IMG/VR virus record: IMGVR_UViG_3300031857_000010
Coordinates: 1 to 64,000 of that record
Direction: 5' to 3' (one strand)
DNA length: 64,000 bases
Position numbers and translations under genes: made by a program
The notes under the pieces: model-generated
What the model saw: the letters and a program-made list of their open reading frames with translations, nothing else
Told to the model about the DNA's origin: nothing
Databases searched by the model: none
In this document: positions 1-64,000 of the stretch, one piece after another
How positions within the stretch are numbered: position 1 is the stretch's first letter
How the letters are laid out: each line of letters starts with the position of its first letter

Positions 1-1
1 A

Positions 2-2251
2 TCAGGAAGTGCAGGTTCATCTGGTACAAGCGGTAGTGCGGGTAGTTCTGGTATAGACGGAAGTTCCGGTTCATCTGGAAGTTCGGGTACATCAGGTAGT
101 GCAGGATCATCTGGTACAAGCGGTAGTGCGGGTAGTTCTGGTACATCAGGAAGTTCTGGTAGTGCAGGAACATCTGGTTCATCTGGAAGTTCGGGTACAA
201 GTGGTAGTTCGGGTAGTTCAGGAACATCTGGTTCATCTGGTAGTTCTGGTACATCTGGATCATCTGGTAGTGCAGGAACTAGCGGTAGTGCAGGTTCATC
301 TGGTACAAGTGGTAGTGCAGGTAGTTCTGGTATAGATGGAAGTTCCGGTTCATCTGGAAGTTCTGGTACATCTGGTTCATCTGGAAGTTCGGGTACAAGT
401 GGTAGTGCAGGTTCTGCTGGTACAAGTGGTAGTGCAGGTAGTTCTGGTGTAAATGGAAGTTCTGGAAGTTCTGGTGTAAATGGAAGTTCAGGATCTTCTG
501 GGGCAGCTGGTACTTCTGGTTCCTCAGGTGTTTCACCTACTTTACCAACTCCTGCTGATTTTATTTGGACTTATGGAAACAGTTATAACACTTCTTTAAA
601 AGTTTTAAGGAATAATTATACATTAAATGTTTATAGTAACTGGAGTATCTTGGCTGGAAGAAGTAATTCGATTGCTCAGTTTGCTGATCATGCTGGAATA
701 TTAGCCGGTAGAGACAACACTATAACATCAACTACATATAGACCAAGTCAATACGCTTTAATATTCGGAGGAAATCAAAGTAAAATTAAGAGATCATCTA
801 AAAATTCAGGTATATTCAATGGATATAAAAACTACATAGGAAATAATGATGACATTTACTTTAATACAACCAAATACAATAATATTACAACTGGAAAGTT
901 AAATAGAATAAATATAAATTTTGTTCCTACTCCTCAAGATAATATTAACATTGATTATAATTTAATTTCAAACGGTATTGGTAATAAAATTTATGCTACA
1001 GCCCATACTCAAAGAAACTTTATAGTAAACGGATACCAAAACTTTTTAGGTTCTGCAAAAGCAAGTTTTATAGATAATGGTGCATACAATAAAATAGAAT
1101 TAAACATAAGAGGATATAAAAACAATTCTGATTATTTCAACGTATACAATAGTGTTTATAGTAAATATCATTTTATAAACAATGGATATAGTAACTTAAT
1201 TTCGGATTACCTAAGAATATATAAAGTAGATACTAATCAAAAATTCGAAATTAAAGGAAGATCAAACAGTATATTAAACGGGACTGATAACGAGATATAT
1301 GGTGGATTAAGTTTTATTACAGATGAAAATGCTACAACAACTTCTTCGCAATCATATTTTAATACTGTTGAAAATGGAAAGCAAAATAAAATCGTAGCTT
1401 CAGGAAAAACAAATTATAATTTCATACAAAATGGTTTACAAAATACAGTAAATAACACTACTAATTCTGGAATTTTAAATGGGTATAAAAATAGAATAAT
1501 ACAAATAATCAATGCAGATATTGATGGAAGGGCAGCCAATAATCTATTAAATAAATATAATAGTATTGGTAATGGAAATAGTAATTTAATTTCTGGACAA
1601 AATAAAGCAAATTCTGATTATACTTCTAAATACAACACTGTAGCTAATGGTAGATTAAATAAAATAGAAGCTACTTCATATAGAGGATATAGTGCAAATA
1701 CAGAATATAATTTTATTGCAAATGGAAGAGGAAATGAAATTTATGCAGCAAAATTTTCTGGTATTTTGGGTGGATCTGGACACACTATTCGTTTTAATCA
1801 TTCTGTTATACTTGGAGGTACAAATCTCACATCAACAAGAGATGAAGAAGCTAGAGTTAAGAATTTAACTATTACAAATCAAGTTCTTGGTGGAGATAGA
1901 TTTTTAACTATTGACTCTGCAACAGGTTATGTTTATTATACGGGAACTACTGGAGGGGGTAGTGGTTCTGGAACTTCTGGTTCAAGTGGTAGTTCTGGAA
2001 TTAATGGAAGTTCAGGATCTTCTGGTAGCTCTGGGGCAAGCGGAAGCTCAGGTTCATCAGGAAGTGCTGGAGAAAGTGGAAGCTCAGGTTCATCAGGAAG
2101 CACTGGGGCAAGTGGAAGCTCAGGTTCATCAGGAAGTACTGGAGCAAGTGGAAGTTCAGGATCTTCTGGTAGTTCTGGTGCAAATGGTTCATCAGGAAGT
2201 TCTGGTGCAAGCTTTCAACAAATGTTAATAATAACATCATTAGGAGTGTAA
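2..2251 (+). CDS. Tail/virion fibre-like protein, 5'-truncated, with two Gly-X-Y Ser-rich tracts and a central Asn-Gly beta-helix-like region
   Basis: The frame of the called ORF 650..2251 stays open back to position 2 (SGSAGSSGTSG...GVSPTLPTPADFIWTYGNSYNTSLKVLRNNYTLNVYSNWSILAGRS), so the TTG at 650 is internal. At least 749 aa. Confidence 0.8.
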   Translation, partial: SGSAGSSGTSGSAGSSGIDGSSGSSGSSGTSGSAGSSGTSGSAGSSGTSGSSGSAGTSGSSGSSGTSGSSGSSGTSGSSGSSGTSGSSGSAGTSGSAGSSGTSGSAGSSGIDGSSGSSGSSGTSGSSGSSGTSGSAGSAGTSGSAGSSGVNGSSGSSGVNGSSGSSGAAGTSGSSGVSPTLPTPADFIWTYGNSYNTSLKVLRNNYTLNVYSNWSILAGRSNSIAQFADHAGILAGRDNTITSTTYRPSQYALIFGGNQSKIKRSSKNSGIFNGYKNYIGNNDDIYFNTTKYNNITTGKLNRININFVPTPQDNINIDYNLISNGIGNKIYATAHTQRNFIVNGYQNFLGSAKASFIDNGAYNKIELNIRGYKNNSDYFNVYNSVYSKYHFINNGYSNLISDYLRIYKVDTNQKFEIKGRSNSILNGTDNEIYGGLSFITDENATTTSSQSYFNTVENGKQNKIVASGKTNYNFIQNGLQNTVNNTTNSGILNGYKNRIIQIINADIDGRAANNLLNKYNSIGNGNSNLISGQNKANSDYTSKYNTVANGRLNKIEATSYRGYSANTEYNFIANGRGNEIYAAKFSGILGGSGHTIRFNHSVILGGTNLTSTRDEEARVKNLTITNQVLGGDRFLTIDSATGYVYYTGTTGGGSGSGTSGSSGSSGINGSSGSSGSSGASGSSGSSGSAGESGSSGSSGSTGASGSSGSSGSTGASGSSGSSGSSGANGSSGSSGASFQQMLIITSLGV
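5..535 (+). repeat. Gly-X-Y coding repeat, about 59 triplets (GSS/GTS/GSA), with ~90-bp near-exact internal duplications
   Basis: Gly codons in 9-bp phase at every checkpoint (5, 95, 185, 275, 365, 455, 482-527). Bases 1-52 closely match 91-142. Confidence 0.92.
1970..2212 (+). repeat. Second Gly-X-Y tract, 27 triplets, including a 36-bp tandem repeat x3 (2042-2149)
   Basis: GTS GSS GSS GIN ... GAS. The unit ggaagctcaggttcatcaggaag-N13 occurs at 2042, 2078 and 2114. Confidence 0.92.
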
Positions 2252-2256
2252 AAATT

Positions 2257-3159
2257 ATGATAATAGATTCAACAACAGATTCAATAAATGTTTTATTGTC
2301 GGGTAATGTAATAACATCGCAATTGGATATAATATCCTCTTATAATACTATAACTACAACATCTTTAACTCCGGGAAAATTTCAAGGTACAACTAATAAT
2401 TTAACACCAGTTACCATTGTTCCCTCTCCCGGTGTCAACCAACAAAATCAACTGAGATTTTGTTCTATATATAATAATGATAGTACAAACGCTACTGTAA
2501 CAATTCAATATAGTGGAAATGCGGGACAATCAATTATATTTATATCTAGTATTGATGCTGGAGATTCCATTCAATTTACTCATGATAAGGGTTGGGGGAC
2601 TTATGGTGCAGAAGGGGAGCAAAGAGTTTTGGGAATGAATGATGCTCCCGGAGAATTAAGATTTCCAATAAATCTTAAACCAATAAATTTAACAGATATA
2701 TTAACCTTGGCATCAGGTACAGATTATGGCTTTCATTTAGGAGAGGCAGATAGGGCTTATTCCAAAGTTAGTATTAGGTATAACGTTGTGAGTAATCCCA
2801 CTCCAACAACTTATGCTGAAGTTGCTATATATAAAACTCAATTTAAATTAGCTTCAGCAACTACTGTAGTAAATCTATGTGGATTTGCTGATATATCTGG
2901 AGTTATAAATACGACCGGAAACAAAACAACAACTATTAATGTTACAGGAATAACAGAAAACGATGATTTATTTGTTGTATTTGGAACTGTTCATACTGGA
3001 ACATTTACATTAAGAGCTGGTTTGGTTGATTCATTAGAGTCCGGTGGAGCAGGTTCAGTAGCTGGAAGCTTAAGACCTTCAACAAATTCAAGTTTAACAC
3101 TAAACACTTCCGGTGTTTTAAATATTCCTTGGATTGCATATCAACCATCTCAATGGTAA
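2257..3159 (+). CDS. Fibre-associated beta-rich protein, paralog 1 of 3
   Basis: 300 aa, Thr/Ser/Asn-rich. Shares the N-terminus (MIIDSTTDSINVLL), SGTDYxFxLGxADR and RPSTNSSL with its neighbours. Confidence 0.65.
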   Translation: MIIDSTTDSINVLLSGNVITSQLDIISSYNTITTTSLTPGKFQGTTNNLTPVTIVPSPGVNQQNQLRFCSIYNNDSTNATVTIQYSGNAGQSIIFISSIDAGDSIQFTHDKGWGTYGAEGEQRVLGMNDAPGELRFPINLKPINLTDILTLASGTDYGFHLGEADRAYSKVSIRYNVVSNPTPTTYAEVAIYKTQFKLASATTVVNLCGFADISGVINTTGNKTTTINVTGITENDDLFVVFGTVHTGTFTLRAGLVDSLESGGAGSVAGSLRPSTNSSLTLNTSGVLNIPWIAYQPSQW

Positions 3160-3171
3160 AAAAAATAAATT

Positions 3172-4110
3172 ATGGTATTAGACGCAACAACAGATTCGCT
3201 TGAAGTTATATTATCAACGGCACACTCAGTAAGACCGCTGCAATTTTATGTATCTTATAATACTATTAATGTAACCAATTCGACAATAGTTCCCACAAAA
3301 AGTTTTGGTTCAACAAATGGTATTACATCTGTAACTATGGTTTCTGCACCATCATCTAACGAAGTAGATCAAGTAAAATTTCTTTCAATTTACAACTGTG
3401 ATAATAGACAAAATACTGTTACTGTAAGGATAAATTCATCATCTAATTTTAGAATATTATTTTCAATTCAATTGCTTAGTGGAGAGCAACTTCAATACAC
3501 AATTGCTGATGGTTTTAAAGTTTTTAATATGGATGGTATTTTAAAAACTGCAAATGCAACAGTTGGAAGTGCCGGAGTTAAATATGCTGTTTTACCTAAT
3601 CCATACTCTAATGGAACACAAACAATAACCAGTGGAACTGATTATGCATTTTATTTGGGAAAAGCAGATAGAAGATATGATTCTGTAACAATTCAATTAG
3701 CTGTTACTACAGCACTTGGAGCTACAATAACATGGGCAGAAGCAGCAATATATAAAGGTTATCCAGAAATTGCAACAAATTTGACTTTGACCAGATGTGG
3801 ATTTGTCGATGTTTCGACTGGTACAAACCACGGCGTAAATGCTACTGGAGGTAAAACTATTGTTATACCAATAGGTGATGGTAATCTTTCTGTTGGAGAG
3901 GATATTTGGTTTGTTATAGGGACTGTTACAAGTGGTACGGCTTTAGTTCTAAGATCTGTTGGGGCTGGTGGTGTAGATACTATAGGTGCAGGCATTGTTC
4001 AAACAGTAACCGGAAGTTTTAGACCATCAACAAATTCATCACTTTCTTTTACACTTCAAACAGCAGTCCAACCAGTACAAGTTGCTTGGTTTGGTGCTAT
4101 TAATGTTTAA
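3172..4110 (+). CDS. Fibre-associated beta-rich protein, paralog 2 of 3
   Basis: 312 aa. MVLDATTDSLEVIL, SGTDYAFYLGKADR, RPSTNSSL. Confidence 0.65.
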   Translation: MVLDATTDSLEVILSTAHSVRPLQFYVSYNTINVTNSTIVPTKSFGSTNGITSVTMVSAPSSNEVDQVKFLSIYNCDNRQNTVTVRINSSSNFRILFSIQLLSGEQLQYTIADGFKVFNMDGILKTANATVGSAGVKYAVLPNPYSNGTQTITSGTDYAFYLGKADRRYDSVTIQLAVTTALGATITWAEAAIYKGYPEIATNLTLTRCGFVDVSTGTNHGVNATGGKTIVIPIGDGNLSVGEDIWFVIGTVTSGTALVLRSVGAGGVDTIGAGIVQTVTGSFRPSTNSSLSFTLQTAVQPVQVAWFGAINV

Positions 4111-4122
4111 AAATAAATAAAA

Positions 4123-5037
4123 ATGCTAATAGATAATACCAATGAAACAATTGAACTAGTACTTGCTGCTAGTGTTACGACAAATCAGGCAACATTTTCT
4201 TGTTCATTTAATGAATTTTCATCTAATACGTTTTCAGGGAATGAAACTAATGGTACAAGTAATAATACCACAGCGGTGACTTTAGTAGCAAGTCCTTCAT
4301 CAGGTTTTCAAAGACAAGTTAGAGAATTAATTATTGAAAATAATGATACCGCTTCGATTACAGTCACCATAAGATTTAATAATACATCGGTTACTAGAAT
4401 AATTATGAAAGCTATATTAGCAGTTGGAGATAGTTTAACTTATTCAGCACATGACGGTTGGAATTGTAAAGATACAAACGGAGGAATTAGATTTTATAAC
4501 ATACATATCAATCCAACTGGAAGTGTTAGAGGTCCTGAATTTTTTCCAGTTTCTGCTGCTGCTACGACTACAACTTTAGGTGCGAATGTTGCAGGTCAAT
4601 ATTTGGGTAAAGCTGAAAAGGCATATTCATCAATCGATTTTAGGTATAGAGTTGATACGGCTATTGCTGGTACTCAAACATTTTCTGAACTGGCTGTTTA
4701 TAGGATTTCAAATAGAATGAGCATAGGAACACAACAAGTATGGACAAGATTGGGTTTTACAAACTGTGCTGCTGTATGGAATTCCACCGGTTTAAAAACA
4801 ACTAATGTTGCTCTTACAGGTTGTAGAACAGGTGATGATTTATATGTAATTTGGGCAAGTAATAATACTACATCTATGGCACCAAGAAGTGGCAACTATG
4901 CTGATCCAATAAGTTCAATATTACAAGTTACAACAACAACCGTAGCAAGCTGGAGACCAAGCACATCACCTCTATATCAAGCTACAAGTTTTACTGCAGC
5001 TGCATCAGCTGTATGGGTCTTGTGGCAAGGAAATTAA
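4123..5037 (+). CDS. Fibre-associated beta-rich protein, paralog 3 of 3
   Basis: 304 aa. MLIDNTNETIELVL, YLGKAEKAYSSI, RPSTSPL. Confidence 0.65.
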   Translation: MLIDNTNETIELVLAASVTTNQATFSCSFNEFSSNTFSGNETNGTSNNTTAVTLVASPSSGFQRQVRELIIENNDTASITVTIRFNNTSVTRIIMKAILAVGDSLTYSAHDGWNCKDTNGGIRFYNIHINPTGSVRGPEFFPVSAAATTTTLGANVAGQYLGKAEKAYSSIDFRYRVDTAIAGTQTFSELAVYRISNRMSIGTQQVWTRLGFTNCAAVWNSTGLKTTNVALTGCRTGDDLYVIWASNNTTSMAPRSGNYADPISSILQVTTTTVASWRPSTSPLYQATSFTAAASAVWVLWQGN

Positions 5038-7397
5038 AATATAATTTTATTAATTTTATCTATTACCATATTTGAAGTAATTGATTTGGTACATTCAAAT
5101 TGTCTTGAAGTTCCTTTATGTCTTGGGCACCAATTCCAGTCAGCAGGATCTAATCTAAAATCATTGAAACATCCATTGCAAGTTTTAGTCTGATCTTCTA
5201 CAAACACTCGTTCACAATCTGTCATTTCGCAAATAGGTCTAGAAAAACCACTTATTAATACAGTTGGTTTATTCAATGACCAAGATAACCATGATAAACC
5301 ACTGCCCAATCCAATAAAACCTTCTGAGTGATAAATATAATTACATATTTCTTGAATAGTCTTACCATCTATTTTAATTACACCTTTAGGGTTTTTATTT
5401 CCCATATAATTATCAGGTTCTTTTGATAAAAGAAAAACTTCATAATCATTAGATTTCAAATAGTCAACAACTTCTTGCCAGCCGTTTGGATTATTCCAAT
5501 ATTTAGATTGAGCTGTGGAATGATTAGCAATACAAAAATATTTTTTATTAGTTGGTCTTTCAGATGGAGTAAAATCTATTTTTGGTTTTATTTCTTTGAA
5601 TTCTAATCCCAAAATATCACAAGCTGTTTTTTGTAGATGTTGATCTCTGAAATTAAAAGGATTTTTTGATGATACTATTTCGTTTTTATCATCATAAAAC
5701 CAACCTATAGTAAACATTTTATATAGATTATGAACTACTGATCCCGGTTGAACAAATTCTATTTCTGGATAATTTTTTTCAAAAAAACTATTATGGAAAG
5801 TTGAACATATTACTTTACAATTATTTTTTATTCTAAACTCTTCAACTTGTGGAAACCAAGCGATTGTGTCTCCCAGTGATGAGGAATCTAAGTGTATATA
5901 TATACGTTGATTTTCAAATGATGGTTTAATGATATGAGTTTTACCTTCAAGTTTATATTGTATATAAAAATCTCTATGATATTCTCTGTTCAACTGAGCG
6001 AACATATTATTTCTTAAAGTGGTTTCGTATAAAAGATCATTTGTTTCATTGTCAAAAAATCTGAATTTCACTTCAAATTTTTCTTCGCATTTTAAATCTA
6101 TTCTTGGTTCTTTAAAATATGAAAATAAAACTTCTGTTTTTGTTTTTTTATTTTCTTTAATTGAAATTGGTGTTTTTTCATAAACATCAATTAGTGTATC
6201 TTTAAGATTCATGTTTTCTTTTTTTTCATTATTTGATCCTTTATCAAGTTCAATAAAAGAAGCTCTAAAGTTTTGGTAATTAAAATAAATTGGAATTTTG
6301 TTTTGTATTTTTTGTTTAATCAATTCTAAATTATTTATGCCACTTCTATTGTTATTGTGTAGGTGAGTGTTATCAGAAAAATAATTTATTTTACAATTTA
6401 TATTAGAAGCAATTTCATATATAGTTTCGGCATCATCAAATGAATTTATTCTTAAAAAAGCATAATCCAAATCAATATATTCATCAAAATAAAGATCATG
6501 ATCAAAAAAAAGAATTTTTAGTTTTTCATTTTGTTTTTCATTGTAATTGAAATTAAAGAAACCTATTTTTTTTCTTGAATTTTCCCAGTTTAATGGACTT
6601 ATATATGTTGATTCGGCAGCTTCGTATATATCATCAAAGAATGTGTTTTTTCTCGGATATTCAATATTTGAATTTTTTCTTCTTTCTTTTGCTTCTTTTA
6701 TGAGAACAACCTCACCTCTTATATTCCAATTTCTAAAATTTTCAGAATCATAATGTTGTCTAGCCAAATAAACTGTTCTAGGAATAGTCAACCATTTTCC
6801 TTTTTCTTCGAGATTAATTAACCATTGAGCATCATTAGAAGTACATATTTCATTATCTTCATGTACTTTAAAATTAAGTTCTGGTAAATTTCTAAATATT
6901 CTTAAGTAGCCAAAAATTCCACTTCTTTCTGGTGTCAATCTTTCAAATGCTTCTAAAAATGAATTATTATCTCTTGATATATAAACATTGTCAACAAATC
7001 TTTCTAAAAAATTTTCTTTAGAGGAAGGTAATGAATCTTGATATTTATTAGCATTAAAATGTAGAAAAATAACTTCTGGAAATTTTTCAAAATAAAAAAC
7101 AATCTTTTCAAATGTATTTGGTAAAATTTTATCATCACCATCAATTGGACATACTATGTCTCCGGTAGCATGTAGTTGTGGATTCCACCAAATTTCTTTT
7201 TTATAATTTGGTTTTTTTAATTTTATTCTGTTATCTAGTCTTGAAAGTTCTTCGAGAATTTTACCTGTATTGTCTGAAGAAAAATCGTCAGCTATAATCC
7301 ATTCCCAATTATTATATCTTTGAGACAGAATTGAACTTGCTAATTCTTGGATATATTTTTCAGAATTATAAAAGGAAGTTATTATAGATAATTTCAT
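5034..7397 (-). CDS. GT2 glycosyltransferase fused to an AAH/TibC-like (autotransporter O-heptosyltransferase family) domain
   Basis: N-terminal GT2 motifs (SIITSFYN, IADDFSSD, PIDGDD). C-terminal IHLDSSSLGDTIAW, FIGLGSGLSWLSW, VLISGFS and the four-Cys motif CNGC...WCPRHKG...FEC characteristic of the AAH/TibC family. Confidence 0.8.
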   Translation of the reverse strand: MKLSIITSFYNSEKYIQELASSILSQRYNNWEWIIADDFSSDNTGKILEELSRLDNRIKLKKPNYKKEIWWNPQLHATGDIVCPIDGDDKILPNTFEKIVFYFEKFPEVIFLHFNANKYQDSLPSSKENFLERFVDNVYISRDNNSFLEAFERLTPERSGIFGYLRIFRNLPELNFKVHEDNEICTSNDAQWLINLEEKGKWLTIPRTVYLARQHYDSENFRNWNIRGEVVLIKEAKERRKNSNIEYPRKNTFFDDIYEAAESTYISPLNWENSRKKIGFFNFNYNEKQNEKLKILFFDHDLYFDEYIDLDYAFLRINSFDDAETIYEIASNINCKINYFSDNTHLHNNNRSGINNLELIKQKIQNKIPIYFNYQNFRASFIELDKGSNNEKKENMNLKDTLIDVYEKTPISIKENKKTKTEVLFSYFKEPRIDLKCEEKFEVKFRFFDNETNDLLYETTLRNNMFAQLNREYHRDFYIQYKLEGKTHIIKPSFENQRIYIHLDSSSLGDTIAWFPQVEEFRIKNNCKVICSTFHNSFFEKNYPEIEFVQPGSVVHNLYKMFTIGWFYDDKNEIVSSKNPFNFRDQHLQKTACDILGLEFKEIKPKIDFTPSERPTNKKYFCIANHSTAQSKYWNNPNGWQEVVDYLKSNDYEVFLLSKEPDNYMGNKNPKGVIKIDGKTIQEICNYIYHSEGFIGLGSGLSWLSWSLNKPTVLISGFSRPICEMTDCERVFVEDQTKTCNGCFNDFRLDPADWNWCPRHKGTSRQFECTKSITSNMVIDKINKIIF

Positions 7398-7423
7398 TTA
7401 TATAATTTTATTTATTTAAAACA

Positions 7424-8905
7424 TTAAAAATTCTTGAGTTTTTTATTTTTAATCTTAATTGCAAAGTTATCCATTTTTAAATTAAAAGGGATTTTATTCA
7501 CAAAAAACTGAGTTAATCTATATTGTCCAAAATTTATTCTTAATTCATATAATTCATTTTCTTTAAGAGGTGAACTTGGAACCATATAAAAAGAGTTATT
7601 TTTTATTCTACACCCAGAAATTACAACTCCATTTTTATTATGTACAGTTGCCATTATAAATAAATTTTTTTCACATAAAAATTCAAATCTTATATAATTT
7701 TCTTCCACGTTAATTAAAAATGTAGAATTTACAAATTCTTCACTCTCTAAATATTCATTTTTGACAAATGAAATTTTAACTGCATTATCTGCTAACCAAG
7801 TTTTACCAAAAGAATGGTCACAATTTAACCAAGTTTTTTCAATATCTGGTCTAGATTTATAATCTATTAATTTTTTCTCTGTTTCACAATCTTTTGATAA
7901 AGTCCAATCTGTTTCGGTATAACTATTGTAATTTTGATTTTCACCAACCCTTAACCATTTTTCTTCGAATTGAGTGTGAGATAATCCTCTAAAAATTCCC
8001 CATGAGCTGACACGAGGTAAACATATTGATTCATTACCCCTTTCGAAAAAAGAAATATTATTCATTTTTAATCTAAAAAACCAATCTAAATCTTCACACT
8101 CACCTCCAATAAATCTTTCATCCATCAAGCCAATTTTTCTAAACAATTGTTTTGAACAACCAAAAAGTCCAAAATTAACCTCTGAAACAAATGCATAACC
8201 AGAACACAAGAGAACTAAAAGATTTTCTATAATTTCAAACGTTGTATTTACTCTTGGATGAATCCAAAAAATAAATTCACTATCATGCATACAAAATACA
8301 GACTCATTTATAATTTGAGAAAAAGAATTGTATGTGCCTGACCAAATTTCATTTCTAAACCATGTTTCATAAACAAAATTATTTTTTACACAATCTTTTA
8401 GAATTATTTTTTCATTTTCATAATTATTTTTACCTAAAAAAGCTAAACCTATTTTCGATGGTTTTAATTGACGAGCTTTAAGGAATTTGAAGTATTTATC
8501 AGTTACATCGTTCAAAAATGATATTTTTTGAGTTCCATTAAATATTAATATTAAATTTTTTTGATCTGTAATATTTATTTTAAAAGATGTTATATCAATT
8601 AAATCTTTTAATTTATTCTCAATTAAAAAATATTCTTCATTGTTTTCTGTAATAATAGCTATTGATCCCCAAAGGTTAATTTTATTTATCAAACTATGTA
8701 TGTCATTATTTTCATTATCTGATAAATCTTTAAATTTTATTATTATCAAATCAAATTTATGATTCAAAGAATTATAATAAATTTCACTTGATTGATTGCT
8801 GTAATCCTTTTTATTTTCTAAAATTGAATTTTTGTCTAAAATTTTTGAATAATTTAATAAATTACAAGTTGTAATAAGTAATTCTTTGATAAATATATAA
8901 TTCAT
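7424..8905 (-). CDS. Glycosyltransferase-like protein (GT-A/GT7C-like core)
   Basis: LFRKIGLMDERFIGGECEDLDWFFRL resembles the GT2/GT7 C-terminal motif. Lies in a glycosylation operon. Confidence 0.55.
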   Translation of the reverse strand: MNYIFIKELLITTCNLLNYSKILDKNSILENKKDYSNQSSEIYYNSLNHKFDLIIIKFKDLSDNENNDIHSLINKINLWGSIAIITENNEEYFLIENKLKDLIDITSFKINITDQKNLILIFNGTQKISFLNDVTDKYFKFLKARQLKPSKIGLAFLGKNNYENEKIILKDCVKNNFVYETWFRNEIWSGTYNSFSQIINESVFCMHDSEFIFWIHPRVNTTFEIIENLLVLLCSGYAFVSEVNFGLFGCSKQLFRKIGLMDERFIGGECEDLDWFFRLKMNNISFFERGNESICLPRVSSWGIFRGLSHTQFEEKWLRVGENQNYNSYTETDWTLSKDCETEKKLIDYKSRPDIEKTWLNCDHSFGKTWLADNAVKISFVKNEYLESEEFVNSTFLINVEENYIRFEFLCEKNLFIMATVHNKNGVVISGCRIKNNSFYMVPSSPLKENELYELRINFGQYRLTQFFVNKIPFNLKMDNFAIKIKNKKLKNF

Positions 8906-9697
8906 TTATAAATATTTTTTTTTAAAGTATATCATAGATAAAATTTGCATATCTAGACTTGGTAAATTAATATCACTTTCTAGACATTTGTTTATGTTTT
9001 TTTTATTAAGAACGGGATTTATTTTTTTATTTAAATGTAGAAAATTATTAAATTTTGATAGTAATTGATATTTGCTTAATTTTTCTGAGCCTACTTGAAT
9101 TACATTTTCAAAATTTTCAGGATTTTCTATAATAAATTCACAAATTTCAGCCCACTGCAATGTAGTTATTCCATTCCAAAAAACATTAGTAAATCCATCA
9201 ATTATTTGTCTTTCATTATTAACAAACCAATTCCAAAGAGAAAAATTAGAATTTTTTTCTGGTCCAACGATAGAAGTTCTTATTTGCTTTACATTTTTAT
9301 AGTTTTTCTCTAAGAACAATGATCCATATGCTTTGGATGAACCATAATTATCTTCAGCATTTCTTATTGTTTTTTTTGAATAAAATCCATTTTCTTCAAT
9401 ATTACCATTAAACTCACAATCTGTGCTAGGATGAATGATCAATCCATTAAAATTATCAGCCAACCATATTGGAAGCATGATGTTAATCGTTAAGTAATCA
9501 TTAAGTTTTGGATTTTTTTGAGGAATAATTCCTATGCAATTAATTAATACATCAGCTTCAGAATTTTTAATTTTCAGTTTAAAATTTTCATCAGGCCATT
9601 TCAAATCTAATGTATCAACTTTGAAACCTTTGATTTTAAAATAACTTAAAACAACATGGCCTAACATACCATTGTGGCCCAATATTAAAATTTTCAT
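8906..9697 (-). CDS. RmlD-like SDR nucleotide-sugar reductase
   Basis: GHNGMLG Rossmann motif, INCIG, YGSSK catalytic YxxxK, IRTSIVGPE, WNGITT. Confidence 0.75.
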   Translation of the reverse strand: MKILILGHNGMLGHVVLSYFKIKGFKVDTLDLKWPDENFKLKIKNSEADVLINCIGIIPQKNPKLNDYLTINIMLPIWLADNFNGLIIHPSTDCEFNGNIEENGFYSKKTIRNAEDNYGSSKAYGSLFLEKNYKNVKQIRTSIVGPEKNSNFSLWNWFVNNERQIIDGFTNVFWNGITTLQWAEICEFIIENPENFENVIQVGSEKLSKYQLLSKFNNFLHLNKKINPVLNKKNINKCLESDINLPSLDMQILSMIYFKKKYL

Positions 9698-9700
9698 TAT

Positions 9701-10252
9701 TTAGTAAATTAATTGTTTAAATCTACTGATTTTTTTTACCATGGTAACGCCCGGATTAAATGGTAGTGTTAGAATTTCAAAATCGTCAATTAAATTTTTT
9801 TTAATAAATAAAGGGGTTTTATATGCATCATTACAAAAACCCGGATCAAACATGTAAGGGTCATAAGGGTATGTATCATGAAAGAATATGAATCCATCTT
9901 CTATAATGTGTTTTGAGGCATTCATAAAATCTTTTAAAGATTGTTCATGTGAATGATCAGCATCAATAAAAATCATATCAAACTTAATGTTGGGATCTAG
10001 TTCTTCAAAAAATTTGTCTGTTGTCATTTGAAAATATTTCATATTACCTTTTAAGTTAAATGGACATGATGATGTGTCTACTCCCCAAGACTCTTGACAA
10101 AATTCAGAAATTGGATTAAAATTTCTTCCATCTCTCACACCAAGCTCTAAATATCTTTCAGGTTTTAAGTATGAACATATAAATGAAAAATAAGATACAT
10201 GATCAAATGTTTCAAGTGGTGGTGGTACGTTTCTTAAGTGTATTGGTTTCAT
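9701..10252 (-). CDS. Class I SAM-dependent methyltransferase (Methyltransf_24-like)
   Basis: YLELGV, FDMIFIDADHSHEQSLKDF, FHDTYP. Confidence 0.8.
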   Translation of the reverse strand: MKPIHLRNVPPPLETFDHVSYFSFICSYLKPERYLELGVRDGRNFNPISEFCQESWGVDTSSCPFNLKGNMKYFQMTTDKFFEELDPNIKFDMIFIDADHSHEQSLKDFMNASKHIIEDGFIFFHDTYPYDPYMFDPGFCNDAYKTPLFIKKNLIDDFEILTLPFNPGVTMVKKISRFKQLIY

Positions 10253-10259
10253 ATTTTTT

Positions 10260-11186
10260 TTAAATATTGTTGAAGTAATTTTTGTTCAATAAAAATGTAT
10301 TTAATTCTTCTTTACTTAGACAGTGATCTTTACTTGAATATTCTTTGAAATTTAATTCATTGAAAACCTTATGATAATGCATTAACAAATAATTATCAAT
10401 TTCTTTTGTTCTAGAAACTTCTTCTTCTGCAATCATGATTTCGTGTATTTTTTCAGATATTCTTGGTTCACCTATTTTATATCTCAAACCAAATTTTTTT
10501 TGATAAATTTCGAAAAGATCTTTAATATAAAAACTTTTTATTTTAGGTATTATATTGTAGCTTTTTTGTGTCAAAGAAAATTCAACTAACTCTATAGCTT
10601 CATCAATAGTCAAAATAAATCTTGTCATATTTTCAGAATATAGAGTCAGTTCGTAGTCTTTTTTTATAGCATCCCAAATTAGAGGGATAATACTTCCAGT
10701 AGAATTAGCAACATTTCCATAAATTGCACAACTCAATCTTGTTTCTGAGCATTCAGAGTTCACTATAAAACTTTCTCCAGCTACAAATTTCATAGCTCCA
10801 TATAAAGTCGTAGCTCCTCTACTCTTATCAGAAGAAATAAAACAAGCTGATTCCATCTTATTTTCCTCTGCTACCCTTCTTGAGTTTAATGCCCCTTCTA
10901 TAATTATTTTTACTGCTTCCTCCACGTTTTGATCAACACTTTCTATTTGTTTTAGAGAAGCTGCAAAAATTCCAATATCATGTTTTGTTGAAGCTCTCTT
11001 TAATAAATCATAGTTTCTAATATCTCCAATTACAGTTTTAATTTTTGGATATTCTTTTTTTAAAAAATAATGCTTTGATTCATCTCTACTATAAACTGTA
11101 ATTTCGTTATTATTATAATATTTTTTTATAAGATTTTTACCTAAAAAACCTGCACCTCCGGTTATAAATATTTTTTTATCTTTCAT
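10260..11186 (-). CDS. UDP-GlcNAc 4,6-dehydratase (PseB/FnlA/CapD-type)
   Basis: FITGGAGFLG, YSRDESKH, IGDIRN, SSDK, YGAMK, YGNVANSTGSIIP, MTRF, RISEKIHE. Confidence 0.82.
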   Translation of the reverse strand: MKDKKIFITGGAGFLGKNLIKKYYNNNEITVYSRDESKHYFLKKEYPKIKTVIGDIRNYDLLKRASTKHDIGIFAASLKQIESVDQNVEEAVKIIIEGALNSRRVAEENKMESACFISSDKSRGATTLYGAMKFVAGESFIVNSECSETRLSCAIYGNVANSTGSIIPLIWDAIKKDYELTLYSENMTRFILTIDEAIELVEFSLTQKSYNIIPKIKSFYIKDLFEIYQKKFGLRYKIGEPRISEKIHEIMIAEEEVSRTKEIDNYLLMHYHKVFNELNFKEYSSKDHCLSKEELNTFLLNKNYFNNI

Positions 11187-11191
11187 AATTT

Positions 11192-14100
11192 TTAAATTAA
11201 ATCAAATTCATGGTCTAGGTTTTTTGAATATTGTAAATATCTTTCATATTCCTCCATAAACGGATTTAGATTTCCCCCCTGTGAAGCTCCGGGTTGATAG
11301 TACCATCTTTCGTTCAAATGATATATTTTTGGATCTAGATATTTGTTCGCAATTCTCACTGTTCCATCTATTTCATTTTTCCATGGATTTTCATTCTCTT
11401 CTAAAGAAGAAATTAGAAATTCTCTATTCCAGATACATGCATTGTGAGTCAAAAGCCATTCACTATTATTTTTTGCTTTTAATACTCTTTTACCTTCAAC
11501 AAAATGACTTGTTTTAATAAATTCATATGAACCCCAAAGCTTTTCATGTATTCTTAGACAGTTCCAATCGTTTAACCTAACCTTGTGAAGAGATTTCTTG
11601 AAAGTATTATAATCAGCTTTTACTGTAAGCCACATATCTTCCTGCATATATAATACATATTTTGTATTCAATTTACTCAAAATATCGAGTAGTCTATTTG
11701 AAAATTGAGATGAGTCAATTGATTTAGGAGATTTAATGTTATTAACCCTGAAATCATTGAATGGTAAATCTTTTTCTTCTGTACAAAAATATACCGGCCA
11801 ATTCAAACTCCAATCCCAATATCTGGAAAAAGATAAATACCAACCATTCCAAAATCTTTCATAATTATCACATGATTGAATAATTACAGTTATATCATCA
11901 TCAATATTTTCTTTTCTATATATTGGGGTATTTGGATCGATATCAGTTCCCTCTTTAAATCTCATATCTATTGATGATATTCCGGGCTGTTGAAGAAAAT
12001 AAGGTATTCTATAAATTCCTCTTTTTCTGTTCCAGAAAAATATATTACACCATAGATCATATGCATCCCAATTTGTATTTAATAGTTTATCTGCATATTC
12101 ATTTATGTGAGATTTAGTTATTAAATAACAATGTGCTTCTGATTGTTTGAACGTGAAGAACAAATCATTAACTATATTTTCGTGCTCAACTCCCGGAATT
12201 TGTTTACCAAAAGATGTTGAGATTAAATCATGTTTATTGTTTAAAAAATAGGTATCTATAATTTTTTCATAAACTTCTTTATATTCACCAAAAACTATAC
12301 AATCACATTCACAAATCAATATAGCATCATAATTTTTTATATAATCATCACAAATTGATTTTTTGTGTGAATTATAACATCCATAGTGAGATGGTGTCAA
12401 CAAATAATCTCCGGGATTTAAAGATATTGCGTGTGGTCTTTGACAATTTTCATAAGGGGGTAAATCATAATATTTTGGTGTTATTAATTGTTCATAATCT
12501 AATCCGTAAGATGATAGGTTGCGAAGAGATTCTATAGATTTAATTTCTCTTGGACCTTCGGGATTATTTAATATATGAATTATTTTGATTTTTGGTTTTT
12601 TGATACAATAAAAATTAGATAAATTTTTATCATCTGTATAATTGTCTTGATAATTGAAGCCACAATCTTTTAAAGTTTTTACTATAAAATTATACCCTTC
12701 AATTCCTATTGAATTAATATGAATCTCTCCTGTTATTTTCTTTATTTTATGTTTTAAAAAATCTTTGTCAATAGTTTCAAAAAATTCTAATTCTGCCCCT
12801 TCGCAATCAATCTTTAAATAATCGATATAATTGATATTGTTTTCAGAAATAAAATCATTTACATTTTTTATTGTGACTTTTTCTTTTTTTCTATTTAAAC
12901 CCCAATAATGTTCTATGTTTTCTGTTAATTCTTTCTTACCTGATATTGATGAAACCTCGCCTGTTAAAAATTCTACTTCTTCATTTTTAGCACCTATTCC
13001 GAAATTGAAAACTTGTATGTTGGATAAATCTTTTGTATTAAATTTTAAATATTCATATGTCTCTTTTATGGGTTCTATTGAATAAACCTTTTTAGCACCC
13101 ATCGAAGCAGCATATAATGTAAAAAGTCCTATATTAGAACCAATATCAACAACTATATCATTATTCTCTATGTTTTTATAATCTTCTCTTATGAAAATTT
13201 CATAAAAACTCCAAAATGAAGAATGATCTATTGGATTACATTTAAGTTCTATTTTTTTATTTTGTATTATTATTTCTGTTGTTGGAAATACATTTGGTTT
13301 CCATGTAGTTTTTTTTAAATCTAAAAAAGATTCACTTTGTATTATGTTTAAATCGTTGTCAAAAAATTCTACACAAATTCCATTTCTATGATTTTGTTGA
13401 GCATTTGGAATCATCCACATTCCATCTCCCTTATTGAAAGATAAGTCTGAATATAGACTTTGAAAAACTAAATTGGTTAAGGGGTCTCTCATTCTTATAT
13501 TGTATGTTTTGAGAGAAGGGTGATTGCTTATTATTGAATAATGTATTTTACCTTCATTTTCATCATAAGACACATCAAAAAATTTTTGTTTAGTTCTAAG
13601 TTTTAATTTATCTTTAATTAATTCAATATTGTTCTCTGAATTAGATAAATAATTTATATTATCAAATTTATCAAAATAATTTTGATATACATCTAAATTA
13701 TAAAGTAGAATTGGAATTTTCCAACCGATAGCTTCTCTTAAAACTAAAGGCATTGTCTCTTTATCACCATTATTGCCCCTAGATGTAAAAAGAAATAAAT
13801 CCATGCAACTGTAAAAAGTATCTGTATCATTTCTTTCACCCCATATTCTGCAATTTGCAGGTTTGTTAATTAATAAAGGTTCCCAATAGAATTTAAAATT
13901 ATCAGCCTGATTTCCTAAAAAATGAAATTCTACAGTATTGTCAAAATATTTAGCTAATTCAAATATTTCAGCTTGATTTTTTCTTGGTGTAAAAAGTCCA
14001 ACATTTAATATATGTTTTTTTTTGGGATCTAATCCTAGTTTTATTAATGTTTCCTCTCTATTGGGTCTTTCTTTGTATTCTATTGGATATTCTGCCAAAT

Positions 14101-14557
14101 ATTTAGGAACATCAATATTTTTATATTGTTCAATTTGCCAATTGCTTACAAAAAGAAATGCATCTGGAAAATATTTTTTGTTTTCATCCGGATTGTAAGA
14201 TGAATCATGACTAGTTTCAAAAATTTTATATGATCTATTTTTATTATAAATAAAATCAGCAATTTCTTTTGGTAAAAAATATTCCGGAATTTCTTCAATA
14301 TGAATGAAATCTGGTTTGATATTATCAATTAAATCTTTAATTTCATATAATTTGTTTTGTCCTAAAGAGAAAAAATGATTTTCATCTAAAATTTTTGTTA
14401 TTCTGTTTCTTTGAATTACTAAAACTCCACCAGTAATATTTTCATATTCAATACAGAAAACCTCTAATTTATCCTTAAGAAGTTCTATTTTTTTGAATAA
14501 GTATTGTGGTAGACCCCCTGTTGAAAGGTGTGGAGCAATAAATATTATTTTTTTCAT
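11192..14557 (-). CDS. Multidomain protein: GT4 + FkbM methyltransferase + two GT-A-like domains
   Basis: GT4: APHLSTGG, NVGLFTPRKNQ, DLFLFTS, ETMPLVLREA. FkbM: DIGSNIGLF, LKIDCEGAE. Then YGCYNSH...ECDC, and QSCDNY...QEDMW. Confidence 0.75.
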   Translation of the reverse strand: MKKIIFIAPHLSTGGLPQYLFKKIELLKDKLEVFCIEYENITGGVLVIQRNRITKILDENHFFSLGQNKLYEIKDLIDNIKPDFIHIEEIPEYFLPKEIADFIYNKNRSYKIFETSHDSSYNPDENKKYFPDAFLFVSNWQIEQYKNIDVPKYLAEYPIEYKERPNREETLIKLGLDPKKKHILNVGLFTPRKNQAEIFELAKYFDNTVEFHFLGNQADNFKFYWEPLLINKPANCRIWGERNDTDTFYSCMDLFLFTSRGNNGDKETMPLVLREAIGWKIPILLYNLDVYQNYFDKFDNINYLSNSENNIELIKDKLKLRTKQKFFDVSYDENEGKIHYSIISNHPSLKTYNIRMRDPLTNLVFQSLYSDLSFNKGDGMWMIPNAQQNHRNGICVEFFDNDLNIIQSESFLDLKKTTWKPNVFPTTEIIIQNKKIELKCNPIDHSSFWSFYEIFIREDYKNIENNDIVVDIGSNIGLFTLYAASMGAKKVYSIEPIKETYEYLKFNTKDLSNIQVFNFGIGAKNEEVEFLTGEVSSISGKKELTENIEHYWGLNRKKEKVTIKNVNDFISENNINYIDYLKIDCEGAELEFFETIDKDFLKHKIKKITGEIHINSIGIEGYNFIVKTLKDCGFNYQDNYTDDKNLSNFYCIKKPKIKIIHILNNPEGPREIKSIESLRNLSSYGLDYEQLITPKYYDLPPYENCQRPHAISLNPGDYLLTPSHYGCYNSHKKSICDDYIKNYDAILICECDCIVFGEYKEVYEKIIDTYFLNNKHDLISTSFGKQIPGVEHENIVNDLFFTFKQSEAHCYLITKSHINEYADKLLNTNWDAYDLWCNIFFWNRKRGIYRIPYFLQQPGISSIDMRFKEGTDIDPNTPIYRKENIDDDITVIIQSCDNYERFWNGWYLSFSRYWDWSLNWPVYFCTEEKDLPFNDFRVNNIKSPKSIDSSQFSNRLLDILSKLNTKYVLYMQEDMWLTVKADYNTFKKSLHKVRLNDWNCLRIHEKLWGSYEFIKTSHFVEGKRVLKAKNNSEWLLTHNACIWNREFLISSLEENENPWKNEIDGTVRIANKYLDPKIYHLNERWYYQPGASQGGNLNPFMEEYERYLQYSKNLDHEFDLI

Positions 14558-14598
14558 TAATTATAAAATTAATAAAAAAAACTTAAAAAAGAAATTAT

Positions 14599-15480
14599 TT
14601 ATTCTCCATTACCCCTAGAAAGTTGATCAAATTCTTGATCAAAATTCGTTATTGTTCTTTGTTCTCTGACATCGACGTTACCAAATTCAAAATCAGTTTT
14701 CCTTGTGAATAAATTGTATTGTCTGTAAATGAAATTCTGATCATTAAAATAAGTCAAAATACCATTTTGTAAATCTCTGGTCGAATTTCCATAAAGTGCA
14801 TAAGAAAGTGTTTTTATAGTTTGATCAACCATTTCCACTTCAACATAAAAAGGGTCAAAATAAGTATTTGTAATTAATACTTTTTGATTTTTTTGACCAA
14901 TATCTACTCTGACATTATTTGATATCAAACTACCCTGATCTGGTGATACTGTTAAAAACAAAATTGTTCCAGCAGGGTCTAGGACATAAGTTGTTGCCCC
15001 TTGATTTACGGTATTATTATTTACATTGATGCTTACCAAATCACTTGAAGTTATAATTCTTGTTAAATTATTGATTTTTACATCATTGCTATCAAAATAT
15101 TCAATTTGATAACCTACAAGTGAATTATTTCTAGAAAACTGTAAAGCAGGTATTACTATGCCTTTTTTTGATATATTTAGCTGATTATTATCGTTTGTTA
15201 CTACGTATGAACAATCTAATATCGTGGTTTGAAATGTTTTTGGCTTAATTAATATGCTATAATATCCCAATTTATTAAACACATTTGCCGGAAGTCTTAA
15301 TTTATACATTCCGTCAGCACCAATAAGTTTTCTAAAATCTGAATTTGTTATGGAGTTAAAAAGGGGCCTCAGTTGTATGTCGCCAATTTCCTCTCTAGAA
15401 GCACTATAGGCATAAAGAATGTCAACGTCATCAATTGACACATCTGCTAATTTGTTTACACCATATAGACCAACCGCCAT
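14599..15480 (-). CDS. Hypothetical protein, probably structural
   Basis: 293 aa beta-rich ORF at the end of the tail/baseplate block, preceded by a TATTTATT motif. Confidence 0.5.
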   Translation of the reverse strand: MAVGLYGVNKLADVSIDDVDILYAYSASREEIGDIQLRPLFNSITNSDFRKLIGADGMYKLRLPANVFNKLGYYSILIKPKTFQTTILDCSYVVTNDNNQLNISKKGIVIPALQFSRNNSLVGYQIEYFDSNDVKINNLTRIITSSDLVSINVNNNTVNQGATTYVLDPAGTILFLTVSPDQGSLISNNVRVDIGQKNQKVLITNTYFDPFYVEVEMVDQTIKTLSYALYGNSTRDLQNGILTYFNDQNFIYRQYNLFTRKTDFEFGNVDVREQRTITNFDQEFDQLSRGNGE

Positions 15481-15498
15481 ATTTTAATATTATTTAAA

Positions 15499-15506
15499 AA
15501 TAAATA
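15499..15506 (-). promoter_or_regulatory. Candidate late promoter TATTTATT
   Basis: 18 nt upstream of the ATG at 15480. Confidence 0.45.
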
Positions 15507-15519
15507 GTATTTTAAAAAA

Positions 15520-17982
15520 TTATAGAGATAACATTTCTTGATATACATTATTGATTTTCGGTTGAAAATAAGCTAAAACTTCTTGCCAATTGTTAAATGT
15601 GCTATTTCTTATCTCTTCTAAGTTATCATTTGATTGTTGAATATCTAAAATTTTACCATTTTTGATTAAATCTATTGACATTTCATAACCTCGGATAACA
15701 GACCATAAAGCTTTTTGGTACCTTTCAAATTCTCTATTTTCAAAAGATTTTTGGGCTAAATTCAAATGAAAATCTCCTCTTTCTTTTTGTTTTGTTTTTA
15801 TTTTTTGTTTATCTAAAACATAATTAAATTTAATTCTTTCTAGGGCTTTAAAATCATATGATTGCGTGTTATAAACTTGCCAAACCCTATCTGTAGGAAC
15901 GTAGTCTTCTACAAATGCACTTCCAGTTACATCGTTTAATTGTTTTTCAAATTCATCTGGGTTGTAAATATAATACTCAACATTGTCCTCTTTTATAATG
16001 GTGAGAGGTTCAGCATTTTGGGCAACAATTATAATATCTATATCTGAAGTATCATTTACAGTACCAAAATAATACGAACCATAAACATAAATGTTATATA
16101 TACCACTCATGGGAACACCAATTTTTTTTGCGATATTAAATAAATTTATAGAAGAGAGTTTTAAAATACTCTGTAATTTTGAATTTACTGAATCCTCTAA
16201 ATTGGGATCAAAAATGTCTCTACTTAAAATATTTGGGTTTGGTGTTAAATAATTTATATCAATATAATCTTGTCTGTATCTCTCTAAAAAACTGTCACTA
16301 AAATTCTCGAAAACAAATCCATTATACATTAATTTACACTTGTTTGTGTTTGTAACATCGATTTGTTCATAATAATTATATGTGCTTAAGTCATAAAATT
16401 CCTCTAAATAAATTATTAAATATTGACAAATTTGATTGGGATTGTTGAAAGGTCTTAAAGATAAAACTATTGGAGATCTAACTCCCCAATTCTTGTAAAT
16501 GTTTATATTTATGGTTTTAACAGTATCTCCTATATCAAATTGCAGTTCATATGTTGGATCTAAAACATCGTTGTTTGGATTGGCTAAGTTAAAAGCACTA
16601 ATTCCGTCATCAGGACCCAGAAGGCTTGGTGAGAAGTATTCGTAGTTTAATATAACTTTATCTCTTTTATTTGGGAAATTATGTTTTATTGAAATTGAAA
16701 GTTGATTAGTATTTAAGGGATCATAAATTTGACCAATATAGTCTAAATTATACCAATTTTGATCTTGAACAAATTCAAATTCACACCTAGTTAGATTCGG
16801 TACATTTGAATTGTTATTAGAGCCCATAGACATTGATCTAGATTGTCTAATACTCAAGCTTAAATTTGGGTTAGAGCTATCTATTAAAGTATTAATTTGA
16901 GCTGATAAATCAATTACACTTTGATAAATATAGTTTTGATTTATATCCTGCACACTATTGAAGTTGGGGCTATAACTCCTATAATTCCAATTAAAATATT
17001 GTTTAAAAACATTGAAACCTCTAAAGTTTTGTATTTGATTGTCATTTGATGGTTGAGGAATATTTATGACTTGTGCTGGAGAGCTAAAATAAATACCATC
17101 TTCTAAAACTATTTGTGCTGTATTGTTTTGACTTTGACTTATTGAATTATTGGATTGATTTTGCATTCTCAAAAAATTTACCGGAAGTAAACTTTCAAGA
17201 TATTTTATTGAATTGGTATTTGGACCGAAATTAGAATTTGAACTTTGTTGAAGTCTGATAATTTCATCTATGTTACCATAAAGTGGTTGACTATTAAAGT
17301 TATTTCTATACAAATATCTAGTTACATTAATATTTCCATCACATGTGTCTTTAAAATATTGTGAAAAGTCTTCAAATGATAATAAGGCACTTTTTTTATT
17401 AATTGTTATATTAAGATAGTAATTCTCACTATCTCCAGTAAAATTAATAAAATCAGATGGTCTTGTTGCGTTTGGATAGTTATTTGGTAAAAAATTACCA
17501 TTAGGTAAAACCCTATTGGTAAAATAATTTGTTAAAGAATTAGTTTTTAGATATTTTTCATCAGCATTGAATAAACTGTTTTTTGTATCTATGAGATTAA
17601 TATCAGTGTTTTCAATATCTGTACTTTGACCTTGATTTGAATAATTAATATATTTCCTATAATAATCATTAAAAAATTCTGCTAATTTTTTATTATCATA
17701 AAATAAATCCCTAAATTCCTCAATTGTAAGGAGGCTTTTTATATAATTAATAAACTCTAAAGCAATTTTTTCATTTTCAGGTTTATCTAAAAAAGCTTTG
17801 ACATTTAAATCATTTACTAATGATACACCTACCTGAGGTGTGTAAGAGAAATATTCTTGATTTAAATTAATATTTTGTTGAGTATCATACAATACAGGCT
17901 CGTTAGAATCTAAAGTCAAAAGACTATTTAGATTTGTATTAGCACTGAAGGCAATGTTGTATAATATCTCAAATTTTTGCAT
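15520..17982 (-). CDS. Asn-rich structural-type protein with a Calx-beta-like segment and a C-terminal Pol-beta-superfamily nucleotidyltransferase domain
   Basis: LQFDIGDTVKTININI (Calx-beta-like). NIYVYGSYYFGTVNDTSDIDIIIV is the hG[GS]x(9-13)DxD NTase signature, followed by a helical domain. Confidence 0.65.
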   Translation of the reverse strand: MQKFEILYNIAFSANTNLNSLLTLDSNEPVLYDTQQNINLNQEYFSYTPQVGVSLVNDLNVKAFLDKPENEKIALEFINYIKSLLTIEEFRDLFYDNKKLAEFFNDYYRKYINYSNQGQSTDIENTDINLIDTKNSLFNADEKYLKTNSLTNYFTNRVLPNGNFLPNNYPNATRPSDFINFTGDSENYYLNITINKKSALLSFEDFSQYFKDTCDGNINVTRYLYRNNFNSQPLYGNIDEIIRLQQSSNSNFGPNTNSIKYLESLLPVNFLRMQNQSNNSISQSQNNTAQIVLEDGIYFSSPAQVINIPQPSNDNQIQNFRGFNVFKQYFNWNYRSYSPNFNSVQDINQNYIYQSVIDLSAQINTLIDSSNPNLSLSIRQSRSMSMGSNNNSNVPNLTRCEFEFVQDQNWYNLDYIGQIYDPLNTNQLSISIKHNFPNKRDKVILNYEYFSPSLLGPDDGISAFNLANPNNDVLDPTYELQFDIGDTVKTININIYKNWGVRSPIVLSLRPFNNPNQICQYLIIYLEEFYDLSTYNYYEQIDVTNTNKCKLMYNGFVFENFSDSFLERYRQDYIDINYLTPNPNILSRDIFDPNLEDSVNSKLQSILKLSSINLFNIAKKIGVPMSGIYNIYVYGSYYFGTVNDTSDIDIIIVAQNAEPLTIIKEDNVEYYIYNPDEFEKQLNDVTGSAFVEDYVPTDRVWQVYNTQSYDFKALERIKFNYVLDKQKIKTKQKERGDFHLNLAQKSFENREFERYQKALWSVIRGYEMSIDLIKNGKILDIQQSNDNLEEIRNSTFNNWQEVLAYFQPKINNVYQEMLSL

Positions 17983-17985
17983 TCT

Positions 17986-18339
17986 TTATTTATTAATAGT
18001 TATAGAAAAAATTTCTGCCTTTTTAATTATATTCTGAGTGGTCGGTACAAGAGTATTGTTGCTATTTGTCTTACCACTAATGCCGGTAGATCTTATACTT
18101 TCAAAAAAGCCAAATTCTATAAAAGACGGATTAATTAATTGTCTTTCCATTGATACTCTTAAGGGATCTAATTCAACGTCAACATAATCATCGAATAATT
18201 TTAATTCTCTGTTTAGTTTTACATTAAGATAAAAATCTTTATGGTTTTGAGTTCCATAAGTTCCATCAGGCTGAACAATTCCCTCTGGTCTAGAATCTAT
18301 ATATAATTTTATTTTTAAATTTTTTTCCATTTTAGTCAC
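17986..18339 (-). CDS. Hypothetical protein
   Basis: 117 aa, tightly packed in the structural operon. Confidence 0.55.
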   Translation of the reverse strand: MTKMEKNLKIKLYIDSRPEGIVQPDGTYGTQNHKDFYLNVKLNRELKLFDDYVDVELDPLRVSMERQLINPSFIEFGFFESIRSTGISGKTNSNNTLVPTTQNIIKKAEIFSITINK

Positions 18340-21300
18340 TTGTTTGATTAGTGCTTTTTATCCAAGTAAATCCATTTTTATTACAATAGTCACCGTTGAT
18401 AGAAATATCATTTGAAAAATAAACATCTTCTATGGGACAATTATTTGAAGCTGTTGCTAAAAATCCATTAATTTTGATTGATCTATAAATAAGACTTGTT
18501 GATACTTTTTTAAGATTTCCTAAAAAACTATTACACCAAGCCCATCCCCAAACAGGATCTGAGCCTTGCCAAGCATTAGCCGAAAATCTTGTCCTTAAGA
18601 AAAAATCGGTTTCCTGATAGGTTAATTGACTAGAGGATCCTAAAGCAGATGAAATTAAAATGGATGGAGATTTTTTAAATGTTATTGATTTATTTATAAC
18701 TTTGTTTGATGGCGTTCCATTGTAGTTATATAATACAAAGTTTAAAAATGATATTATATAATTGCCTTGAGTTAATTTATTTACCGTCCTAATTCCTGAA
18801 TTAGTATTTATTTGATATACAAATTTATCATTTGTTGGAACGTCAAATGATAAATTTTTTAATGATCTTACAACATTATAAACCCCATTTACTCTAATAC
18901 TCAAAGGTCTTTCAGATATCCATATTTTTTCATTCGGTTTAACGTTAAAACCTAAAATATTTGATGATACAATTCCATTATTTATAATTTCTATTACAGC
19001 TTGGTTTTTTGTATTAACATTTGCCTGTGACCAATCATACAAAAATAGATTTTTCTGTGTGAATGAACCACCATATTGAGTTGTTGCCAATACAAAAGAA
19101 TCATCTTGAACAGATGGAGAAGTAAATCCATTTGGAAAGGTAGTCAAAGTACCATAACCTGCCTGTATTAGTAGTTGACCAAAATATAATTTTAAATTAA
19201 TTTGATAATCTGAAAAAGGCTCGAATAATAATATATCACTTATTGGAAAATTATTTTGTGTTGAATTTAATGGTGCTACTGGAATAAAATTATTCTGCAA
19301 AATATTGATACCTTTAGTTATAAATATTTGATTATATGTTGTATCAACATTTGATAAAGAACTAAATAAATATCCATTTGGAATAATCACTGCACTTGGA
19401 TAATATAATACATTTGTTGTTTTATCTAAACTGGTTCCCGTATAAGATTCAATAAATCCTTGAGCGTCATATTGAATTTGACTAAAACAATTTTTTATTC
19501 TTGTAAAAAAATAATAAGTTTCTTTTGAATTATCATTACCTGAATTTAATGTTATATTAGTATCTGTATTTATTTTTAAAGCGTTGTTAAATTCTTCTCC
19601 TAGTAAAACCGTTTTACTTAATAGGTTACTAGTTTTAAAATTATCTGAATTAGGATCTATGTTTGGTAGATAATTATAGCTGTTATTTTCAAACGTTATA
19701 GAATACTTACACTTAAAAAAACCCCAAATTGAATTTTGATTTAAACCTAAAAATGCTGGAATTGTACCTCCAAAAAATTCATCATTTGCTGGAAGTTTTA
19801 GTTTGAATTGTTTTCCATCGTATACAAACTGATCAGTAGAAACGCCAGTTGTAAAACCTGAAGTTACAACAACACTAATTGTTTCAGAAAATTTATATAG
19901 TTTATTATCAAATACAACGTTACTTCCTAAATTTGTAAAATTTATTTTAAAATAGGGTTCTAAAACTAAACTTCTTAATAATTTGCTATCGGTATTTCCG
20001 GTTACTAGTGTATTTTTCTCAATATAACCTTGATTAGATTGGTAGTAAGTTTGTAGTCTTGTTAAATTATCATTTAACCCTTGACTAACATATGTATTTT
20101 TAGCTACGGGTTTGTTGTATAGACTTCTTAATACAGCTATTCCATTAGGGGCATCATATGGAATTATCAATTCAACATATCTTTTATCGATGTCTTTATT
20201 TACATATAAAGTATAATTTATACTTTGTCCTTGATTAAAAGAACCTGCTATTAAATTGCTTGTAAGATTTCTAAATTTTAAAACTATTTTTCTTTGAATA
20301 TCGTCTTGTCTTGCTGAAATGAAATAAAAATTGACAGAATATAATAAATCAATTTGATTTAAATTTACAACAATACTATTGCTAAACCCTGTTCCCTGTG
20401 TATTTTGAAAGCCAAATGTTGACAAACAATCAGTTTCATTTTCATCAATATATATTTCTAAACTTTGATTTGGAACTAGTAGTTTTCTGTCAAGATTTAT
20501 ATCAATAGGAATTATTAGCGGGTTATTATCTTGTCTTGGTTCTGTAAATTCAAAAGATTGACTTGAAAAAGACACTTGAGATGGAACATCGTTATCGTTT
20601 ACATATAAGGAAATCATTTGAGCCTTTTCTGGGTCTGGTAAAAGACCTAAAATTGGAGTTACTTGCAAAGTAAGTCTTTTGACAGGTTCAACATAAAAAT
20701 CATCAGTAATTCTGATTCTTATATTTTTTGTAAGATTATCATTTTTATTCCATTCAATGTCATTAAAATTTAAAATAACATCTTGAGGCAATGTTACTGT
20801 TGTATATTCATTCATGTTTTCATCAACACCATATACAACATTTAATTTTGCTTTTTCATAACCTCTCGGTGGTTTTGAAATAGATATTTCAACATCAAAA
20901 AATTTATTTTCTAATAATCTGTCGTTAGAACCACCTTCTGTAACAGTAATTTGTTCTTGTTCAAAATATATAAAAGGGGGTCCAGTAGGTTCAACTTCTC
21001 TCCTAATCCAATGTCTGTCATAAAAAAATGGATAATTATTATTTATTTCAATAATATTTCCATTATCCAAAATTTCAGCTGTTTCAGAACCATATTCAAG
21101 TGGTAACCCATCTTCATTATAATAAAAAAATGGAAATTCTTGCTCTGCAGATAAATTTGAAATAAAATTATAGGTTGAAACAAAAATTGATTTGTTAGTA
21201 TTTGTTAGACTTTTAATGTCAAGTTCAAAAGGAAAAAAATAGTGTGCCTTTTTTTTTCCGTAAAGATTTTTACTCAAATCACCATTTCTAGAATCTAGAG

Positions 21301-21646
21301 GTTTGGAAAGTACAGACCAAGTTAATGCTGATGTATTTGAACTTTTATCATATATCCAAAATGGATAATTTGTCAGACCACTAGTGGCATTTGTACTAGA
21401 ATCGCCTATTCTGAAATCTAATTTTAGATTATCACAATCGCCCCATTTAGATTCTACCATACCGTACAAACAAAATTTATAAGAAGCATTTCTTTCCTGT
21501 TCAAATTTTACAGAAAAATCAAAAACATTATCTGCTTTTTCTACTTTTAAAATACTTTCCTCTCTGGATAATTCAGCATTTACAAAAAGTGAAATGTTTT
21601 TTGCATTTACATAATCTTTACTTGGTAATAATTCTTTTATTTTCAT
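18332..21646 (-). CDS. Large structural protein with Calx-beta-like domains
   Basis: 1104 aa. IYFEQEQITVTEG...IRITDDFYVEP...LYVNDNDVPSQVSFSSQSFEFTE. Confidence 0.55.
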   Translation of the reverse strand: MKIKELLPSKDYVNAKNISLFVNAELSREESILKVEKADNVFDFSVKFEQERNASYKFCLYGMVESKWGDCDNLKLDFRIGDSSTNATSGLTNYPFWIYDKSSNTSALTWSVLSKPLDSRNGDLSKNLYGKKKAHYFFPFELDIKSLTNTNKSIFVSTYNFISNLSAEQEFPFFYYNEDGLPLEYGSETAEILDNGNIIEINNNYPFFYDRHWIRREVEPTGPPFIYFEQEQITVTEGGSNDRLLENKFFDVEISISKPPRGYEKAKLNVVYGVDENMNEYTTVTLPQDVILNFNDIEWNKNDNLTKNIRIRITDDFYVEPVKRLTLQVTPILGLLPDPEKAQMISLYVNDNDVPSQVSFSSQSFEFTEPRQDNNPLIIPIDINLDRKLLVPNQSLEIYIDENETDCLSTFGFQNTQGTGFSNSIVVNLNQIDLLYSVNFYFISARQDDIQRKIVLKFRNLTSNLIAGSFNQGQSINYTLYVNKDIDKRYVELIIPYDAPNGIAVLRSLYNKPVAKNTYVSQGLNDNLTRLQTYYQSNQGYIEKNTLVTGNTDSKLLRSLVLEPYFKINFTNLGSNVVFDNKLYKFSETISVVVTSGFTTGVSTDQFVYDGKQFKLKLPANDEFFGGTIPAFLGLNQNSIWGFFKCKYSITFENNSYNYLPNIDPNSDNFKTSNLLSKTVLLGEEFNNALKINTDTNITLNSGNDNSKETYYFFTRIKNCFSQIQYDAQGFIESYTGTSLDKTTNVLYYPSAVIIPNGYLFSSLSNVDTTYNQIFITKGINILQNNFIPVAPLNSTQNNFPISDILLFEPFSDYQINLKLYFGQLLIQAGYGTLTTFPNGFTSPSVQDDSFVLATTQYGGSFTQKNLFLYDWSQANVNTKNQAVIEIINNGIVSSNILGFNVKPNEKIWISERPLSIRVNGVYNVVRSLKNLSFDVPTNDKFVYQINTNSGIRTVNKLTQGNYIISFLNFVLYNYNGTPSNKVINKSITFKKSPSILISSALGSSSQLTYQETDFFLRTRFSANAWQGSDPVWGWAWCNSFLGNLKKVSTSLIYRSIKINGFLATASNNCPIEDVYFSNDISINGDYCNKNGFTWIKSTNQTSD

Positions 21647-24600
21647 TAATAATTAAATGCTTGTATATAACTTTTTGATTGTGGGGACCCTCCTCCAAAT
21701 ACACCTTCAAGATAGTATCTCATGTTATTGTAACCTTTAGGATATTCATTTGGCTGCAAAGGTTTAGGTTGAAATACTGATAAAGAAGCTCCGTTATTTA
21801 TTTGATTCAGCCAATCTGAAAAAAACCATGACCCTTGGAATGGAACATTATTTCTGATATCAAATGATCTTGCGTCTTCTAGTTCTTCTCCTACATATGG
21901 TAAAAATCCTTTAGCGTCAAAATAACTTCTACTTACTTTATATGGATTTGTAATTTCTCCATACGCCAAACCATTTATAAAAACACCATAGTAATTTTCT
22001 CTTCTAAAAGTTGAATCATAAGGTTGGCCTCCATTTGTAGCATAGTCGGATGATGCGTTGCATTTACTAGGGCCTAATCCAACTTCTCTAGGAACTAAAC
22101 TAGTCAAATAATAATTTTTTTCTTCACCCTCTGCACCTACAGCATATCTATAAACTGGTTGAACTATACCTGCAATTGATTTTATTCCTCTTGGAGTATA
22201 CGTTTGTCCTAAATAAAACAAGTATGATGCACCTTCATAAGAATTTGTATTAGGATTATATTTATCATTAGCTGGTAAAACAATTTCAAAATACGAATAT
22301 GTTTGAAAATCCATTCCTTTGTCCCAACCTCCGGGAACCACTTCTTGGCCATTGATATTAACTTTTGTTGTTCCTATATTAACAATTCTTAACTGACCTT
22401 GTCTATAATTTTCTATTCTAGTGAATTTGATTTCACATCTTTTTCTAAAAGAATAGGATGGACTTGTAGTTAGTTCTCCTTTTTGTAACCAGACAAAACC
22501 TTCAGATTTTGGACCGGGACAAGTTTTACAAGTATCTGAACTTTTTTTAGACTGATCAACAATTAATTCTTGTAAATTAAATCTTGCGAACTTAGCTGTG
22601 AAAGGAGGTTTTTTTGGATTTAAATAATACGGTTTTTCAATTCTATAGATATTTAATCTTCCAAATTTGGAAAAGAAATTTGCTCGACTTCCCATTTGAA
22701 GTGTAACTTCATCAATGTAATTGTAAATTGAAAAGTAATATGAGTTATATTCATTTGGACTTTGATAAACTGAATTTTTATCATGATTTGCAAAAATATT
22801 ATAGTCATTCTCTAATAAATGATCTCCCCAAGATTCATTTTTAATTCTTGGCCACCCTCTAGGTTTTAGCCAATATGCATATCCAGCTTCTAATCTTTGA
22901 TATCTTTCTCCAGCAATATCTGGTTTACCAGCCCAATCATAAGCTTCTGGATATTTATCTAAATCATAAGGTGTGAGTCCAGCATTATACCCATTAGACC
23001 ACTCTTCAGTCCAGTGATCAACTGCTTCATATCTCCAAATTTCATTTTTTGTTACTTCTCTTGAAAAATTATTTCCTGCATAAACTTGATTGAATGATTG
23101 TAAACCATAACCATTAGCATTTGTAGCCCAAGCATCTGGACCTCCTGCCATATCACCGTCTATAAATCTTGGTTGTAGAAAAAACTGTCCTTCAGATAAG
23201 TTGTATGTATTGGTTATTCCATTTCTATTTGTTATAGTAGGATTTAAATTTGGTGATCCATCAGGATTCCATGATTTTAATGGGTTTGTAATTATTGGTT
23301 TTCTTGCAACTCTGTATGTATCAGGATAATTTAATGACCATGGTTTTTCATAAGGATATTTTCCAATTCCGGAACCGGGAGGAGGAGAATCAGACTCATT
23401 TTCCCAACCACTAAATCTATTTAAATCAAAATGATTTACCTTAAAATATTTTACATTACCGTTTAAATCTGTTGGCCAATTTTCTGCAAAACCAGTAGTT
23501 TGAGATGAAACATTAGGGTCGGGAAAAGAAGTTTTTATTTGATATGCTCCTAGCCATAAACCTTTGTTTCCATTGGTGTCAATACCGTTTGGATCATAAA
23601 GGTTGGCAGGTAATTTAAATGCATTAAAATTAGTAGTATTAAATTCAACTTTATTATTTTTAATCTTGAATTCATCATTCCACGAAGTTTTTAAATCCAA
23701 GTTTCTATCATAAATGTCAATTATTTTTACTAATTCTACTTTTGGTAAAACATCTACGACAAAAGGTTTAGTCATGTCTCTTATAAAAACAGTAAAAGGA
23801 TTATTGACTCCAATTGCAGCCAATTCTTCAAGAACTTTTGGAGTAGATTCGACTGACTGATTAGTTATATTTTGTGGATTACCAGCTTGTGCTGAAATGG
23901 GATAAGTAAAAAAAGTTATCCATTTTCTTAAATCCAACACAATTGAAAGTTCTATTTCTGTATATCCTGTTTGAAATTCACCCCAAGACGGGACTATGTT
24001 TACTGGAAATTGATTAAAATATAAATGAGGTATTGTTGAAATATTTGGCTCATCATTTAAAGGGTATGGAAAAAAATTTAATGCAACTTCTTCTGGTTCT
24101 AACCCTTGTTTTAATAAATCTACTTCCAACATTAAAGTTTGTTGTCCAGTTGGAATGTTGTGAAGAACAAATTCTCCAAATTCGTTGGTTAAAGATGTAT
24201 ATTTATATTTTGGTGGTATGGTATCATTTCCTAAATCTTTTGGAGAATATGTGACATCAGTAAGATATGATTGAAAACTTCCATAGCTTGTTAAATTATT
24301 AGGCCCATTTACAGATGTTAAATTCTCAAATAAATTCAATTCAATTCTATTCCCATTTTCATCTACAGATCCTATTGAAGGTATTTCTTCACTCGGATTA
24401 AAAATTCCGACGACTGCATTTTTTATTGGAACTCTTAACTTATTTCCAACATCATCTAATAAAACTTGAATAGCTTCTATTTTTCCAAAAAGCACACCTC
24501 TATCATTAGTAAATTTTGGAGATTCATTTATTGGTACATTGTATACATTTAATGTATTTAAAACTTCTACCCCTCTATTAATTTTTATATTTAAAAAATA

Positions 24601-24999
24601 ATCATTAAACAAAACCTCTTCAAAAAAAACATATGAAAATAAATTGCTTAAAGGGATTTGATTTTGATTTGCTTGATATTTAATTCTATCTATGTAATCT
24701 TCCGAAATATAAGCTCTTTCGTTGGAATCTATTTTTTTAGATACTTCGTTTTGTATTACACTTCCAGTATAAATATTATAACCAGCACTTATAGCTGAAA
24801 GTGGAATGTTGTAATTATCATAATCTAATCCAAATTCTGTTTCTAAAATTGATTGACTTAGTTTTAAAGGATTGTTATTTACATCAGTTATAAGATAATA
24901 AATAGAATTGTCATCAGAGGTTTGACCACTGAATGTAGTGAAGTAATTAATTAATGTTTTTACTGCTTCTCCTTGTATAAGAATTTCTTCTTGTTGCAT
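21646..24999 (-). CDS. Large structural protein with a carboxypeptidase-regulatory/prealbumin-like beta domain
   Basis: 1117 aa. GVLFGKI...IKNAVVGIF...TNEFGEFVLHNIPTGQQTLMLEVDL. Confidence 0.5.
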   Translation of the reverse strand: MQQEEILIQGEAVKTLINYFTTFSGQTSDDNSIYYLITDVNNNPLKLSQSILETEFGLDYDNYNIPLSAISAGYNIYTGSVIQNEVSKKIDSNERAYISEDYIDRIKYQANQNQIPLSNLFSYVFFEEVLFNDYFLNIKINRGVEVLNTLNVYNVPINESPKFTNDRGVLFGKIEAIQVLLDDVGNKLRVPIKNAVVGIFNPSEEIPSIGSVDENGNRIELNLFENLTSVNGPNNLTSYGSFQSYLTDVTYSPKDLGNDTIPPKYKYTSLTNEFGEFVLHNIPTGQQTLMLEVDLLKQGLEPEEVALNFFPYPLNDEPNISTIPHLYFNQFPVNIVPSWGEFQTGYTEIELSIVLDLRKWITFFTYPISAQAGNPQNITNQSVESTPKVLEELAAIGVNNPFTVFIRDMTKPFVVDVLPKVELVKIIDIYDRNLDLKTSWNDEFKIKNNKVEFNTTNFNAFKLPANLYDPNGIDTNGNKGLWLGAYQIKTSFPDPNVSSQTTGFAENWPTDLNGNVKYFKVNHFDLNRFSGWENESDSPPPGSGIGKYPYEKPWSLNYPDTYRVARKPIITNPLKSWNPDGSPNLNPTITNRNGITNTYNLSEGQFFLQPRFIDGDMAGGPDAWATNANGYGLQSFNQVYAGNNFSREVTKNEIWRYEAVDHWTEEWSNGYNAGLTPYDLDKYPEAYDWAGKPDIAGERYQRLEAGYAYWLKPRGWPRIKNESWGDHLLENDYNIFANHDKNSVYQSPNEYNSYYFSIYNYIDEVTLQMGSRANFFSKFGRLNIYRIEKPYYLNPKKPPFTAKFARFNLQELIVDQSKKSSDTCKTCPGPKSEGFVWLQKGELTTSPSYSFRKRCEIKFTRIENYRQGQLRIVNIGTTKVNINGQEVVPGGWDKGMDFQTYSYFEIVLPANDKYNPNTNSYEGASYLFYLGQTYTPRGIKSIAGIVQPVYRYAVGAEGEEKNYYLTSLVPREVGLGPSKCNASSDYATNGGQPYDSTFRRENYYGVFINGLAYGEITNPYKVSRSYFDAKGFLPYVGEELEDARSFDIRNNVPFQGSWFFSDWLNQINNGASLSVFQPKPLQPNEYPKGYNNMRYYLEGVFGGGSPQSKSYIQAFNY

Positions 25000-25048
25000 A
25001 TTCTATTTTTATAACTAAAATAATTTATAAACACAAAAAAATAATTAA

Positions 25049-26485
25049 TTAATAATCTTGTGGATATAACTTATCGACTATTTTGAAATTCAATTTTTCA
25101 GCAATTATTCTTCTAGTTCCTAGTTCGTTAATTCTGAATGTAATTTGATAGTTTTGATTTGACAATAGCCAAGAAGTGTCTAAGTCTAAGAAAGATTTAG
25201 CACACCCATCAATAATTGCAGAATTACATGGTGTCCAAGGAATTATCTCTATGACATTATTCATAGAAAGTCTGTATTCGAGTCCAAAATTTGTTTTTGG
25301 ACTTTTTAAAGTATAATTCACTCTCGTATCAGCATAAATTCTAATGAGTTCATCTGTTTGTAGGGTGTCATTATTATTTAACCCATATGTTGTGACCACA
25401 TAATCATTTATACTTTTAGAATTATTTGTGTAATAATTCTGATTTATATCAAAAAATTGAATAAAATCTGTTTGATCATATCCGGGTTGAAATGTTACCC
25501 CTTGCCAAACATCTTTATATCTTTGACCGGGTGTTGCACCACTCATCCAAACATCAACATAATATACGCCTTTAGAAAGTTGTTGAGGTACCAAACCTGT
25601 AAACACATTAGCATTACTCATCGTTTTTATACTCACTGTACTAGATGAATAGAAATTTGTTGCCTGATTTCCTGAAAACGTATAAAGAAATAATCTGCAA
25701 GGTCTATTATTTGTTACTATATTTCTGTCATCATTTATTGTTTGATTGTATGTAACCTCCAAATAAGGTTTAAATGATGAATTTGTTTTTTGAGTAAAAA
25801 ATGAAGCAATATTTCGTGTATCTCCACTTTCTAATTCATAGGGTCTGGAATAACTGACTGCTAATCCATAATTTATAGAACCACCAGACAACCAATCATT
25901 AACAATATTTGTAACATCCATACTTATATCTTCGCTACCCAGCTGAAAATGCTGAGTGGAATAATAAGTTGTGGATGCTGTTGGATTGTTATATATTCCG
26001 GGTTCATTCCAAGAATCATTAGATTTTGCATAAATCCAATTTGAATTACCGGTAAGTCTCAGATTGCCTGCAGACTTTATCAAATAATTTGTATCAAATA
26101 AATCATAACCTCTTCCTTCATCCCAATCTTTGTCTATTGGGAAAGAAATTAGATCAAAAGAAGCGGAAATAGCTTTATTTAAAGTCGCATTTTGATATTC
26201 TGGTATGAGAATTTTATCTGAAGGGACTGAATTTTTTAATACAATTCTAAAGGATTGTACGGTTCCAGAATTTATAATTAAATCACTAAATTTTGTTACT
26301 AAATTAGAAAGGTCAAAATACAACAATAATCTGCTTATATTATTTTCTCTATATACTCCATTTTCGGTGAATCCTCCACCATAAAATATATCAGAAACAG
26401 GATTTTGTGAAGAATTTATGTATTCAAAGGCAGAACCGCTTGCAATTGTATTGCTTTTGCTTGGATAAATGCGATAAACAGACAT
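25049..26485 (-). CDS. Structural protein with a DNRLRE-like domain
   Basis: SRLLLYFDLSNL, W..G.G, W..PG, DVTNIVNDWLSG...NYGLAV, KPYLEVTY pattern. Confidence 0.5.
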   Translation of the reverse strand: MSVYRIYPSKSNTIASGSAFEYINSSQNPVSDIFYGGGFTENGVYRENNISRLLLYFDLSNLVTKFSDLIINSGTVQSFRIVLKNSVPSDKILIPEYQNATLNKAISASFDLISFPIDKDWDEGRGYDLFDTNYLIKSAGNLRLTGNSNWIYAKSNDSWNEPGIYNNPTASTTYYSTQHFQLGSEDISMDVTNIVNDWLSGGSINYGLAVSYSRPYELESGDTRNIASFFTQKTNSSFKPYLEVTYNQTINDDRNIVTNNRPCRLFLYTFSGNQATNFYSSSTVSIKTMSNANVFTGLVPQQLSKGVYYVDVWMSGATPGQRYKDVWQGVTFQPGYDQTDFIQFFDINQNYYTNNSKSINDYVVTTYGLNNNDTLQTDELIRIYADTRVNYTLKSPKTNFGLEYRLSMNNVIEIIPWTPCNSAIIDGCAKSFLDLDTSWLLSNQNYQITFRINELGTRRIIAEKLNFKIVDKLYPQDY

Positions 26486-26501
26486 TTTTTTATATTTTTT
26501 T

Positions 26502-26509
26502 TATAAATA
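26502..26509 (-). promoter_or_regulatory. Candidate late promoter TATTTATA
   Basis: 16 nt upstream of the ATG at 26485. Confidence 0.55.
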
Positions 26510-26555
26510 GAACAATAAAAAAATCAATAATTTTTTAATGATATATTTATTATCA

Positions 26556-26945
26556 ATGGCTAATACAATAAATATCCGATTTCCGTTCAGAGAAACTTAT
26601 GATGGTGGTGTTTTTGATAGTACAATTACATCTGAAGCAGCTTATCAATCAGATTTAATATCTCTTTTGACAACAAAAAGAGGTCAAAGAGTTATGAGAT
26701 CTAAATTATATTCTCCAATATATGATTATTTAATGGAGCCTTTAGATACCATTACTGAACAAGAACTAAGGAGAGATATAGATTCAAAGGTTAGAGAGTA
26801 CATACCACAAATTGAGATAAAAAAAATTAGATTTAATCCAGATTATGATAATAATGCTCTCGGAATTAAAATTATTTACATTATAAAAGAATATTTTAGT
26901 ATTGAGAAAACTTTAGATTTATCTTTCCCAACTGAAATACAATAA
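26556..26945 (+). CDS. Baseplate wedge subunit, T4 gp25/GPW-like
   Basis: DLISLLTTKRGQRVMRSKLYSPIYDYLMEP...REYIPQIEI. Start placed at the second Met (MANTINIRFPF); the ORF track start is 26538. Confidence 0.85.
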   Translation: MANTINIRFPFRETYDGGVFDSTITSEAAYQSDLISLLTTKRGQRVMRSKLYSPIYDYLMEPLDTITEQELRRDIDSKVREYIPQIEIKKIRFNPDYDNNALGIKIIYIIKEYFSIEKTLDLSFPTEIQ

Positions 26946-26950
26946 TAAAA

Positions 26951-28807
26951 ATGGCTAATTTAAAACCAAAAATAAATTATTTAAATAAAGATTTCGATAG
27001 TATACGAAAAGAAATTGTAGACATTTTAAAAGTATATTATCCTGATCAATTTCAAGATTTCAATGTAACTAGCATTGGAATGTCACTGGTTGATTTATTA
27101 GCTTATGTAGGTGATATTTTATCCTATAACACAGATAAAAGGTTTAATGAACTTTTTATTGATGGAGTTTCTGAAAGGGAAGCTGTTTTCAGATTAGCAA
27201 AAACATTTGGTTATAGACCTGTAGGAAATAGACCAGCAGTTAGTATAGTTGATATTACTGTAGGGGTTCCGACTACTGCAAATGGCCCCAATACAGCTTA
27301 TTTACCAATTTTCAGACCCGGAGTTCAAGCAAAAGGTAATGGACAAGTTTTTGAAACATTTAATGAAATAGATTTTGGTAGTGATTTTTCTGCTACAGGT
27401 GTACCTAATAGAATTGTTAGTCCTGTATTTAATTCTAATCAAGATATTATTAGATACGACATAACTAAAAGGGAAGTTGTTAAGGCTGGTACTACATTAG
27501 TTTATAAAAAAGAAATTAGTACAGATGAGGCAGCAACATCATTTTATGAAATTTTATTACCTGAGACTAATGTTTTAGAAGTAGTTTCAGTGATTAACAA
27601 ACCGGGTACAGGTTATGTAACAGTTCCAACATATCAAGAATTTAATGATTATAATTTGAAATATTACGAAGTTGATTATTTAGCACAGTCACAGGTGTTT
27701 GTTGAAGATACGGCTGTATTGCCAACAAATGGTGTTTATGCTGGAAAATGGCTAGATGTTCCTCAGAGATTTATCAAAGAATATATGTCTAATGGAAGAC
27801 ATAAAATTACTTTTGGTGGAGGAACAAATAATAATAATGCTTATGAAAATTATTTGACTAACTTTAATATATATGATACTGGCTTAATAAATATTTCAGA
27901 TGTTTTAAATAATGATTCTTTAGGAACTAGATTACTCGCAAATTCTACTTTATTTGTACAGTATAGAATTGGAGGGGGCAGTTTATCAAATGTCGGTGCT
28001 GGTGCTCTGACAAATATTGCTAATATTTCAGCCGTTTTTGGAGGTAATGACCAAGGAACAATTCAAAATATTTTAGCAACAACTACAATTAATAATCCTT
28101 TGCCGGGATATGGTGGAGCTGAACCACAAAGTGTTGATGAAATTAAATTTTATATAAGTTCAAATTATGCAGCTCAAGATAGATGTGTAACATTGTCAGA
28201 TTATATTTCAAGAGTTAATCAAATACCGGGTAAATTTGGAGCACCATTTAGAACATGGGGTAAAGTTGAGGATAATAAAGTAAAATTGTATATAATAACA
28301 AAGAATGCAGATGGTAAGCTTGCAAACACATCTAATACTTATGTCAAAAACAATATTCTAAATTATCTGAAAAATTATAGAATGGTAAATGATTTTGTTG
28401 AAATAAATGATGGACAAATTGTTAATTTACAAATAGAAGCAGATTTATATATTGATAAACAATTTAATTCAAATGAAATTAAATTGGCTGCAATTACCGC
28501 TATAAAAGAATTTATGGATGTTAATAAATGGACATTCAATCAAAATATTTACATATCTCAAATTACCGATACTTTGAGAGAAATACCCGGAGTTATTAAC
28601 GTTGTTGATATTAGAGCTTATAATATGGAAGGTGGAAACTATTCAAGTTCTTTAATAACACAGGCAATTGGACCTAGACTATCTGTTATAGGAACAAGTG
28701 TATATAAAACTGAAATAGAATTTGTAGACAATACTATTTTCGGAAATTCAACTTCAATGTTTGAAATTAAATTCCCTGATGGAGATATAAAAGTACGTGT
28801 TGCTTAA
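26951..28807 (+). CDS. Baseplate wedge protein, T4 gp6/baseplate-J-like
   Basis: YLNKDFDSIR, SIGMSLVDLLAYVGD, YRIGGG, GGAEPQSVDEIK, AQDRCVTLSDY. Adjacent to the gp25-like gene. Confidence 0.85.
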   Translation: MANLKPKINYLNKDFDSIRKEIVDILKVYYPDQFQDFNVTSIGMSLVDLLAYVGDILSYNTDKRFNELFIDGVSEREAVFRLAKTFGYRPVGNRPAVSIVDITVGVPTTANGPNTAYLPIFRPGVQAKGNGQVFETFNEIDFGSDFSATGVPNRIVSPVFNSNQDIIRYDITKREVVKAGTTLVYKKEISTDEAATSFYEILLPETNVLEVVSVINKPGTGYVTVPTYQEFNDYNLKYYEVDYLAQSQVFVEDTAVLPTNGVYAGKWLDVPQRFIKEYMSNGRHKITFGGGTNNNNAYENYLTNFNIYDTGLINISDVLNNDSLGTRLLANSTLFVQYRIGGGSLSNVGAGALTNIANISAVFGGNDQGTIQNILATTTINNPLPGYGGAEPQSVDEIKFYISSNYAAQDRCVTLSDYISRVNQIPGKFGAPFRTWGKVEDNKVKLYIITKNADGKLANTSNTYVKNNILNYLKNYRMVNDFVEINDGQIVNLQIEADLYIDKQFNSNEIKLAAITAIKEFMDVNKWTFNQNIYISQITDTLREIPGVINVVDIRAYNMEGGNYSSSLITQAIGPRLSVIGTSVYKTEIEFVDNTIFGNSTSMFEIKFPDGDIKVRVA

Positions 28808-29835
28808 TTTAATCTGATGTTATTAGAAAGAATTTTAGCTGATAATGCAATTTTGTTTCTATATTTCTCTAGATTAAAAGCGAAATTATTTGGTAGTGCA
28901 GGACTTTGTGGTGGGTGAATATGAGAAAACATATAATTTATCATATTAATAATAACATCTACCAACTCATCGCCCAATACAGCTGGATGTAAAGTTTTAG
29001 CTTCTTCTCCAAAATCATTTAATCTTGGATTGTATTTAGCTTCATTATTTGCTTCTGTTATTTTTCTAAATTTTCCTTCTGGTGAAATTAAATTTATATT
29101 AGTAGCTTTAATGTTTTGTTGAGAAAACGGTTCAAATGTAGAATTTAATTGACTATCTGCTAATCGAACCCCTGAAGTAGAAATAGGTTTATCAACTATT
29201 TTTAATTCTATTTGACAAGGGAAATCCGTATTTTCTTTGAAGTCTAATAAATTTTGAAATATACCAGTTCTCAATTTAACATAATTGTTACCTAAGACCA
29301 AATCTGAATTTTGTCTACCTTGAAAAGCTACCTCATCTTGATTTGCAAATAATGTTCTTGCATCATTATCATTTCTTGTTGATGGACCGCCTCCAACTTG
29401 ATTTCCTCTGAGCGAAGCTTTATTATATACAGCTTGTGCAGATTCGAAATTTTGACTCTCTAATTTTGTTTGTTGTGTTATAAGTGGACCAATATAATAT
29501 CTGGCTGATGTAGGATCTGAAGGATTTTCCAAAAGAATTAAAACACATTCTCCAACCTTTGGTCTTACGTGTAGATATTCTGGCAGAAGAGGTACGCATA
29601 AAGGCATTTGTTGCAAAGACGAGTCTTTATCCTTGCCAGAAAATATCTTACCTTCGTTATTTATATTTACTATTTCAGCTTTAATTCTGTTGTATCCTGC
29701 ATTGTCAATAACTTCTCTAACAATAGCAGGATAAATTAATCTTTGACTTGGATTGGCTGCTTGTCTAAACAATGCCTGTCCATTAGTAGTCAAAATACTT
29801 TGAGATTCACTTGTAAAAATATTTTTTGTACCCAT
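28804..29835 (-). CDS. Baseplate hub/central spike protein (gp5/VgrG-like)
   Basis: N-terminal OB-fold-like RIKAEI...PLLPEYLHVRPKVGECVLI and a C-terminal HxH motif (SHIHPP). Confidence 0.65.
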   Translation of the reverse strand: MGTKNIFTSESQSILTTNGQALFRQAANPSQRLIYPAIVREVIDNAGYNRIKAEIVNINNEGKIFSGKDKDSSLQQMPLCVPLLPEYLHVRPKVGECVLILLENPSDPTSARYYIGPLITQQTKLESQNFESAQAVYNKASLRGNQVGGGPSTRNDNDARTLFANQDEVAFQGRQNSDLVLGNNYVKLRTGIFQNLLDFKENTDFPCQIELKIVDKPISTSGVRLADSQLNSTFEPFSQQNIKATNINLISPEGKFRKITEANNEAKYNPRLNDFGEEAKTLHPAVLGDELVDVIINMINYMFSHIHPPQSPALPNNFAFNLEKYRNKIALSAKILSNNIRLN

Positions 29836-29839
29836 TAAA

Positions 29840-30004
29840 TTAATTTTTTTTAATTTGATCTACTATTTCATAATATTTTATCTCTAGTGAATCTATTATT
29901 GAAAGAAGTTTTTCAACTTCTTCTTTGTATTTTTCTATATCTTCCGCAATTATTTGTAAATCCTTTAATAATTCATTCTTAGATTTTTCTTGAACATTCT
30001 CCAT
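29840..30004 (-). CDS. Small coiled-coil protein, 54 aa (not in the ORF track)
   Basis: Translated by hand: MENVQEKSKNELLKDLQIIAEDIEKYKEEVEKLLSIIDSLEIKYYEIVDQIKKN*. Fills the operon gap. Confidence 0.65.
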   Translation of the reverse strand: MENVQEKSKNELLKDLQIIAEDIEKYKEEVEKLLSIIDSLEIKYYEIVDQIKKN

Positions 30005-30026
30005 TTTTATAGTTTAAAATGTAAAT

Positions 30027-30443
30027 TTATACTCCAACCCCAGTACCTATCCAAGGTGTCAAGTTTGATCCCTGAGTAACTATTGGCCCACCTGCATTAG
30101 CACCAAAAGAAGTGACTTGTTGACCAAAATCAACCATCAAATCTACTCTCATATCGTCTTGTATTGCACCAACTATTTCTTCACATAAAATATTAGTATA
30201 AATTTCAAGTGAATTTGGAGCTCCATCTTGAAGGGGTCCGTTTGGTATTCCTGCTTCTGGAAATCTGGATGTTACTGTTGAAGCTACAACTGTAGGATCC
30301 ATTCCCGGTCTTAATTTTGCTAAGAATAAACTAGATATACTTAGTTTAGGTATTTTTAATCTTGAGTTTGTTATTAAGCCTAAAATTAAATCAGATAATT
30401 CATCTGACACTTGTAGTTTTTCATCAATTGGTATAATTCCCAT
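30027..30443 (-). CDS. Hypothetical protein, probably baseplate-associated
   Basis: 138 aa, next to the spike gene. Confidence 0.5.
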   Translation of the reverse strand: MGIIPIDEKLQVSDELSDLILGLITNSRLKIPKLSISSLFLAKLRPGMDPTVVASTVTSRFPEAGIPNGPLQDGAPNSLEIYTNILCEEIVGAIQDDMRVDLMVDFGQQVTSFGANAGGPIVTQGSNLTPWIGTGVGV

Positions 30444-30462
30444 TTTATTTTATTTTAAATAA

Positions 30463-32115
30463 TTAAGCAATATAATCGTAAACAACTTTTAATGCTTTCA
30501 GTGCCTGAGCTGCTTCTGCTTTCTTTTCGATTTCCTGAGCCTGTTCTTGTAAAAGCTTAGCTCTTGCTTGATATCTTTTAAATTTTCTAGCTAATTGATT
30601 TGCTTTTCTCTTAGCTAGTGCTTTAGTAATAAGCTTAGTAATTTTAGGTATTAATTTTTTTAGAATTAAACTTAAAACTAAAGCATAAATTCCATTCATT
30701 ATTACTTTATAGAAAGTTGAATTTTTATCAAACAAACTTCTGTCTTTTGAAATATCATTTTTAACACTTGTAAGCAAACCTAAAGTATTTTCTACAGTTA
30801 ATATAGGAACATTTACGGCAAATGGATCATTAGGTGTTTTTTCATACTGAGCCATTATTGCTGTACCACTAGGTAGTGGATTTGTAAGTGTTATTGAACC
30901 GACTCCTGTATTGTAGTCAATTGTTCCAGCTTCTCCTGATGGTCCTGATAAACTACCGCTACCATTATCGGTCATTGTTATGTTATTAAATGAAACTCTG
31001 AAAGTCCCGGGGACAATAGTAGTCAACATACTGGCTGTAATAACAATTTGAGAATTACTACCAGCTGTTGCCACTTGTTCATTTACAGGAATATTTGCAG
31101 GAACATTAACACTTGAGCCTGTTTGACCAGCTGCTGCTGCTTGAATCTCTAAATTTATTTTATCAAGAACTTTTTGAAGTATAGGATATAAAACAAGAGG
31201 TAATAAATTAATTATCTTATCTAATAAAATTCTTATCCAACTTTTTCTAATGGCACCTGCATTTTCTTCACTATTGATTCTTTGTGCTTCACTATCAACA
31301 TATCCATTTAATTCCACTAAAACTCCTGCAGGATTTTGATATGTTACTTGTCCTCCACCAACCGTTTGACCTTGAAGAAAAACTTTAATATTGTTATCTA
31401 TAATTGCATCTGCACTTTGTAGAATTGATTCTGGTAAATTAATTTTTACATCCTGACAAGAAACTGTGAAAGTAATAATACCTTTCTCTAATTGTTCTCT
31501 TAATTTAATTATATTATATTCTACATCACCGTAGGTGTTGCTTACTGTATTAACAGTAGTAAACATAACATCTGAAAGAGATGCATTATCTAGGTAATCA
31601 TCCGGACTTAAATCTGTATAGTTCTGAGTCAAATAGAAATTATTTCCATAATTATTTGGCGGTAATTTTAGAGGTTTAATTCTATCTTTTGGGCCATAAA
31701 TTAAAATTATAATTTTCTTTATTAATAAAGCTTTTAATAGCTCCATAGCAACATTGAGTTCTTGTTTGACATTTTGGTCTAACCAATCTTTGTTGCTAAT
31801 TCCTTGTTTAATTGTTATTGGTTTTGCGTCTAATGCTGCAGCTAAACCTTTAATTATAGCAGATACTAATTCGTCTGATCCCTTATCAAATAACCTATTA
31901 ATAAAAGACATTATTAAATTGTCTATATATCCAACACCAAGAGTTGCATCAGCAATTTTTGTTAAAAAATCTAAAAGAGAAATTTGTTGTGATTTTGGCC
32001 TATCGAAAAATTTTTTAAAAGGTATGGTAAGCAAATTATTCATAGAACTTAATTTGCTTAGAGCTTCACTTTGAGCCCCAGTTAATGGTTGTTGTATAGG
32101 TACATTAAAAGCCAT
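30463..32115 (-). CDS. Hypothetical helical protein with an inserted beta-sandwich domain
   Basis: 550 aa. Insert IVPGTFRV...TDNGSGSL...GTIDYNTG...ITL. Hydrophobic then basic C-terminus. Confidence 0.5.
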   Translation of the reverse strand: MAFNVPIQQPLTGAQSEALSKLSSMNNLLTIPFKKFFDRPKSQQISLLDFLTKIADATLGVGYIDNLIMSFINRLFDKGSDELVSAIIKGLAAALDAKPITIKQGISNKDWLDQNVKQELNVAMELLKALLIKKIIILIYGPKDRIKPLKLPPNNYGNNFYLTQNYTDLSPDDYLDNASLSDVMFTTVNTVSNTYGDVEYNIIKLREQLEKGIITFTVSCQDVKINLPESILQSADAIIDNNIKVFLQGQTVGGGQVTYQNPAGVLVELNGYVDSEAQRINSEENAGAIRKSWIRILLDKIINLLPLVLYPILQKVLDKINLEIQAAAAGQTGSSVNVPANIPVNEQVATAGSNSQIVITASMLTTIVPGTFRVSFNNITMTDNGSGSLSGPSGEAGTIDYNTGVGSITLTNPLPSGTAIMAQYEKTPNDPFAVNVPILTVENTLGLLTSVKNDISKDRSLFDKNSTFYKVIMNGIYALVLSLILKKLIPKITKLITKALAKRKANQLARKFKRYQARAKLLQEQAQEIEKKAEAAQALKALKVVYDYIA

Positions 32116-32117
32116 TC

Positions 32118-32462
32118 TTAAGAGTTATTTTCTACACTATTGCCTTCGTTAGTATCTAAATATTTAAGAATCTGTGATTTGATTTGATCATCGTTCATAA
32201 CAGGTTTTGATCCATTTTCATCCTTGTAAACTATCGTGCTGATCATTTTTGTCAAATTCATTAATGCATCAGTTCTGTCTGAGGCAGTTCTCAAAAAATC
32301 AACTAAATATTTACCTTGAAGAATAAATTGCTCGTTATTTTCTATAGTTTCATCCTGTCTTCTAAATCTCTCTAAAGCCAAATTTCTTTCTTCATTGATA
32401 TTGTCTTTAAGATTGTTTAAAAGGGATTTTATCCCATCTTCAGAAATTTCTACCTTTCCCAT
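32118..32462 (-). CDS. Hypothetical helical protein
   Basis: 114 aa, with TATTTATT 10 nt upstream (32473-32480). Confidence 0.55.
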   Translation of the reverse strand: MGKVEISEDGIKSLLNNLKDNINEERNLALERFRRQDETIENNEQFILQGKYLVDFLRTASDRTDALMNLTKMISTIVYKDENGSKPVMNDDQIKSQILKYLDTNEGNSVENNS

Positions 32463-32495
32463 GGTTTTTATTAATAAATATATTGAAGGAAAAAA

Positions 32496-33380
32496 TTATT
32501 TATTTTTATTTAAGAAATTAGTCTTAAATATTTTATAGAAACCTTTAAATCTACTCAAAGAATAAGTAATTTCTTTAGTTTCAAGACCTGTACGCTCTTT
32601 CAAGAGATAATAAATTGTGTTTTTATTATATAGTTTTAAAAGTTCATGATTTCTAAAAACCCACACTATGGCTTCTCCTACCCTACGATCGTTTGGAAGC
32701 ATTTTAGGTTTTTGAATTTCCTCTTCTAGTTTATTTATAATATTTTCAAAAATTTTTAAATTTACATCCTCTTTTTCGATTTCATCATAATCTAGAATAT
32801 TTTCAGGTCTACCTGAAGCCTCTTCAATGGACTCATCAATATCAACATTAGATTTTACATGTTTATATTGAATTCTCTTTTCTCCCATTAAATAGTGTTT
32901 AGCTATTGTTCCTAAATATGAAAAAGCTTGAGTACCATTTTTGGGATTGAATTTGTCTATTTTGGTTATTAAAAAAGACATACAATCTATTTGTAGTTCT
33001 TTTACTTCAACATCAGATCGAAATAGTTTATATGTAAAAATTATATTTTCAATTAATTTAGTCATAGGTTTATATAGATGTTTACTATAGATCCTATTTT
33101 TTTCTTCAATATCTTGAGAATTAATATAATCAACTATTGCTTTTTCTTGTTCAGGATACCAATATCTTTTAGAACCTTCATATTTCTTATCTAATTCATT
33201 CATTGCAATCAGATCCTTATAATATTCTCTTAATACAGAGATGTCTGGTGATCCATCATCAGATTTTAAAATATCAGAAAATGCACTTTTAAATAGAATT
33301 CCATGAAGATAGACATATTCTTCTCCAACAGTATCAAATTTTAAATCATCAAGTTTTAATAATTTTTTATTTTTTTCCAT
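32496..33380 (-). CDS. Phage sigma70-family factor (gp55-like, probably late)
   Basis: Region-2-like DCMSFLITKIDKFNPKNGTQAFSYLGTIAKHYL. No obvious canonical region-4 motif. Confidence 0.65.
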   Translation of the reverse strand: MEKNKKLLKLDDLKFDTVGEEYVYLHGILFKSAFSDILKSDDGSPDISVLREYYKDLIAMNELDKKYEGSKRYWYPEQEKAIVDYINSQDIEEKNRIYSKHLYKPMTKLIENIIFTYKLFRSDVEVKELQIDCMSFLITKIDKFNPKNGTQAFSYLGTIAKHYLMGEKRIQYKHVKSNVDIDESIEEASGRPENILDYDEIEKEDVNLKIFENIINKLEEEIQKPKMLPNDRRVGEAIVWVFRNHELLKLYNKNTIYYLLKERTGLETKEITYSLSRFKGFYKIFKTNFLNKNK

Positions 33381-33394
33381 AAAAACTATAATAT

Positions 33395-33427
33395 AAAAGG
33401 GGGTTTTTTAGGCCCCCCTTTTTTTTT
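33395..33427 (-). terminator. Possible intrinsic terminator
   Basis: AAAAGGGGG-N10-CCCCCTTTT inverted repeat flanked by A/T tracts, just after the GT gene. Confidence 0.45.
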
Positions 33428-34364
33428 AGGCTGGTTGATAGACTTTGTTTCTATCATTGTCAAAGAAATACTCTTTCTTAGCTAAATCTGTCCAATATTT
33501 GTACTCTTCAATTGAAAGTCCTCCGTTTTCAGAATTTTTCTGTACTAGGTCTGATGGTAATTTGGAACTGAAATAATCATATTTATCAATTGCTCTATTT
33601 ATTTTGGCATCATATCCCAATCTAGGTATGGTGAAAAATTTAAGATCATTATAGATCATCCTAAGCAAAAATTCATATGAATAATTAATCTTCATACTTT
33701 CTTTCATGGGCTTATATGTACCATCTTTTTCTTCTGAATAATTGATGAGTGATTTTGTTTTGAAAGTACATCCTGCGATATTTACGCAATTGAATCTTAA
33801 CATCAAATTCAAATCAAATATTCCAGCAACTTCAGCAAAACCATCAACCCAAGAAGCTTCATTCATAAATCCAGCAAAACCTAACGGGCCAGTTTGTTTT
33901 GCAAGTGGTACTAACACATCATATTCACTTTTTTCTTTAGAATATAGATTAAAATATTTTAACCAAAACCTTGTTAGAAAATCATCTTGCTCTACCAAGG
34001 AAAACCATTCATAGTTGTTTTTATTGGCATAATTTAATGATTCATTGAATACTTTTGAGAATGTATCAGAAGTGGTTTCTTGAATTATAAAATTAATTTT
34101 ATTTTTACCAACTAATGTTTTTGTTTCTTCTTCGCCAGATTTTCCGATTTTTCTTTCAATGGATGGTTTTTCCAAGATAGATTTCAATTGATCCATCATC
34201 CCAGTACTCAAATTATTAGTTAAAACCAATAAATCAACAATTTCATCTTGTTCTGCTAAAGAATATAAACATTCATTTAGATGCAAATCCTCAATTTTAT
34301 TTAGAGGCAATACAAACAAAATTTTATTATTGTTTGAGCTTTTGTAATTCGTTAATTCTTTCAT
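33426..34364 (-). CDS. GT2-like glycosyltransferase
   Basis: ECLYSLAEQ, NESLNYA...WFSLVEQDD (DxD-like), YEFLLRM. Confidence 0.6.
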   Translation of the reverse strand: MKELTNYKSSNNNKILFVLPLNKIEDLHLNECLYSLAEQDEIVDLLVLTNNLSTGMMDQLKSILEKPSIERKIGKSGEEETKTLVGKNKINFIIQETTSDTFSKVFNESLNYANKNNYEWFSLVEQDDFLTRFWLKYFNLYSKEKSEYDVLVPLAKQTGPLGFAGFMNEASWVDGFAEVAGIFDLNLMLRFNCVNIAGCTFKTKSLINYSEEKDGTYKPMKESMKINYSYEFLLRMIYNDLKFFTIPRLGYDAKINRAIDKYDYFSSKLPSDLVQKNSENGGLSIEEYKYWTDLAKKEYFFDNDRNKVYQPA

Positions 34365-35520
34365 TTTTATATTCGTTTATGTTTTTAATAAGTGAATTTA
34401 TTTCAATATCTTCTGTATATTTATCGAGTGTGATATCATATTGTTTTTGAACTTCATCTGAATCTAATTGACCAGTTAAGAGTTTTTCTACAGCAATTCC
34501 TAACAATTCTGCCAATTGAAAAATATCACCATTAGCAGCCCAAAATCCATTGTCTGCATTCATGTATTCTTTACCACCGAGTGGTGTCCAACCTACTACG
34601 TGTGTTCCACAAGCCATAGCTTCAAGTGGCATTGTTCCAAAGCCTGCAATTTCATCGGTATATAAACAAATGGATGAGGTTCCTAATCTCTCGGCAAATT
34701 CTTCTTTGGATAAACCTTTTAATTCATCAAATCTGACCCATCTGAATTGAGGGTAAAAAGAATAGAAGGTCTTAATTACATTATATGTTTTAATTACTGC
34801 ATCTTGACTTCTTCCGGGCATGAATGCTATTTTAGGATATTTTTCAGTCAAAGGATATTTTTTAAATAAACTCTTATCAATTGATTGAGTACAATTCTTA
34901 ATGTTTAAACCCGGCATTATTGCTTTAATATACTCAGATATGCCATTTGAAATACTCATAACATCTTGTATTCCGAATTGCTGCCATTTTTGACCAATTT
35001 GCATAGCATTCAAGATGTAATACCAGCTTTGTGCTAAAACAATTTTTTTACAAGCTATTTGAGAAAATTTCTCCATCACATTTGGAAATCCTTCAGGAAT
35101 AATTACAAAATCTTCAGGATTTATTACAAGTTGTTTGGCTTGGACTGAAGTTCCATCATTAAATTTAACTTCTCCTTCTCCTAAAATGTGAAGTTCTACA
35201 TTTTCAGCTTCTTTCCCTAACCAGCTTGTATTGAATTTTTCGAATACATTTATTTGTTTTCTAGCTTTCTGTGATTCTTCATAGGAAGATTTATTATCAA
35301 TTCTTGGTTCATAGACAATACAACTATTAAAACCGCTATTCTTTAAAATGTTTACTTGTTTAAAGATAACTGATACACCACCTGATGCTACATTCATGGG
35401 AGGGCAGTAATAATAAATTTTAAAATTATTAGAACTAACCTTTTCAATCACATCGTTTAAAATTTTATTGTGATCAGGAATTTCTTGTTTAACTTCTTTT
35501 TCAATTGTTTCTTGTGACAT
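34327..35520 (-). CDS. GT4/GT-B glycosyltransferase
   Basis: PPMNVASGGV, IAFMPGR, GFGTMPLEAMACGTHVVG. Confidence 0.75.
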   Translation of the reverse strand: MSQETIEKEVKQEIPDHNKILNDVIEKVSSNNFKIYYYCPPMNVASGGVSVIFKQVNILKNSGFNSCIVYEPRIDNKSSYEESQKARKQINVFEKFNTSWLGKEAENVELHILGEGEVKFNDGTSVQAKQLVINPEDFVIIPEGFPNVMEKFSQIACKKIVLAQSWYYILNAMQIGQKWQQFGIQDVMSISNGISEYIKAIMPGLNIKNCTQSIDKSLFKKYPLTEKYPKIAFMPGRSQDAVIKTYNVIKTFYSFYPQFRWVRFDELKGLSKEEFAERLGTSSICLYTDEIAGFGTMPLEAMACGTHVVGWTPLGGKEYMNADNGFWAANGDIFQLAELLGIAVEKLLTGQLDSDEVQKQYDITLDKYTEDIEINSLIKNINEYKNERINELQKLKQ

Positions 35521-35568
35521 ATTTAAAATTTTTTATTTAAAAATATTTTTTTTGTTGGATAAAGTAAA

Positions 35569-36240
35569 TTATAAAATATTTTCTTTTATTAAATTAATAA
35601 AGAATGTGTCTTCCACTTCTGTTAAAGAGTTGAATTCGTAATCTGCTTTATCGTAACTGTTATAATCGGCTTTTATTTTAATTGATATTTTATTATCAGG
35701 TTTTGACTCTATAAATTCTGGATTATCTGTAATTACTAAATCACAATAATCCCAAACCCTATTCATATCGTTTTCAAAAATTATTTTTTTTATTCTGCAG
35801 GCAGATTTGGCTAAAAAATGATATGTTGCTTGGATTGCTTGATCTTTTTCATGAGAGAAAAGAACAATTTCATATTTACCATTGACCTCACCAATTTTTT
35901 GTAATTTATTTGCTTTGTCCATTGCTTTCGCAATAGGAGGTGCAGATCCATAAATTTCAAACACATAATCTTGATTTATGAAATTATAATATTCATCTTT
36001 AGAATCAAAATGATAATGATTTAACAAATCAAAAGTATCTATGGGATACTTTATTTTTTCGTCAACCATATTTTGTATTCTAGCATTTTCTCCTTCATCT
36101 TCTTCTTCTGGTACATATCTAAAATATTCATCCATTTTGACTATGGATTCATTTTTAATGTATTTTTTCCTATACATTTTATCAAATTGAGACAATTTAT
36201 CTCTCAATACTCCGTCTATGTTAATTCCAATTATTTTCAT
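35569..36240 (-). CDS. HAD-family 5'(3')-nucleotidase-like protein, with Asn at the catalytic Asp position
   Basis: IGINIDGVLRD versus the canonical DxDGVL; DLVITDNP. Start placed at MKIIG (36240). Confidence 0.6.
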   Translation of the reverse strand: MKIIGINIDGVLRDKLSQFDKMYRKKYIKNESIVKMDEYFRYVPEEEDEGENARIQNMVDEKIKYPIDTFDLLNHYHFDSKDEYYNFINQDYVFEIYGSAPPIAKAMDKANKLQKIGEVNGKYEIVLFSHEKDQAIQATYHFLAKSACRIKKIIFENDMNRVWDYCDLVITDNPEFIESKPDNKISIKIKADYNSYDKADYEFNSLTEVEDTFFINLIKENIL

Positions 36241-36276
36241 ATTTTTAAAAATAATTTTATTAAAAATAAAGTAAAC

Positions 36277-36306
36277 AAAAAAGTCTCCCAAGTTAGAGAG
36301 ACTTTT
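36277..36306 (-). terminator. Intrinsic terminator
   Basis: Minus strand AAAAGTCTCTC-TAACTT-GGGAGACTTTTTT, just downstream of ORF 36326..36754. Confidence 0.65.
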
Positions 36307-36325
36307 AAAAACATTAATTATTTTT

Positions 36326-36754
36326 TTAATATACGAATGATGATTGATTTTTGTTTACTAAATTAAAACCGAAAAGTTTATAATTTTTCTGAACTACACC
36401 ATCCCTAACTTCAGCCTTACCCTTTGGTATAATCACACAATCGTCTAAATTTATTTTCTTTGAATAAATTTCATTGGATTTAAAACCTTCTAAAAAGAAT
36501 TTAACTTTTCCAAATAGTGTGTTATCTTTTATCTTTAATTTGGTGACAATTCCGCAAACCAATTCAGAATTAGTGTATTCATATTGGATGTCTTTTGATT
36601 TTGCGTCTACTGCAAATTCTAAATCATAACCATTTTCATCTAAACCATCAATCCAAGACCTAATCAATTCTTCTGGATATCTTCTAAAGTTTTTATTTGG
36701 TTCATTTATTTTAAGAATAAAGAATTCTTTTTCAATTATTTTTTTATTATTCAT
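36326..36754 (-). CDS. Prohead-protease-like protein (T4 gp21/S77 fold), apparently lacking the catalytic residues
   Basis: NKNFRRYP, GIVTKLKIKDNTLFGKVKF, PKGKAEVRDGVVQKNYKLFGFNLV parallel the gp21 family pattern. The HP and SSRG motifs are absent. Confidence 0.45.
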   Translation of the reverse strand: MNNKKIIEKEFFILKINEPNKNFRRYPEELIRSWIDGLDENGYDLEFAVDAKSKDIQYEYTNSELVCGIVTKLKIKDNTLFGKVKFFLEGFKSNEIYSKKINLDDCVIIPKGKAEVRDGVVQKNYKLFGFNLVNKNQSSFVY

Positions 36755-36760
36755 AGTAAA

Positions 36761-38431
36761 TTAATAGAGAGTGATTTTGTTGTAATCGAAACCATAACCT
36801 ACTTCAGGCTGTTTTCCAGTAATAAAACCCGGTAAATTATTGTTACCTAATTCTTCTAAAATAAATTTATCAGAAGAGGCTACAGAAGGTACTTTTAAAG
36901 CTATAAAATTAGTACCTTCTTCAACTTTTAAAGAATGCCAATGGCCCTGAACTAATATGGTAAAACAACCCGGTTCACCGTAAAGGTTTACTAATTCGCT
37001 TGGCTTCTTTTTAGATAAAGAAGAATCTCCGTGTTGAACGAAAATACAAATATTATCTTTGACAATTTTACAAAGGTTATTTTTTGGAATGAAAAATTTA
37101 AGTCTTTCATTCTCTAATTCTCTTTTTAAAACATGAGAAATAACTTTTCCAGCAGTTCTGCTTTTATCTTCATCTCTTCCAACTCCTACACGATCATGAT
37201 TACCATGTATTGAATAGAATTCAATTGGACAATTAGTATTATTATGTATTTCTGATAATAATACTTTTAAAGAATCAATAGCATAAAATATTTGTTCCTC
37301 TTGAAACAAATCCATTTCGGCAGTATGGTTTGGATGCATTCCATCTTCTAAAACACTTTCTACTAGATCTCCAAGATTAACTAAAACAATTTCCCTGCTA
37401 TTATATTGATTATATTGTTCTAATATTTTATTCTTAATTTCTAAAATTCTTTCGTGAGCTATTTCTTTATTATAACCTCTACCATAAATTGGATTGTTAT
37501 ACTTCTTTCCATAATGTATGTCTCCAAAAAAACATATTAAAGGTTTTCCAGTGTTTTTGTTATCTTTTTTATTTATTTTGCCTTTTTGAATATTTGTTAT
37601 AAGCGTTTTTTTATCTGTTTGATCGATATATCTTGACACTATACTTTCAATCCATTCCTCATTGTTTTTATACTCAATTATTAATTTATGAGCATCTTTT
37701 AGGTTTTTTTCTACATATCTTCCTCTCTCATCCTCTAATTTTTTAAGGATATTGTTTTCTTTATTTCTAAAGATTATATCCATAACTTCTTCTTCAGTAG
37801 ATTCTTCAATAATGTGTGGTGCTACGGGAATAGAAGATTTTGTAATATTAAAAGCTCTTAGAATTCTTTTAAAGTCTCTAAAAGTCAAGTTTGAAAAATA
37901 TCTAGAAACACCTCTAAGTGTCATTCCGGCACCATCCATATTAGAATATAAACGATAAACCAGATCCATTTCTTCTCTGGTAAAATATCCCTCTAAAGAT
38001 TTTTCATCTCTTATAAAAATTTTATAATGATAAGATGAAACTTTTTTATTTTCATCTCTTATGATTTCAGAAAAACTCCTTTCATCATATTTTTCATCAT
38101 TATATGCATCGTAATTTAATTCTTCTATTTCTTCCTCAGTCAAAGATTCATTCTCCAAGGCTAATTTATCAGTTATTGATAAATTTTTATTATTTTTTAT
38201 CTTTTTAGATTTTGAAAATTTATGCCCTTTTAATTCTTCATAAAGTTTAACAATTTTATCAGCTTCCTCTTTAGTGACTGAATTGTTTTTTACTCTTTCT
38301 TCGATTCTTCTACAAAATGTAGAAACATAATCTGTGCTTCTACCAGATTTTTTACAAGATTCAGGAATTGAAATTTCTTGTTTAATACATCTGTTGAGAA
38401 TTGTAAGACAGTTTTTATAGTATTGATTCAT
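36761..38431 (-). CDS. Calcineurin-like metallophosphoesterase with a long N-terminal region
   Basis: GDIHYG, LGDLVE, HGNHDR, QHGD, QGHWH. Confidence 0.8.
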   Translation of the reverse strand: MNQYYKNCLTILNRCIKQEISIPESCKKSGRSTDYVSTFCRRIEERVKNNSVTKEEADKIVKLYEELKGHKFSKSKKIKNNKNLSITDKLALENESLTEEEIEELNYDAYNDEKYDERSFSEIIRDENKKVSSYHYKIFIRDEKSLEGYFTREEMDLVYRLYSNMDGAGMTLRGVSRYFSNLTFRDFKRILRAFNITKSSIPVAPHIIEESTEEEVMDIIFRNKENNILKKLEDERGRYVEKNLKDAHKLIIEYKNNEEWIESIVSRYIDQTDKKTLITNIQKGKINKKDNKNTGKPLICFFGDIHYGKKYNNPIYGRGYNKEIAHERILEIKNKILEQYNQYNSREIVLVNLGDLVESVLEDGMHPNHTAEMDLFQEEQIFYAIDSLKVLLSEIHNNTNCPIEFYSIHGNHDRVGVGRDEDKSRTAGKVISHVLKRELENERLKFFIPKNNLCKIVKDNICIFVQHGDSSLSKKKPSELVNLYGEPGCFTILVQGHWHSLKVEEGTNFIALKVPSVASSDKFILEELGNNNLPGFITGKQPEVGYGFDYNKITLY

Positions 38432-38493
38432 CTTAAAATAATATTTCTGAAAAGTAAAATAAAAAAATTATAAAAACAAATTATAGATTTTAT

Positions 38494-39456
38494 TTAATTA
38501 ATACAGGAAATAGATTTGTTTAAAATCGGTTTATACCATTTAAAAGTTTCTATTAAACCTTGTTCTAATTCATAGTCAGGCTCGAAGCCATATTTTTTTA
38601 TTTTTTCTATATCTGCATGAGTTTTTGAAACATCTCCTTCTCTTTTAGGTGCATTCAATACTATAGGATTAGTTCCAAGTAAATCAGACATAATTTCTTT
38701 TATTTGTATTAAATCATAAGTTTTGTCATTTGATACATTGAAAATATTTCCATTTAATTTATTATTATATTCACCCATAATAAAATTTGCTTTGCAAACA
38801 TCTTTAACAAATACAAAACTTCTTGACTGAGATCCATCACCATCTAATCTTATCTCTGAATTTGTTATGAAGCCTTTCATCCAAGCACATATCACATTTG
38901 CATAAGAATTTGTTGCATATTGATTCGGACCATACACATTAAAATATCGAAGACAAACACTATCTAGTTGATAAAGTTCAGACCATATTTTTAAATATTG
39001 TTCAATTATCAATTTTTGTACTGCATAAGGTGATTTAAAATTTATTGAAGTGGTTTCTGGAGTAGGTAAAAAAACTGTATCACCATATATAGCAGAAGTA
39101 GAGCTGAAAACAAATTTCTTAATTCTATTTTCAGAACAATTTTTTAATAATATTAAAGTTTTTGTAACATTATTATTATTAGTAATCAATGGATTTTCAA
39201 CTGAATAACCCACACTTGGCATAGCTGCAAAATGATAAACTATATCTATGTTTTTATTTGTAAAATCAAAATTTACAAAATCATCATTTATGAAAATGAA
39301 TTTTTCATTTACTAAATTTTCTATAAAACATTTATTCTCTTCCCCGTTTATAAAATTATCTATGCCATAAATAAAATATTCAGTGTTTTCAAGTAAAAAA
39401 TTTACCATGTTGGATCCTATAAAACCTCCTGCACCAGTGACTAAAACTCTTTTCAT
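38494..39456 (-). CDS. NAD-dependent epimerase (UDP-hexose/HexNAc 4-epimerase-like)
   Basis: VTGAGGFIGS, HFAAMPSV, FSSTSAIYG, SPYAVQK, LRYFNVYGP. Confidence 0.85.
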   Translation of the reverse strand: MKRVLVTGAGGFIGSNMVNFLLENTEYFIYGIDNFINGEENKCFIENLVNEKFIFINDDFVNFDFTNKNIDIVYHFAAMPSVGYSVENPLITNNNNVTKTLILLKNCSENRIKKFVFSSTSAIYGDTVFLPTPETTSINFKSPYAVQKLIIEQYLKIWSELYQLDSVCLRYFNVYGPNQYATNSYANVICAWMKGFITNSEIRLDGDGSQSRSFVFVKDVCKANFIMGEYNNKLNGNIFNVSNDKTYDLIQIKEIMSDLLGTNPIVLNAPKREGDVSKTHADIEKIKKYGFEPDYELEQGLIETFKWYKPILNKSISCIN

Positions 39457-40388
39457 TTTCTGATTTTATTTAAATTATTATAGAACCAATCTATTGTTTC
39501 CTTCAAACCATCCTCTATTCTGGTGAATTTATAATCTGGTAAATATTTTAATAACTTACTATTATCACTTGGTTTTCTGAGTTGACCATCTGGTTTTGAT
39601 TCATCCCAAATTATTTTATTTTTGAATCCCATTAAATCTGCTACCAATGTAGCTAGATCTTTTATTGAAATTTCTTGTGAAGTGGAGAGAATTATTGGTT
39701 CATTTTCTTCATAATTTTCTAAAACCCATAGCGATAAATCAGCTACATCTTTGGAGAATATAAATTCTCTTAGTGGTTTACCTGTTCCCCAAACTATCAA
39801 GTCTTTATTTTCTTTAATAGAATTATAGCATTTATAAATTAATGCTGGCAATACATGTGAATTCTCTAGATTAAAATTATCGTTTGGACCATAAATATTT
39901 GTAGGAATAACTGATTTATAATTTAATCCATATTGTTCTCTATAAGACCTAATTTGTATATCGGCCATTCTTTTAGCATAAGCATAAGGATAATTTGAAT
40001 CATGTGGTGGCCCTAAGTGTATTTTTTTTTCATTTAGAGGATATTCTATGTTATCTGGAAAAACACATGTAGATAAAAAACAAACTAAATTTTTTATGCC
40101 AAATTTTCTACTCGATTCTATAACATTTGTATTTATCATTATATTGTCATAGAAAAATTCTCCTTTTAAATTCATATTACTTCCTAATCCACCAACTTTT
40201 GCAGCACAATGTATAACTTTATCTACAGCAAATTCGTTTTGTATTTTTGAGTCAGTATAAAATTCAAATATTTGCTCTGTACTTTTTTTATCTCTCAAAT
40301 CACAAACCTTAGAAGATAATGCAATTAAATCTCCTTTAAATTGAGATCCAACTAAACCACTTTGACCAGTTACTAATAACCTTCCCAT
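39453..40388 (-). CDS. fcl: GDP-L-fucose synthase
   Basis: HCAAKVGG, FLSTCVFP, YAYAKR, PTNIYGPNDNF, SHVLPAL, WGTGKPLREF. Confidence 0.92.
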   Translation of the reverse strand: MGRLLVTGQSGLVGSQFKGDLIALSSKVCDLRDKKSTEQIFEFYTDSKIQNEFAVDKVIHCAAKVGGLGSNMNLKGEFFYDNIMINTNVIESSRKFGIKNLVCFLSTCVFPDNIEYPLNEKKIHLGPPHDSNYPYAYAKRMADIQIRSYREQYGLNYKSVIPTNIYGPNDNFNLENSHVLPALIYKCYNSIKENKDLIVWGTGKPLREFIFSKDVADLSLWVLENYEENEPIILSTSQEISIKDLATLVADLMGFKNKIIWDESKPDGQLRKPSDNSKLLKYLPDYKFTRIEDGLKETIDWFYNNLNKIRK

Positions 40389-40394
40389 AATTAT

Positions 40395-41039
40395 TTAATT
40401 AAAGTTTTTTTTCCAATTATTATCAAATAATTCTTTTTCTTCGTAAGTATTGAATCTAAATGGACTTTTATTATTGAAAAATAATACGTGGTTTTTTATT
40501 TCTTGAACTTTTGTAAAACCAAAACTTTCAAGGTAATCAAAATTAGTCCACTCGTCATTTATTTTATGTATTTCTATGACCATACAATGTATGTAAACAT
40601 CATCAAAATTTATTCCTTCTAACACTTCTTTCTCATAACCTTCAACATCAAGGCTAAAAAAATGTATTTCATTTATATTATGTTTCTTGAGTAAGAAATC
40701 TAAAGTTTTACAAGGAAACTTAGTAGGAGACCAATTAGATTTATTATGAATGTTTATTATGCCACCAGTCATAAAATCATCAAAATCACCTTCTATGAAA
40801 TCTTCTTTATGATTTTTACTAACTAAAACATAATTTTCTAAAATTGTTTTAGGTCTAAAATCTCTATATGTAGAATTCCAATAATCTTTTGGTTCTACAA
40901 CTAAACCAGACCAACCATTTTCTTCTAAAAAAGTAGTATTACATTGATCATAAGGATTAGATCCACCAGCTTCAAAAAATATTTTTTCTTTGCCAAAAAT
41001 ATTATATATTATTTTATCAATCTGATTTTGAGAAGACAT
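40395..41039 (-). CDS. FkbM-family methyltransferase
   Basis: FFEAGG, GWSGLVVEP, FSLDVEGYE. Confidence 0.75.
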   Translation of the reverse strand: MSSQNQIDKIIYNIFGKEKIFFEAGGSNPYDQCNTTFLEENGWSGLVVEPKDYWNSTYRDFRPKTILENYVLVSKNHKEDFIEGDFDDFMTGGIINIHNKSNWSPTKFPCKTLDFLLKKHNINEIHFFSLDVEGYEKEVLEGINFDDVYIHCMVIEIHKINDEWTNFDYLESFGFTKVQEIKNHVLFFNNKSPFRFNTYEEKELFDNNWKKNFN

Positions 41040-41040
41040 A

Positions 41041-42015
41041 TTAATTTTTATTTAACCAATACTCAATCATTTCATCAATCATACTATTAAAATTATATGA
41101 AGGGTTCCAATTTAATTCTTCTCTAATCTTAGTAGAATCCCCTCTTAAATAATTTAATTCTTCTGGTCTTTGATATTTTTCACTGGATTCAACATAAATT
41201 TCTTTTGATAAATTTAATTTATTAAAAACATAATCAACTAATTCTTGAACAGATCTACTTTCACCGGTTGCACAAACATAATCTTTTGCTTCATTGTTTT
41301 GTAGCATTAACCACATTGCTTGAACATAGTCTTTAGCATGTCCCCAATCTCTCTTTGCATTTAGATTTCCGAGTATTAATTTTTTAGACAATCCTTTATG
41401 AATCTTTACAGCTTCTGATACTACTTTATTTGTTACAAAATTTATACCTCTTCTTGGAGATTCGTGATTAAATAAAATCCCGGAGGTTATAAACATATTA
41501 TAAGAATTTCTATAGTTATTACATAAATTATGTGCAAATAATTTGCTACAACCATATGGACTAACTGGTTTCATTGGTGTAATTTCTCTTTGAAAAAAAT
41601 CTTGATCATAATTGTTGCCGAACATTTCAGAAGTTGCTGCGTGATAAATCTTTGAATCAGGTGAAAATTTTCTTACTGCTTCTAAAATAGATAGTGTACC
41701 ACCTGCATTAACGTCTAATGTATATTTTGGTAACTCAAAACTTATTTGAACATGTGATTGAGCTGCCAAATGATAAATCTCATCCGGTTTTAATTTATTT
41801 ACTATAGTTTCTATACTTATTGGATCTGTTAAGTCTGCGTAGTGTAACTGGATTAAATTATTTTTGTGTAAATGTTCAATTCTTGTTGTTTGTGATTCTG
41901 GCACTGAATTTCTTCTTATGGTTCCGTGAACACTGTAATCTTTTTCAATTAAAAATTCAGATAAATAACTTGCATCTTGACCATTTGCACCAATTATCAA
42001 AGCCGTTTTTTTCAT
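41041..42015 (-). CDS. gmd: GDP-mannose 4,6-dehydratase
   Basis: GANGQDASYL, YHLAAQSHV, YHAATSEMFG, SPYGCSK, LFNHESPRRG, GNLNAKRDWGHAKDY. Confidence 0.95.
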   Translation of the reverse strand: MKKTALIIGANGQDASYLSEFLIEKDYSVHGTIRRNSVPESQTTRIEHLHKNNLIQLHYADLTDPISIETIVNKLKPDEIYHLAAQSHVQISFELPKYTLDVNAGGTLSILEAVRKFSPDSKIYHAATSEMFGNNYDQDFFQREITPMKPVSPYGCSKLFAHNLCNNYRNSYNMFITSGILFNHESPRRGINFVTNKVVSEAVKIHKGLSKKLILGNLNAKRDWGHAKDYVQAMWLMLQNNEAKDYVCATGESRSVQELVDYVFNKLNLSKEIYVESSEKYQRPEELNYLRGDSTKIREELNWNPSYNFNSMIDEMIEYWLNKN

Positions 42016-42023
42016 TTATTTAA

Positions 42024-43157
42024 TTATTTATTTATTTTTTTATTGATCCAATCAAAAGTTTTTTCTAGTCCTTTTGTCAATGGTTCAGAAACTTTCCATC
42101 CAATTTTTTCAAAGAATAGAGTATTATCAGATTTTCTACCTCTCACGCCTTGAGGGCATTTATGACCATATTTTTTTAAAAATTCATCACCCCAAATATT
42201 ATTTATGTTTATTTTTTTTCCAGAAATTTTAATTACTATTTCTGCCATTTCATTTATAGTGATCATTTCTTCTGAACCTATATTGACAGGTCCTATAAAT
42301 TCTGAATTCATAAATTTTTCTATTGCTTCTAAACATTCATCAATATACAAAAATGATCTTGTTTGTAATCCATCACCCCAAATTTCGATACTACCACCAT
42401 TTTGAGTTTCTGCAACCTTCCTACAAATTGCTGCAGGGGCTTTTTCTTTGCCATTATTATATGAACCAAACGGGCCAAAAATATTGTGAAATCTTGCTAT
42501 TCTGACATTTAATCCATAGTTTCTATTGAAGGCTAGATATAATCTTTCACTAAATAATTTTTCCCAACCATATTCACTATCTGGGTTGGCTGGATATGCT
42601 GAATCTTCTACACAATTCGGATTTTCAGGATCATTTTGATTGTGCTCTGGATACATACAAGCAGATGAAGAATAAAAAATTTTCTTAACTTTTTTTACAA
42701 CACACTCGTGGGATACATTTAAATTTATTATTGCTGAATTAAGCATCACGTTGGCATCATTTTCTCCTGTAAAAATGTATCCAGCACCACCCATATCAGC
42801 CGCTAATTGATATAATTCATCTGTGTTTTCTAAAATTGACTTCTTTACTATTTCTGGATTTGTCAAATCTCCGACTATGAAATCATCTGCATGAGTATTT
42901 TCATATTCAGGATATTTGATATCAACAGCTCTAACCCAGAAACCTTTATTTTTTAATTTTTTAACTAAATGGCTACCAATGAAACCGCCTCCCCCAAGTA
43001 CAATTGCAATTTTTTTATTTTCTGGACTTTGAAAAGAAGTATTTCCTACAAATCTTTTTTCATTTGTATCTAAACATTTTTGAAAAAATGTAACCTCATC
43101 ATCTGTAATATAGATTGAGTTTTTGAATGTGTAATTTTCGAAATCGTAATATTTCAT
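42024..43157 (-). CDS. GDP-mannose 3,5-epimerase-like SDR
   Basis: GGGGFIGSHL, QLAADMGGAGYI, YSSSACMYP, YGWEKLFSE, RFHNIFGP, GKEKAPAA, QTRSFLYIDEC, GVRGRKSDN. Confidence 0.85.
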   Translation of the reverse strand: MKYYDFENYTFKNSIYITDDEVTFFQKCLDTNEKRFVGNTSFQSPENKKIAIVLGGGGFIGSHLVKKLKNKGFWVRAVDIKYPEYENTHADDFIVGDLTNPEIVKKSILENTDELYQLAADMGGAGYIFTGENDANVMLNSAIINLNVSHECVVKKVKKIFYSSSACMYPEHNQNDPENPNCVEDSAYPANPDSEYGWEKLFSERLYLAFNRNYGLNVRIARFHNIFGPFGSYNNGKEKAPAAICRKVAETQNGGSIEIWGDGLQTRSFLYIDECLEAIEKFMNSEFIGPVNIGSEEMITINEMAEIVIKISGKKININNIWGDEFLKKYGHKCPQGVRGRKSDNTLFFEKIGWKVSEPLTKGLEKTFDWINKKINK

Positions 43158-43221
43158 ATAATTTATTTTGTCTTTAATGAAATAAAAATAAAATAAAATA
43201 TAGGAAATAAAATATTAAAGA

Positions 43222-43977
43222 TCAGTTTATTTTACAAACTGGTATTGGTATCATTTTATGTAAATTCTTAGAATTTAAAAAATTATATATATTAATTATC
43301 TCCAATTGTCTTTCTGAATATTTTAATGGATCAATTGTATTGCTTTTACTTAATAATTCCATAGCCCACTCTAATTCTTCGTATGAAGCACCAATTTGTT
43401 GTTCATCTGTTCTGTCATCTGACCATAATCCATCTGTAGGAGCAGCTTCAATGATTTCTGAAATTATACCTAAATTTGATGCCATTTTTCTTACTTCAGT
43501 TTTAGTCAAATCTGCTATTGGGGAAATATCAACTCCACCATCACCATATTTTGTAAAGAATCCAATTCCAAAATCTTCTATTTTGTTGCCAGTTCCAACC
43601 ACAATTCCATTAACACTTGTTGCTATTTGATAAAGAGTAATCATTCTTAACCTTGAACGAGTGTTTGCAAAAGCTAGATTGTTATTATATTCATTTGCAA
43701 ATTTTTTTAAAAAAACATCATATATGTTAGTCAAATCATATTCTTTTTCAACAACATTGTTGTATTTATTTTTTAACCAATTAATATGCTTTCTTGCTCT
43801 TGTCAATTCAAGTTCATTTTGATAAATTGGCATTGAAACTAATATGGTTTCAATTTCAGTCATAGCACAAAGAGTTGAAACTAAAGCGGAGTCTATACCC
43901 CCAGAAACACCAACAACTAACTTAAATTTTTTTTCACTACAATAATTCTTAATCCAATCTACTATTTTTCTCTTCAT
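43222..43977 (-). CDS. nadE: NH3-dependent NAD+ synthetase
   Basis: VGVSGGIDS, NTRSRLRM, GTGNKIE, GFFTKYGDGG, PIADLTKTEV, APTDGLW. No glutaminase domain. Confidence 0.92.
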   Translation of the reverse strand: MKRKIVDWIKNYCSEKKFKLVVGVSGGIDSALVSTLCAMTEIETILVSMPIYQNELELTRARKHINWLKNKYNNVVEKEYDLTNIYDVFLKKFANEYNNNLAFANTRSRLRMITLYQIATSVNGIVVGTGNKIEDFGIGFFTKYGDGGVDISPIADLTKTEVRKMASNLGIISEIIEAAPTDGLWSDDRTDEQQIGASYEELEWAMELLSKSNTIDPLKYSERQLEIINIYNFLNSKNLHKMIPIPVCKIN

Positions 43978-45092
43978 GTGTGTAAAAATTTGTCTATGAA
44001 TACATTTATTTTTTCGAAATTATCTGAATTGAAATTATATGATATTGATTTTTTATTTTTTAATTCACAAACTTTTGAAACAAAAGTATTTTTATTTTGT
44101 TTGTCATCGAGTAAAACTAAATTTGTATTACAATAATATGATGCTAGATCGATTGGTGAAGTTGATGGGCTTATAAAAATTTCAGAATTATGAACCACAC
44201 TCAAAAATTTTTTTACATCGAAAAAATTTCTCATATCATATTCTATGATATAATCGTTTTCTGGAATTGGATATTTTACTAAATCGTTTATAATCACTAA
44301 AAATTTCTTTTCTGAAATAAATTTGTTCACAAGTTTATTATAGAAATCTAAATCTACAAAACCAAAACCCGGATTTCCTTTTGTTCCATCTCCAACTAAA
44401 ATTTCATTTATATTGGATGATCTAAAATTTCTACTTTTCCAAGTATTTTTTACAAATAAAGTACAATATTTCTTATCTAATTTTAAAACATCTTCAAATT
44501 CGTAATTATTTTTCCACAAATCTAAATTCCAACCTAAAGTTCCACTAGTTTTCCAAGCAGTATTTTCCGATGTATAATAATCTCTTTCCCCCGAAGCATA
44601 TTTATATGATTGTAGACTAAATAAGTTGTATTTCCAAGGCAAATCTCTTCCTATAGCATGAATTTTATTCTTAAATTTATATTTTGATAGAATTAAATCA
44701 TAATCATCCTCATTAAAATTTCTTATCGTATACCAAAAAGCAATACCTCTATCTCCTTGGTTCTGAAAATTATTAATTAATAAATCGGTTTCTTTATTAT
44801 TTTTATAAGCTTTATTTGTATCAATAAAACCTTCTAATATAATCAATTCATCTACCCAAGGTTCATAAAAAATTTCTTGACCCTCAAAACAAATTCCAAC
44901 TGTTGGCCCATTGATATTTTTGAAAAAATCTAAAAACAATTCATTGAAAAAAATAGGATAAAAACCATATTCACACCAAAAATAATTTATCAAATTATAT
45001 TGTTCCGTATTTCCAATTGAACTTAAATAAAGATCTAAATCTTTTAAATTGTTTATTTTTACTTTTTTAATTTTTTGCATTATTGATTTCAA
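43974..45092 (-). CDS. Hypothetical protein, possibly a GT-B glycosyltransferase
   Basis: 372 aa within the glycan operon. The C-terminal NSEIFISPSTSPIDLA loosely resembles GT9. Confidence 0.4.
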   Translation of the reverse strand: MKSIMQKIKKVKINNLKDLDLYLSSIGNTEQYNLINYFWCEYGFYPIFFNELFLDFFKNINGPTVGICFEGQEIFYEPWVDELIILEGFIDTNKAYKNNKETDLLINNFQNQGDRGIAFWYTIRNFNEDDYDLILSKYKFKNKIHAIGRDLPWKYNLFSLQSYKYASGERDYYTSENTAWKTSGTLGWNLDLWKNNYEFEDVLKLDKKYCTLFVKNTWKSRNFRSSNINEILVGDGTKGNPGFGFVDLDFYNKLVNKFISEKKFLVIINDLVKYPIPENDYIIEYDMRNFFDVKKFLSVVHNSEIFISPSTSPIDLASYYCNTNLVLLDDKQNKNTFVSKVCELKNKKSISYNFNSDNFEKINVFIDKFLHT

Positions 45093-45798
45093 TTATATCT
45101 TCTATATCATTTATTTCTAACATTTCTCTACTATCATTAGATGCCCATTTCATAAACCAAGGATATTGATTTGTTGAAACTATGGGTAAATTATTAAATT
45201 CTTTTGAAATAAAAAACATATTTACTCCATTTATTCCTACTAAATCATAGTTCTTAAATTTACCTAAAAGTTCTAGTGCTGGAGGAGTAGCACCGTAATA
45301 AATAGTATTGTGATGAACATAATTTTTATCATATGGCATGATGCAACTTTTTTGAATATTGCTATTATATTCGATTACTACAATTTTAGGTCTATATTTA
45401 TTTAAGCTATTCCATATCCACCAATCATTACCGTCTATGTCAATAGAGATTAAATCAAAATTTATAGGACAGTTATTTTGTTCTAAAAGATAATCTATAC
45501 AATTATCTTCTTCAATTGATATAAAAGAATTTAGACATTTAACATTAAATGATGACATATTATTTGTTAATTGATCAAATTTATTTTTATCAGCTTCTAT
45601 ACAGATACCTGAAAAATTTTTATCTTTAATTAAATGATAAACGTTACTTAAATAAATTCCATCCCAACTTCCTACATCTACGAAGTATCCATTTTCATTT
45701 ATATTTAAGGACTCGAGACATTCTTTAATCATTCCGTCTTCTCCATATTGAGAATAATAATTTTCTTGGTACTTATTTAAACCGTAATTTTTTGACAT
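45067..45798 (-). CDS. FkbM-like methyltransferase
   Basis: YSQYGEDG, FVDVGSWDG, LISIDIDGND, IVVIEYN. Confidence 0.75.
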   Translation of the reverse strand: MSKNYGLNKYQENYYSQYGEDGMIKECLESLNINENGYFVDVGSWDGIYLSNVYHLIKDKNFSGICIEADKNKFDQLTNNMSSFNVKCLNSFISIEEDNCIDYLLEQNNCPINFDLISIDIDGNDWWIWNSLNKYRPKIVVIEYNSNIQKSCIMPYDKNYVHHNTIYYGATPPALELLGKFKNYDLVGINGVNMFFISKEFNNLPIVSTNQYPWFMKWASNDSREMLEINDIEDIIEINNAKN

Positions 45799-45807
45799 AA
45801 TTTTAAT

Positions 45808-46479
45808 TTATAGAATTGAATAATTAATATTGTTTTCTTTTTTAATCAAGTAATCTTCCTTTATATCTAATTCTTCAAAAGAGTTTTTTGGTAAAACATA
45901 AATTTTTCCAACACCACCTATACTACCATCCCTAATTGGTAATTTTCTGTTAGTGGAATTAAGATAATAATATAGATATCCATTATCATCATAACAAGTA
46001 TTTAATTCTTTTTCAATAAAAGAAAAATCACATTTTACGTTATGATATGAATCATATTGAAAATTTCTATTAGGTACGAAAAAATCATCAATTACTATAA
46101 TTGCTCTGTTTTTGAAAGATTTAGATATTGCAATTAATTCGTCTTGTAATGGCCAATAATTTTCCCAGTGTGCATCCAAATAAAACATCACAAAATTATA
46201 GTCATTTTCAATTTTTGGTAAAATTTCAGAAAGAAATTTTTCTGAGGAATCTTTGTATATTTCAACATTTTTTAAATGATTACATTTTTGATTTGACAAT
46301 TGGAAAAAATGATCTGTAATTTCTACACTTAAAACTTTTTCAAAATTTTCGCCTAAAAATTTTGTTGTATTACCCTCATATGAACCTGTTTCTATTACAC
46401 ATTTTATGTCAAATAGATTCTTTAATTTTAATATTTCCTCACAAACTTTTGTGTCTGAGTTGAAAGCTGTTGTTTCCAT
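45808..46479 (-). CDS. SAM-dependent methyltransferase-like protein
   Basis: VIETGSYEG, SVEI, DS, FYLDAHW, IVIDD. Start placed at METTAF. Confidence 0.65.
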   Translation of the reverse strand: METTAFNSDTKVCEEILKLKNLFDIKCVIETGSYEGNTTKFLGENFEKVLSVEITDHFFQLSNQKCNHLKNVEIYKDSSEKFLSEILPKIENDYNFVMFYLDAHWENYWPLQDELIAISKSFKNRAIIVIDDFFVPNRNFQYDSYHNVKCDFSFIEKELNTCYDDNGYLYYYLNSTNRKLPIRDGSIGGVGKIYVLPKNSFEELDIKEDYLIKKENNINYSIL

Positions 46480-46498
46480 ATTTATTATTTTAATTTGT

Positions 46499-47596
46499 TT
46501 AATTAGATGTATATTCGAATAAATCACCGTAAATTTTTTTGACTTGAGTTATTACTTCTATTTTATCTTTTATTACTATTTTTAAACCTTTTTTTGCCAA
46601 TTCTACAGCGAATTTTAGTTGTTGAGATTCTTCGATTATAATAGAATCTTTTTTATAACTAACACCATCAATTTCTATAGTTTGTTTTTCATTTTTTCTA
46701 ATAAAATCTTCTATTTGATAATTTAAATGAATGTTGTTATATTGATCTGATGCTTTTGGTATTAAAGGATCAATGTTTATTTCTTCAGCAAAAATTCCCA
46801 ATGCTCTATTATCTCTTGGAAAACAAGGGCCACCAAACCCATAACCCCATTTCAGATATTTATTATTTATTCTCGAATCACAACCGATAGCATTGAGAAC
46901 ATTAAAATGAGAAATTTCTAATTTGTTACAAATATCGCCTATCATATTGGCAAAAGATATTTTTGTAGTTACAAAACAATTAATTGAAATTTTCGTTATT
47001 TCAGCTTCTGTTCTTGACATTTTACAAAAAACAGGTTGATTTTCTACTAAATTTTTATATACATTTTCAATCAGATTTCCAGATATTTCATCTGCTTGTC
47101 CTATTAAAACCATGTCTGGATATAATTGGTCCTTTATAATGCTACCCTGTGCTATGAATTCAGGATTATAAGATATTTTGTAATTATAAGAATCTAATTC
47201 TTCTTGGATTTTATCACAATAAGTTGGCATAGTAGTGCAACAAATTACTAAATCTTTTCTTTTTTGTTGTTTTCCTATTTTTTTTAATTTACTCACTAAA
47301 ATATCTATTTGTTCGTGATTGTATTTTCCGTTAGGAAGAGAGGGTGTTGCAACTACTACAAATATTATATCATTTTCTAATGCTAACTCTAGATTGTTAG
47401 ATGCATATAAATTTTCACATCTACTTAATAATAATTCAACATCTTTTTCAAGAGATTTCAATGTTTTATAATTTATAGAATTTATATAATTTTCATCAAT
47501 GTCAATTCCTGTAATTTGAAAACCTTTTTTTTCTAGATTAAGAGCAAAACACAAGCCTAATTTTCCTAATCCTATAACACTTATTTTTTTATTCAT
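46499..47596 (-). CDS. UDP-glucose/GDP-mannose dehydrogenase family protein
   Basis: IGLGKLG, VVATPS, YNPEF, KISINCFVTTKISFAN, GYGFGGPCFPRD (catalytic Cys). Confidence 0.9.
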   Translation of the reverse strand: MNKKISVIGLGKLGLCFALNLEKKGFQITGIDIDENYINSINYKTLKSLEKDVELLLSRCENLYASNNLELALENDIIFVVVATPSLPNGKYNHEQIDILVSKLKKIGKQQKRKDLVICCTTMPTYCDKIQEELDSYNYKISYNPEFIAQGSIIKDQLYPDMVLIGQADEISGNLIENVYKNLVENQPVFCKMSRTEAEITKISINCFVTTKISFANMIGDICNKLEISHFNVLNAIGCDSRINNKYLKWGYGFGGPCFPRDNRALGIFAEEINIDPLIPKASDQYNNIHLNYQIEDFIRKNEKQTIEIDGVSYKKDSIIIEESQQLKFAVELAKKGLKIVIKDKIEVITQVKKIYGDLFEYTSN

Positions 47597-47625
47597 ATGT
47601 TGTAATGTTGATTTTATTAAATTTA

Positions 47626-48489
47626 TTACATTCCATGTAAATTTTCAAGACTTGGAAAGAAATTGTATTTAATTTTATTATTAATAATTAATATTCCAAA
47701 AACCATATTACTTGTTGACATAATTAATTCATCACACATTGTCAAATTATATACATCAGTAAAACAATTTACAATTTCTTCGTTGTAACAAAAATTCGGT
47801 TTATCTCTCCAGTCCATGTTACCTACCCCTCTTTGGTAATCATGATATATGATTTTATGTTTTGGTATATATAGTTCTATTTTTTCTATAAATTCTGAAA
47901 TATCACATGCAATATATATCTCGTCAAAATTATTATTTTCGAAGTAATCTCTTACGAATTTTGCATTCTCAGAATAAAAATTGGAATTTTCAACTCTTAG
48001 TTGAGGACCATTATGTTTTCCTATACAATAATGTTGTGGAGATCTTAGATGTACACCTAATATTTTTTTATTTGAATTATCAATTATTTTTTTTGAAGAA
48101 TCAATAAATGATTTTTTAAATTTCAAGTTTTTATTAAAAACTAAATTCCATTCATTTCTTAATATTTCAAAATCTTTTTCTCTATAAATTTCTGGTGTGG
48201 TATAAAAATAGCCATTATATTTATTGTAGAAGGGAATTTTATCTATAAAATTTTGATATTTTTCATTTAATCTATAATTTGAGTAATTAACCCAATTATT
48301 GGTATTTAAATTTATTTTTTCGTTGATGACAGGATTTGAATAATCAAAAACTAAATTAAGTAGGTCTATGTTATTAAAGTGCCAGTCAATAAAAACTTTT
48401 TCTCCAGTGTATTCTTGATAGCAATACCAATCTATAATTCTTAAAAAATTCGAGAAAATACCATTTTCATCTTTTTTTAAAACTATCAT
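47626..48489 (-). CDS. NodZ/GT23-like fucosyltransferase
   Basis: NGIFSNF, LGVHLR, IYIACD, DVYNLTMCDELIMSTSN. Confidence 0.6.
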   Translation of the reverse strand: MIVLKKDENGIFSNFLRIIDWYCYQEYTGEKVFIDWHFNNIDLLNLVFDYSNPVINEKINLNTNNWVNYSNYRLNEKYQNFIDKIPFYNKYNGYFYTTPEIYREKDFEILRNEWNLVFNKNLKFKKSFIDSSKKIIDNSNKKILGVHLRSPQHYCIGKHNGPQLRVENSNFYSENAKFVRDYFENNNFDEIYIACDISEFIEKIELYIPKHKIIYHDYQRGVGNMDWRDKPNFCYNEEIVNCFTDVYNLTMCDELIMSTSNMVFGILIINNKIKYNFFPSLENLHGM

Positions 48490-48491
48490 AT

Positions 48492-49307
48492 TTATTTAGT
48501 TTTTATAATAATATTTTCATCGTTAAAATCTGAAAATATCTTACAGTGTGAAATATCTGCAAATTTATTTGACAGTTTTGAATTTTTACTGAAATCGTCA
48601 TGAACGCTGGATAAAAAATTATTAAAATCTAAATTACCCTCCTCTCCATATTTATGATCTTGATGTATAGAAAAAATTGTCTTAGTAACATCAATAGTAA
48701 ATTGATTATTAGATATTGCATTAGATACAAGCCAATTATCATATCTCATTCTTGCAATATAAAAATCAGGAATATTATCAAATGTTTTTTCACTACATAC
48801 GAAATAATCAATAGCACATGCTGGATTAAGAACACCATCATTTCTCAAATTAGAGATTAATTTTTTGCTCCAATCAGTATCTTCGAAATTTATAGGTTCA
48901 GGCGTTTTCCAACTGGTTCTTTGTCCTATAAAACAGAAATTTCTTGTATTAATTTGATCTATAATTTCGTTAATTGTTTTTGAAAAATCGTCAAATAATA
49001 TCATGTCAGCATTTATCTGACAAATAAAATCGTTTTCAGATTTTATTTCGCTGACTGCTTTCGAGTAAAGTGACCTAAAAGTAGGTATTTGTGTTGAAGG
49101 ACTTTTTTCAAAATCTTTGATTATCTTTATTTTGTTTTCATTATTTTTAAGTTTATTTATTTCATCTTCAATATTTTCTTGGGTCAAAATAAAAATTTCT
49201 TTGTCAATATTCTTTAACAATAGCCAACTTTGAATAGCGTTTAATTGTCTAAATTTGAATACTTCATTAAAAGGTTTTATAGTTGTAACAAATATTACTT
49301 TTTTCAT
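48492..49307 (-). CDS. GT-A-like hypothetical glycosyltransferase
   Basis: INADMIL (DxD-like), IDYFV, YDNWL, IHQDH. Operon context. Confidence 0.5.
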   Translation of the reverse strand: MKKVIFVTTIKPFNEVFKFRQLNAIQSWLLLKNIDKEIFILTQENIEDEINKLKNNENKIKIIKDFEKSPSTQIPTFRSLYSKAVSEIKSENDFICQINADMILFDDFSKTINEIIDQINTRNFCFIGQRTSWKTPEPINFEDTDWSKKLISNLRNDGVLNPACAIDYFVCSEKTFDNIPDFYIARMRYDNWLVSNAISNNQFTIDVTKTIFSIHQDHKYGEEGNLDFNNFLSSVHDDFSKNSKLSNKFADISHCKIFSDFNDENIIIKTK

Positions 49308-49313
49308 GCCAAT

Positions 49314-49937
49314 TTATTTTTTTTTATTTTTTGCAATCAAAAAACCATTCCTATCATTTTCATCTTCTGCAATTATTTCATAATCAATATTGTTTTTCAT
49401 AATTTTTGCAACTTCAATATTTTTCATCAAATTAGTATCGTCTAAAATAAAATATTTAGATCTAGATTCCAATTTTTTAAATTCTGCAAAACTGCTAAAT
49501 TCACCACCATCTAAAATTAAAACATCAATTTTATTAGGTAATTTGTCAATGATATTAGGTATTTTTTTATAATTTAAAATATCTTCTTTAAGCCATTTTT
49601 CTAAATGAAATCTAGCAATTTTATTAAAATATTCTGATCCAAGAGAATCTTCATTTAATAATTCATTTAATTCAATTATTCTGCCTAACAATAAATTGAA
49701 ATTATCAATTTTAGGAATATTTAATACAGCTTGATTGTACATGTCTTCATTAGATTCTATAGAGAAAACTTCATAATTTTCTTTAGATGAATCTATTATT
49801 GCATCATAAATACATTTTGTTGTCCCCAATCCATTCCAAGTGCCAATGTCAACTATGATTTTATTTTCATCAAGTTTGCAAATATTATATATTAATTCTC
49901 CTAATTTGCTACCTCTGTTAATTTGGCCTAATTGCAT
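49314..49937 (-). CDS. Methyltransferase-like protein
   Basis: IVDIGTWNGLG, VFSIESN, LILDGGEFS, FILDDT. Confidence 0.55.
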   Translation of the reverse strand: MQLGQINRGSKLGELIYNICKLDENKIIVDIGTWNGLGTTKCIYDAIIDSSKENYEVFSIESNEDMYNQAVLNIPKIDNFNLLLGRIIELNELLNEDSLGSEYFNKIARFHLEKWLKEDILNYKKIPNIIDKLPNKIDVLILDGGEFSSFAEFKKLESRSKYFILDDTNLMKNIEVAKIMKNNIDYEIIAEDENDRNGFLIAKNKKK

Positions 49938-49978
49938 ATATTATAAAATTTTTTTTGTAATATTAATTAATTAAACAA

Positions 49979-50800
49979 TTATAGTAAATATTTGTCTTGT
50001 ATAATTTTAGGATGTTCTCCTATAAATTTTATATTGTGACAACCAAATGGTTTATAATTTTTATCTTTATCAAATTTGTTCCATTCCTCTAAACATTTTT
50101 CGTTTTTATAAAAAGAAGCTTTGAATTTAACTTGATTTAATTCTACGTAACTATAATGATATAATTTGATTCCTAATGCGAGTGTTTGGTCTCTAGTAAG
50201 TACTTTTCCTGTATTGCATACTGTATTATCACATACATAGTTAGGTGGTTCATGCGATATCCAATATGATTTACCCGGTACATTTCTGAATATTCTCATC
50301 CATGGTATTTGATTTGCCCATTTACTGTCAGTTTCATTTATACAATAATCATAACCGCCAAAAAAATGATTTGCATAAAAATGCACAGCATCAATTTTCT
50401 TTTTCTCTAATATTAATAATAAAGACTCTATGTCTTCATGATGATAAAATTCATCTGAATCTAATTGCCAAATATAATCTCCGGTTGCAATTTTTGCATA
50501 TTCATTACACATTTGAGTTTTACCATCCCAAAACCCTTTGGATTCAATTAGTTTTATTTTATTTTGAGGATCAGGAAAAGATTTTATAATATCTAAAGTT
50601 CCATCATTTGATTTTCCATCATTTGTGAATTTACTTGTATCCCCATCAAAATAATGATTTACTGCTTTTGTAGCTCCCTCTACTATTATAATTTCGTGTG
50701 CAAAGTCATAAATATTTTTAATGCAATTGTATAACATACCGTCTGGTAAGTTTTTTTCTGCATTAAAAACTATCATTCCAAAAGTAATTTTTATGCTCAT
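49979..50800 (-). CDS. GT2 glycosyltransferase
   Basis: FGMIVFN, IIIVEG, SNDGT, WQLDSDE. Confidence 0.75.
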   Translation of the reverse strand: MSIKITFGMIVFNAEKNLPDGMLYNCIKNIYDFAHEIIIVEGATKAVNHYFDGDTSKFTNDGKSNDGTLDIIKSFPDPQNKIKLIESKGFWDGKTQMCNEYAKIATGDYIWQLDSDEFYHHEDIESLLLILEKKKIDAVHFYANHFFGGYDYCINETDSKWANQIPWMRIFRNVPGKSYWISHEPPNYVCDNTVCNTGKVLTRDQTLALGIKLYHYSYVELNQVKFKASFYKNEKCLEEWNKFDKDKNYKPFGCHNIKFIGEHPKIIQDKYLL

Positions 50801-51582
50801 AATTTTGATTCTATATCTTCTATTGTATAGTTTAATAATTCTTTATATGTAAACAAACATTTATCACTTTTAAGATAATATTCATTGTTTTTTTCATATT
50901 CATTGAATCTGTCAAAATTTTCTGTTATATAATTATCATATCTTAAATTAAAGTGATGATACAAATCTTTTATAAAATCATTGACAAAAATCATTCTGCC
51001 AGAACCTATGAGTTGATGCTTTTCCGCTATTAAAGAAGTTTTTACAACTAATTTAGGATGTATTATATCTCTATAAAAATATGTGTTTCCTATTTGTGTT
51101 GGTTGTTTATTGATAATTGAATTAAATATTTTACCAAATAAAAAATTTTCATTTCTATAAATCGAGTTGAAATTAAATGGAAACATTATTAAAACATTTC
51201 TATAAATTTCATTATTTTTTAAAATATAGTCAGTGATTTTAAATTTAGATGATAGATAACTAGTATTAAAGAATTTTATTTCTTTTTTCAAGTCTACGGG
51301 TCCTGAATATTGGTTCCATAATTCACATGTTGAATAAATTATTACTTTATTTGCCCTATCTTTAAAAAAATCTATAATTTTTAAAGTTAAAAAAAAATTA
51401 ATGTCATCATATGTATTTTTATCTTCTAAAAACTTTCTTGATTCCCCAAAACATAAAAAAACTTTATCATAATTTTCATTTAAAGAATTGTAATTTATAT
51501 TTCTAGATGAAATAAAATCGAAGTTTTCTTTTGGAAAATAATGTGATAATTGTGAAGTATTGCCAATAACTAAATTTCTCAT
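50797..51582 (-). CDS. Atypical NAD-dependent epimerase/dehydratase (SDR-like)
   Basis: LVIGNTSQL, YSTCE, YLSSK, YRDIIH. Confidence 0.5.
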   Translation of the reverse strand: MRNLVIGNTSQLSHYFPKENFDFISSRNINYNSLNENYDKVFLCFGESRKFLEDKNTYDDINFFLTLKIIDFFKDRANKVIIYSTCELWNQYSGPVDLKKEIKFFNTSYLSSKFKITDYILKNNEIYRNVLIMFPFNFNSIYRNENFLFGKIFNSIINKQPTQIGNTYFYRDIIHPKLVVKTSLIAEKHQLIGSGRMIFVNDFIKDLYHHFNLRYDNYITENFDRFNEYEKNNEYYLKSDKCLFTYKELLNYTIEDIESKL

Positions 51583-51586
51583 ACTC

Positions 51587-52654
51587 TTATTTATTGGATA
51601 ATCTATTTAATAGATCTTTCCATTTATCTAAAATAAGATTTTTTCTTTTTAAATTAAACTCTTCCATTTTATTACTGATTGAATCAAGATCTGTATTTTT
51701 TATTTTATATTTTAAATCGTCAAATGAATCAAAATAAGTTATGTATGGCATCCATTCTTGATTATAAAAATCAGACAACTCGATCCATCTTCTAATATTT
51801 TCAGTATTATTATAGTCATTTGGATCATCATTTTTTTTGTTATTAAACAAAATGGATCCGGAAGGCAAATTGAATACTTGATTCCAAGTTAATTCAGATA
51901 AAACACCATTGTTTTTATGTTCTTTAAACAGCTCTAACATAAAATTTATGCTAGGTACAAATAATGGTATATTTGCAGTATAATGTTCAAATATTGACAT
52001 TATAGAACAGTTATATGGTATCAGAACTATTCCTTTAAAGTTTGCTAAATCTTGCCAATCATATTTGCCTAAAAGTTTTTTATTAAAAAATTCAGAACCC
52101 AAATTTATATCTAATTTGCTCGAATAGAGGAATTTTTTATTTATGGGATCGTATTTGCTTTTAGTGTATTCACAAATATTTGGTATATAATTACAATCTT
52201 TTTCGACAAAATATTCAAAATATTTTTTATCATATAAAGAATTAGATACTGGAAAAATAATATTTTTATCTATATTTTTTCTTAGAAAGTTATTAAACTT
52301 AATCCAATTGTTTTGATTATTGTGAAAAGGAACTTCATATCTTATTGGAATTTGTATTATGATAGGTTTTTCAAATTTTTCAAATAACATTGAAAAAGAT
52401 GGTGGATATGTCAATACAAAACCATCATATTCACTTAATTCTTCTTTGTAAGTATTATAAAAATCATCTGCTAATTTTTGATCCAAATTCCACCAATTAT
52501 TTGAGTTAATAACTTCTATTTGATCGGGGTTTTTACCGAAAATCCAGTTGTGTCCAGAAATTGATTTACTATCAATTGAGTGTCCTAAATCTTCAAATAT
52601 TTTTTTTAAATCTGCTATAACAGATATGTGGCAGTCTAAATTGAAAAATTTCAT
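51587..52654 (-). CDS. Hypothetical GT-B-like protein
   Basis: 355 aa. KGIVLIPYNCSIMSIFEHYTANIPLFVP resembles a GT-B C-terminal lobe. Confidence 0.45.
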   Translation of the reverse strand: MKFFNLDCHISVIADLKKIFEDLGHSIDSKSISGHNWIFGKNPDQIEVINSNNWWNLDQKLADDFYNTYKEELSEYDGFVLTYPPSFSMLFEKFEKPIIIQIPIRYEVPFHNNQNNWIKFNNFLRKNIDKNIIFPVSNSLYDKKYFEYFVEKDCNYIPNICEYTKSKYDPINKKFLYSSKLDINLGSEFFNKKLLGKYDWQDLANFKGIVLIPYNCSIMSIFEHYTANIPLFVPSINFMLELFKEHKNNGVLSELTWNQVFNLPSGSILFNNKKNDDPNDYNNTENIRRWIELSDFYNQEWMPYITYFDSFDDLKYKIKNTDLDSISNKMEEFNLKRKNLILDKWKDLLNRLSNK

Positions 52655-53340
52655 AATTGATTTGTTTGTTTTAAATAATTCTTTAGCAATTCAGTGTGTT
52701 CGGGTACATTGTTGTTTTTTTCATCAAATACTTCTCCAACAAATTCTAATTCTTTCCTTGGTGTAGGAAAAGGAAGATTGCATGGAAAATTAAATATTTC
52801 ATCGTGACATATATGACTTTTAAAATATTTTCTATATAAATCAGTCAAAAAAATTTGATCATCCATGTACTTGAAATCTGGTTTTATTTCTAAGAATTTA
52901 ATTATTGCATCCTTCATATTAAAATCAAATGAGTTCAATAATCCCCATGTTCCTCCTAAAATTTGAATTCCATGACTTGGATGATCTCTCATTATATGTA
53001 ATTTTTTATCTGTTTCTATCCATTCGTCTACAGCATATTTTTCTCTGAAGTTTAGTCTTGAATCAGTGTCTCTAACAATAAATCTTTCAACACTTTTATC
53101 ATCATATACTAGAAATCTCCAAAACATTCCATGATTGTCCATTCCTGAATTTGTCATATCTACAAGTTCAATCTTTAAATCTCTTAACTCGTCAATATAT
53201 TTTTCTGGAACTGAATTGTCATAATATATTCGACAGATCCAATCTGGATATATAAGTGGTTGCAATTTGACATTTTCGATTGCCCCAATACAATATTTCG
53301 GATTTTCTCCGTACAAACTGAAACTTATAATTTTTTTCAT
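52651..53340 (-). CDS. Nucleotide-diphospho-sugar transferase-like protein
   Basis: ISFSLYG, MFWRF, VRDTDSR, HIMRDHP, ILGGTWG, DQIFL. Start placed at MKKII (53340). Confidence 0.55.
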   Translation of the reverse strand: MKKIISFSLYGENPKYCIGAIENVKLQPLIYPDWICRIYYDNSVPEKYIDELRDLKIELVDMTNSGMDNHGMFWRFLVYDDKSVERFIVRDTDSRLNFREKYAVDEWIETDKKLHIMRDHPSHGIQILGGTWGLLNSFDFNMKDAIIKFLEIKPDFKYMDDQIFLTDLYRKYFKSHICHDEIFNFPCNLPFPTPRKELEFVGEVFDEKNNNVPEHTELLKNYLKQTNQL

Positions 53341-53341
53341 T

Positions 53342-54172
53342 TTACCAATAGCAGCCACCCTCTACCATTTTAAATTTTTCTGGAATTTCTATATCAAAAG
53401 GTCTTCTCCAATGTTCATTATAGAATTTATTGATATTTTTATTTTCGTCCCATCTTTTTCCTTTTATTCCAAATAATATTTGAGTCGCACCACCAACATA
53501 AATTCCAGATTTTTTCATTTCATTTTTTATGAAATTTAATAATGGTAGCCCATATGAACCACAACCAAGTAAGGCTATATCGAAATTTAATTCTGAAATT
53601 TCTTTCTTCATTATTTCGAGAGATTCTTTCCAGCTTGAATGAGGCCCTTCAGCACCAACAGATTGTACTGAAGTATAATTTATAAGATTAAATTTAGGTA
53701 ACATTTTTCCATCTGGCCAAATTTTTTCTCTTTTTTTATATTGATATCTTATTGATTGACTAAATGGATTTATAATTAATACATTCTTACCTTCTAGTTC
53801 TTGACTCCATGGATCATCAAAGTAATAAGGCTCAACTATTTTGAATCCTACTTTTGTTGAATTAGGAGAAAGTTTTTCGAATATTTTATGTTGTATATTA
53901 TCTATCATACTTCCATTCCATACCACTTGTAGATCTCCACAAGCTATTCCCTTTGAGTATTCTTCGAAAAAATCTTCTATTTTACCCCCATAAAATCCTG
54001 CTTGAATTGAAAGATAATATAATTGTTCATCTGTCACTTTTAAACCAGATAAAATTTGATTAGTCACAATTGTTTCAAAACCTGTTGCTATTCTCGAAAC
54101 TGCAAAAAGTTTATTGTTCTTAATATTTTGTTTAATTATTTCGTTCCCTTCTATTTCAGTTATCATGATCAA
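53342..54172 (-). CDS. GT-D/DUF1792-like protein
   Basis: KNVLIINPF, FDIALLGCGSYGLPL, IYVGG. Confidence 0.5.
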   Translation of the reverse strand: MIMITEIEGNEIIKQNIKNNKLFAVSRIATGFETIVTNQILSGLKVTDEQLYYLSIQAGFYGGKIEDFFEEYSKGIACGDLQVVWNGSMIDNIQHKIFEKLSPNSTKVGFKIVEPYYFDDPWSQELEGKNVLIINPFSQSIRYQYKKREKIWPDGKMLPKFNLINYTSVQSVGAEGPHSSWKESLEIMKKEISELNFDIALLGCGSYGLPLLNFIKNEMKKSGIYVGGATQILFGIKGKRWDENKNINKFYNEHWRRPFDIEIPEKFKMVEGGCYW

Positions 54173-54792
54173 ATTATTTTTTTATTAATACAAAAGCATT
54201 GATATGGTTTTTGACTATCGTAACTTACTTTTTTCATATTTTCTAAATCAATACAAGTTAATTCATATTTTTTTATAATTAAATCTTTTATAATGTCCCA
54301 ATCTTGTTGTAAATGACATTCAACCAAGATATATTTTGTTTTATAGATTATTTTTTCTAATCCCTCAAGAACAAATTTTTCTGCTCCTTCAACATCAATT
54401 TTAATTAGTTTAATAGATTCTTCATTCGAAAAAAAAGTATCGAGCCTTATTGATTCAACTTTTCCAGCTATTGGGTTTTCTACAAAATTCATGTCATGTC
54501 CAATTATATTATTTGTCCACGCATCTTTGCCTTTATAATAATTTATGATAGAATTTTCATTAGACACTGCTTTATTGTGTATGATTACATTTTGATTATT
54601 TTCAAATCTATTCAATAAAACTTTTGTTGTATCAGGGTCTAATTCAAAAGAATAAATTTTTCCTGTATTTTCTAGATTTTTCAAAAAAAATTCAGTGTAA
54701 TCTCCATAATTAGCACCTACATCAATTATAATATCACCTTTTTCGATGAATGATTTTAGAAATTCAAAATTTCTTATGTCGTTGTGGTCCAT
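54169..54792 (-). CDS. FkbM-family methyltransferase
   Basis: IDVGANYG, YSFE, AVS, IKIDVEGAE. Confidence 0.88.
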   Translation of the reverse strand: MDHNDIRNFEFLKSFIEKGDIIIDVGANYGDYTEFFLKNLENTGKIYSFELDPDTTKVLLNRFENNQNVIIHNKAVSNENSIINYYKGKDAWTNNIIGHDMNFVENPIAGKVESIRLDTFFSNEESIKLIKIDVEGAEKFVLEGLEKIIYKTKYILVECHLQQDWDIIKDLIIKKYELTCIDLENMKKVSYDSQKPYQCFCINKKII

Positions 54793-55454
54793 TGTATAAA
54801 AAAATTTTCTTTTTTTCTTTTTTCGTAATTTAATTTATCAATATTGTTAAATGAATCATTTTTAATTTGTAGTGGATCCCATATTTCGCCTAACCAAACT
54901 GGATGTTCGTGCTTAATAATAACATGAGGTATATATTTTACTTTTTTCAGAATTTTGGATATATCTGTAAATTCAGTATCACACCAAAGAGATATATAGG
55001 TTGGGTTGTAGATGTAATTAAATCTTTTATAATATTTTTTCCCTAAAATACAAAGTGTATTAAGATTGTTTCCTTGATATCCGTCATTGAACCAAAGAAC
55101 ACCGTCAGTATCTGGAAAAAACTTGTTAAAGCTTTGTCTAATTATTGTATCATATCCTTTTTCTTGAGGTATCATATCATCTGAAGCTAGTAGAATAATG
55201 TCATAATCCTCATCATTCATATCAGCATTAATAGCTTCAACTTTATTTTTGTTATTCCCAAAGAAAAATTCTAAATTTTTATACTCTTTAAATTTATTAA
55301 TAACATTGTCACAATTCATGGATAAATCATCAGAATCACAACTTATTATGAAACGGGTTTTTGACAATTCATCTAGCAATTCATAATATTTATCTAAAAC
55401 TGAAAAAAACTTATCCGGTCTTGATCTTGTTGGAAATTTAATTAATAAATTCAT
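54774..55454 (-). CDS. GT-A glycosyltransferase
   Basis: FPTRSRP, AINAD, LASDDM, WCDTEF, HEHP. Confidence 0.65.
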   Translation of the reverse strand: MNLLIKFPTRSRPDKFFSVLDKYYELLDELSKTRFIISCDSDDLSMNCDNVINKFKEYKNLEFFFGNNKNKVEAINADMNDEDYDIILLASDDMIPQEKGYDTIIRQSFNKFFPDTDGVLWFNDGYQGNNLNTLCILGKKYYKRFNYIYNPTYISLWCDTEFTDISKILKKVKYIPHVIIKHEHPVWLGEIWDPLQIKNDSFNNIDKLNYEKRKKENFFIQWTTTT

Positions 55455-56142
55455 TAGTTATTTTTGATTCTATAATAAATTTAGTTCTGTCTATTTTTAG
55501 ACTATTATAATCAAAATTAATAATTTCTTCCTTATTTTCAAAAATAACTTCTATTATTTTATTTTTATTGAAACATGACATGATATTTTTAGGATAATTA
55601 TCAAAGATTTGTAAGTTATTCTCCAGTTCTAGTGGGTTTTCAAAATTTATATTTTTTATAAATTTTAATAATTCTTTGCCTCTATATACTGTTCCGTCTA
55701 AATTTAATGGATAACCAAAATCCATATAGTGAACCGACCAATCCCAGTATAATAAATTGTTTTTTTCTTCTATAGGTTTAAAAATATTGTCACAATTCAT
55801 ATTTGAACAAAAAGTAATATTTTTCCCTAAGGATAAACTAAAACAAAAAACTTCATCATTTTTTAGACAATTATCAATTTCCTCTATACGAAATTCATCG
55901 TAACATAGTTTATTTTCATCAAGGATCATATAATTGATACTTGTATTTTCATTAATTTCTGAAATTAAATCATTCTTTAAATTATTGGTTTTTATTATTT
56001 TACATCCCAATATTTCAGTATATAATTTATTGTTTTGATCAAAAATTACAATTTGATTATCACCAATCGCTTTTTGATTTAAACTTTTAATTAGAATGTT
56101 TAAATTCTCTTTATTTTTATTAAAAAAAATTATAGTTTTCAT
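55438..56142 (-). CDS. Hypothetical GT-A-like protein
   Basis: MILDE, FSLSLG, DFGYPLNLDG, NPLELE. Confidence 0.45.
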   Translation of the reverse strand: MKTIIFFNKNKENLNILIKSLNQKAIGDNQIVIFDQNNKLYTEILGCKIIKTNNLKNDLISEINENTSINYMILDENKLCYDEFRIEEIDNCLKNDEVFCFSLSLGKNITFCSNMNCDNIFKPIEEKNNLLYWDWSVHYMDFGYPLNLDGTVYRGKELLKFIKNINFENPLELENNLQIFDNYPKNIMSCFNKNKIIEVIFENKEEIINFDYNSLKIDRTKFIIESKITNEFIN

Positions 56143-56969
56143 GCTTTTAATTGTTTTTTATTTTGAATTATTTCTAAAGTATCATAATAAAGATCGGAAT
56201 TAATTTTTTCCGAATTTAAAGGATTGTCAATATTATAAAAATACATTACATCGCTTATGTGAAATGTTTTTTCAAATCCTGCCAAATCAGCCAAAGGATA
56301 AAATAATGCATAGTTAGAACAGGTTGAAAACCATTCACCTTTATCATCAGTAAAATATTCGAATTTCGGGTCTAATTGACAAAATTTATCATAAAGTGAT
56401 TTTCTAAAAGTAATTGGATGGGAAAATTTAGGTGTTATTCTTCTTAATATAGGAAATTCTTTTTCTTGATAAGTGGTAGAATAGCATTTTTTACCATCTG
56501 TCAATTTAGAAGATCCATAAGTCATCAAACAATCTTTTTCATTATAGATTTCATTTATTTTTTTTAGAACGTTTTTATTTGATAACCAGTCGTCACCATA
56601 TAAAATAAAAATAATATCATCAGGATCCGTCGAAGCATTTATAATAGCATTGTGAATATTCGGTAGAGCAGTAAGTCTTCTACTTGATTTCCAAGCATTT
56701 ACCTTTAAACATTTGGTTATTTCTAGTATGGGATGAATTTCGGTGATTATTAATTCTCCTTTTTCATCCCTGACAGGTTCATTTTTATCATCTGTCTGGT
56801 AAATACAAGCAGGTATTTTATTATAGCTATCGTCATTTGAAAAATCGTCTATAAATAAAACTTCATAATTATCATAATCTTGAGTCAGTACTGAATTAAC
56901 ACACATGTCAAAATAATCTCCGGGATTATGCAAGGGAATGATGACCTTAATTTTGTTATTTTTTATCAT
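56139..56969 (-). CDS. GT2 glycosyltransferase
   Basis: VIIPLHNP, SVLTQDY, FIDDFSND, LYGDDWL. Confidence 0.8.
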   Translation of the reverse strand: MIKNNKIKVIIPLHNPGDYFDMCVNSVLTQDYDNYEVLFIDDFSNDDSYNKIPACIYQTDDKNEPVRDEKGELIITEIHPILEITKCLKVNAWKSSRRLTALPNIHNAIINASTDPDDIIFILYGDDWLSNKNVLKKINEIYNEKDCLMTYGSSKLTDGKKCYSTTYQEKEFPILRRITPKFSHPITFRKSLYDKFCQLDPKFEYFTDDKGEWFSTCSNYALFYPLADLAGFEKTFHISDVMYFYNIDNPLNSEKINSDLYYDTLEIIQNKKQLKA

Positions 56970-57027
56970 GCATTAAAATTATAAGCAAACTTTTTAATTG
57001 AAATAATTGATTTTAAAAAAATTGTAA

Positions 57028-57035
57028 TATTTATA
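57028..57035 (+). promoter_or_regulatory. Candidate late promoter TATTTATA
   Basis: 14 nt upstream of the ATG at 57050. Confidence 0.55.
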
Positions 57036-57049
57036 AGAAAATATTTAAC

Positions 57050-57403
57050 ATGAAGACAAATAAAATTACAAAAGATTTTATTTTAGAATCAATTGAAAAA
57101 CAAGCTAAAATATACGCTAGAAAAGCTGAGCTTTATGATCTTATAAAAGAAGTTAATGAAGAATTAAAAAGTTTAAATGAAAATTCTCCAGTTGCATCTT
57201 TTGGTTTTATAGCATCTAATGATGCTTTTGGAAGAAGTAAAACTGGTTTTGCCTCTACTCCTAATATTTCTTATATAGCTCAACTTGAACAAGAAATGAA
57301 TTCTAATAATATAAATGAAGAAAATCTAATGGAAATAGATGAGTTGAAAAAAGAAAACGAAACTCTAAAAAAAGAAATCGAAGATTTAAAGAAGAAAAAA
57401 TAA
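57050..57403 (+). CDS. Hypothetical coiled-coil protein, possibly head-associated
   Basis: 117 aa, Glu/Lys-rich. Confidence 0.6.
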   Translation: MKTNKITKDFILESIEKQAKIYARKAELYDLIKEVNEELKSLNENSPVASFGFIASNDAFGRSKTGFASTPNISYIAQLEQEMNSNNINEENLMEIDELKKENETLKKEIEDLKKKK

Positions 57404-57456
57404 TTTTTTCACATATTTAATATTATATACACAAATTAATAAAAAATTCAAATAAA

Positions 57457-58101
57457 ATGAAAATCACAAAATCACAGCTTGTGCAAATTATAAAAGAAGA
57501 AGCAGATTCTTTCAAAAAAGAATTAAAACTTAAAAAAGAATTAGCTGAAATTGAAAAGCAATTGAACGAAGTTCATGCAAATGGAGAAATGAGTTCTACT
57601 GAAGATGATGGAGTTCATTCTGGTCAGAGAAAACCAGTATTCAAGAAAAAGGGAAGTCATTTGATTGAAGTAGAAGATGAAGGTAATGATCAAGAAGCTT
57701 TGTTAAATGCTTTAAAAACAATTGCATCTGCTTGTGGTTTGACTGGTACTATTGAGTTAGATTCTGAAGAAGAAGTTGAAATGGGTGATGAAGAAGATGT
57801 TGATGTTGATGTAGTTGAGCCAGAAACTTCTGATGAAGAAGGTGAAGAGGATGAAGAAGGTGAAGAAGAGAAAGAAGATGAACAAGAAGAAGGTGAAATA
57901 GAAGAAGTAGATATGGAAGAAGAATCTATGGAAGAAGGTGAAATGGAAGAAGAAGGCGTTAAAGAAGAAGGTGAAATGGAAGAGGAAGGTGTTAAAGAAG
58001 AAGGTGAAATGGAAGAAGAAGGTACCAAAGAAGAAAATAAAATCATGAACGAATCTTTCGAAAGAAAGAGAATGATGGAATTGGCAGGTATCAAGAAGTA
58101 A
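57457..58101 (+). CDS. Highly acidic protein, possibly a scaffold or internal head protein
   Basis: MKITKSQLVQIIKEE N-terminus, poly-Glu tract, C-terminal NESFERKRMMELAGIKK. Confidence 0.6.
   Translation: MKITKSQLVQIIKEEADSFKKELKLKKELAEIEKQLNEVHANGEMSSTEDDGVHSGQRKPVFKKKGSHLIEVEDEGNDQEALLNALKTIASACGLTGTIELDSEEEVEMGDEEDVDVDVVEPETSDEEGEEDEEGEEEKEDEQEEGEIEEVDMEEESMEEGEMEEEGVKEEGEMEEEGVKEEGEMEEEGTKEENKIMNESFERKRMMELAGIKK
57931..58029 (+). repeat. 33-bp tandem repeat x3 encoding EEGEMEEEG(V/T)K
   Basis: Units start at 57931, 57964 and 57997. Confidence 0.9.
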
Positions 58102-58137
58102 ATTACCACTACCAAATCAATATATATAATTTGAATT

Positions 58138-58166
58138 AGCCCGAAGAAATTCGGGCTTTTTCTTTT
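58138..58166 (+). terminator. Intrinsic terminator
   Basis: AGCCCGAA-GAAA-TTCGGGCT followed by TTTTCTTTT. Confidence 0.85.
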
Positions 58167-58183
58167 AATAATTTTTTATAAAT

Positions 58184-58211
58184 AAAAAAACCCGAAAAAA
58201 ATTCGGGTTTT
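58184..58211 (-). terminator. Intrinsic terminator for the converging minus-strand genes
   Basis: AAAACCCGAA-N5-TTCGGGTTTT followed by a T-tract on the minus strand. Confidence 0.8.
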
Positions 58212-58232
58212 GAAATATTTTATATAATTCAA

Positions 58233-58445
58233 TTAAAGAATTATATTATTATTTTTTTGATACATTTCAAATGTAGATCCACAACAATTGCAATTATATA
58301 CTTTTACTTTTTTAACTTTTGGTTGTTGATGTGATGACTCATTTAATAGTTGATGTGAGTTTTCCACTATTGTTTTAATAGACTCTGTAAAAATTGGATT
58401 TGAGCAACCATTGGGACAATTAACTCTGTTTAGTAATTCTGACAT
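58233..58445 (-). CDS. Small Cys-rich zinc-ribbon-like protein
   Basis: CPNGC...CNCC, 70 aa. Confidence 0.6.
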   Translation of the reverse strand: MSELLNRVNCPNGCSNPIFTESIKTIVENSHQLLNESSHQQPKVKKVKVYNCNCCGSTFEMYQKNNNIIL

Positions 58446-58458
58446 TTTACTTTTTTTA

Positions 58459-58466
58459 TATAAATA
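58459..58466 (-). promoter_or_regulatory. Candidate late promoter TATTTATA
   Basis: 13 nt upstream of the ATG at 58445. Confidence 0.5.
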
Positions 58467-58474
58467 GATTAAAA

Positions 58475-59182
58475 TTATTTATATTTATCTAAAATTTTTG
58501 AGATAACTTTATTTCTAACTATGTCGTTCTCAGAAAATCTAAACACCCCTATTTCTTCTAAATCAGATAATCTCGTCAGAGCATCATATAATCCAGTTTC
58601 TTTTGTGTCTTTGTATCTATCAGACTGTTCAAGATCTCCACTTATTATAAACTTTGAATTATATCCTATTCTTGTTAGTAAAGTTTTTACTTGTCTTGGT
58701 GTTGCGTTTTGAAATTCTTCAGCAATTACTATGGCATTGTCTATATTTATACCTCTCATAAAAGCAAGCGGTATAACTTTTATATATTCTCTTTCGATTA
58801 AACTTTGTACTCTATTTTTTCCTAATGCTTTTTCAAATAGATAAATTGAAGAATAAATATACGGTTCCATTTTTTCCTCTAATGAACCTTTTAAATATCC
58901 AAGTTTTTCATCAGCTTCAACTGCTGGTGTACATAGAATAATCTGATAAAAATCTGTATTTGGATTTTTTAAAAGCTCTAATGCTTTGAGAATAGATATC
59001 ATCGATTTTCCGACACCCGCTGGTCCAGAACAAATAATTATTTCCTTATTATCTATGAGTTCTAAAAATTCTTTTTGACTATTATTTTTTGGTTGGAAAT
59101 ATAAATCTCCTATTAAAATTTCTAAATCTTTTTTGGTTTCATTTTGGTAACCACTGATTCTAGTCTTTTTCTTAGATGCCAT
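58475..59182 (-). CDS. phoH: PhoH-family ATPase
   Basis: SGPAGVGKS, EKLGYLKG, PLAFMRG, EEFQN (EE where DE is usual), LLTRIG, GDLEQSD. Confidence 0.92.
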   Translation of the reverse strand: MASKKKTRISGYQNETKKDLEILIGDLYFQPKNNSQKEFLELIDNKEIIICSGPAGVGKSMISILKALELLKNPNTDFYQIILCTPAVEADEKLGYLKGSLEEKMEPYIYSSIYLFEKALGKNRVQSLIEREYIKVIPLAFMRGINIDNAIVIAEEFQNATPRQVKTLLTRIGYNSKFIISGDLEQSDRYKDTKETGLYDALTRLSDLEEIGVFRFSENDIVRNKVISKILDKYK

Positions 59183-59197
59183 ATAAAATCATTTATT

Positions 59198-59205
59198 TAT
59201 AAATA
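59198..59205 (-). promoter_or_regulatory. Candidate late promoter TATTTATA
   Basis: 15 nt upstream of the phoH ATG. Confidence 0.5.
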
Positions 59206-59276
59206 TATTATAATTATTATTATATGTAATCAATTGATAAAATTAATTTTTTAAAAGATTAATAATTTTAGTTGAC

Positions 59277-59284
59277 TATTTATT
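59277..59284 (+). promoter_or_regulatory. Candidate late promoter TATTTATT
   Basis: 16 nt upstream of the ATG at 59301. Confidence 0.5.
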
Positions 59285-59300
59285 ATAATAAATTAGGATC

Positions 59301-60179
59301 ATGAAAAAAAGAATTTCTATTGAAGAAATTGAGGATATAATTAAAGAAAAACTAAAACAAAATGGTGTTTTAGAGGTAATTAGTCAAGAAAAAATTTCTG
59401 AAATAAAAAATAAAATTAAAGATATTTTGGAAGCTGGTAAAAAACTTGATGAACAAGAATTAGATGTAAAACCTGTTCAAACTGTTAATCCTAATATTAC
59501 TGTGAAAACTACAGAAGATCCTGAAAAAACAGATATTATAAAGAAAGAGACTGAGCTTGATATAAAAGAAAAAGAATTAATTAATAAAGAAATAGAATTA
59601 GAAGATAAAGAAAAAAAACTAGAAGATAAACAAGAGGAATTGAGCTATAAGCCAGAAATTCCTGAAGTTTTAAGAAATATAAAACCCGGTGAAATTATTG
59701 TTTTTGATACTAATGAATTGAGTTTGGGGTTTGAAAATTTATCTAACAGGAAATTCAGATTAAAATCAGATCCTGATGACAAGAAATCAATTAAAGATTT
59801 ATGGTTGTTAAGTGCAATTACTAAAACAGACGTTTATAAAATAGAGTTAAAGAAAATTGGAGAACTGGATTTTAACCCATATGAAGGGACTACTGAATTT
59901 AAAAATATCACACAGTTTGATATAGAATCTACTAATGAAAGTAATGAATCTGATCATAATGTGCAATCAGCTGTGAAAAGTCAATTTCCTAATGAGGAAC
60001 AAGAGATGTTAGATTCTGTAGAGCCGATTAAAAATGTTACTCAACCATTAATGAATGTAAATGATTTAGAGAAAGAAAAATTTGAGAATAATTTTAAAGA
60101 TGTGATTACTAAAATAGTCAGTGATCAACTTAATAAAATTAGTTCAGAGACCACTAAAAAAAATATTTTCAGTTTATGA
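59301..60179 (+). CDS. Hypothetical acidic coiled-coil protein, possibly head-associated
   Basis: 292 aa, MKKRISIEEIEDIIKE N-terminus. Confidence 0.6.
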   Translation: MKKRISIEEIEDIIKEKLKQNGVLEVISQEKISEIKNKIKDILEAGKKLDEQELDVKPVQTVNPNITVKTTEDPEKTDIIKKETELDIKEKELINKEIELEDKEKKLEDKQEELSYKPEIPEVLRNIKPGEIIVFDTNELSLGFENLSNRKFRLKSDPDDKKSIKDLWLLSAITKTDVYKIELKKIGELDFNPYEGTTEFKNITQFDIESTNESNESDHNVQSAVKSQFPNEEQEMLDSVEPIKNVTQPLMNVNDLEKEKFENNFKDVITKIVSDQLNKISSETTKKNIFSL

Positions 60180-60646
60180 TATCCGAATCATATAAAAATA
60201 GAATAAAAAAATTAAGTGGTATTAGACTTAATGAGGTAGAATTAAATGCCACTTCTGGAAGGAGTGGTAAAAATACATTTGGATATTTTGTCGAAGAATA
60301 CTTATTAAATGTAGGGGAAATTTTCTTTAATGATCTCAAGAAAAAAATAAACGAAAACCAAAATAAAAATTTGGAAATAAAAAATTCCAATAATAAAATA
60401 CAAAATAATTCAGTTTTAATAAATTTTCAAATAGAAGATACTACAGATAGAAATAATATTGAAGAACTTGATTTCTCTATAACTTTTTTGGTAAAAATAG
60501 AGTCTAATTCTAATACTGTTGCTTTATTAAAATATGAAAATGTAAATGACGAATTCAATCTGCAATCAAAACATTCAGAAAATGACTTGCAAGATTTTAT
60601 AAATGAAATCACTTTGAGAGTGATTAATGTGGAAAAGACAAATTAA
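60176..60646 (+). CDS. Hypothetical protein
   Basis: 156 aa, begins MISESYKNRIKKLSGI. Confidence 0.6.
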   Translation: MISESYKNRIKKLSGIRLNEVELNATSGRSGKNTFGYFVEEYLLNVGEIFFNDLKKKINENQNKNLEIKNSNNKIQNNSVLINFQIEDTTDRNNIEELDFSITFLVKIESNSNTVALLKYENVNDEFNLQSKHSENDLQDFINEITLRVINVEKTN

Positions 60647-60693
60647 TATTCTTTTTTTCTATATTTTAATTTAATTTAACAAAAACAATAAAT

Positions 60694-61011
60694 ATGATTT
60701 ACTGGAAAATTACAAATTTATCAAATCAAAACGCTAAATTAATTGTTAGCACAGCACCAAACCATTCAAAAGGTTTAATTATAAAACCCGGAGAGTTTTG
60801 CCTATCTAATCCGAAACAAACCCCGGTGATGGATGCCCAAATAAGAAGAGGACTTATTAGTGTTGAAAAAGAATTTGATAATTCAAAATATGGATTTAAA
60901 ATAGCAGAGGCTTATAATTTAGACATTCTAAATAATTTAATTCAGCAGGAAGAAGATAAAATGAAACAAGCTAAAATTGATGCTGAAAACTATATAAACA
61001 ATCCTGAATAA
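60694..61011 (+). CDS. Hypothetical protein
   Basis: 105 aa, A-rich leader. Confidence 0.6.
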   Translation: MIYWKITNLSNQNAKLIVSTAPNHSKGLIIKPGEFCLSNPKQTPVMDAQIRRGLISVEKEFDNSKYGFKIAEAYNLDILNNLIQQEEDKMKQAKIDAENYINNPE

Positions 61012-61015
61012 TTTT

Positions 61016-61633
61016 ATGAAAGAAACTTTTAATTATATAGCAAATAATTATACTTATATAGATTCAACTGAAATATCCAATATAACAACCACAACATCAT
61101 TAACAGGTGTAAGTAGTTCTAATTCTGGATACATTACGTTGAGTAATCCAATCACATACAATGGTACAGATTTCATTACTCTTCAGGGAAATACAACAGC
61201 AGGAATCAATACTAATATAGTTAATGTTGATAATTTAAATATCAAACAATCTTTTATAAAAAATATTTTAGATAGAGTTATTGAAATTAGAAGTTTAACC
61301 AAAAAAGCTTTTTATGAATTTTTTGACATTAAAAAAATAGTTTATTATAAAAACAGTACTAAAATTGTTTGTACAAAAAATGTGGATTTAGAATACATAG
61401 ATGAACTTAAAGACACGTCAGAACTTTTGTTGGAATGTATTGACGTTCCTTTTGACGACTACAAAAAAAAAGCTATTAGAAAAACAGATAATAATATCAA
61501 TTTAAACGGCAGTAATTCAATATGGGTTACTTCAGGTACTAATACTATTACTATAAATAATTCAAACACTTATATAAGTCCTAATAATTTTAATTGGATT
61601 TACAATACAAATAATATAACTTATACGGCTTAG
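61016..61633 (+). CDS. Hypothetical protein
   Basis: 205 aa, Thr/Asn-rich ends. Confidence 0.55.
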   Translation: MKETFNYIANNYTYIDSTEISNITTTTSLTGVSSSNSGYITLSNPITYNGTDFITLQGNTTAGINTNIVNVDNLNIKQSFIKNILDRVIEIRSLTKKAFYEFFDIKKIVYYKNSTKIVCTKNVDLEYIDELKDTSELLLECIDVPFDDYKKKAIRKTDNNINLNGSNSIWVTSGTNTITINNSNTYISPNNFNWIYNTNNITYTA

Positions 61634-61684
61634 TATTTTATTTGTTTTTTTTATTTAGTATTTTTTGAGAAATAATTAAAAAAT

Positions 61685-62947
61685 ATGTCAGATAATCAAA
61701 TTAAAATTTTAATGGTGCCAAGTGATTTGGCGGGTGTTGGTCATTACAGAAATATTTGGCCCGGTCAAGAAATTAATAAAAAATTCGGTAATCAATTCAA
61801 AATTGAGATTGATCATACACCAGATTTTAATAATGTTGATTTTTTCGCTCAATTTGATATTGTTCATTTTCATAGACAGTTAGGTCCATTTGAAAATCAA
61901 GAAAAATTAATTAAGGAACTTAGAAGCAGAGGTGTTGTAGTTGTGATGGATTTAGATGATTACTGGATGCCATCAAAAGATCATCCTATGTACGGTGCAG
62001 CCCTCAAAGAGAAATTGGCAGAGAAAGTTACTGCTACATTTAAAATGGTAGATTATGTGACCACAACTACTGATATTTTTGCAAGTCATATTAAGAGATA
62101 TAATCCAAATGTAAAAGTCGTTCCAAATGCTATTGATATGGCACATCCTATGTGGGCTCAAGAGAATACAAAAAAAACAGACAGAGTTAGAATATCTTGG
62201 ATTGGTGGTTCCAGTCATGCAAAAGATTTAGAGTTGCTTAAGAACTCTATGAATATATTGCACAATGACTCGAATTTGAGAAACAAATATCAAATTGTAA
62301 TGTGTGGTTATGATATTCGTGGCTATATAACAGAAGTCGACCAAGATGGTAATGTAATTAATAACAGAAAAATAACTCCTCAAGAAACAATATGGAACGT
62401 ATTTGAAGGAGTTTTTACAGATAATTATAATCCTAATTTTATATCAGAAGATTATAAAAAATATTTATTGAAGTGTGAAAACGCTCAATTTAAAGGATTT
62501 GATGTTTATGAAGGACCATATGTTAGAAGGTGGACTCTTCCACTTACTCAGTATGGAAAACACTATAATTATTGTGATGTTTGTTTGGCTCCCTTAGCTG
62601 AAAATACATTTAATGAAGTTAAGTCTGAATTGAAAATCATAGAAGCTGGTTTGACTAAGAAAGTTCTTATAGCACAAGAATATGGTATTTATAAAGAATT
62701 GATAAAGAATGGTGAAAATGGAATTTTAATTCCTAAATCTAAAAACGTAAGAGGTTGGTATGAGGCAATTAGAAAGGTCGTAAACGATAAAGAATACAGA
62801 GAGAAATTAGCGAACAATCTTTATGAATTTGTGAAAGACAAATATACTTTGGAGATAGTAACCGCAAATAGGGTTCAGTGGTATAAAGAAATTGTTGAAA
62901 AAGCTCAAAAAAATAAACCAATTCTTCAAGAGTCTTACTCAAACTAA
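61685..62947 (+). CDS. GT4/GT-B glycosyltransferase
   Basis: GVGHYR, VVMDLDD, PNAID, WIGGSSH, DVCLAPL, KSELKIIEAG, NGENGIL. Confidence 0.85.
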   Translation: MSDNQIKILMVPSDLAGVGHYRNIWPGQEINKKFGNQFKIEIDHTPDFNNVDFFAQFDIVHFHRQLGPFENQEKLIKELRSRGVVVVMDLDDYWMPSKDHPMYGAALKEKLAEKVTATFKMVDYVTTTTDIFASHIKRYNPNVKVVPNAIDMAHPMWAQENTKKTDRVRISWIGGSSHAKDLELLKNSMNILHNDSNLRNKYQIVMCGYDIRGYITEVDQDGNVINNRKITPQETIWNVFEGVFTDNYNPNFISEDYKKYLLKCENAQFKGFDVYEGPYVRRWTLPLTQYGKHYNYCDVCLAPLAENTFNEVKSELKIIEAGLTKKVLIAQEYGIYKELIKNGENGILIPKSKNVRGWYEAIRKVVNDKEYREKLANNLYEFVKDKYTLEIVTANRVQWYKEIVEKAQKNKPILQESYSN

Positions 62948-62960
62948 TTAAATTTCTTAA

Positions 62961-62968
62961 TATTTATA
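62961..62968 (+). promoter_or_regulatory. Candidate late promoter TATTTATA
   Basis: 15 nt upstream of the ATG at 62984. Confidence 0.55.
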
Positions 62969-62983
62969 ATTAAAAATATAATT

Positions 62984-63799
62984 ATGAAGAATATTAGTTT
63001 AAATTTTGGTTCTATAAAAGATACTATTTTTAGGTATTCATCGAAAACCATTATAAACGAAGGAAAAACATCCAGTTTTGTCGATTTATTTGTTGAAGAA
63101 TTAAAGAAAAAGCCAATTCTCAAACTTCAGTATTTGATCTATAAAAATATAGAAAATGCTAATTTTAAGAAAGAATACCTTGCTGAAAGATATTTGAATC
63201 AAAATATAAACTTGATAAAAGATTATAATTGGAATGATATTTTGAAGGAAAATAAAGATTTTAGAGTTGATATTCTTAAGAATTTCCATGTAGAATCTTC
63301 TCCGGAAAAAGCAGGTCTCTTTGAATCAATACATATTCTGATCAAATCTAAAACAATGAAAAATTTTAATGATTTAGATGATGAAAACAGGTCATATGAA
63401 ACAGTAATAAATTATTTGACCAGAGATATAGAAGTAGAAAAAAGCTCATTACAAGAAAATAAAACTAACGAAGAAATAGAGTTTCCTAAATTATTATCTT
63501 GGAAGTATGTGACTGAACTTGCAGTGAACAATTTTAACGAAAGATATTCTCACTTAAATGAATCAGAACAAAATTTAGTTAAAATTCTTATGTCTGAAGA
63601 AAATTACAAGGTAAATTATTTAGAGGATTTAAAACAAGAAAATCTTACATTGATAAATACTTTTCTCACTAATGCAGTTGATTCTGAAACAGCAAACAAT
63701 CTCAATAAATTTAAAAATAAAATAGAGAATTTAACGAACTCAAACTTAGATGAATCTATTATAAATCTCTATGAATTGAATTTGAACCTGAAAGATTAA
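62984..63799 (+). CDS. Hypothetical helical protein
   Basis: 271 aa ORF between a promoter motif and a terminator. Confidence 0.6.
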   Translation: MKNISLNFGSIKDTIFRYSSKTIINEGKTSSFVDLFVEELKKKPILKLQYLIYKNIENANFKKEYLAERYLNQNINLIKDYNWNDILKENKDFRVDILKNFHVESSPEKAGLFESIHILIKSKTMKNFNDLDDENRSYETVINYLTRDIEVEKSSLQENKTNEEIEFPKLLSWKYVTELAVNNFNERYSHLNESEQNLVKILMSEENYKVNYLEDLKQENLTLINTFLTNAVDSETANNLNKFKNKIENLTNSNLDESIINLYELNLNLKD

Positions 63800-63817
63800 A
63801 AAGTTTTTTTTAAAAAT

Positions 63818-63845
63818 AAACCCCCTAATTGGGGGTTTTTTTATT
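63818..63845. terminator. Bidirectional intrinsic terminator
   Basis: AAACCCCC-TAATT-GGGGGTTTTTTT between converging genes. Confidence 0.8.
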
Positions 63846-63999
63846 GTAGGTTATACTTCTTTCTGTGTTCTACCATTAAATCAACTATTATTTTACGAGT
63901 TTGGGTTGTGAACTCACCCTTGGTCATAATCCAATCATAATAAGATTTATCTTTTTCAAGAACTAATGTTACTGATTGACCTTGATATTTGCCAAATCC
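63841..63999 (-). CDS. C-terminal end of a probable 3'-5' exonuclease (exonuclease X/DUF3820-like tail), running off the window
   Basis: Translated by hand: GFGKYQGQSVTLVLEKDKSYYDWIMTKGEFTTQTRKIIVDLMVEHRKKYNLQ*. FGKYxG...YYxW motif. Confidence 0.6.
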   Translation of the reverse strand, partial: GFGKYQGQSVTLVLEKDKSYYDWIMTKGEFTTQTRKIIVDLMVEHRKKYNLQ

Positions 64000-64000
64000 A

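What the first reader, a model, noticed from the sequence alone, without database searches (positions are those of the whole stretch)
2..14557. Candidate phage virion-glycosylation system: an AAH/TibC-type O-glycosyltransferase cassette abutting Ser-rich fibre genes
Seen: a fibre gene with at least 86 Gly-X-Y triplets that are mostly Ser/Thr, plus three Thr/Ser-rich paralogs, converges directly on a six-gene cassette. The nearest gene fuses a GT2 to a domain (about 5034-5910) with DSSSLGDTIAW and the four-Cys motif CNGC/WCPRH/FEC (5091-5180). Established: AAH/TibC enzymes are iron-containing protein O-heptosyltransferases that glycosylate Ser residues of bacterial autotransporter beta-helices. 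Inference: the phage primes Ser/Thr of its own fibres with this domain, then extends and methylates the glycan with the neighbouring GTs and methyltransferases, paralleling fibril glycosylation in eukaryotic giant viruses. No ADP-heptose genes occur in this window, so the donor sugar may differ or come from the host.
Basis: partly seen in the sequence, partly recalled or inferred. Interest (0 to 1): 0.85.

Follow-up and report, generated by a model that had tools for sequence, protein, structure and literature searches.

The report
Phage TibC-like glycosyltransferase beside serine-rich collagen fibre
A large aquatic phage carries a true relative of the bacterial TibC/AAH protein O-glycosyltransferases next to a giant, proline-free Gly-Ser-Ser collagen-like fibre gene; the same pairing recurs in many unrelated phages, so these viruses probably sugar-coat their own fibres, which has not been described.

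Summary
The window starts inside a fibre gene with 86 Gly-X-Y triplets, 81% Ser/Thr in X/Y and no Pro. The intact gene elsewhere is 1633 aa with 312 triplets. It converges on six soluble sugar-enzyme genes.

The nearest gene is a GT2 fused to a TibC/AAH domain:
- TIGR04414 scores 286.9 bits (cut-off 200).
- The model superposes on TibC 4RAP at TM 0.87.
- The catalytic Asp, the phosphate-binding Thr/Lys, the Trp and all four iron-finger Cys are conserved.
- TibC's adenine-reading Arg is Ile here, as in most of the viral clade, and no ADP-heptose genes occur. The donor is probably not ADP-heptose.

- 17 of 30 dereplicated viral TibC-like loci carry a Ser/Thr-rich Gly-X-Y repeat gene within 10 kb.
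- 0 of 59 control clusters and 0 of 50 bacterial homologue loci do. Sampled bacterial loci carry AIDA-repeat giants instead.
- The cultured Microcystis phage Mel-JY01 shows the same layout.

Most likely this is cytoplasmic O-glycosylation of the phage's own fibre, extended and methylated by conserved partner enzymes. It is unproven biochemically. The three paralogs look like tip or surface modules, not substrates. I rate it a new variant of a known enzyme family.

The parts
2..2251 (+). 3' part (about aa 885-1633) of a 1633-aa collagen-like fibre gene; the window and its contig start inside the repeats
   Evidence: Open frame from base 2. The intact 1633-aa gene is in ENA contig L303: 312 triplets, 432 Ser + 68 Thr and 0 Pro in X/Y. 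Matches to PHROG tail-fibre families and to Pfam Collagen.
5..535 (+). End of collagen block 2: 59 Gly-(Ser/Thr)-Ser type triplets; proposed O-glycosylation target
536..1969 (+). Asn-rich repeat domain of the fibre (motif N-G-x-x-N-x-I); no match to AIDA or TIGR04415 target repeats
   Evidence: PHROG tail-fibre and tail-protein hits cover it.
1970..2212 (+). Collagen block 3: 27 triplets, followed by only a 12-aa tail, so the fibre has no C-terminal head domain
2257..3159 (+). Paralog 1 (300 aa): two beta-sandwich domains, probably a virion surface or fibre-tip module
   Evidence: Paralogy. Model pLDDT 82.6. Fold matches the C-terminal domains of phage 'collagen triple helix repeat' proteins, actinophage minor tail proteins, the Bxb1 tail tip and cyanophage A4 capsid chain Z.
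3172..4110 (+). Paralog 2 (312 aa)
   Evidence: 36% identical to paralog 1.
4123..5037 (+). Paralog 3 (304 aa)
   Evidence: 30-32% identical to paralogs 1 and 2.
5034..7397 (-). 787-aa bifunctional glycosyltransferase: N-terminal GT2 plus C-terminal TibC/AAH (BAHT) domain
7044..7388 (-). GT2 (GT-A) domain core, aa 4-118
   Evidence: Pfam PF00535, 73 bits. Best PDB match is 5HEA GalT1, E 4e-10.
5043..6146 (-). TibC/AAH-like domain, aa 418-785. Catalytic Asp510 (nt 5868-5870); Thr628/Lys632; Trp703; iron-finger Cys740/743/757/769 (nt 5091-5180); Ile684 (nt 5346-5348) in place of TibC Arg-286
   Evidence: TIGR04414 286.9 bits. 4RAP E 2e-54. TM 0.87. Residue mapping.
7424..8905 (-). 493-aa protein of unknown family. 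A homologous segment (aa 173-367) sits next to TibC fusions in another phage cluster. Possibly a further transferase.
   Evidence: No Pfam, NCBIfam, PHROG or PDB hit. 31-32% identity hits in the L045/L063 group.
8906..9697 (-). RmlD-like sugar-nucleotide reductase (263 aa)
   Evidence: PF04321, 39.8 bits.
9701..10252 (-). Class I methyltransferase (Methyltransf_24, 183 aa)
10260..11186 (-). PseB/FnlA/CapE-type UDP-HexNAc 4,6-dehydratase (308 aa)
   Evidence: PF02719, 154 bits; TIGR03589, 174 bits, below its cut-off. PDB 4TQG, 2GN4 and CapE.
11192..14557 (-). 1121-aa multidomain enzyme: GT4-like GT1 domain (aa 1-320; nt 13598-14557), FkbM methyltransferase (aa 471-636; nt 12650-13147), C-terminal region with a weak GT25-like signal. 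The GT4-like domain is the conserved partner of the viral TibC-like domain.
   Evidence: Pfam. Homologues of aa 1-320 are in most of the 66 of 80 TibC loci that this protein matches (elsewhere only its FkbM region matches), either fused to the TibC domain or encoded next to it.

Best explanation
This is a phage-encoded protein O-glycosylation system aimed at the phage's own collagen-like fibre.

Shown:
- The C-terminal domain of the 787-aa protein belongs to the TibC/AAH (BAHT) family. It has that fold, the catalytic base, the phosphate-binding and sugar-binding residues and the Fe(Cys)4 finger.
- It sits in a viral clade distinct from the bacterial enzymes.
- Across that clade it is fused to, or adjacent to, a conserved GT4-like transferase, often with an FkbM methyltransferase.
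- In most fusion-type lineages it lies within a few kb of a giant, proline-free (Gly-Ser/Thr-Ser)n gene.

Inferred:
- In the infected cell's cytoplasm the TibC-like domain transfers the first sugar onto Ser (possibly Thr) hydroxyls of the fibre repeats. The intact fibre has about 500 candidate sites per chain.
- The enzyme may act as a ring-shaped oligomer along the rod-like substrate, as TibC does on TibA.
- The fused GT2, the GT4-like domain and further transferases extend the glycan.
- The PseB-like dehydratase and RmlD-like reductase supply a 6-deoxy-hexosamine-type sugar, and the methyltransferases cap it.
- The donor of the priming step is probably not ADP-heptose. The adenine-reading Arg is replaced by Ile and no heptose pathway is present.
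- The glycan would stabilise or shield a triple helix that lacks Pro and charged residues, and would shape the virion surface.
For: Enzyme identity: TIGR04414 286.9 bits against 200; phmmer to 4RAP E 2e-54 over TibC residues 37-386; model-to-4RAP TM 0.87. Asp110, Thr226, Lys230, Trp305, Cys339/342/358/370 and Phe368 equivalents are invariant or nearly so in 150 relatives. These residue roles come from PMC4358343.

Association: collagen-like Ser/Thr-rich ORFs lie near 16 of 23 fusion clusters, at distances of 48-4900 bp. The controls show 0 of 78 and 0 of 50. Fisher p = 1.6e-10.

Same layout elsewhere: cultured Microcystis phage Mel-JY01 and megaphage LR756501.

Reverse test: 15 of 77 collagen-anchored loci carry a TibC-like gene, whereas the forward scan confirmed only 135 relatives in all of IMG/VR.

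Bacterial contrast: bacterial homologues are usually followed at once by a giant ORF, and two were sampled (16 AIDA repeats in L200, a weak AIDA hit in L176). This is the classical enzyme-next-to-substrate layout, and it shows that adjacency predicts the substrate in this family.

Other points:
- The partners are Pro-free and almost uncharged.
- A conserved GT4-like partner is present.
- All six cassette proteins lack transmembrane segments, and the 64 kb holds no polytopic membrane protein.
- TibC modifies Ser, also on short peptides.
- Arg-286 is lost in the viral clade.
Against: - There is no biochemical or proteomic evidence.
- Adjacency could simply reflect placement of sugar genes in the host-recognition cluster of T4-like aquatic phages, where such genes are usually read as host O-chain modifiers (PMC7029224).
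- Seven fusion clusters and six stand-alone clusters show no collagen-like gene within the flank, although several of those flanks are truncated.
- Many Ser/Thr-rich collagen genes with full flanks have no TibC-like gene nearby.
- The fibre also contains a non-collagen repeat domain that could be the real target.
- The control loci were anchored on a sugar gene, not on a structural gene.
- Whether (Gly-Ser-Ser)n forms a triple helix at all is unknown.
Confidence: 0.6

Rival explanations
1. Host-surface remodelling (the conventional 'LPS-type auxiliary gene' reading). The cassette and the larger sugar island at 38.5-57 kb would alter host O-antigen, capsule or a host surface protein during infection, for example to block superinfection. 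The neighbouring fibre gene would be coincidental, because both sit in the hypervariable host-recognition cluster.
For: Glycosyltransferases and sugar-nucleotide genes inside the tail-fibre cluster of pelagimyophages and cyanomyophages are interpreted this way (PMC7029224). The window carries many further sugar genes (GMD, UGDH, epimerases, GT1/GT2, FkbM) away from the fibre.
Against: The TibC family consists of cytoplasmic protein Ser O-glycosyltransferases, not lipid-linked glycan enzymes. The window has no flippase, polymerase, ligase, Gtr-type or other polytopic membrane protein. The specific pairing with Ser/Thr-rich collagen genes recurs across diverged lineages and is absent from 78 sugar-gene-anchored control loci.
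Confidence: 0.15
2. Virion glycosylation of a target other than the collagen repeats. Candidates are the Asn-rich repeat domain of the same fibre, the three beta-sandwich paralogs, other large structural proteins or the capsid.
For: Classical BAHT substrates are beta-solenoid repeats, and the fibre has a 480-aa repeat domain. Stand-alone viral TibC-like genes (the L006-L021 group) lie beside 1900-2500-aa non-collagen structural ORFs with 20-25% Ser+Thr. Mycobacteriophages glycosylate capsid and tail-tube proteins (cited in PMC12619734).
Against: The fibre's central domain gives no AIDA or TIGR04415 match. The paralogs occur only in the closest relatives. The feature shared by the partners of fusion-type enzymes is the (Gly-Ser/Thr-Ser)n block, and in some partners it makes up over 80% of the protein (L024: 852 triplets in 3122 aa).
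Confidence: 0.2
3. The domain is an inactive relic or a purely structural module, and nothing is glycosylated.
For: The Arg-286 equivalent, whose Ala mutant inactivates TibC, is missing.
Against: The catalytic Asp, Thr/Lys, Trp and four Cys are invariant in 150 relatives at 45-65% identity, which indicates purifying selection on the active site. The Arg is replaced consistently by small hydrophobic residues across a whole clade rather than randomly.
Confidence: 0.03

Closest known systems
TibC / AAH bacterial autotransporter heptosyltransferases (BAHT family; PDB 4RAP/4RB4; TIGR04414)
   Same: Same fold (TM 0.87) and N-terminal beta-barrel, same catalytic Asp and Thr/Lys/Trp donor contacts, same Fe(Cys)4 finger, and hydrophobic thumb-tip residues. 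Soluble. Encoded next to a long, rod-like, repetitive Ser-rich protein.
   Different: A separate viral clade (100/100 split from the bacterial genomes). Fused to GT2 here, and to GT4-like or methyltransferase domains elsewhere. The adenine-reading Arg-286 is Ile and Pro-300 is Gly. No ADP-heptose genes. The neighbour is a collagen-like Gly-X-Y protein, not an AIDA-repeat autotransporter.
Mycobacteriophage virion glycosylation (Freeman et al. 2023, as cited in PMC12619734)
   Same: Phage-encoded glycosyltransferases that modify the phage's own structural proteins in the cytoplasm.
   Different: Different enzyme families. The targets are the C-termini of capsid and tail-tube subunits, not collagen-like repeats. 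The hosts are actinobacteria.
Serine-rich-repeat adhesin glycosylation in Gram-positive cocci (Fap1/GspB; GtfA/B, GalT1). The pathway is recalled from my own knowledge; the GalT1 match is.
   Same: Hundreds of Ser in short repeats are O-glycosylated in the cytoplasm by a priming enzyme and then by several soluble extension transferases. The GT2 domain's best solved relative is GalT1 (5HEA).
   Different: The priming enzyme there is a GT4 pair, the substrate is exported by an accessory Sec system, and no virus or collagen periodicity is involved.
BclA exosporium collagen-like glycoprotein of Bacillus; Mimivirus collagen and fibril glycosylation; glycosylated Thr in Riftia cuticle collagen (all from my own knowledge)
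   Same: Collagen-like Gly-X-Y repeats carrying O-linked, partly methylated or deoxy sugars. In Riftia, sugar on Thr replaces hydroxyproline as the stabiliser of the triple helix. In Mimivirus, the virus encodes the machinery.
   Different: Different transferases. BclA repeats are Pro-rich. Mimivirus uses hydroxylysine-linked glucose. None involves a TibC-type enzyme or a bacteriophage.

Membership tests
BAHT (TibC/AAH) O-glycosyltransferases, TIGR04414 | Full-length match to the family HMM above the curated cut-off | tested here: met
   286.9 bits against a cut-off of 200; model positions 7-374 of 374.
BAHT (TibC/AAH) | TibC protomer fold (beta-barrel, atypical GT-B domain, thumb and finger insertions) | tested here: met
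   Model pLDDT 93.9. TM 0.87 and rmsd 2.8 A to 4RAP. The next family, WaaC/GT9, reaches TM 0.41-0.55.
BAHT (TibC/AAH) | Catalytic base Asp-110; beta-phosphate contacts Thr-226 and Lys-230; sugar contact Trp-305 | tested here: met
   Asp510, Thr628, Lys632 and Trp703. Asp, Lys and Trp are invariant, and Thr is T or S, in 150 relatives.
BAHT (TibC/AAH) | Iron finger with four Cys (Cys-339, 342, 358, 370) | tested here: met
   Cys740, 743, 757 and 769, invariant in 150 relatives. Iron binding itself cannot be tested here.
BAHT (TibC/AAH) | Arg-286 reading adenine N1 (ADP-sugar specificity), and residue 300 (Pro or Ser) contacting heptose O4/O6/O7 | tested here: not met
   Ile684 and Gly698. At the Arg position, V/I/L/T/A in 28 of 33 viral sequences against Arg in about 41 of 46 bacterial ones. 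Residue roles are from PMC4358343.
BAHT (TibC/AAH) | Adjacent autotransporter substrate with AIDA-type strand-loop-strand repeats (TIGR04415 / PF16168) | tested here: not met
   No such match in the fibre. Bacterial relatives do have it, for example 16 AIDA repeats in L200.
BAHT (TibC/AAH) | Dodecameric ring; heptosyltransferase activity on Ser | not testable with these tools
   The thumb-tip Phe-265/Val-266 equivalents are Tyr/Met, and Phe-368 is conserved.
Collagen-like triple-helix proteins (PF01391) | Long uninterrupted Gly-X-Y runs | tested here: met
   86 triplets in the window and 312 in the intact gene. Pfam Collagen scores 116.5 and 265.6 bits.
Collagen-like triple-helix proteins | Stabilising Pro/Hyp or charged residues in X/Y positions; a trimerisation domain | tested here: not met
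   0 Pro and 10 charged residues among 624 X/Y positions. The fibre ends 12 aa after the last block. No trimerisation domain was identified.
Phage O-antigen / LPS modification modules (Gtr-type or Wzx/Wzy-dependent) | Membrane-embedded flippase, polymerase, ligase or GtrA/B/C components | tested here: not met
   No protein with multiple strong hydrophobic segments in the 64 kb, and none of the six cassette proteins has a transmembrane segment.

The most novel reading that the evidence does not exclude
Aquatic tailed phages, from T4-like and jumbo phages to megaphages, carry a previously unrecognised virion-modification system. In it, a viral branch of the TibC family has switched both substrate (from autotransporter beta-helices to proline-free Gly-Ser/Thr-Ser collagen-like fibres of up to about 870 triplets) and nucleotide-sugar donor. 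It would work with a conserved GT4-like partner as a processive fibre-glycosylating machine. Dense O-glycans would take over the helix-stabilising role of hydroxyproline and would form a mucin-like coat that governs host recognition and survival of the virion.
Probability: 0.4. Interest if true: 0.9.

Novelty: new variant of a known kind. Interest (0 to 1): 0.78.

Why it matters
Protein glycosylation of bacteriophage virions is documented for only a few actinophages. BAHT enzymes are known only as modifiers of proteobacterial autotransporter adhesins. If this reading holds, several things follow:
- A large environmental clade of these enzymes would act on viral collagen-like fibres. The forward IMG/VR scan confirmed at least 135 relatives, and the metagenome protein search found about 3,000 related proteins at E <= 1e-10.
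- Many 'LPS-like auxiliary genes' in the host-recognition clusters of aquatic phages would need to be re-read as virion-modification genes.
- It would explain how proline-free Gly-Ser-Ser 'collagens' can exist.
- It would supply a natural enzyme and substrate pair for making glycosylated collagen-like materials.
- It would add a new layer, surface glycans on fibres, to phage-host recognition in lakes and oceans.

The idea can be tested directly, because a cultured phage (Microcystis phage Mel-JY01) has the same gene arrangement.

Tried and rejected
- Classical BAHT target repeats in the fibre's central domain. NCBIfam at E <= 1 and Pfam at E <= 1 gave no TIGR04415 or AIDA match. That domain is therefore not a recognisable classical substrate.
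- Structural-gene control for the association test. I anchored it on the baseplate wedge protein, but it returned only 9 loci and was unusable. I used GDP-mannose dehydratase as the anchor instead.
- The three paralogs and the neighbouring large ORFs (14599-26485). PHROGs, Pfam and NCBIfam gave nothing useful. Only the predicted fold gave a lead for the paralogs.
- The 493-aa protein, the C-terminal 500 aa of the 1121-aa protein and its GT4-like domain. phmmer against the PDB found no hits.
- Megablast of window 1-20000 against deposited phage genomes found no match.
- Literature. Searches for TibC, BAHT or O-heptosyltransferase with phage, and for collagen-like with phage and glycosylation, found no paper making this link. 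Only the held library was searched.
- I considered and rejected DNA glycosylation (the enzyme family is protein-specific) and a real tRNA-Arg gene at 1944-2032 (it lies inside collagen-coding repeats).

Full report
WHAT IS THERE.

The window is the first 64 kb of a 216.7-kb IMG/VR viral contig. It has about 27% G+C, a T4-type baseplate wedge gene at 26951-28807 and PhoH. The contig breaks inside a repeat, so the first gene is cut.

Window 2-2251 (+) is one frame encoding the last 749 residues of a fibre protein. It has 59 Gly-X-Y triplets (nt 5-535), a 478-residue Asn-rich repeat domain, 27 more triplets (nt 1970-2212) and a 12-residue tail. That is 86 triplets with 81% Ser/Thr in X/Y and no Pro.

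An ENA assembly of the same phage carries the gene intact (L303, 1633 aa). It has a short N-terminal motif and three collagen blocks of 184, 101 and 27 triplets, separated by a 170-residue globular domain and the Asn-rich domain. In the X/Y positions there are 432 Ser, 68 Thr, 0 Pro and only 10 charged residues. Other assemblies split the gene, so repeat-length errors are common here.

Three paralogous 300-312-aa genes follow (30-36% identity). They converge with a 4-nt overlap on six minus-strand genes (5034-14557).

THE ENZYME.

The 787-aa product of 5034-7397 has a GT2 domain (aa 4-118) and, at aa 418-785, a complete TibC/AAH domain:
- TIGR04414 scores 286.9 bits against a curated cut-off of 200.
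- phmmer to TibC 4RAP gives E 2e-54.
- An AlphaFold model (pLDDT 93.9) superposes on 4RAP with TM 0.87 and rmsd 2.8 A. The next family, WaaC/GT9, reaches TM 0.41-0.55.

I used the residue roles given in the TibC structure paper (PMC4358343). The catalytic base (Asp510), the beta-phosphate contacts (Thr628, Lys632), the sugar contact (Trp703), the four iron-finger cysteines (740, 743, 757, 769) and Phe-368 are conserved. They are invariant or nearly so in 150 relatives.

Two donor-side residues are not conserved. Arg-286 hydrogen-bonds adenine N1 and explains the use of ADP-sugars; here it is Ile684. Pro-300 contacts heptose O4/O6; here it is Gly698.

This is a property of the clade. The Arg position is V/I/L/T/A in 28 of 33 viral sequences and Arg in about 41 of 46 homologues from bacterial genomes. 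No ADP-heptose pathway family was found in any ORF of 150 aa or more in the 64 kb. Membership of the BAHT family is therefore secure, but heptosyltransferase activity should not be assumed.

THE REST OF THE CASSETTE.

- 7424-8905: no recognisable family.
- 8906-9697: RmlD-like reductase.
- 9701-10252: methyltransferase.
- 10260-11186: PseB/FnlA/CapE-type UDP-HexNAc 4,6-dehydratase.
- 11192-14557: a 1121-aa protein with a GT4-like GT1 domain, an FkbM methyltransferase and an unassigned C-terminal half.

None of the six proteins has a transmembrane segment, and the whole window lacks polytopic membrane proteins.

COMPARATIVE EVIDENCE.

The forward scan of IMG/VR confirmed 135 relatives of the TibC-like domain. 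The 80 loci fetched fall into 30 clusters at 90% identity.
- In 23 clusters the domain is the C-terminal part of a 695-1104-aa fusion. The fusion partner is usually a GT4-like domain, sometimes GT2 or a methyltransferase.
- In 7 clusters the domain stands alone.

In 16 of the 23 fusion clusters, a Ser/Thr-rich ORF with at least 20 Gly-X-Y triplets lies 48-4900 bp away. Several of the remaining clusters have truncated flanks. One stand-alone cluster (L066) has an interrupted Gly-Ser/Thr repeat protein of more than 1580 aa.

These partner genes are remarkable. They have up to 852-869 triplets, X is Ser/Thr, Y is Ser (or Asn/Ala/Asp), and there is essentially no Pro.

Controls:
- 78 viral loci anchored on GDP-mannose dehydratase (1.40 Mb, 59 clusters) contain none.
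- 50 loci around bacterial homologues contain none.
- Fisher p is about 1e-10.

In bacterial genomes the homologue is usually followed at once by a 1,600-3,300-aa ORF. Of the two I scanned, L200 has 16 AIDA repeats and L176 gives only a weak AIDA hit. This is the classical enzyme-next-to-substrate layout.

A maximum-likelihood tree separates the viral clade from the bacterial one with 100/100 support.

The same layout occurs in two further genomes:
- Cultured Microcystis phage Mel-JY01 has an unannotated ORF with 202 triplets, then a 'structural protein', then a 1226-aa FkbM...TibC fusion.
- Megaphage LR756501 shows the pairing too.

In the reverse direction, 15 of 77 loci anchored on such collagen genes carry a TibC-like gene in the flank. 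Many of these loci are cut in the repeats, but several complete ones lack it. TibC-like genes therefore predict such fibres well, while not every such fibre has a TibC-like gene close by.

Finally, the first 320 residues of the window's 1121-aa protein have homologues in most of the 66 of 80 TibC loci that this protein matches (elsewhere only its FkbM region matches). They are either fused to the TibC domain or encoded next to it. The conserved core is thus a GT4-like domain plus a TibC-like domain, often with FkbM. In this phage the two are at opposite ends of the cassette.

THE PARALOGS.

A model of paralog 1 (pLDDT 82.6) has two beta-sandwich domains. Its best structural matches are the C-terminal domains of phage 'collagen triple helix repeat' proteins, actinophage minor tail proteins, the Bxb1 tail tip and a cyanophage A4 capsid chain.

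Three points follow:
- The paralogs occur only in the closest relatives.
- Their Ser+Thr content is 22-25%.
- The fibre has no head domain after its last collagen block, so I read them as separately encoded tip or surface modules, perhaps alternative receptor-binding heads. This is inference. They are not part of the conserved enzyme-substrate pairing.

MECHANISM.

Shown: the enzyme family, the intact active site, the altered donor site, the soluble multi-enzyme context, and the recurrent linkage to (Gly-Ser/Thr-Ser)n genes.

Inferred: the TibC-like domain primes Ser (perhaps Thr) of the fibre in the cytoplasm. TibC itself modifies Ser, not Thr, works on short peptides, and handles rod-like substrates inside a dodecameric ring. 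The other transferases then extend the glycan, using a 6-deoxy-HexNAc-type sugar made by the dehydratase and reductase pair, and the methyltransferases cap it.

The idea that the glycan stabilises a helix lacking Pro and charge rests on my own knowledge of glycosylated Thr in Riftia cuticle collagen. It is untested here.

RIVALS.

(a) Host O-chain or surface remodelling is the usual reading of such genes in aquatic T4-like phages (PMC7029224). Three points count against it: the enzyme family, the lack of membrane components and the specific linkage to collagen genes.

(b) A different virion target is possible: the Asn-rich domain, the paralogs or other giant structural proteins. This is plausible for the stand-alone subgroup that sits beside 1,900-2,500-aa non-collagen ORFs.

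(c) An inactive relic is unlikely, given the conservation of the active site.

NOVELTY.

No paper in the searchable library links BAHT enzymes to phages or to collagen-like substrates. Known phage virion glycosylation concerns other enzymes and targets. I rate this a new variant of a known kind: a known enzyme family with a new host (viruses), new fusions, a probable new donor and a probable new substrate class.

Noticed in passing
window 38494-56969 (- strand), plus 34327-35520 and 61685-62947: A second, larger sugar island holds GDP-mannose 4,6-dehydratase, three further SDR epimerase/reductases, UDP-glucose dehydrogenase, a NAD synthase (43222-43977), at least three FkbM-type and one RrnaAD-type methyltransferases, GT2 and GT1 genes and a weak GT-D-like hit (53342-54172). 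In total the 64 kb carry at least 8 transferase domains and 6 methyltransferases, all soluble.
   Followed up: partly
L170 (Microcystis phage Mel-JY01, PP395634.1) 2-3049 + strand: The deposited annotation calls two minus-strand 'hypothetical proteins' (1-651, 739-2298) and a short + strand CDS. These lie over what is really one long + strand collagen-like ORF (202 triplets, 40% Ser+Thr) that runs off the record start. Antisense frames of Gly-X-Y repeats stay open and mislead gene callers.
   Followed up: partly
window 1944-2032 (+): ARAGORN calls an 89-nt tRNA-Arg(TCT) inside collagen block 3 of the fibre gene. It is almost certainly a false positive caused by the repeat.
   Followed up: no
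window 1911-2228 (+), 279-536 (-); L001 17073-18740 (+): Long open frames (up to 555 aa, Pro/Glu/Leu-rich) lie in alternative and antisense frames of the collagen repeats. They are mechanical artefacts, not genes.
   Followed up: yes
L303 15147-20048 versus L304/L305 and L001 13896-18820: The fibre gene is intact (1633 aa) in one ENA assembly. It is split or frameshifted within the repeats in several JGI assemblies, and the window's own contig ends inside it. This reflects assembly instability or real length variation of the repeat blocks.
   Followed up: partly
L006-L021 (e.g. L008 1-11083): Stand-alone viral TibC-like genes form a conserved three-gene unit: a giant ORF of at least 1,900-2,500 aa (20-25% Ser+Thr, not collagen-like), then a 720-730-aa protein with the GT4-like domain, then the TibC-like gene overlapping its stop. 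This may be a different substrate class.
   Followed up: partly
window 15520-17982 (-) and 25049-26485 (-): The 820-aa protein next to the cassette has a Pol-beta/MntA-type nucleotidyltransferase motif at aa 628-673. The 478-aa protein has a DNRLRE/CBM96-like carbohydrate-binding domain. Both lie among large ORFs with no family hits (14599-24999) that are presumably structural.
   Followed up: no
L173, L175 (MAG contigs binned as Polaromonas and a betaproteobacterium), L174 (Muiribacterium MAG): The three closest 'bacterial genome' hits fall inside the viral clade. Two have a small convergent Gly-Ser/Thr repeat ORF right after the TibC-like gene. They are likely phage or prophage contigs binned into MAGs.
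   Followed up: no
L128 6357-9146: One GMD-anchored control locus carries two tandem TibC-like genes (421 and 301 aa) without a collagen-like ORF in the flank.
   Followed up: no

What the first reader, a model, noticed from the sequence alone, without database searches (positions are those of the whole stretch)
15499..62968. Recurring TATTTATW promoter-like motif, the reverse complement of the T4 late promoter, with a candidate cognate sigma factor in the same window
Seen on the coding strand 13-18 nt before ATGs at 15480, 26485, 57050, 58445, 59182, 59301 and 62984 (10 nt for 32462; 4 nt for 26556). I did not see it at this spacing before the glycan-island genes. T4 gp55 reads TATAAATA, and here the orientation is inverted. 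Inference: ORF 32496..33380 recognises TATTTATW as a -10-only late promoter, giving very short leaders. Caveats: the genome is AT-rich and there are unlinked copies (e.g. 58177-58184).
Basis: partly seen in the sequence, partly recalled or inferred. Interest (0 to 1): 0.6.

Follow-up and report, generated by a model that had tools for sequence, protein, structure and literature searches.

The report
Phage late promoter with its sigma factor
A large lake-water phage carries a strict seven-letter signal (TATTTAT) just upstream of its particle-building genes, plus an unannotated sigma factor that probably reads it; the same pair recurs in hundreds of related phages, so it looks like an undescribed late-gene switch comparable to the one in phage T4.

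Summary
In the window, 8 of 24 upstream regions carry TATTTATW 10-19 nt before the ATG, against 0.5 in shuffles (0 of 2000). In the whole 216.7-kb phage genome the count is 16 against 1.9 (0 of 1000). The antisense form is not enriched.

The motif is (A/C)TATTTAT(A/T) with no -35 element, and single-mismatch variants are not enriched. It precedes portal, terminase, gp25-like baseplate, PhoH and fibre-like genes.

It is the top upstream 7-mer in 78 IMG/VR loci that encode relatives of ORF 32496-33380 (214 against 40 expected). It is also enriched in Flavobacterium phage immuto and Microcystis phage Mel-JY01, and it stays at orthologous sites in relatives with 49-51% GC.

The heptamer-to-ATG distance has two peaks: a sharp one at 4-5 nt, suggesting leaderless mRNAs, and a broad one at 10-20 nt.

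ORF 32496-33380 folds as a sigma factor with sigma-2 and sigma-4 domains. Its best structural match is T4 gp55 (Z 10.5). It is the only sigma-like gene detected in immuto, Mel-JY01 and a 98%-complete relative, all of which keep the motif.

Verdict: a late promoter and late sigma pair, a new variant of the T4 gp55 theme. No start-site or biochemical data exist.

The parts
32496..33380 (-). Gene for a divergent sigma factor (294 aa): a roughly 70-aa N-terminal extension, a sigma-2 domain (about residues 72-171) and a sigma-4-like domain (about residues 202-294). Proposed reader of the TATTTAT promoters.
   Evidence: Pfam Sigma70_r2 in 21 of 29 homologues, best E 3e-6; the ORF itself scores E 0.007. 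VIA-align hits: 7d7d_F (T4 gp55) Z 10.5, rmsd 2.6, 95 residues; sigB, SigC and sigE region 2 at Z 8.8-10.1; region 4 hits at Z 5.2-7.3. ESM Atlas neighbour cluster is named sigma factor.
15499..15506 (-). Late-promoter box TATTTATT, 18 nt before ATG 15480 of gene 14599-15480. Predicted start near 15494-15495.
26502..26509 (-). Late-promoter box TATTTATA, 16 nt before ATG 26485 of gene 25049-26485 (fibre-like, weak CBM96 hit). Homologues in 11 related loci (about 9 distinct sequences) carry the box at the same place.
26544..26551 (+). Late-promoter box TATTTATT, 4 nt before ATG 26556. Predicted leaderless mRNA for the gp25-like baseplate gene.
   Evidence: Homologues start at the aligned ATG, and all 23 syntenic loci carry TATTTAT (TATTTAG in two) ahead of this gene.
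26556..26945 (+). gp25-like baseplate wedge gene with a revised start (the ORF list gives 26538). It is followed by the gp6-like wedge gene 26951-28807.
   Evidence: Pfam GPW_gp25; PHROG baseplate wedge for the neighbouring gene; start supported by homologues.
32473..32480 (-). Late-promoter box TATTTATT, 10 nt before ATG 32462 of the 114-aa gene directly downstream of the sigma gene.
   Evidence: The orthologous site is conserved in 19 of 19 syntenic loci, including those at 49-51% GC, and in immuto.
57028..57035 (+). Late-promoter box TATTTATA, 14 nt before ATG 57050.
58459..58466 (-). Late-promoter box TATTTATA, 13 nt before ATG 58445.
59198..59205 (-). Late-promoter box TATTTATA, 15 nt before ATG 59182 of the PhoH-like gene 58475-59182. 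One half of a divergent promoter pair.
   Evidence: The immuto PhoH gene carries the same box.
59277..59284 (+). Late-promoter box TATTTATT, 16 nt before ATG 59301. The other half of the divergent pair.
62961..62968 (+). Late-promoter box TATTTATA, 15 nt before ATG 62984.
33395..33418 (-). GC-rich hairpin followed by a T run (terminator-like), lying between the upstream gene 33426-34364 and the sigma gene. There is no TATTTAT box ahead of the sigma gene itself.
   Evidence: sequence read

Best explanation
(A/C)TATTTAT(A/T) is the late-gene promoter of this phage lineage. It is a strict, -10-type element that works without a -35 box. It is read by host core RNA polymerase carrying the phage sigma factor encoded at 32496-33380.

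Transcription is inferred to start 5-6 nt downstream of the heptamer. The resulting mRNAs either have 6-15 nt, A-rich leaders without a Shine-Dalgarno sequence (the eight window sites at 10-18 nt) or are leaderless (TATTTAT-N4/5-ATG: the gp25-like gene at 26556, plus portal and terminase outside the window).

The sigma gene itself has no such box and lies upstream of the baseplate module. It is presumably made earlier and then switches on the structural genes.

Shown here: the motif's position, strand bias and stringency; its conservation; the sigma fold; the co-occurrence of sigma and motif; and the late or structural nature of the genes downstream.

Inferred: that this sigma, and not another factor, reads the box; where transcription starts; and the timing.
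For: Statistics:
- Window: 8 against 0.52. Genome: 16 against 1.9. The antisense form is not enriched.
- Stringency: exact heptamer 136 sense against 21 antisense. No single-mismatch variant is enriched.
- No -35 signal in three genomes.

Start-site inference:
- A-rich positions lie 5-7 nt after the heptamer.
- They coincide with a sharp peak of ATGs 4-5 nt after it: 35 sense against 3 antisense in 435 de-duplicated upstream regions.

Conservation:
- TATTTAT is the top 7-mer in 78 loci that encode the sigma: 214 against 39.6 expected. Sense exceeds antisense in 71 loci, and the reverse holds in none.
- The box is kept at the orthologous sigma-to-p114 site in 19 of 19 syntenic loci, and ahead of the gp25 homologue in 23 of 23. 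This includes genomes at 49-51% GC, where the flanking sequence is unrelated.

Link to the sigma:
- Immuto (32 against 5.1) and Mel-JY01 (24 against 5.3) keep the motif, and no other sigma-like gene is detected in either.
- G003, 98% complete, likewise has no other sigma-like gene detected.
- phi38:1 lacks the sigma and has 0 copies in 45 upstream regions.
- In Mel-JY01 the box lies 20-45 nt upstream, ahead of GGAG leaders. It therefore behaves as a promoter, not a translation signal.

Gene class:
- Immuto: terminase, portal, tail spike, structural protein, PhoH.
- This genome: portal, terminase, a protein with a pre-neck-appendage-like region, and gp25.
- The motif is rare in the small-gene region at 168-217 kb: 2 of 46 regions against 19 of 84 elsewhere, p = 0.006.

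Sigma fold.
Against: - There is no transcription start-site, expression-timing or binding evidence. No listed RNA run holds the sequence.
- This genome encodes three further sigma factors: two RpoD-like and one ECF-type. The assignment relies on relatives that lack them.
- The ORF itself scores below the Pfam cut-off (E 0.007), and the profile search of PDB sequences found nothing.
- The sigma has a sigma-4-like domain but no matching -35 element is seen.
- Many upstream regions in the window, including the head of the glycan island, have no box, so other promoter classes or read-through must exist.
- The record is only 83% complete.
Confidence: 0.7

Rival explanations
1. The box is a real late promoter, but in this genome it is read by one of the other phage sigma factors (the RpoD-like pair at 67805-68668 and 68774-69631, or the ECF sigma at 199979-200656). 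Alternatively, it is read by host sigma with a phage activator. In either case ORF 32496-33380 does something else.
For: Four sigma-like genes are present. The RpoD-like pair lies behind a middle-type promoter, as a late sigma would. No direct link between ORF 32496 and the box has been shown.
Against: Immuto, Mel-JY01 and the 98%-complete G003 keep the box and have only the ORF 32496-type sigma. The ECF sigma already has a textbook ECF-type promoter class in this genome, TGTAAC-N16/17-CGT. In the leaderless cases the box sits where a -10 element sits, which is an unlikely place for an activator site.
Confidence: 0.15
2. The heptamer acts at the RNA level, as a translation-initiation enhancer, an operator for a translational repressor or a processing site, and is not a promoter.
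For: It lies close to start codons in phages whose hosts do not use Shine-Dalgarno sequences. The leaders are A/U-rich.
Against: Spacing to the ATG is not fixed: 4-5, 10-20 and, in Mel-JY01, 20-45 nt ahead of a separate GGAG. At orthologous genes the spacing drifts between 4 and 20 nt. The box typically follows terminators and occurs at both sides of divergent regions. It is almost absent ahead of tightly packed internal genes: 1 of about 160. It co-occurs with a sigma factor.
Confidence: 0.08
3. The box is a variant of the host's own promoter element (Bacteroidota -7 box TAnnTTTG) and is read by the host primary sigma.
For: TATTTATW shares T1, A2, T5 and T7 with TAnnTTTG. The nearest cultured relative infects Flavobacterium. 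Immuto early promoters look like TTGC-N19-TATATTTAGG.
Against: There is no -33 element. Positions 6 and 8 differ from the host consensus, and mismatch variants that would approach it, such as TATTTTT, are not enriched. The same box occurs in a phage recorded on Microcystis. It is absent from Flavobacteriia phage phi38:1. In immuto it is segregated from the host-like early promoters.
Confidence: 0.05

Closest known systems
Phage T4 late transcription: sigma gp55 reading the -10-only box TATAAATA
   Same: Both are phage-encoded sigma factors that redirect host core polymerase to late structural genes. Both use a strict AT-only box of about 8 bp with no -35 element. Both occur in myoviruses with T4-type portal, terminase, gp25 and gp6 genes. 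The best structural match of the sigma-2 domain is gp55.
   Different: The coding-strand box is TATTTATW, not TATAAATA; the T4 control confirms the opposite orientation. There is no sequence similarity to gp55. The protein is 294 aa with an extra N-terminal region and a sigma-4-like domain, which gp55 lacks. No gp45-type clamp or gp33-like co-activator was found. Leaders are far shorter or absent, against 20-29 nt in T4.
Two-domain (group 4 / ECF-like) sigma factors
   Same: The architecture is sigma-2 plus sigma-4 without region 3. Structural matches include SigC, sigE, SigK, SigW and CnrH region 2.
   Different: ECF promoters are bipartite (GAAC-like -35, CGT-like -10). That type exists in this genome as a separate class (TGTAAC-N16/17-CGT) alongside a canonical ECF sigma. 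The TATTTAT class has no -35 element.
Phage sigma cascades such as Bacillus phage SPO1 (gp28, gp33/34) and phiEco32 gp36
   Same: Successive phage sigma factors with distinct promoter classes drive temporal gene classes. This genome shows three promoter classes and four sigma genes.
   Different: The sequences, hosts and promoter consensus all differ, and no homology was shown. The late class here lacks a -35 element and often gives leaderless mRNAs.

Membership tests
Sigma-70 family of RNA polymerase sigma factors (ORF 32496-33380) | Sigma region 2 domain (core binding and -10 recognition) | tested here: met
   Pfam Sigma70_r2 in 21 of 29 homologues, best E 3.3e-6. The ORF itself scores E 0.007, below the cut-off. 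Structure matches to region-2 domains at Z 8.5-10.5, rmsd 2.5-2.8, 85-95 residues.
Sigma-70 family of RNA polymerase sigma factors (ORF 32496-33380) | Sigma region 4 helix-turn-helix domain | tested here: inconclusive
   Residues 202-294 match sigma-H region 4 (3mzy, Z 7.3), SigA region 4 (6ono, Z 5.3) and sigE region 4 bound to DNA (2h27, Z 5.2). These Z values fall in the range the tool warns is common for helical models, and there is no Pfam region-4 hit.
Sigma-70 family of RNA polymerase sigma factors (ORF 32496-33380) | Binds core RNA polymerase and confers promoter-specific initiation | not testable with these tools
   Requires biochemistry. The host is unknown.
T4 gp55-type late sigma | Sequence homology to gp55 | tested here: not met
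   hhalign of the family profile against T4 gp55: probability 0.1%, E 0.51. No PHROG hit. No BLAST hit between T4 and this genome.
T4 gp55-type late sigma | Minimal sigma lacking region 4, working with gp33 and the gp45 clamp | tested here: not met
   A C-terminal sigma-4-like domain is present. There is no gp45 Pfam hit in the 83%-complete genome. The conserved 114-aa neighbour folds as a plain helical hairpin with no gp33 match.
T4-type late promoter | Strict AT-only -10 box without a -35 element, upstream of late genes | tested here: met
   Invariant heptamer, with mismatch variants not enriched. No -35 signal. Structural genes lie downstream.
T4-type late promoter | Consensus TATAAATA on the coding strand | tested here: not met
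   The coding-strand consensus is (A/C)TATTTAT(A/T), and WATAAATA is not enriched. The T4 control gives TATAAATA in the sense orientation.
Bacteroidota primary-sigma promoter (-33 TTTG / -7 TAnnTTTG) | Bipartite -33 and -7 elements | tested here: not met
   There is no conserved upstream element, and two conserved -7 positions differ. The consensus itself is taken from established knowledge, not from a tool.

The most novel reading that the evidence does not exclude
A large, so far unannotated family of phage sigma factors is found in at least 490 IMG/VR contigs, in cultured Flavobacterium and Microcystis phages, and in jumbo and mega-sized contigs. On this reading it is the late sigma of a whole branch of T4-like-capsid myoviruses. 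It reads a near-invariant heptamer, TATTTAT, without a -35 element, and frequently starts transcription exactly at the start codon. Leaderless late mRNAs would then be a regular feature of these phages. In the jumbo members it would be the last step of a cascade of three promoter classes and four sigma factors.
Probability: 0.55. Interest if true: 0.7.

Novelty: new variant of a known kind. Interest (0 to 1): 0.6.

Why it matters
Late-gene switching by a phage sigma is a textbook mechanism known mainly from T4 and a few Bacillus and enterobacterial phages. Here the same logic appears with a different box and a protein unrelated in sequence, across hundreds of environmental phages of Bacteroidota and possibly cyanobacteria. 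Their sigma genes are annotated as hypothetical.

Practical gains:
- The box gives an immediate rule for calling late operons and correcting gene starts in these genomes. An example is 26556 in place of 26538.
- It predicts leaderless late mRNAs.
- It can be tested in a cultured system: phage immuto on Flavobacterium sp. LMO8.
- It offers a comparison case for how a sigma-2 domain reads a near-mirror sequence of the gp55 box, and for what a sigma-4 domain does at a promoter without a -35 element.

Tried and rejected
- Pfam and PHROG scans of the ORF alone gave no hit. Only the family scan and the fold revealed the sigma.
- A profile search of PDB sequences found nothing.
- Foldseek on the whole model gave only E > 0.1, although nearly all the hits were sigma factors.
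- hhalign against T4 gp55 gave no signal.
- RNA evidence: the only listed RNA runs, three small lake metatranscriptomes, hold none of the sampled words.
- The 114-aa neighbour as a gp33 analogue: it folds as a helical hairpin with only generic matches. Rejected for lack of support.
- A gp45-type clamp: no Pfam hit.
- An alternative start at 56836 for the first glycan gene, which would have given it a box: rejected, because the GT2 domain begins at residue 9 of the long form.
- A fourth motif, TTTACTTT, ahead of 34327, 35569 and 36761: only six sites and no strand bias. Left open.
- Literature: no paper in the library holds all three terms 'TATTTATA', 'late promoter' and 'phage', and none of the listed hits for the broader searches describes this box or this sigma. 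The Ma-LMM01 transcriptome paper (PMC5780444) reports different motifs and no phage sigma. A jumbo-phage review (PMC7824862) notes minimal and RpoD-like sigma factors in T4-like jumbo phages but gives no promoter.


Full report
**What the window is.** The window is the first 64 kb of a 216,699-bp IMG/VR virus record with 28.6% GC, estimated 83% complete. Public runs place it in lake water. Its nearest annotated relatives are Flavobacterium phage vB_FspM_immuto (Immutovirus, 160 kb) and Microcystis phage Mel-JY01. It carries morphogenesis genes distantly like those of T4. The gp6-like and gp25-like baseplate wedge genes lie in the window. Portal and large terminase lie just outside it.

- The total count of TATTTATW in the window is barely above chance: 68 against 53 +/- 7.
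- The placement is far from chance. Of 24 upstream intergenic regions of at least 26 nt in the window, 8 carry the box on the coding strand 10-19 nt before the ATG. Dinucleotide shuffles give 0.52 +/- 0.72, and none of 2000 reaches 8. The reverse complement gives 2 against 0.55.
- Across the whole genome the figures are 16 of 132 against 1.92 +/- 1.39, with 0 of 1000 shuffles reaching 16.
- The base before the heptamer is A or C in 21 of 22 sites, although C is only 8% of intergenic DNA. Nothing upstream resembles a -35 element.
- The first glycan-island gene has no box. The nearby copy at 56850-56857 lies inside its glycosyltransferase domain.
- The copy at 58177-58184 is an orphan between two terminator hairpins.

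**The motif is conserved and strict.**
- In Flavobacterium phage immuto, TATTTAT occurs 32 times in oriented upstream regions against 5.1 expected. With a preceding A or C it is 23 sense against 2 antisense within 10-29 nt.
- There it precedes terminase, portal, a tail spike, a structural protein, PhoH and the gene directly after the sigma homologue. PhoH and the post-sigma gene carry the box in the window too.
- Immuto's array of small early genes uses a different, host-like bipartite promoter.
- In Mel-JY01 the heptamer is again enriched (24 against 5.3) and strand-specific. There it lies 20-45 nt upstream, typically after a terminator and ahead of a GGAG-containing leader.
- In 78 IMG/VR loci that encode relatives of ORF 32496-33380 (30-55% identity), TATTTAT is the single most enriched upstream 7-mer: 214 against 39.6 expected. 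Sense exceeds antisense in 71 loci, and the reverse never occurs.
- No single-mismatch variant shows a sense bias. The exact heptamer is 136 sense against 21 antisense.
- At orthologous sites the box is kept while the flanks diverge. This holds upstream of the gene after the sigma in 19 of 19 syntenic loci, and upstream of the gp25 homologue in 23 of 23. It includes genomes of 49-51% GC, where the AT-only word stands alone.
- Controls behave as expected. The same script on T4 recovers TATAAATA in the sense orientation 20-29 nt before start codons, and not TATTTAT. Cellulophaga phage phi38:1, which has no homologue of the sigma, has no copy in 45 upstream regions.

**Where transcription probably starts.** Two independent signals point to the same place.
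- In sites with a leader, positions 5-7 nt after the heptamer are strongly A-rich.
- In 435 de-duplicated upstream regions of the related loci, the heptamer-to-ATG distance has two peaks. One is a sharp spike at 4-5 nt (35 sense, 3 antisense). The other is a broad hump at 10-20 nt.
- A fixed spacing of that size is what leaderless mRNAs starting on the A of the ATG would give.
- In this genome the spike class includes portal, terminase and the gp25-like gene. For the last of these, homologues begin at the ATG aligned with 26556, so the ORF-list start at 26538 is probably wrong.
- For the eight window sites at 10-18 nt, the predicted leaders are about 6-15 nt, A-rich and without a Shine-Dalgarno sequence.
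- These start sites are inferred, not measured. No listed RNA run holds the sequence.

**The candidate sigma factor.**
- ORF 32496-33380 has no Pfam or PHROG hit on its own.
- It belongs to a large family: 256 clusters in the protein search and at least 490 viral contigs.
- In that family, 21 of 29 sampled members hit Pfam Sigma70_r2.
- An AlphaFold model (mean pLDDT 74) was compared with 48,161 PDB representatives without a Foldseek pre-filter. The top hit is T4 gp55 in the gp45-dependent activation complex (7d7d_F, Z 10.5, rmsd 2.6, residues 72-171). A run of sigma region-2 domains follows. Residues 202-294 match sigma region 4 more weakly (Z 5.2-7.3).
- Sequence profiles show no relation to gp55. 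The protein is a sigma factor, but it is not shown to be a gp55 orthologue.

**Linking the sigma to the box.** This genome has three more sigma genes: two RpoD-like (67805-68668 and 68774-69631) and one ECF-type (199979-200656).
- The comparative pattern separates them. Immuto, Mel-JY01 and a 98%-complete 165-kb relative have no other detectable sigma gene but keep both the ORF 32496-type sigma and the box.
- The ECF sigma already has an obvious partner in this genome: a bipartite TGTAAC-N16/17-CGT promoter class ahead of replication-type genes and the RpoD-like pair.
- The box is also scarce in the small-gene region at 168-217 kb: 2 of 46 regions against 19 of 84 elsewhere, p = 0.006.
- The sigma gene has no box of its own. 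It sits behind a terminator-like hairpin and directly upstream of a box-driven baseplate module. That fits a regulator made before the genes it controls.

**Comparison with what is known.**
- The logic is that of T4 late transcription: a phage sigma, a strict AT-only -10 box, no -35 element, and structural genes downstream.
- The differences are real. The coding-strand word is the reverse complement of the T4 box. The protein is unrelated in sequence and has an N-terminal extension and a sigma-4-like domain. No gp45-type clamp or gp33-like partner was found. Leaders are far shorter or absent.
- A jumbo-phage review notes that T4-like jumbo phages, including some of Bacteroidota, encode minimal and RpoD-like sigma factors (PMC7824862). 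No paper found by the searches run here describes this box or assigns it a sigma.

**Verdict.** The sigma-box link remains an inference from co-occurrence. It is best filed as a new variant of a known kind. I put about 0.7 on the full mechanism, and higher on the narrower claim that the box is a conserved late promoter element.

Noticed in passing
G000:C1 69662-207900 (outside the window); example at 69662-69687(-): A second promoter class, ECF-type and bipartite: TGTAACTT-N14/15-(T/A)CGTT(T/A)AA. There are 13 copies lying 10-30 nt before genes. Those genes include the RpoD-like sigma pair (68774-69631, 67805-68668) and a DnaB/ATPase-like gene (122866-123777). It probably belongs to the phage ECF sigma at 199979-200656(+).
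   Followed up: partly
G000:C1 198885-216680 (outside the window): A third motif, CCTTTTTT-N10/11-CGTATTGA, with 8 copies ahead of small genes at the right end of the contig. One copy heads the operon containing the ECF sigma. It may be the early class. With four sigma genes this suggests a multi-step cascade.
   Followed up: partly
G000:C1 71119-74262(-) and 74322-77063(-): The portal gene (1047 aa) has an HNH-endonuclease insert at about residues 440-540. The large terminase is unusually long at 913 aa. These may be homing-endonuclease or intein-type insertions. Both genes have TATTTAT 4-5 nt before the ATG.
   Followed up: partly
window 58177-58184(-): An orphan TATTTATA lies between the terminator hairpins of two convergent genes, with no ORF downstream. 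It could be a chance copy or the start of a short RNA.
   Followed up: partly
window 26538-26556(+): The gp25-like baseplate gene most likely starts at 26556, not at the first ATG 26538. Homologues begin MAN/MAR at the aligned codon.
   Followed up: yes
window 34327-38431(-) upstream regions; also G000 70538 and 90657: A weak TTTACTTT word lies 30-45 nt before several genes that lack the TATTTAT box, including glycosyltransferase genes. There are only six sites and no clear strand bias.
   Followed up: partly
L015-L023 (immuto, MW353176.1) about 60-76 kb: The early small-gene array of phage immuto uses a repeated promoter, TTGC-N19-TATATTTAGGTATCAATAATTAAAAC. It resembles the Bacteroidota primary-sigma consensus and is clearly separate from the TATTTAT class.
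   Followed up: partly
L036 (IMGVR_UViG_3300032116_021241): A second IMG/VR contig of 103,946 bp, under a different IMG/VR identifier, encodes an identical sigma protein. Essentially the same phage seems to have been recovered twice.
   Followed up: no
L085, L100, L104: Relatives with 49-51% GC keep the synteny around the sigma gene. They use TATTTAT, TATTTAG or TATTTAC at the orthologous promoter sites. This is a natural series for studying which positions the sigma tolerates.
   Followed up: partly
window 18332-24999(-): Two ORFs of about 1100 aa (18332-21646 and 21646-24999) have no Pfam or PHROG hit at all. They lie beside fibre-like and baseplate genes and are probably tail fibres.
   Followed up: no

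What the first reader, a model, noticed from the sequence alone, without database searches (positions are those of the whole stretch)
15520..16150. Pol-beta-type nucleotidyltransferase fused to a tail/baseplate-cluster protein
Seen: the last ~210 aa of an Asn-rich, Calx-beta-like ORF in the structural operon carry an intact YGS...DID NTase signature and a helical subdomain, in one uninterrupted frame. Inference: a virion-borne NTase, either delivered at infection to modify host proteins or RNAs or to counter defence, or acting during assembly. I know of no precedent for this fusion.
Basis: partly seen in the sequence, partly recalled or inferred. Interest (0 to 1): 0.65.

Follow-up and report, generated by a model that had tools for sequence, protein, structure and literature searches.

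The report
RlaP-like nucleotidyltransferase fused to baseplate-neighbour protein
A clade of uncultured freshwater jumbo phages carries a small RNA-repair-type nucleotidyltransferase as the tail end of a large protein encoded beside the baseplate genes; the fusion is real and conserved, but nothing yet shows that the enzyme travels in the virion.

Summary
Window 15520-17982 (-) is one 820-aa ORF. Its last ~210 aa (15520-16150) form a Pol-beta nucleotidyltransferase (NTase) core plus a four-helix bundle, with G635-S636, D647/D649 and E669 all present.

The fusion is not an assembly artefact:
- Contigs from independent studies bridge the domain junction.
- More than 30 orthologues, down to ~28% identity, keep the same architecture and synteny.
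- The domain is under strong purifying selection (dN/dS 0.05).

The genome is a 217-kb record of a distantly T4-like freshwater phage. The gene lies in a conserved six-gene block transcribed divergently from gp25-like and gp6-like baseplate wedge genes.

The NTase belongs to a large family of mostly standalone ~200-aa phage proteins (phage G gp109, XacN1 ORF208) next to RlaP (PF10127), an RNA 3'-end NMP-adding repair enzyme. The closest solved folds are Hailong HalB and the aminoglycoside nucleotidyltransferases (ANT).

Three limits apply:
- The N-terminal 575 aa match no known virion protein.
- No RNA ligase was found in the genome.
- One relative lacks the domain entirely, and one subclade has lost the catalytic residues.

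Virion delivery is therefore inference only. I rate it a new variant of a known kind, of moderate interest.

The parts
15520..17982 (-). Whole ORF, 820 aa (P0001): N-terminal clade-specific module plus C-terminal NTase
   Evidence: The identical protein is seen on 14 contigs, and full-length orthologues reach down to 36% identity.
16258..17982 (-). N-terminal module, aa 1-575. It has a conserved helical start (aa ~60-150) and no known family. It is the part kept in the natural variant that lacks the NTase.
   Evidence: No Pfam or PHROG match. AlphaFold pLDDT is 62.9 overall. hhalign against T4 tail proteins is negative. P0033 ends at the equivalent of residue 574.
16735..16902 (-). Hypervariable low-complexity linker, aa ~361-416
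   Evidence: Rich in indels in alignment A1. A 170-aa insertion sits here in the 936-952-aa subclade. P0010 has a G/N-rich expansion here. Run X14 shows replaced sequence at 16734-16882. Contigs L022 and L023 lose the reading frame inside this region.
16393..16785 (-). Ig/Calx-beta-like beta-sandwich, aa ~400-530
   Evidence: pLDDT ~90. VIA-align Z 5.5-5.9 to CEP192 SPD-2, CALX-CBD1, NCX1 CBD12 and integrin beta4 Calx-beta. Foldseek E ~3e-3. The fold match is generic.
16153..16257 (-). Poorly conserved tether between the two modules, aa 576-610
   Evidence: Alignment A1. dN/dS is 0.15 here, against 0.04-0.06 in the NTase domain.
15883..16152 (-). Pol-beta NTase core, aa 611-700. It carries G635-S636 (16075-16080), D647/D649 (16036-16044), E669 (15976-15978) and the invariant D698-R699.
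   Evidence: Pfam PF01909 above its cut-off. Motifs verified by translation. Conservation table. Alignment to T4 NrdC.11.
15523..15882 (-). Four-helix bundle subdomain, aa 701-820, with conserved basic residues K712, R716, K729, K757 and R764
   Evidence: Model helices 130-153, 157-180, 186-198 and 204-224 of the 225-aa domain. Conservation. Full-length match to HalB, ANT and AadA two-domain enzymes.
14599..15480 (-). Downstream neighbour, 293 aa. It is the most conserved member of the block (81/88/66% identity to relatives) and its function is unknown.
17986..18339 (-). Upstream neighbour, 117 aa. Its stop lies 3 nt before the P0001 start. Function unknown.
18332..24999 (-). Two large variable proteins (1104 aa and 1117 aa) of the same conserved block. 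No known family.
25049..26485 (-). First gene of the block, 478 aa, with a CBM96/DNRLRE-like carbohydrate-binding domain (both matches below their cut-offs)
   Evidence: Pfam CBM96 at 20 bits against a cut-off of 26. NCBIfam DNRLRE_dom at 32.9 bits against a cut-off of 34.
26538..26945 (+). gp25-like baseplate wedge protein, transcribed divergently from the block. A TATAAATA motif lies at 26502-26509.
   Evidence: Pfam GPW_gp25 at 31.6 bits, above its cut-off of 27.2. phrog_261 at 7.5e-15. Motif position.
26951..28807 (+). gp6-like baseplate wedge protein
   Evidence: phrog_219 at 1.5e-30. TIGR02243 at 3.4e-25. tblastn matches genes annotated as baseplate wedge in Flavobacterium and Synechococcus phages.

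Best explanation
P0001 is a two-module protein of a distantly T4-like freshwater jumbo phage.

Shown:
- A clade-specific 575-aa N-terminal module carries, through a flexible tether, a C-terminal Pol-beta nucleotidyltransferase with a four-helix bundle.
- The fusion is ancient within this phage clade.
- In most lineages it keeps the metal-binding carboxylates and is under strong purifying selection.
- It is encoded in a conserved six-gene block beside the gp25/gp6 baseplate wedge genes.
- The enzyme module belongs to the phage-borne family that borders RlaP (PF10127).

Inferred:
- Like RlaP, it transfers one or a few NMPs from NTPs to the 3'-OH of RNA, for example nuclease-trimmed tRNA. Its two-metal site would be formed by D647, D649 and E669, and the basic helical domain would hold the RNA or NTP phosphates. 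This would be an accessory counter-defence or RNA-healing function.
- The N-terminal module anchors it to the tail or baseplate assembly, so that the enzyme is made late and may be carried in the particle and be present at the start of the next infection.

The accessory character fits the clean loss of the domain in one relative and its catalytic decay in one subclade.
For: Domain and motifs.

Family placement:
- The profile search finds 762 representatives, mostly 190-230 aa and standalone.
- 18 of 60 family members match Pfam RlaP.
- The ESM Atlas fold search gives TM 0.79/0.86 and rmsd 2.1 A over 198 residues to viral ~200-aa clusters, some annotated RlaP or 'putative RNA repair pathway protein'.
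- Other members of the family are fused to RNase T plus RNA ligase 1, or to endonuclease V.
- RlaP adds 1-2 NMP to RNA 3'-OH and prefers damaged RNA (PMC12776372). It is the commonest NTase of jumbo phages (PMC7824862).

Fusion real and old:
-.
- dN/dS of the C-terminal domain is 0.051, against 0.098 for the N-terminal module.

Baseplate neighbourhood conserved in relatives at 36-48% identity.

Other tail-type features nearby: a CBM-like domain in the first gene of the block and collagen-repeat genes at 2-5037.

Accessory nature: NTase-less P0033 and the degenerate subclade.
Against: - No evidence places the protein in virions. The N-terminal module and all five block neighbours lack similarity to any known tail or baseplate protein.
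- P0001 itself does not reach the RlaP model. The hhalign match of its own clade to T4 NrdC.11 is weak (23%).
- No Rnl1, Rnl2-type or RtcB ligase was found in the 217-kb record, which is 83% complete. The usual RlaP partner is therefore missing.
- How a C-terminal domain of a baseplate-associated protein would reach the cytoplasm is unknown.
- The block runs on directly into glycosylation genes, which allows a different substrate.
- The domain is retained without catalytic residues in the 936-952-aa subclade, which suggests some non-catalytic role.
Confidence: 0.4

Rival explanations
1. The protein is an intracellular enzyme only. It is not part of the particle. The N-terminal module targets or regulates the NTase inside the infected cell, and its position beside the baseplate genes is a coincidence of gene order.
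For: The N-terminal module and its neighbours have no similarity to known virion proteins. The standalone relatives sit among small early-type or accessory genes, not among structural genes.
Against: The six-gene block stays beside gp25/gp6 in relatives down to 36% identity, even where the downstream genes differ. The large size, Asn-rich low-complexity stretches, Ig-like sandwich and hypervariable linker are typical of fibre or baseplate-periphery proteins.
Confidence: 0.25
2. The NTase acts on a non-RNA acceptor during assembly. It would O-nucleotidylylate a sugar, a glycan or a virion protein, as ANT enzymes do with aminoglycosides, in step with the adjacent glycosylation genes.
For: Aminoglycoside nucleotidyltransferases are full-length structural matches at Z 7.2-7.8. 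The same strand continues into a GT1-FkbM methyltransferase protein, a Polysacc_synt_2 dehydratase, an RmlD-like reductase and a GT2/GT9 protein.
Against: Domain presence does not track the glycosylation genes. L013 keeps the fusion without that cluster downstream, while L009 keeps the cluster but has lost the NTase. NCBIfam ANT_9 scores 13.6 bits against a cut-off of 340. The nearest predicted structures are RlaP-like, not ANT.
Confidence: 0.12
3. The domain serves mainly as a binding or structural module and catalysis is secondary, that is, it is a pseudoenzyme or on the way to becoming one.
For: In the 936-952-aa subclade the third carboxylate is K/K/K/R, the G-S motif is DS/GP/GK/KP, and D647 is K or Y in two members. 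K712, K729 and R764 are mostly kept there. P0031 has D647N together with Asn at the third carboxylate.
Against: 19 of 21 main-clade orthologues keep the full motif. dN/dS of the core is 0.04. The window's own copy is intact.
Confidence: 0.12
4. The domain is a HalB-like, protein-primed poly-dA synthase that supplies oligodeoxyadenylate to keep a host Hailong-type channel closed.
For: HalB is the top solved-structure match: Z 9.3, 170 residues aligned, rmsd 4.0 A. HalB makes poly-dA that holds HalA shut (review PMC13434031).
Against: The margin over the ANT enzymes is only ~1.5 Z units, and sequence identity is 14%. The profile match to HalB has E 0.12. The RlaP-like predicted structures fit far better. 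No HalA-like gene lies adjacent.
Confidence: 0.05
5. The fusion is an assembly or gene-calling artefact.
For: Some gene calls split the ORF: P0036 in L021 and P0034 in L022/L023.
Against: L021 has a run of N just upstream, and its frame reads straight through the domain junction. The L022/L023 break lies in the hypervariable linker, not at the junction. Contigs of runs X13 and X14, from other studies, cover 15300-16379 and 15300-16734 without indels. The stretch is held by runs from 14 studies.
Confidence: 0.01

Closest known systems
RlaP (PF10127, RNA ligase-associated Pol-beta NTase; T4 NrdC.11, PfRlaP)
   Same: Both have an NTase core followed by a helical domain that forms a cleft. The GS, DxD and third-acid positions align with T4 NrdC.11. 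Both are common in jumbo phages. The nearest predicted structures are partly annotated RlaP, and 18 of 60 family members match the Pfam model.
   Different: P0001 does not match PF10127. The family is about 200 aa, against 250-340 aa for RlaP. No RNA ligase is found in this genome. Here the domain is fused to a 575-aa module in a baseplate-adjacent block.
Standalone ~200-aa phage NTases (Bacillus phage G gp109, Xanthomonas phage XacN1 ORF208, Lak megaphage ORFs)
   Same: They are direct sequence relatives covering the whole C-terminal domain at 22-30% identity, and they belong to the same profile family.
   Different: They are single-domain proteins among small accessory genes. Many have Asn or Gln where this protein has the third carboxylate E669.
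Hailong HalB (PDB 9dbh/9dbi/9dbj)
   Same: It is the best solved-structure match and has the same two-subdomain layout and similar size (217 aa).
   Different: Sequence identity is 14%. There is no HalA partner gene. HalB is a host defence component, whereas this is a phage gene. Tyr-primed poly-dA synthesis was not tested.
Aminoglycoside and lincosamide nucleotidyltransferases (ANT(4'), AAD(9), AadA, LinB)
   Same: They share the full-length two-domain fold, at Z 7.2-7.8.
   Different: There is no family-level sequence match. The context is unrelated to antibiotic resistance.
Phage proteins that carry enzymes into the host (polyvalent proteins, T4 Alt, N4 virion RNA polymerase)
   Same: The concept is the same: an enzymatic module attached to, or packaged with, virion components and available at infection (PMC7824862).
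   Different: Those are head-packaged or internal proteins with shown delivery. Here the virion location is not shown, and the scaffold lies beside baseplate genes.

Membership tests
Pol-beta superfamily nucleotidyltransferase (PF01909/PF18765) | An hG[GS] motif followed by [DE]x[DE] on the next strand | tested here: met
   G635-S636 and D647-I-D649 are present. PF01909 scores 24.5-27.3 bits against a cut-off of 21.
Pol-beta superfamily nucleotidyltransferase (PF01909/PF18765) | A third catalytic carboxylate on the following strand | tested here: met
   E669 is D or E in 19 of 21 main-clade orthologues. It aligns with the third Asp of T4 NrdC.11.
Pol-beta superfamily nucleotidyltransferase (PF01909/PF18765) | The alpha/beta NTase fold | tested here: met
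   The model has pLDDT 88.8. Its top structural matches are all NTases.
RlaP (PF10127) | A match to the family model above its cut-off (23 bits) | tested here: not met
   No match for P0001 or anywhere in the genome at E<=1. Only 18 of 60 family relatives match at E<=0.01.
RlaP (PF10127) | An NTase domain plus a C-terminal helical domain forming a conserved, basic cleft | tested here: inconclusive
   The two-subdomain model and the conserved K/R residues fit. The PfRlaP structure was not among the library matches, so no direct superposition was possible.
RlaP (PF10127) | Genomic association with an RNA ligase or RNA repair genes | tested here: not met
   No Rnl1, Rnl2-type or RtcB gene in the 217-kb record. 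The record is only 83% complete, and the Rnl1 control search found nothing in any control genome.
RlaP (PF10127) | Adds 1-2 NMP to RNA 3'-OH | not testable with these tools
   This is a biochemical property (PMC12776372).
Hailong HalB | Fold similarity over the whole protein | tested here: met
   Z 9.3, 170 of 217 residues aligned, rmsd 4.0 A. The sequence profile match has only E 0.12.
Hailong HalB | A two-gene operon with the HalA membrane channel | tested here: not met
   The flanking genes are the 117-aa and 293-aa block members, which match no Pfam, PHROG or NCBIfam family. They were not scanned against PADLOC or for membrane segments. The gene is phage-borne.
Hailong HalB | Tyr-primed, template-independent poly-dA synthesis | not testable with these tools
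   This is a biochemical property (PMC13434031).
Aminoglycoside nucleotidyltransferases (ANT) | A family-level sequence match | tested here: not met
   NCBIfam ANT_9 scores 13.6 bits against a cut-off of 340. The similarity is at fold level only.
MNT / MntA antitoxin (type VII TA) | A minimal ~100-140-aa NTase paired with a HEPN toxin gene | tested here: not met
   Only the GS..DxD core matches: MntA scores 18.9 bits against a cut-off of 60, and PDB 5yep aligns over 30 residues. There is no separate HEPN gene, and the helical subdomain is fused.
CD-NTase / AbiEii defence NTases | A match to the family models or folds | tested here: not met
   PADLOC gives only weak PDC-S09 and PDC-M05A core matches. 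CD-NTase structures appear only at Foldseek probability 0.1-0.14.
T4-type tail or baseplate structural protein (N-terminal module) | Homology to a known virion protein | tested here: not met
   PHROGs, Pfam and NCBIfam give nothing. tblastn against 50,697 phage genomes matches only the C-terminal domain. hhalign against 17 T4 tail proteins gives probability below 1%. The BFVD and PDB fold searches give only a generic beta-sandwich.
T4-type tail or baseplate structural protein (N-terminal module) | Encoded within the tail or baseplate gene module | tested here: met
   The block abuts gp25-like and gp6-like genes here and in L009, L012 and L013.
T4-type tail or baseplate structural protein (N-terminal module) | Presence in purified particles | not testable with these tools
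   The phage is uncultured and no proteome is available.

The most novel reading that the evidence does not exclude
The phage pre-loads an RNA 3'-end-healing nucleotidyltransferase onto its tail or baseplate. The enzyme would then enter, or sit at, the infection site with the DNA and counter host tRNA- or RNA-trimming defences before any phage gene is expressed. This would be a virion-delivered RNA repair enzyme, a delivery route not described for RlaP-type enzymes.
Probability: 0.12. Interest if true: 0.7.

Novelty: new variant of a known kind. Interest (0 to 1): 0.45.

Why it matters
RlaP-type NTases are the commonest nucleotidyltransferases of jumbo phages, and they were characterised biochemically only in late 2025. 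All described members are free cytoplasmic enzymes tied to RNA ligases.

Here the same module has been welded, for a long evolutionary time, to a large baseplate-neighbour protein in a phage that shows no RNA ligase. Either the enzyme has a ligase-independent job, or its place and time of action (late, possibly in the particle) matter.

The natural series of intact, catalytically dead and deleted versions in otherwise syntenic phages offers ready-made controls for testing what the domain contributes.

If the protein is not in the virion, the finding reduces to an unusual but ordinary domain fusion.

Tried and rejected
1. Giant virus or T4 capsid hallmarks. Capsid_NCLDV and Gp23 searches found nothing, and the controls were silent too, so this is uninformative. 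PHROGs portal and large terminase matches settled that this is a tailed phage.
2. Identity of the N-terminal module and the block neighbours. All of these were negative or generic: Pfam, PHROGs, NCBIfam, PDB sequence search, Foldseek against PDB and BFVD, VIA-align wide, two ESM Atlas look-alike searches, tblastn against phages, and hhalign against 17 T4 tail or baseplate proteins.
3. Word-index search with the C-terminal domain alone found only a fragment of the same protein. The exhaustive profile search was needed.
4. Defence-system families. PADLOC gave only weak matches to the NTase core.
5. Split-gene forms. P0036 and P0034 looked like standalone or split versions. They are explained by a scaffold gap and by a frame break in the hypervariable linker.
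6. T4 late promoter motif. TATAAATA is not enriched in the window (27 found, 21.6 expected). It therefore cannot be used to time the block, although one copy sits 29 nt upstream of the gp25-like gene.
7. Raw reads. The sampled 3% of run X21 held none. A 151-nt contig from an RNA library covers 16971-17121 at depth 2, which is no proof of transcription.
Full report
**What is there**

Window 15520-17982 (minus strand) is a single open frame of 820 codons, kept as P0001. The flagged stretch 15520-16150 encodes residues 611-820.

Pfam NTP_transf_2 matches residues 628-673 above its curated cut-off (24.5-27.3 bits against 21), and Polbeta matches at its threshold. Translating 15976-16080 shows the signature directly: G635-S636, D647-I-D649 and E669.

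A 19-sequence alignment of the C-terminal 225 residues gave a confident AlphaFold model (pLDDT 88.8, pTM 0.84). It has an alpha/beta core followed by four long helices.

The protein is Asn-rich: 15.6% Asn in residues 1-590 against 8.7% for the phage proteome. Residues ~400-530 fold as a beta-sandwich whose tied best matches include Calx-beta domains, but only at Z 5.5-5.9, so the resemblance is generic.

**What genome this is**

The window is the first 64 kb of a 216,699-bp linear virus record estimated at 83% complete. GC is about 27% and the genes are densely packed.

PHROGs identify a portal and a large terminase at 71-77 kb. The terminase is about 24% identical to those of T4-like phages. 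The stretch occurs in runs from 14 studies, almost all labelled lake, freshwater or 'fungus' metagenomes. This is therefore a distantly T4-like freshwater jumbo phage, not a giant virus.

**Is the fusion real**

Yes, on four lines of evidence.
- The identical protein is recorded on 14 contigs. The word-index search returned 33 relatives, most of them full-length at 790-864 aa and down to 36% identity.
- Four proteins of 936-952 aa are also full-length, with a ~170-aa insertion in the middle.
- A deeper clade of 670-700 aa (P0035 from L013, and P0041, P0085, P0091, P0139, P0144) has the same two modules. P0041's N-terminal part matches the N-module profile at 99.8% probability.
- Contigs from runs of other studies cover 15300-16379 (one difference) and 15300-16734 (eleven substitutions, no indel). 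Both bridge the domain junction at about 16150-16260.

Two apparent 'split' gene calls are artefacts. L021 has a run of N just upstream, and its frame reads straight through the junction. L022 and L023 lose the frame inside the hypervariable linker, not at the junction.

Between the window and an 82%-identical orthologue, dN/dS is 0.051 for the NTase domain and 0.098 for the N-terminal module.

**Catalytic residues across orthologues**

| Group | Members | G-S motif | D647 / D649 | Third acid (E669 position) |
|---|---|---|---|---|
| Main clade | 21 | G[SA] in all | intact in 20; P0031 has D647N | D or E in 19; N in P0020 and P0031 |
| 670-700-aa clade | 6 | GS | SDxD intact | Q or N, as in many standalone relatives |
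| 936-952-aa subclade | 4 | DS/GP/GK/KP | D647 is D/D/K/Y; D649 kept | K/K/K/R |

The 936-952-aa subclade is thus degenerate, while K712, K729 and R764 are mostly kept there.

One relative, P0033 (545 aa), stops at the equivalent of residue 574. The next gene, the 293-aa homologue, starts 43 nt later, so the NTase is cleanly absent in an otherwise syntenic phage.

**What the enzyme module is**

- tblastn against 50,697 phage genomes matches only the C-terminal ~190 residues. The hits lie under standalone ~200-aa ORFs of phage G (gp109) and XacN1 (ORF208), and in unannotated Lak and other huge-phage records.
- An exhaustive profile search found 762 cluster representatives at E<=1e-3, mostly 190-230 aa.
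- Eighteen of 60 members match Pfam RlaP at E<=0.01. The family profile aligns to T4 NrdC.11, a named RlaP member, at 94% probability over the NTase core, and places E669 on its third Asp.
- A shape search of the ESM Atlas gave TM 0.79/0.86 and rmsd 2.1 A over 198 residues to viral ~200-aa clusters, some annotated RlaP or 'putative RNA repair pathway protein'.
- Other members of the family are fused to RNase T plus RNA ligase 1, or to endonuclease V.
- Among solved structures, Hailong HalB is first (Z 9.3, 170 residues, rmsd 4.0 A). AAD(9), ANT(4') and AadA follow at Z 7.2-7.8.
- MNT proteins match only the 30-residue core. CD-NTases appear only at negligible probability, and PADLOC gives only weak core matches.

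From the literature: RlaP adds one or two NMPs to RNA 3'-OH ends and prefers damaged RNA (PMC12776372). It is described as the most prevalent NTase family of jumbo phages, and its distribution mirrors that of RNA ligases (PMC7824862).

P0001 itself does not reach the RlaP model. I therefore place it beside RlaP, not in it.

**Context**

The gene is the fifth of six minus-strand genes (478, 1117, 1104, 117, 820 and 293 aa). The first of these starts 52 nt from a divergently transcribed pair:
- a gp25-like baseplate wedge protein (Pfam 31.6 bits, above its cut-off of 27.2; phrog_261 at 7.5e-15);
- a gp6-like wedge protein (phrog_219 at 1.5e-30; TIGR02243 at 3.4e-25; tblastn matches annotated baseplate wedge genes).

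The same six-gene order next to gp25/gp6 is found in L009, L012 and L013. In L013 the genes after the block differ.

The 478-aa protein has a CBM96/DNRLRE-like domain just under the family cut-offs. In this window the strand continues into glycosyltransferase, methyltransferase and sugar-nucleotide genes. Collagen-repeat genes lie at 2-5037.

None of the six block products, including the N-terminal module of P0001, resembles any known virion protein by any method tried. 'Tail/baseplate cluster' is therefore supported by position, and 'virion-borne' is not shown.

**How it most likely works**

Shown: a catalytically equipped, selectively maintained RlaP-like NTase is tethered to a conserved clade-specific module encoded in a baseplate-adjacent block.

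Inferred:
- It uses a two-metal mechanism (D647, D649, E669) to add nucleotides to RNA 3' ends, and the basic helical bundle holds the substrate.
- It is made late with the tail genes and may ride in the particle.
- Its role is accessory counter-defence or RNA healing, which fits its loss or decay in some lineages.

Against this reading:
- No RNA ligase was found in the record.
- P0001 fails the RlaP model.
- No delivery route is known.
- The domain is retained without catalytic residues in one subclade.

I give the full chain 0.4. The rivals are an intracellular-only enzyme (0.25), a glycan or protein nucleotidyl-transferase acting in assembly (0.12), a mainly structural pseudoenzyme (0.12), a HalB-like poly-dA synthase (0.05) and an artefact (0.01).

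**Novelty and verdict**

Both the module and the idea of enzymes attached to phage particle proteins are known. I did not find this module joined to a baseplate-neighbour protein in the papers searched, nor in the phage genome collection. It is a new variant of a known kind, of moderate interest. It is worth a bench test because nature supplies intact, dead and deleted versions.

Noticed in passing
window 16735-16902 (aa ~361-416 of P0001); L022:4158-4615; P0010: A strain-level hypervariable, low-complexity linker lies inside the gene. Sequence is replaced in run X14, P0010 has a G/N-rich expansion, a subclade has a 170-aa insertion, and two JGI contigs lose the reading frame here. Whether this is real variation or mis-assembly of mixed strains is unresolved.
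   Followed up: partly
P0022, P0023, P0026, P0030 (936-952 aa orthologues): This subclade has lost the NTase catalytic motif (third acid is K or R, and the G-S motif is altered) but keeps the domain and most of its basic residues. It looks like a pseudoenzyme.
   Followed up: partly
L009:10001-11638 (P0033, also on a 484,699-bp contig): This natural orthologue ends exactly at the module boundary and has no NTase, in an otherwise syntenic block.
   Followed up: yes
window 2-2251 (+) and 2257-5037 (+): An ORF open at its 5' end carries collagen triple-helix repeats (Pfam 4.2e-34). Three ORFs of similar size (300-312 aa) with no family match follow it; whether they are related to each other was not tested. 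They may be fibre genes convergent with the minus-strand operon.
   Followed up: no
window 5034-14557 (-) and 34327-43157 (-): There are two large sets of sugar-modification genes. They include a 1121-aa GT1 + FkbM methyltransferase + unknown C-terminal protein, GT2/GT9, Polysacc_synt_2, an RmlD-like gene and several NAD-dependent epimerases/dehydratases. This is an unusually heavy glycosylation load for a phage.
   Followed up: partly
window 26502-26509 (+): A T4 late-promoter-like TATAAATA lies 29 nt upstream of the gp25-like start. The motif is not enriched window-wide (27 found, 21.6 expected).
   Followed up: partly
G000:C1:71119-74262 and 74322-77063 (outside the window): The portal ORF is 1047 aa with an internal HNH endonuclease match at residues 440-540. 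The large terminase is 913 aa. Both are oversized, which suggests inserted elements.
   Followed up: no
G000:C1:153812-155278 and 204596-204836 (outside the window): A cluster of 13 tRNA genes plus two more elsewhere. An aragorn call at window 1944-2032 lies inside the collagen-repeat ORF and is probably false.
   Followed up: no
P0140, P0141 (relatives of the NTase family): The same NTase family occurs fused to RNase T plus RNA ligase 1, and to endonuclease V. This supports a nucleic-acid end-processing role for the family.
   Followed up: partly
window 16971-17121: One 151-nt contig from a freshwater metatranscriptome library matches perfectly at depth 2. DNA carry-over cannot be excluded.
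   Followed up: no
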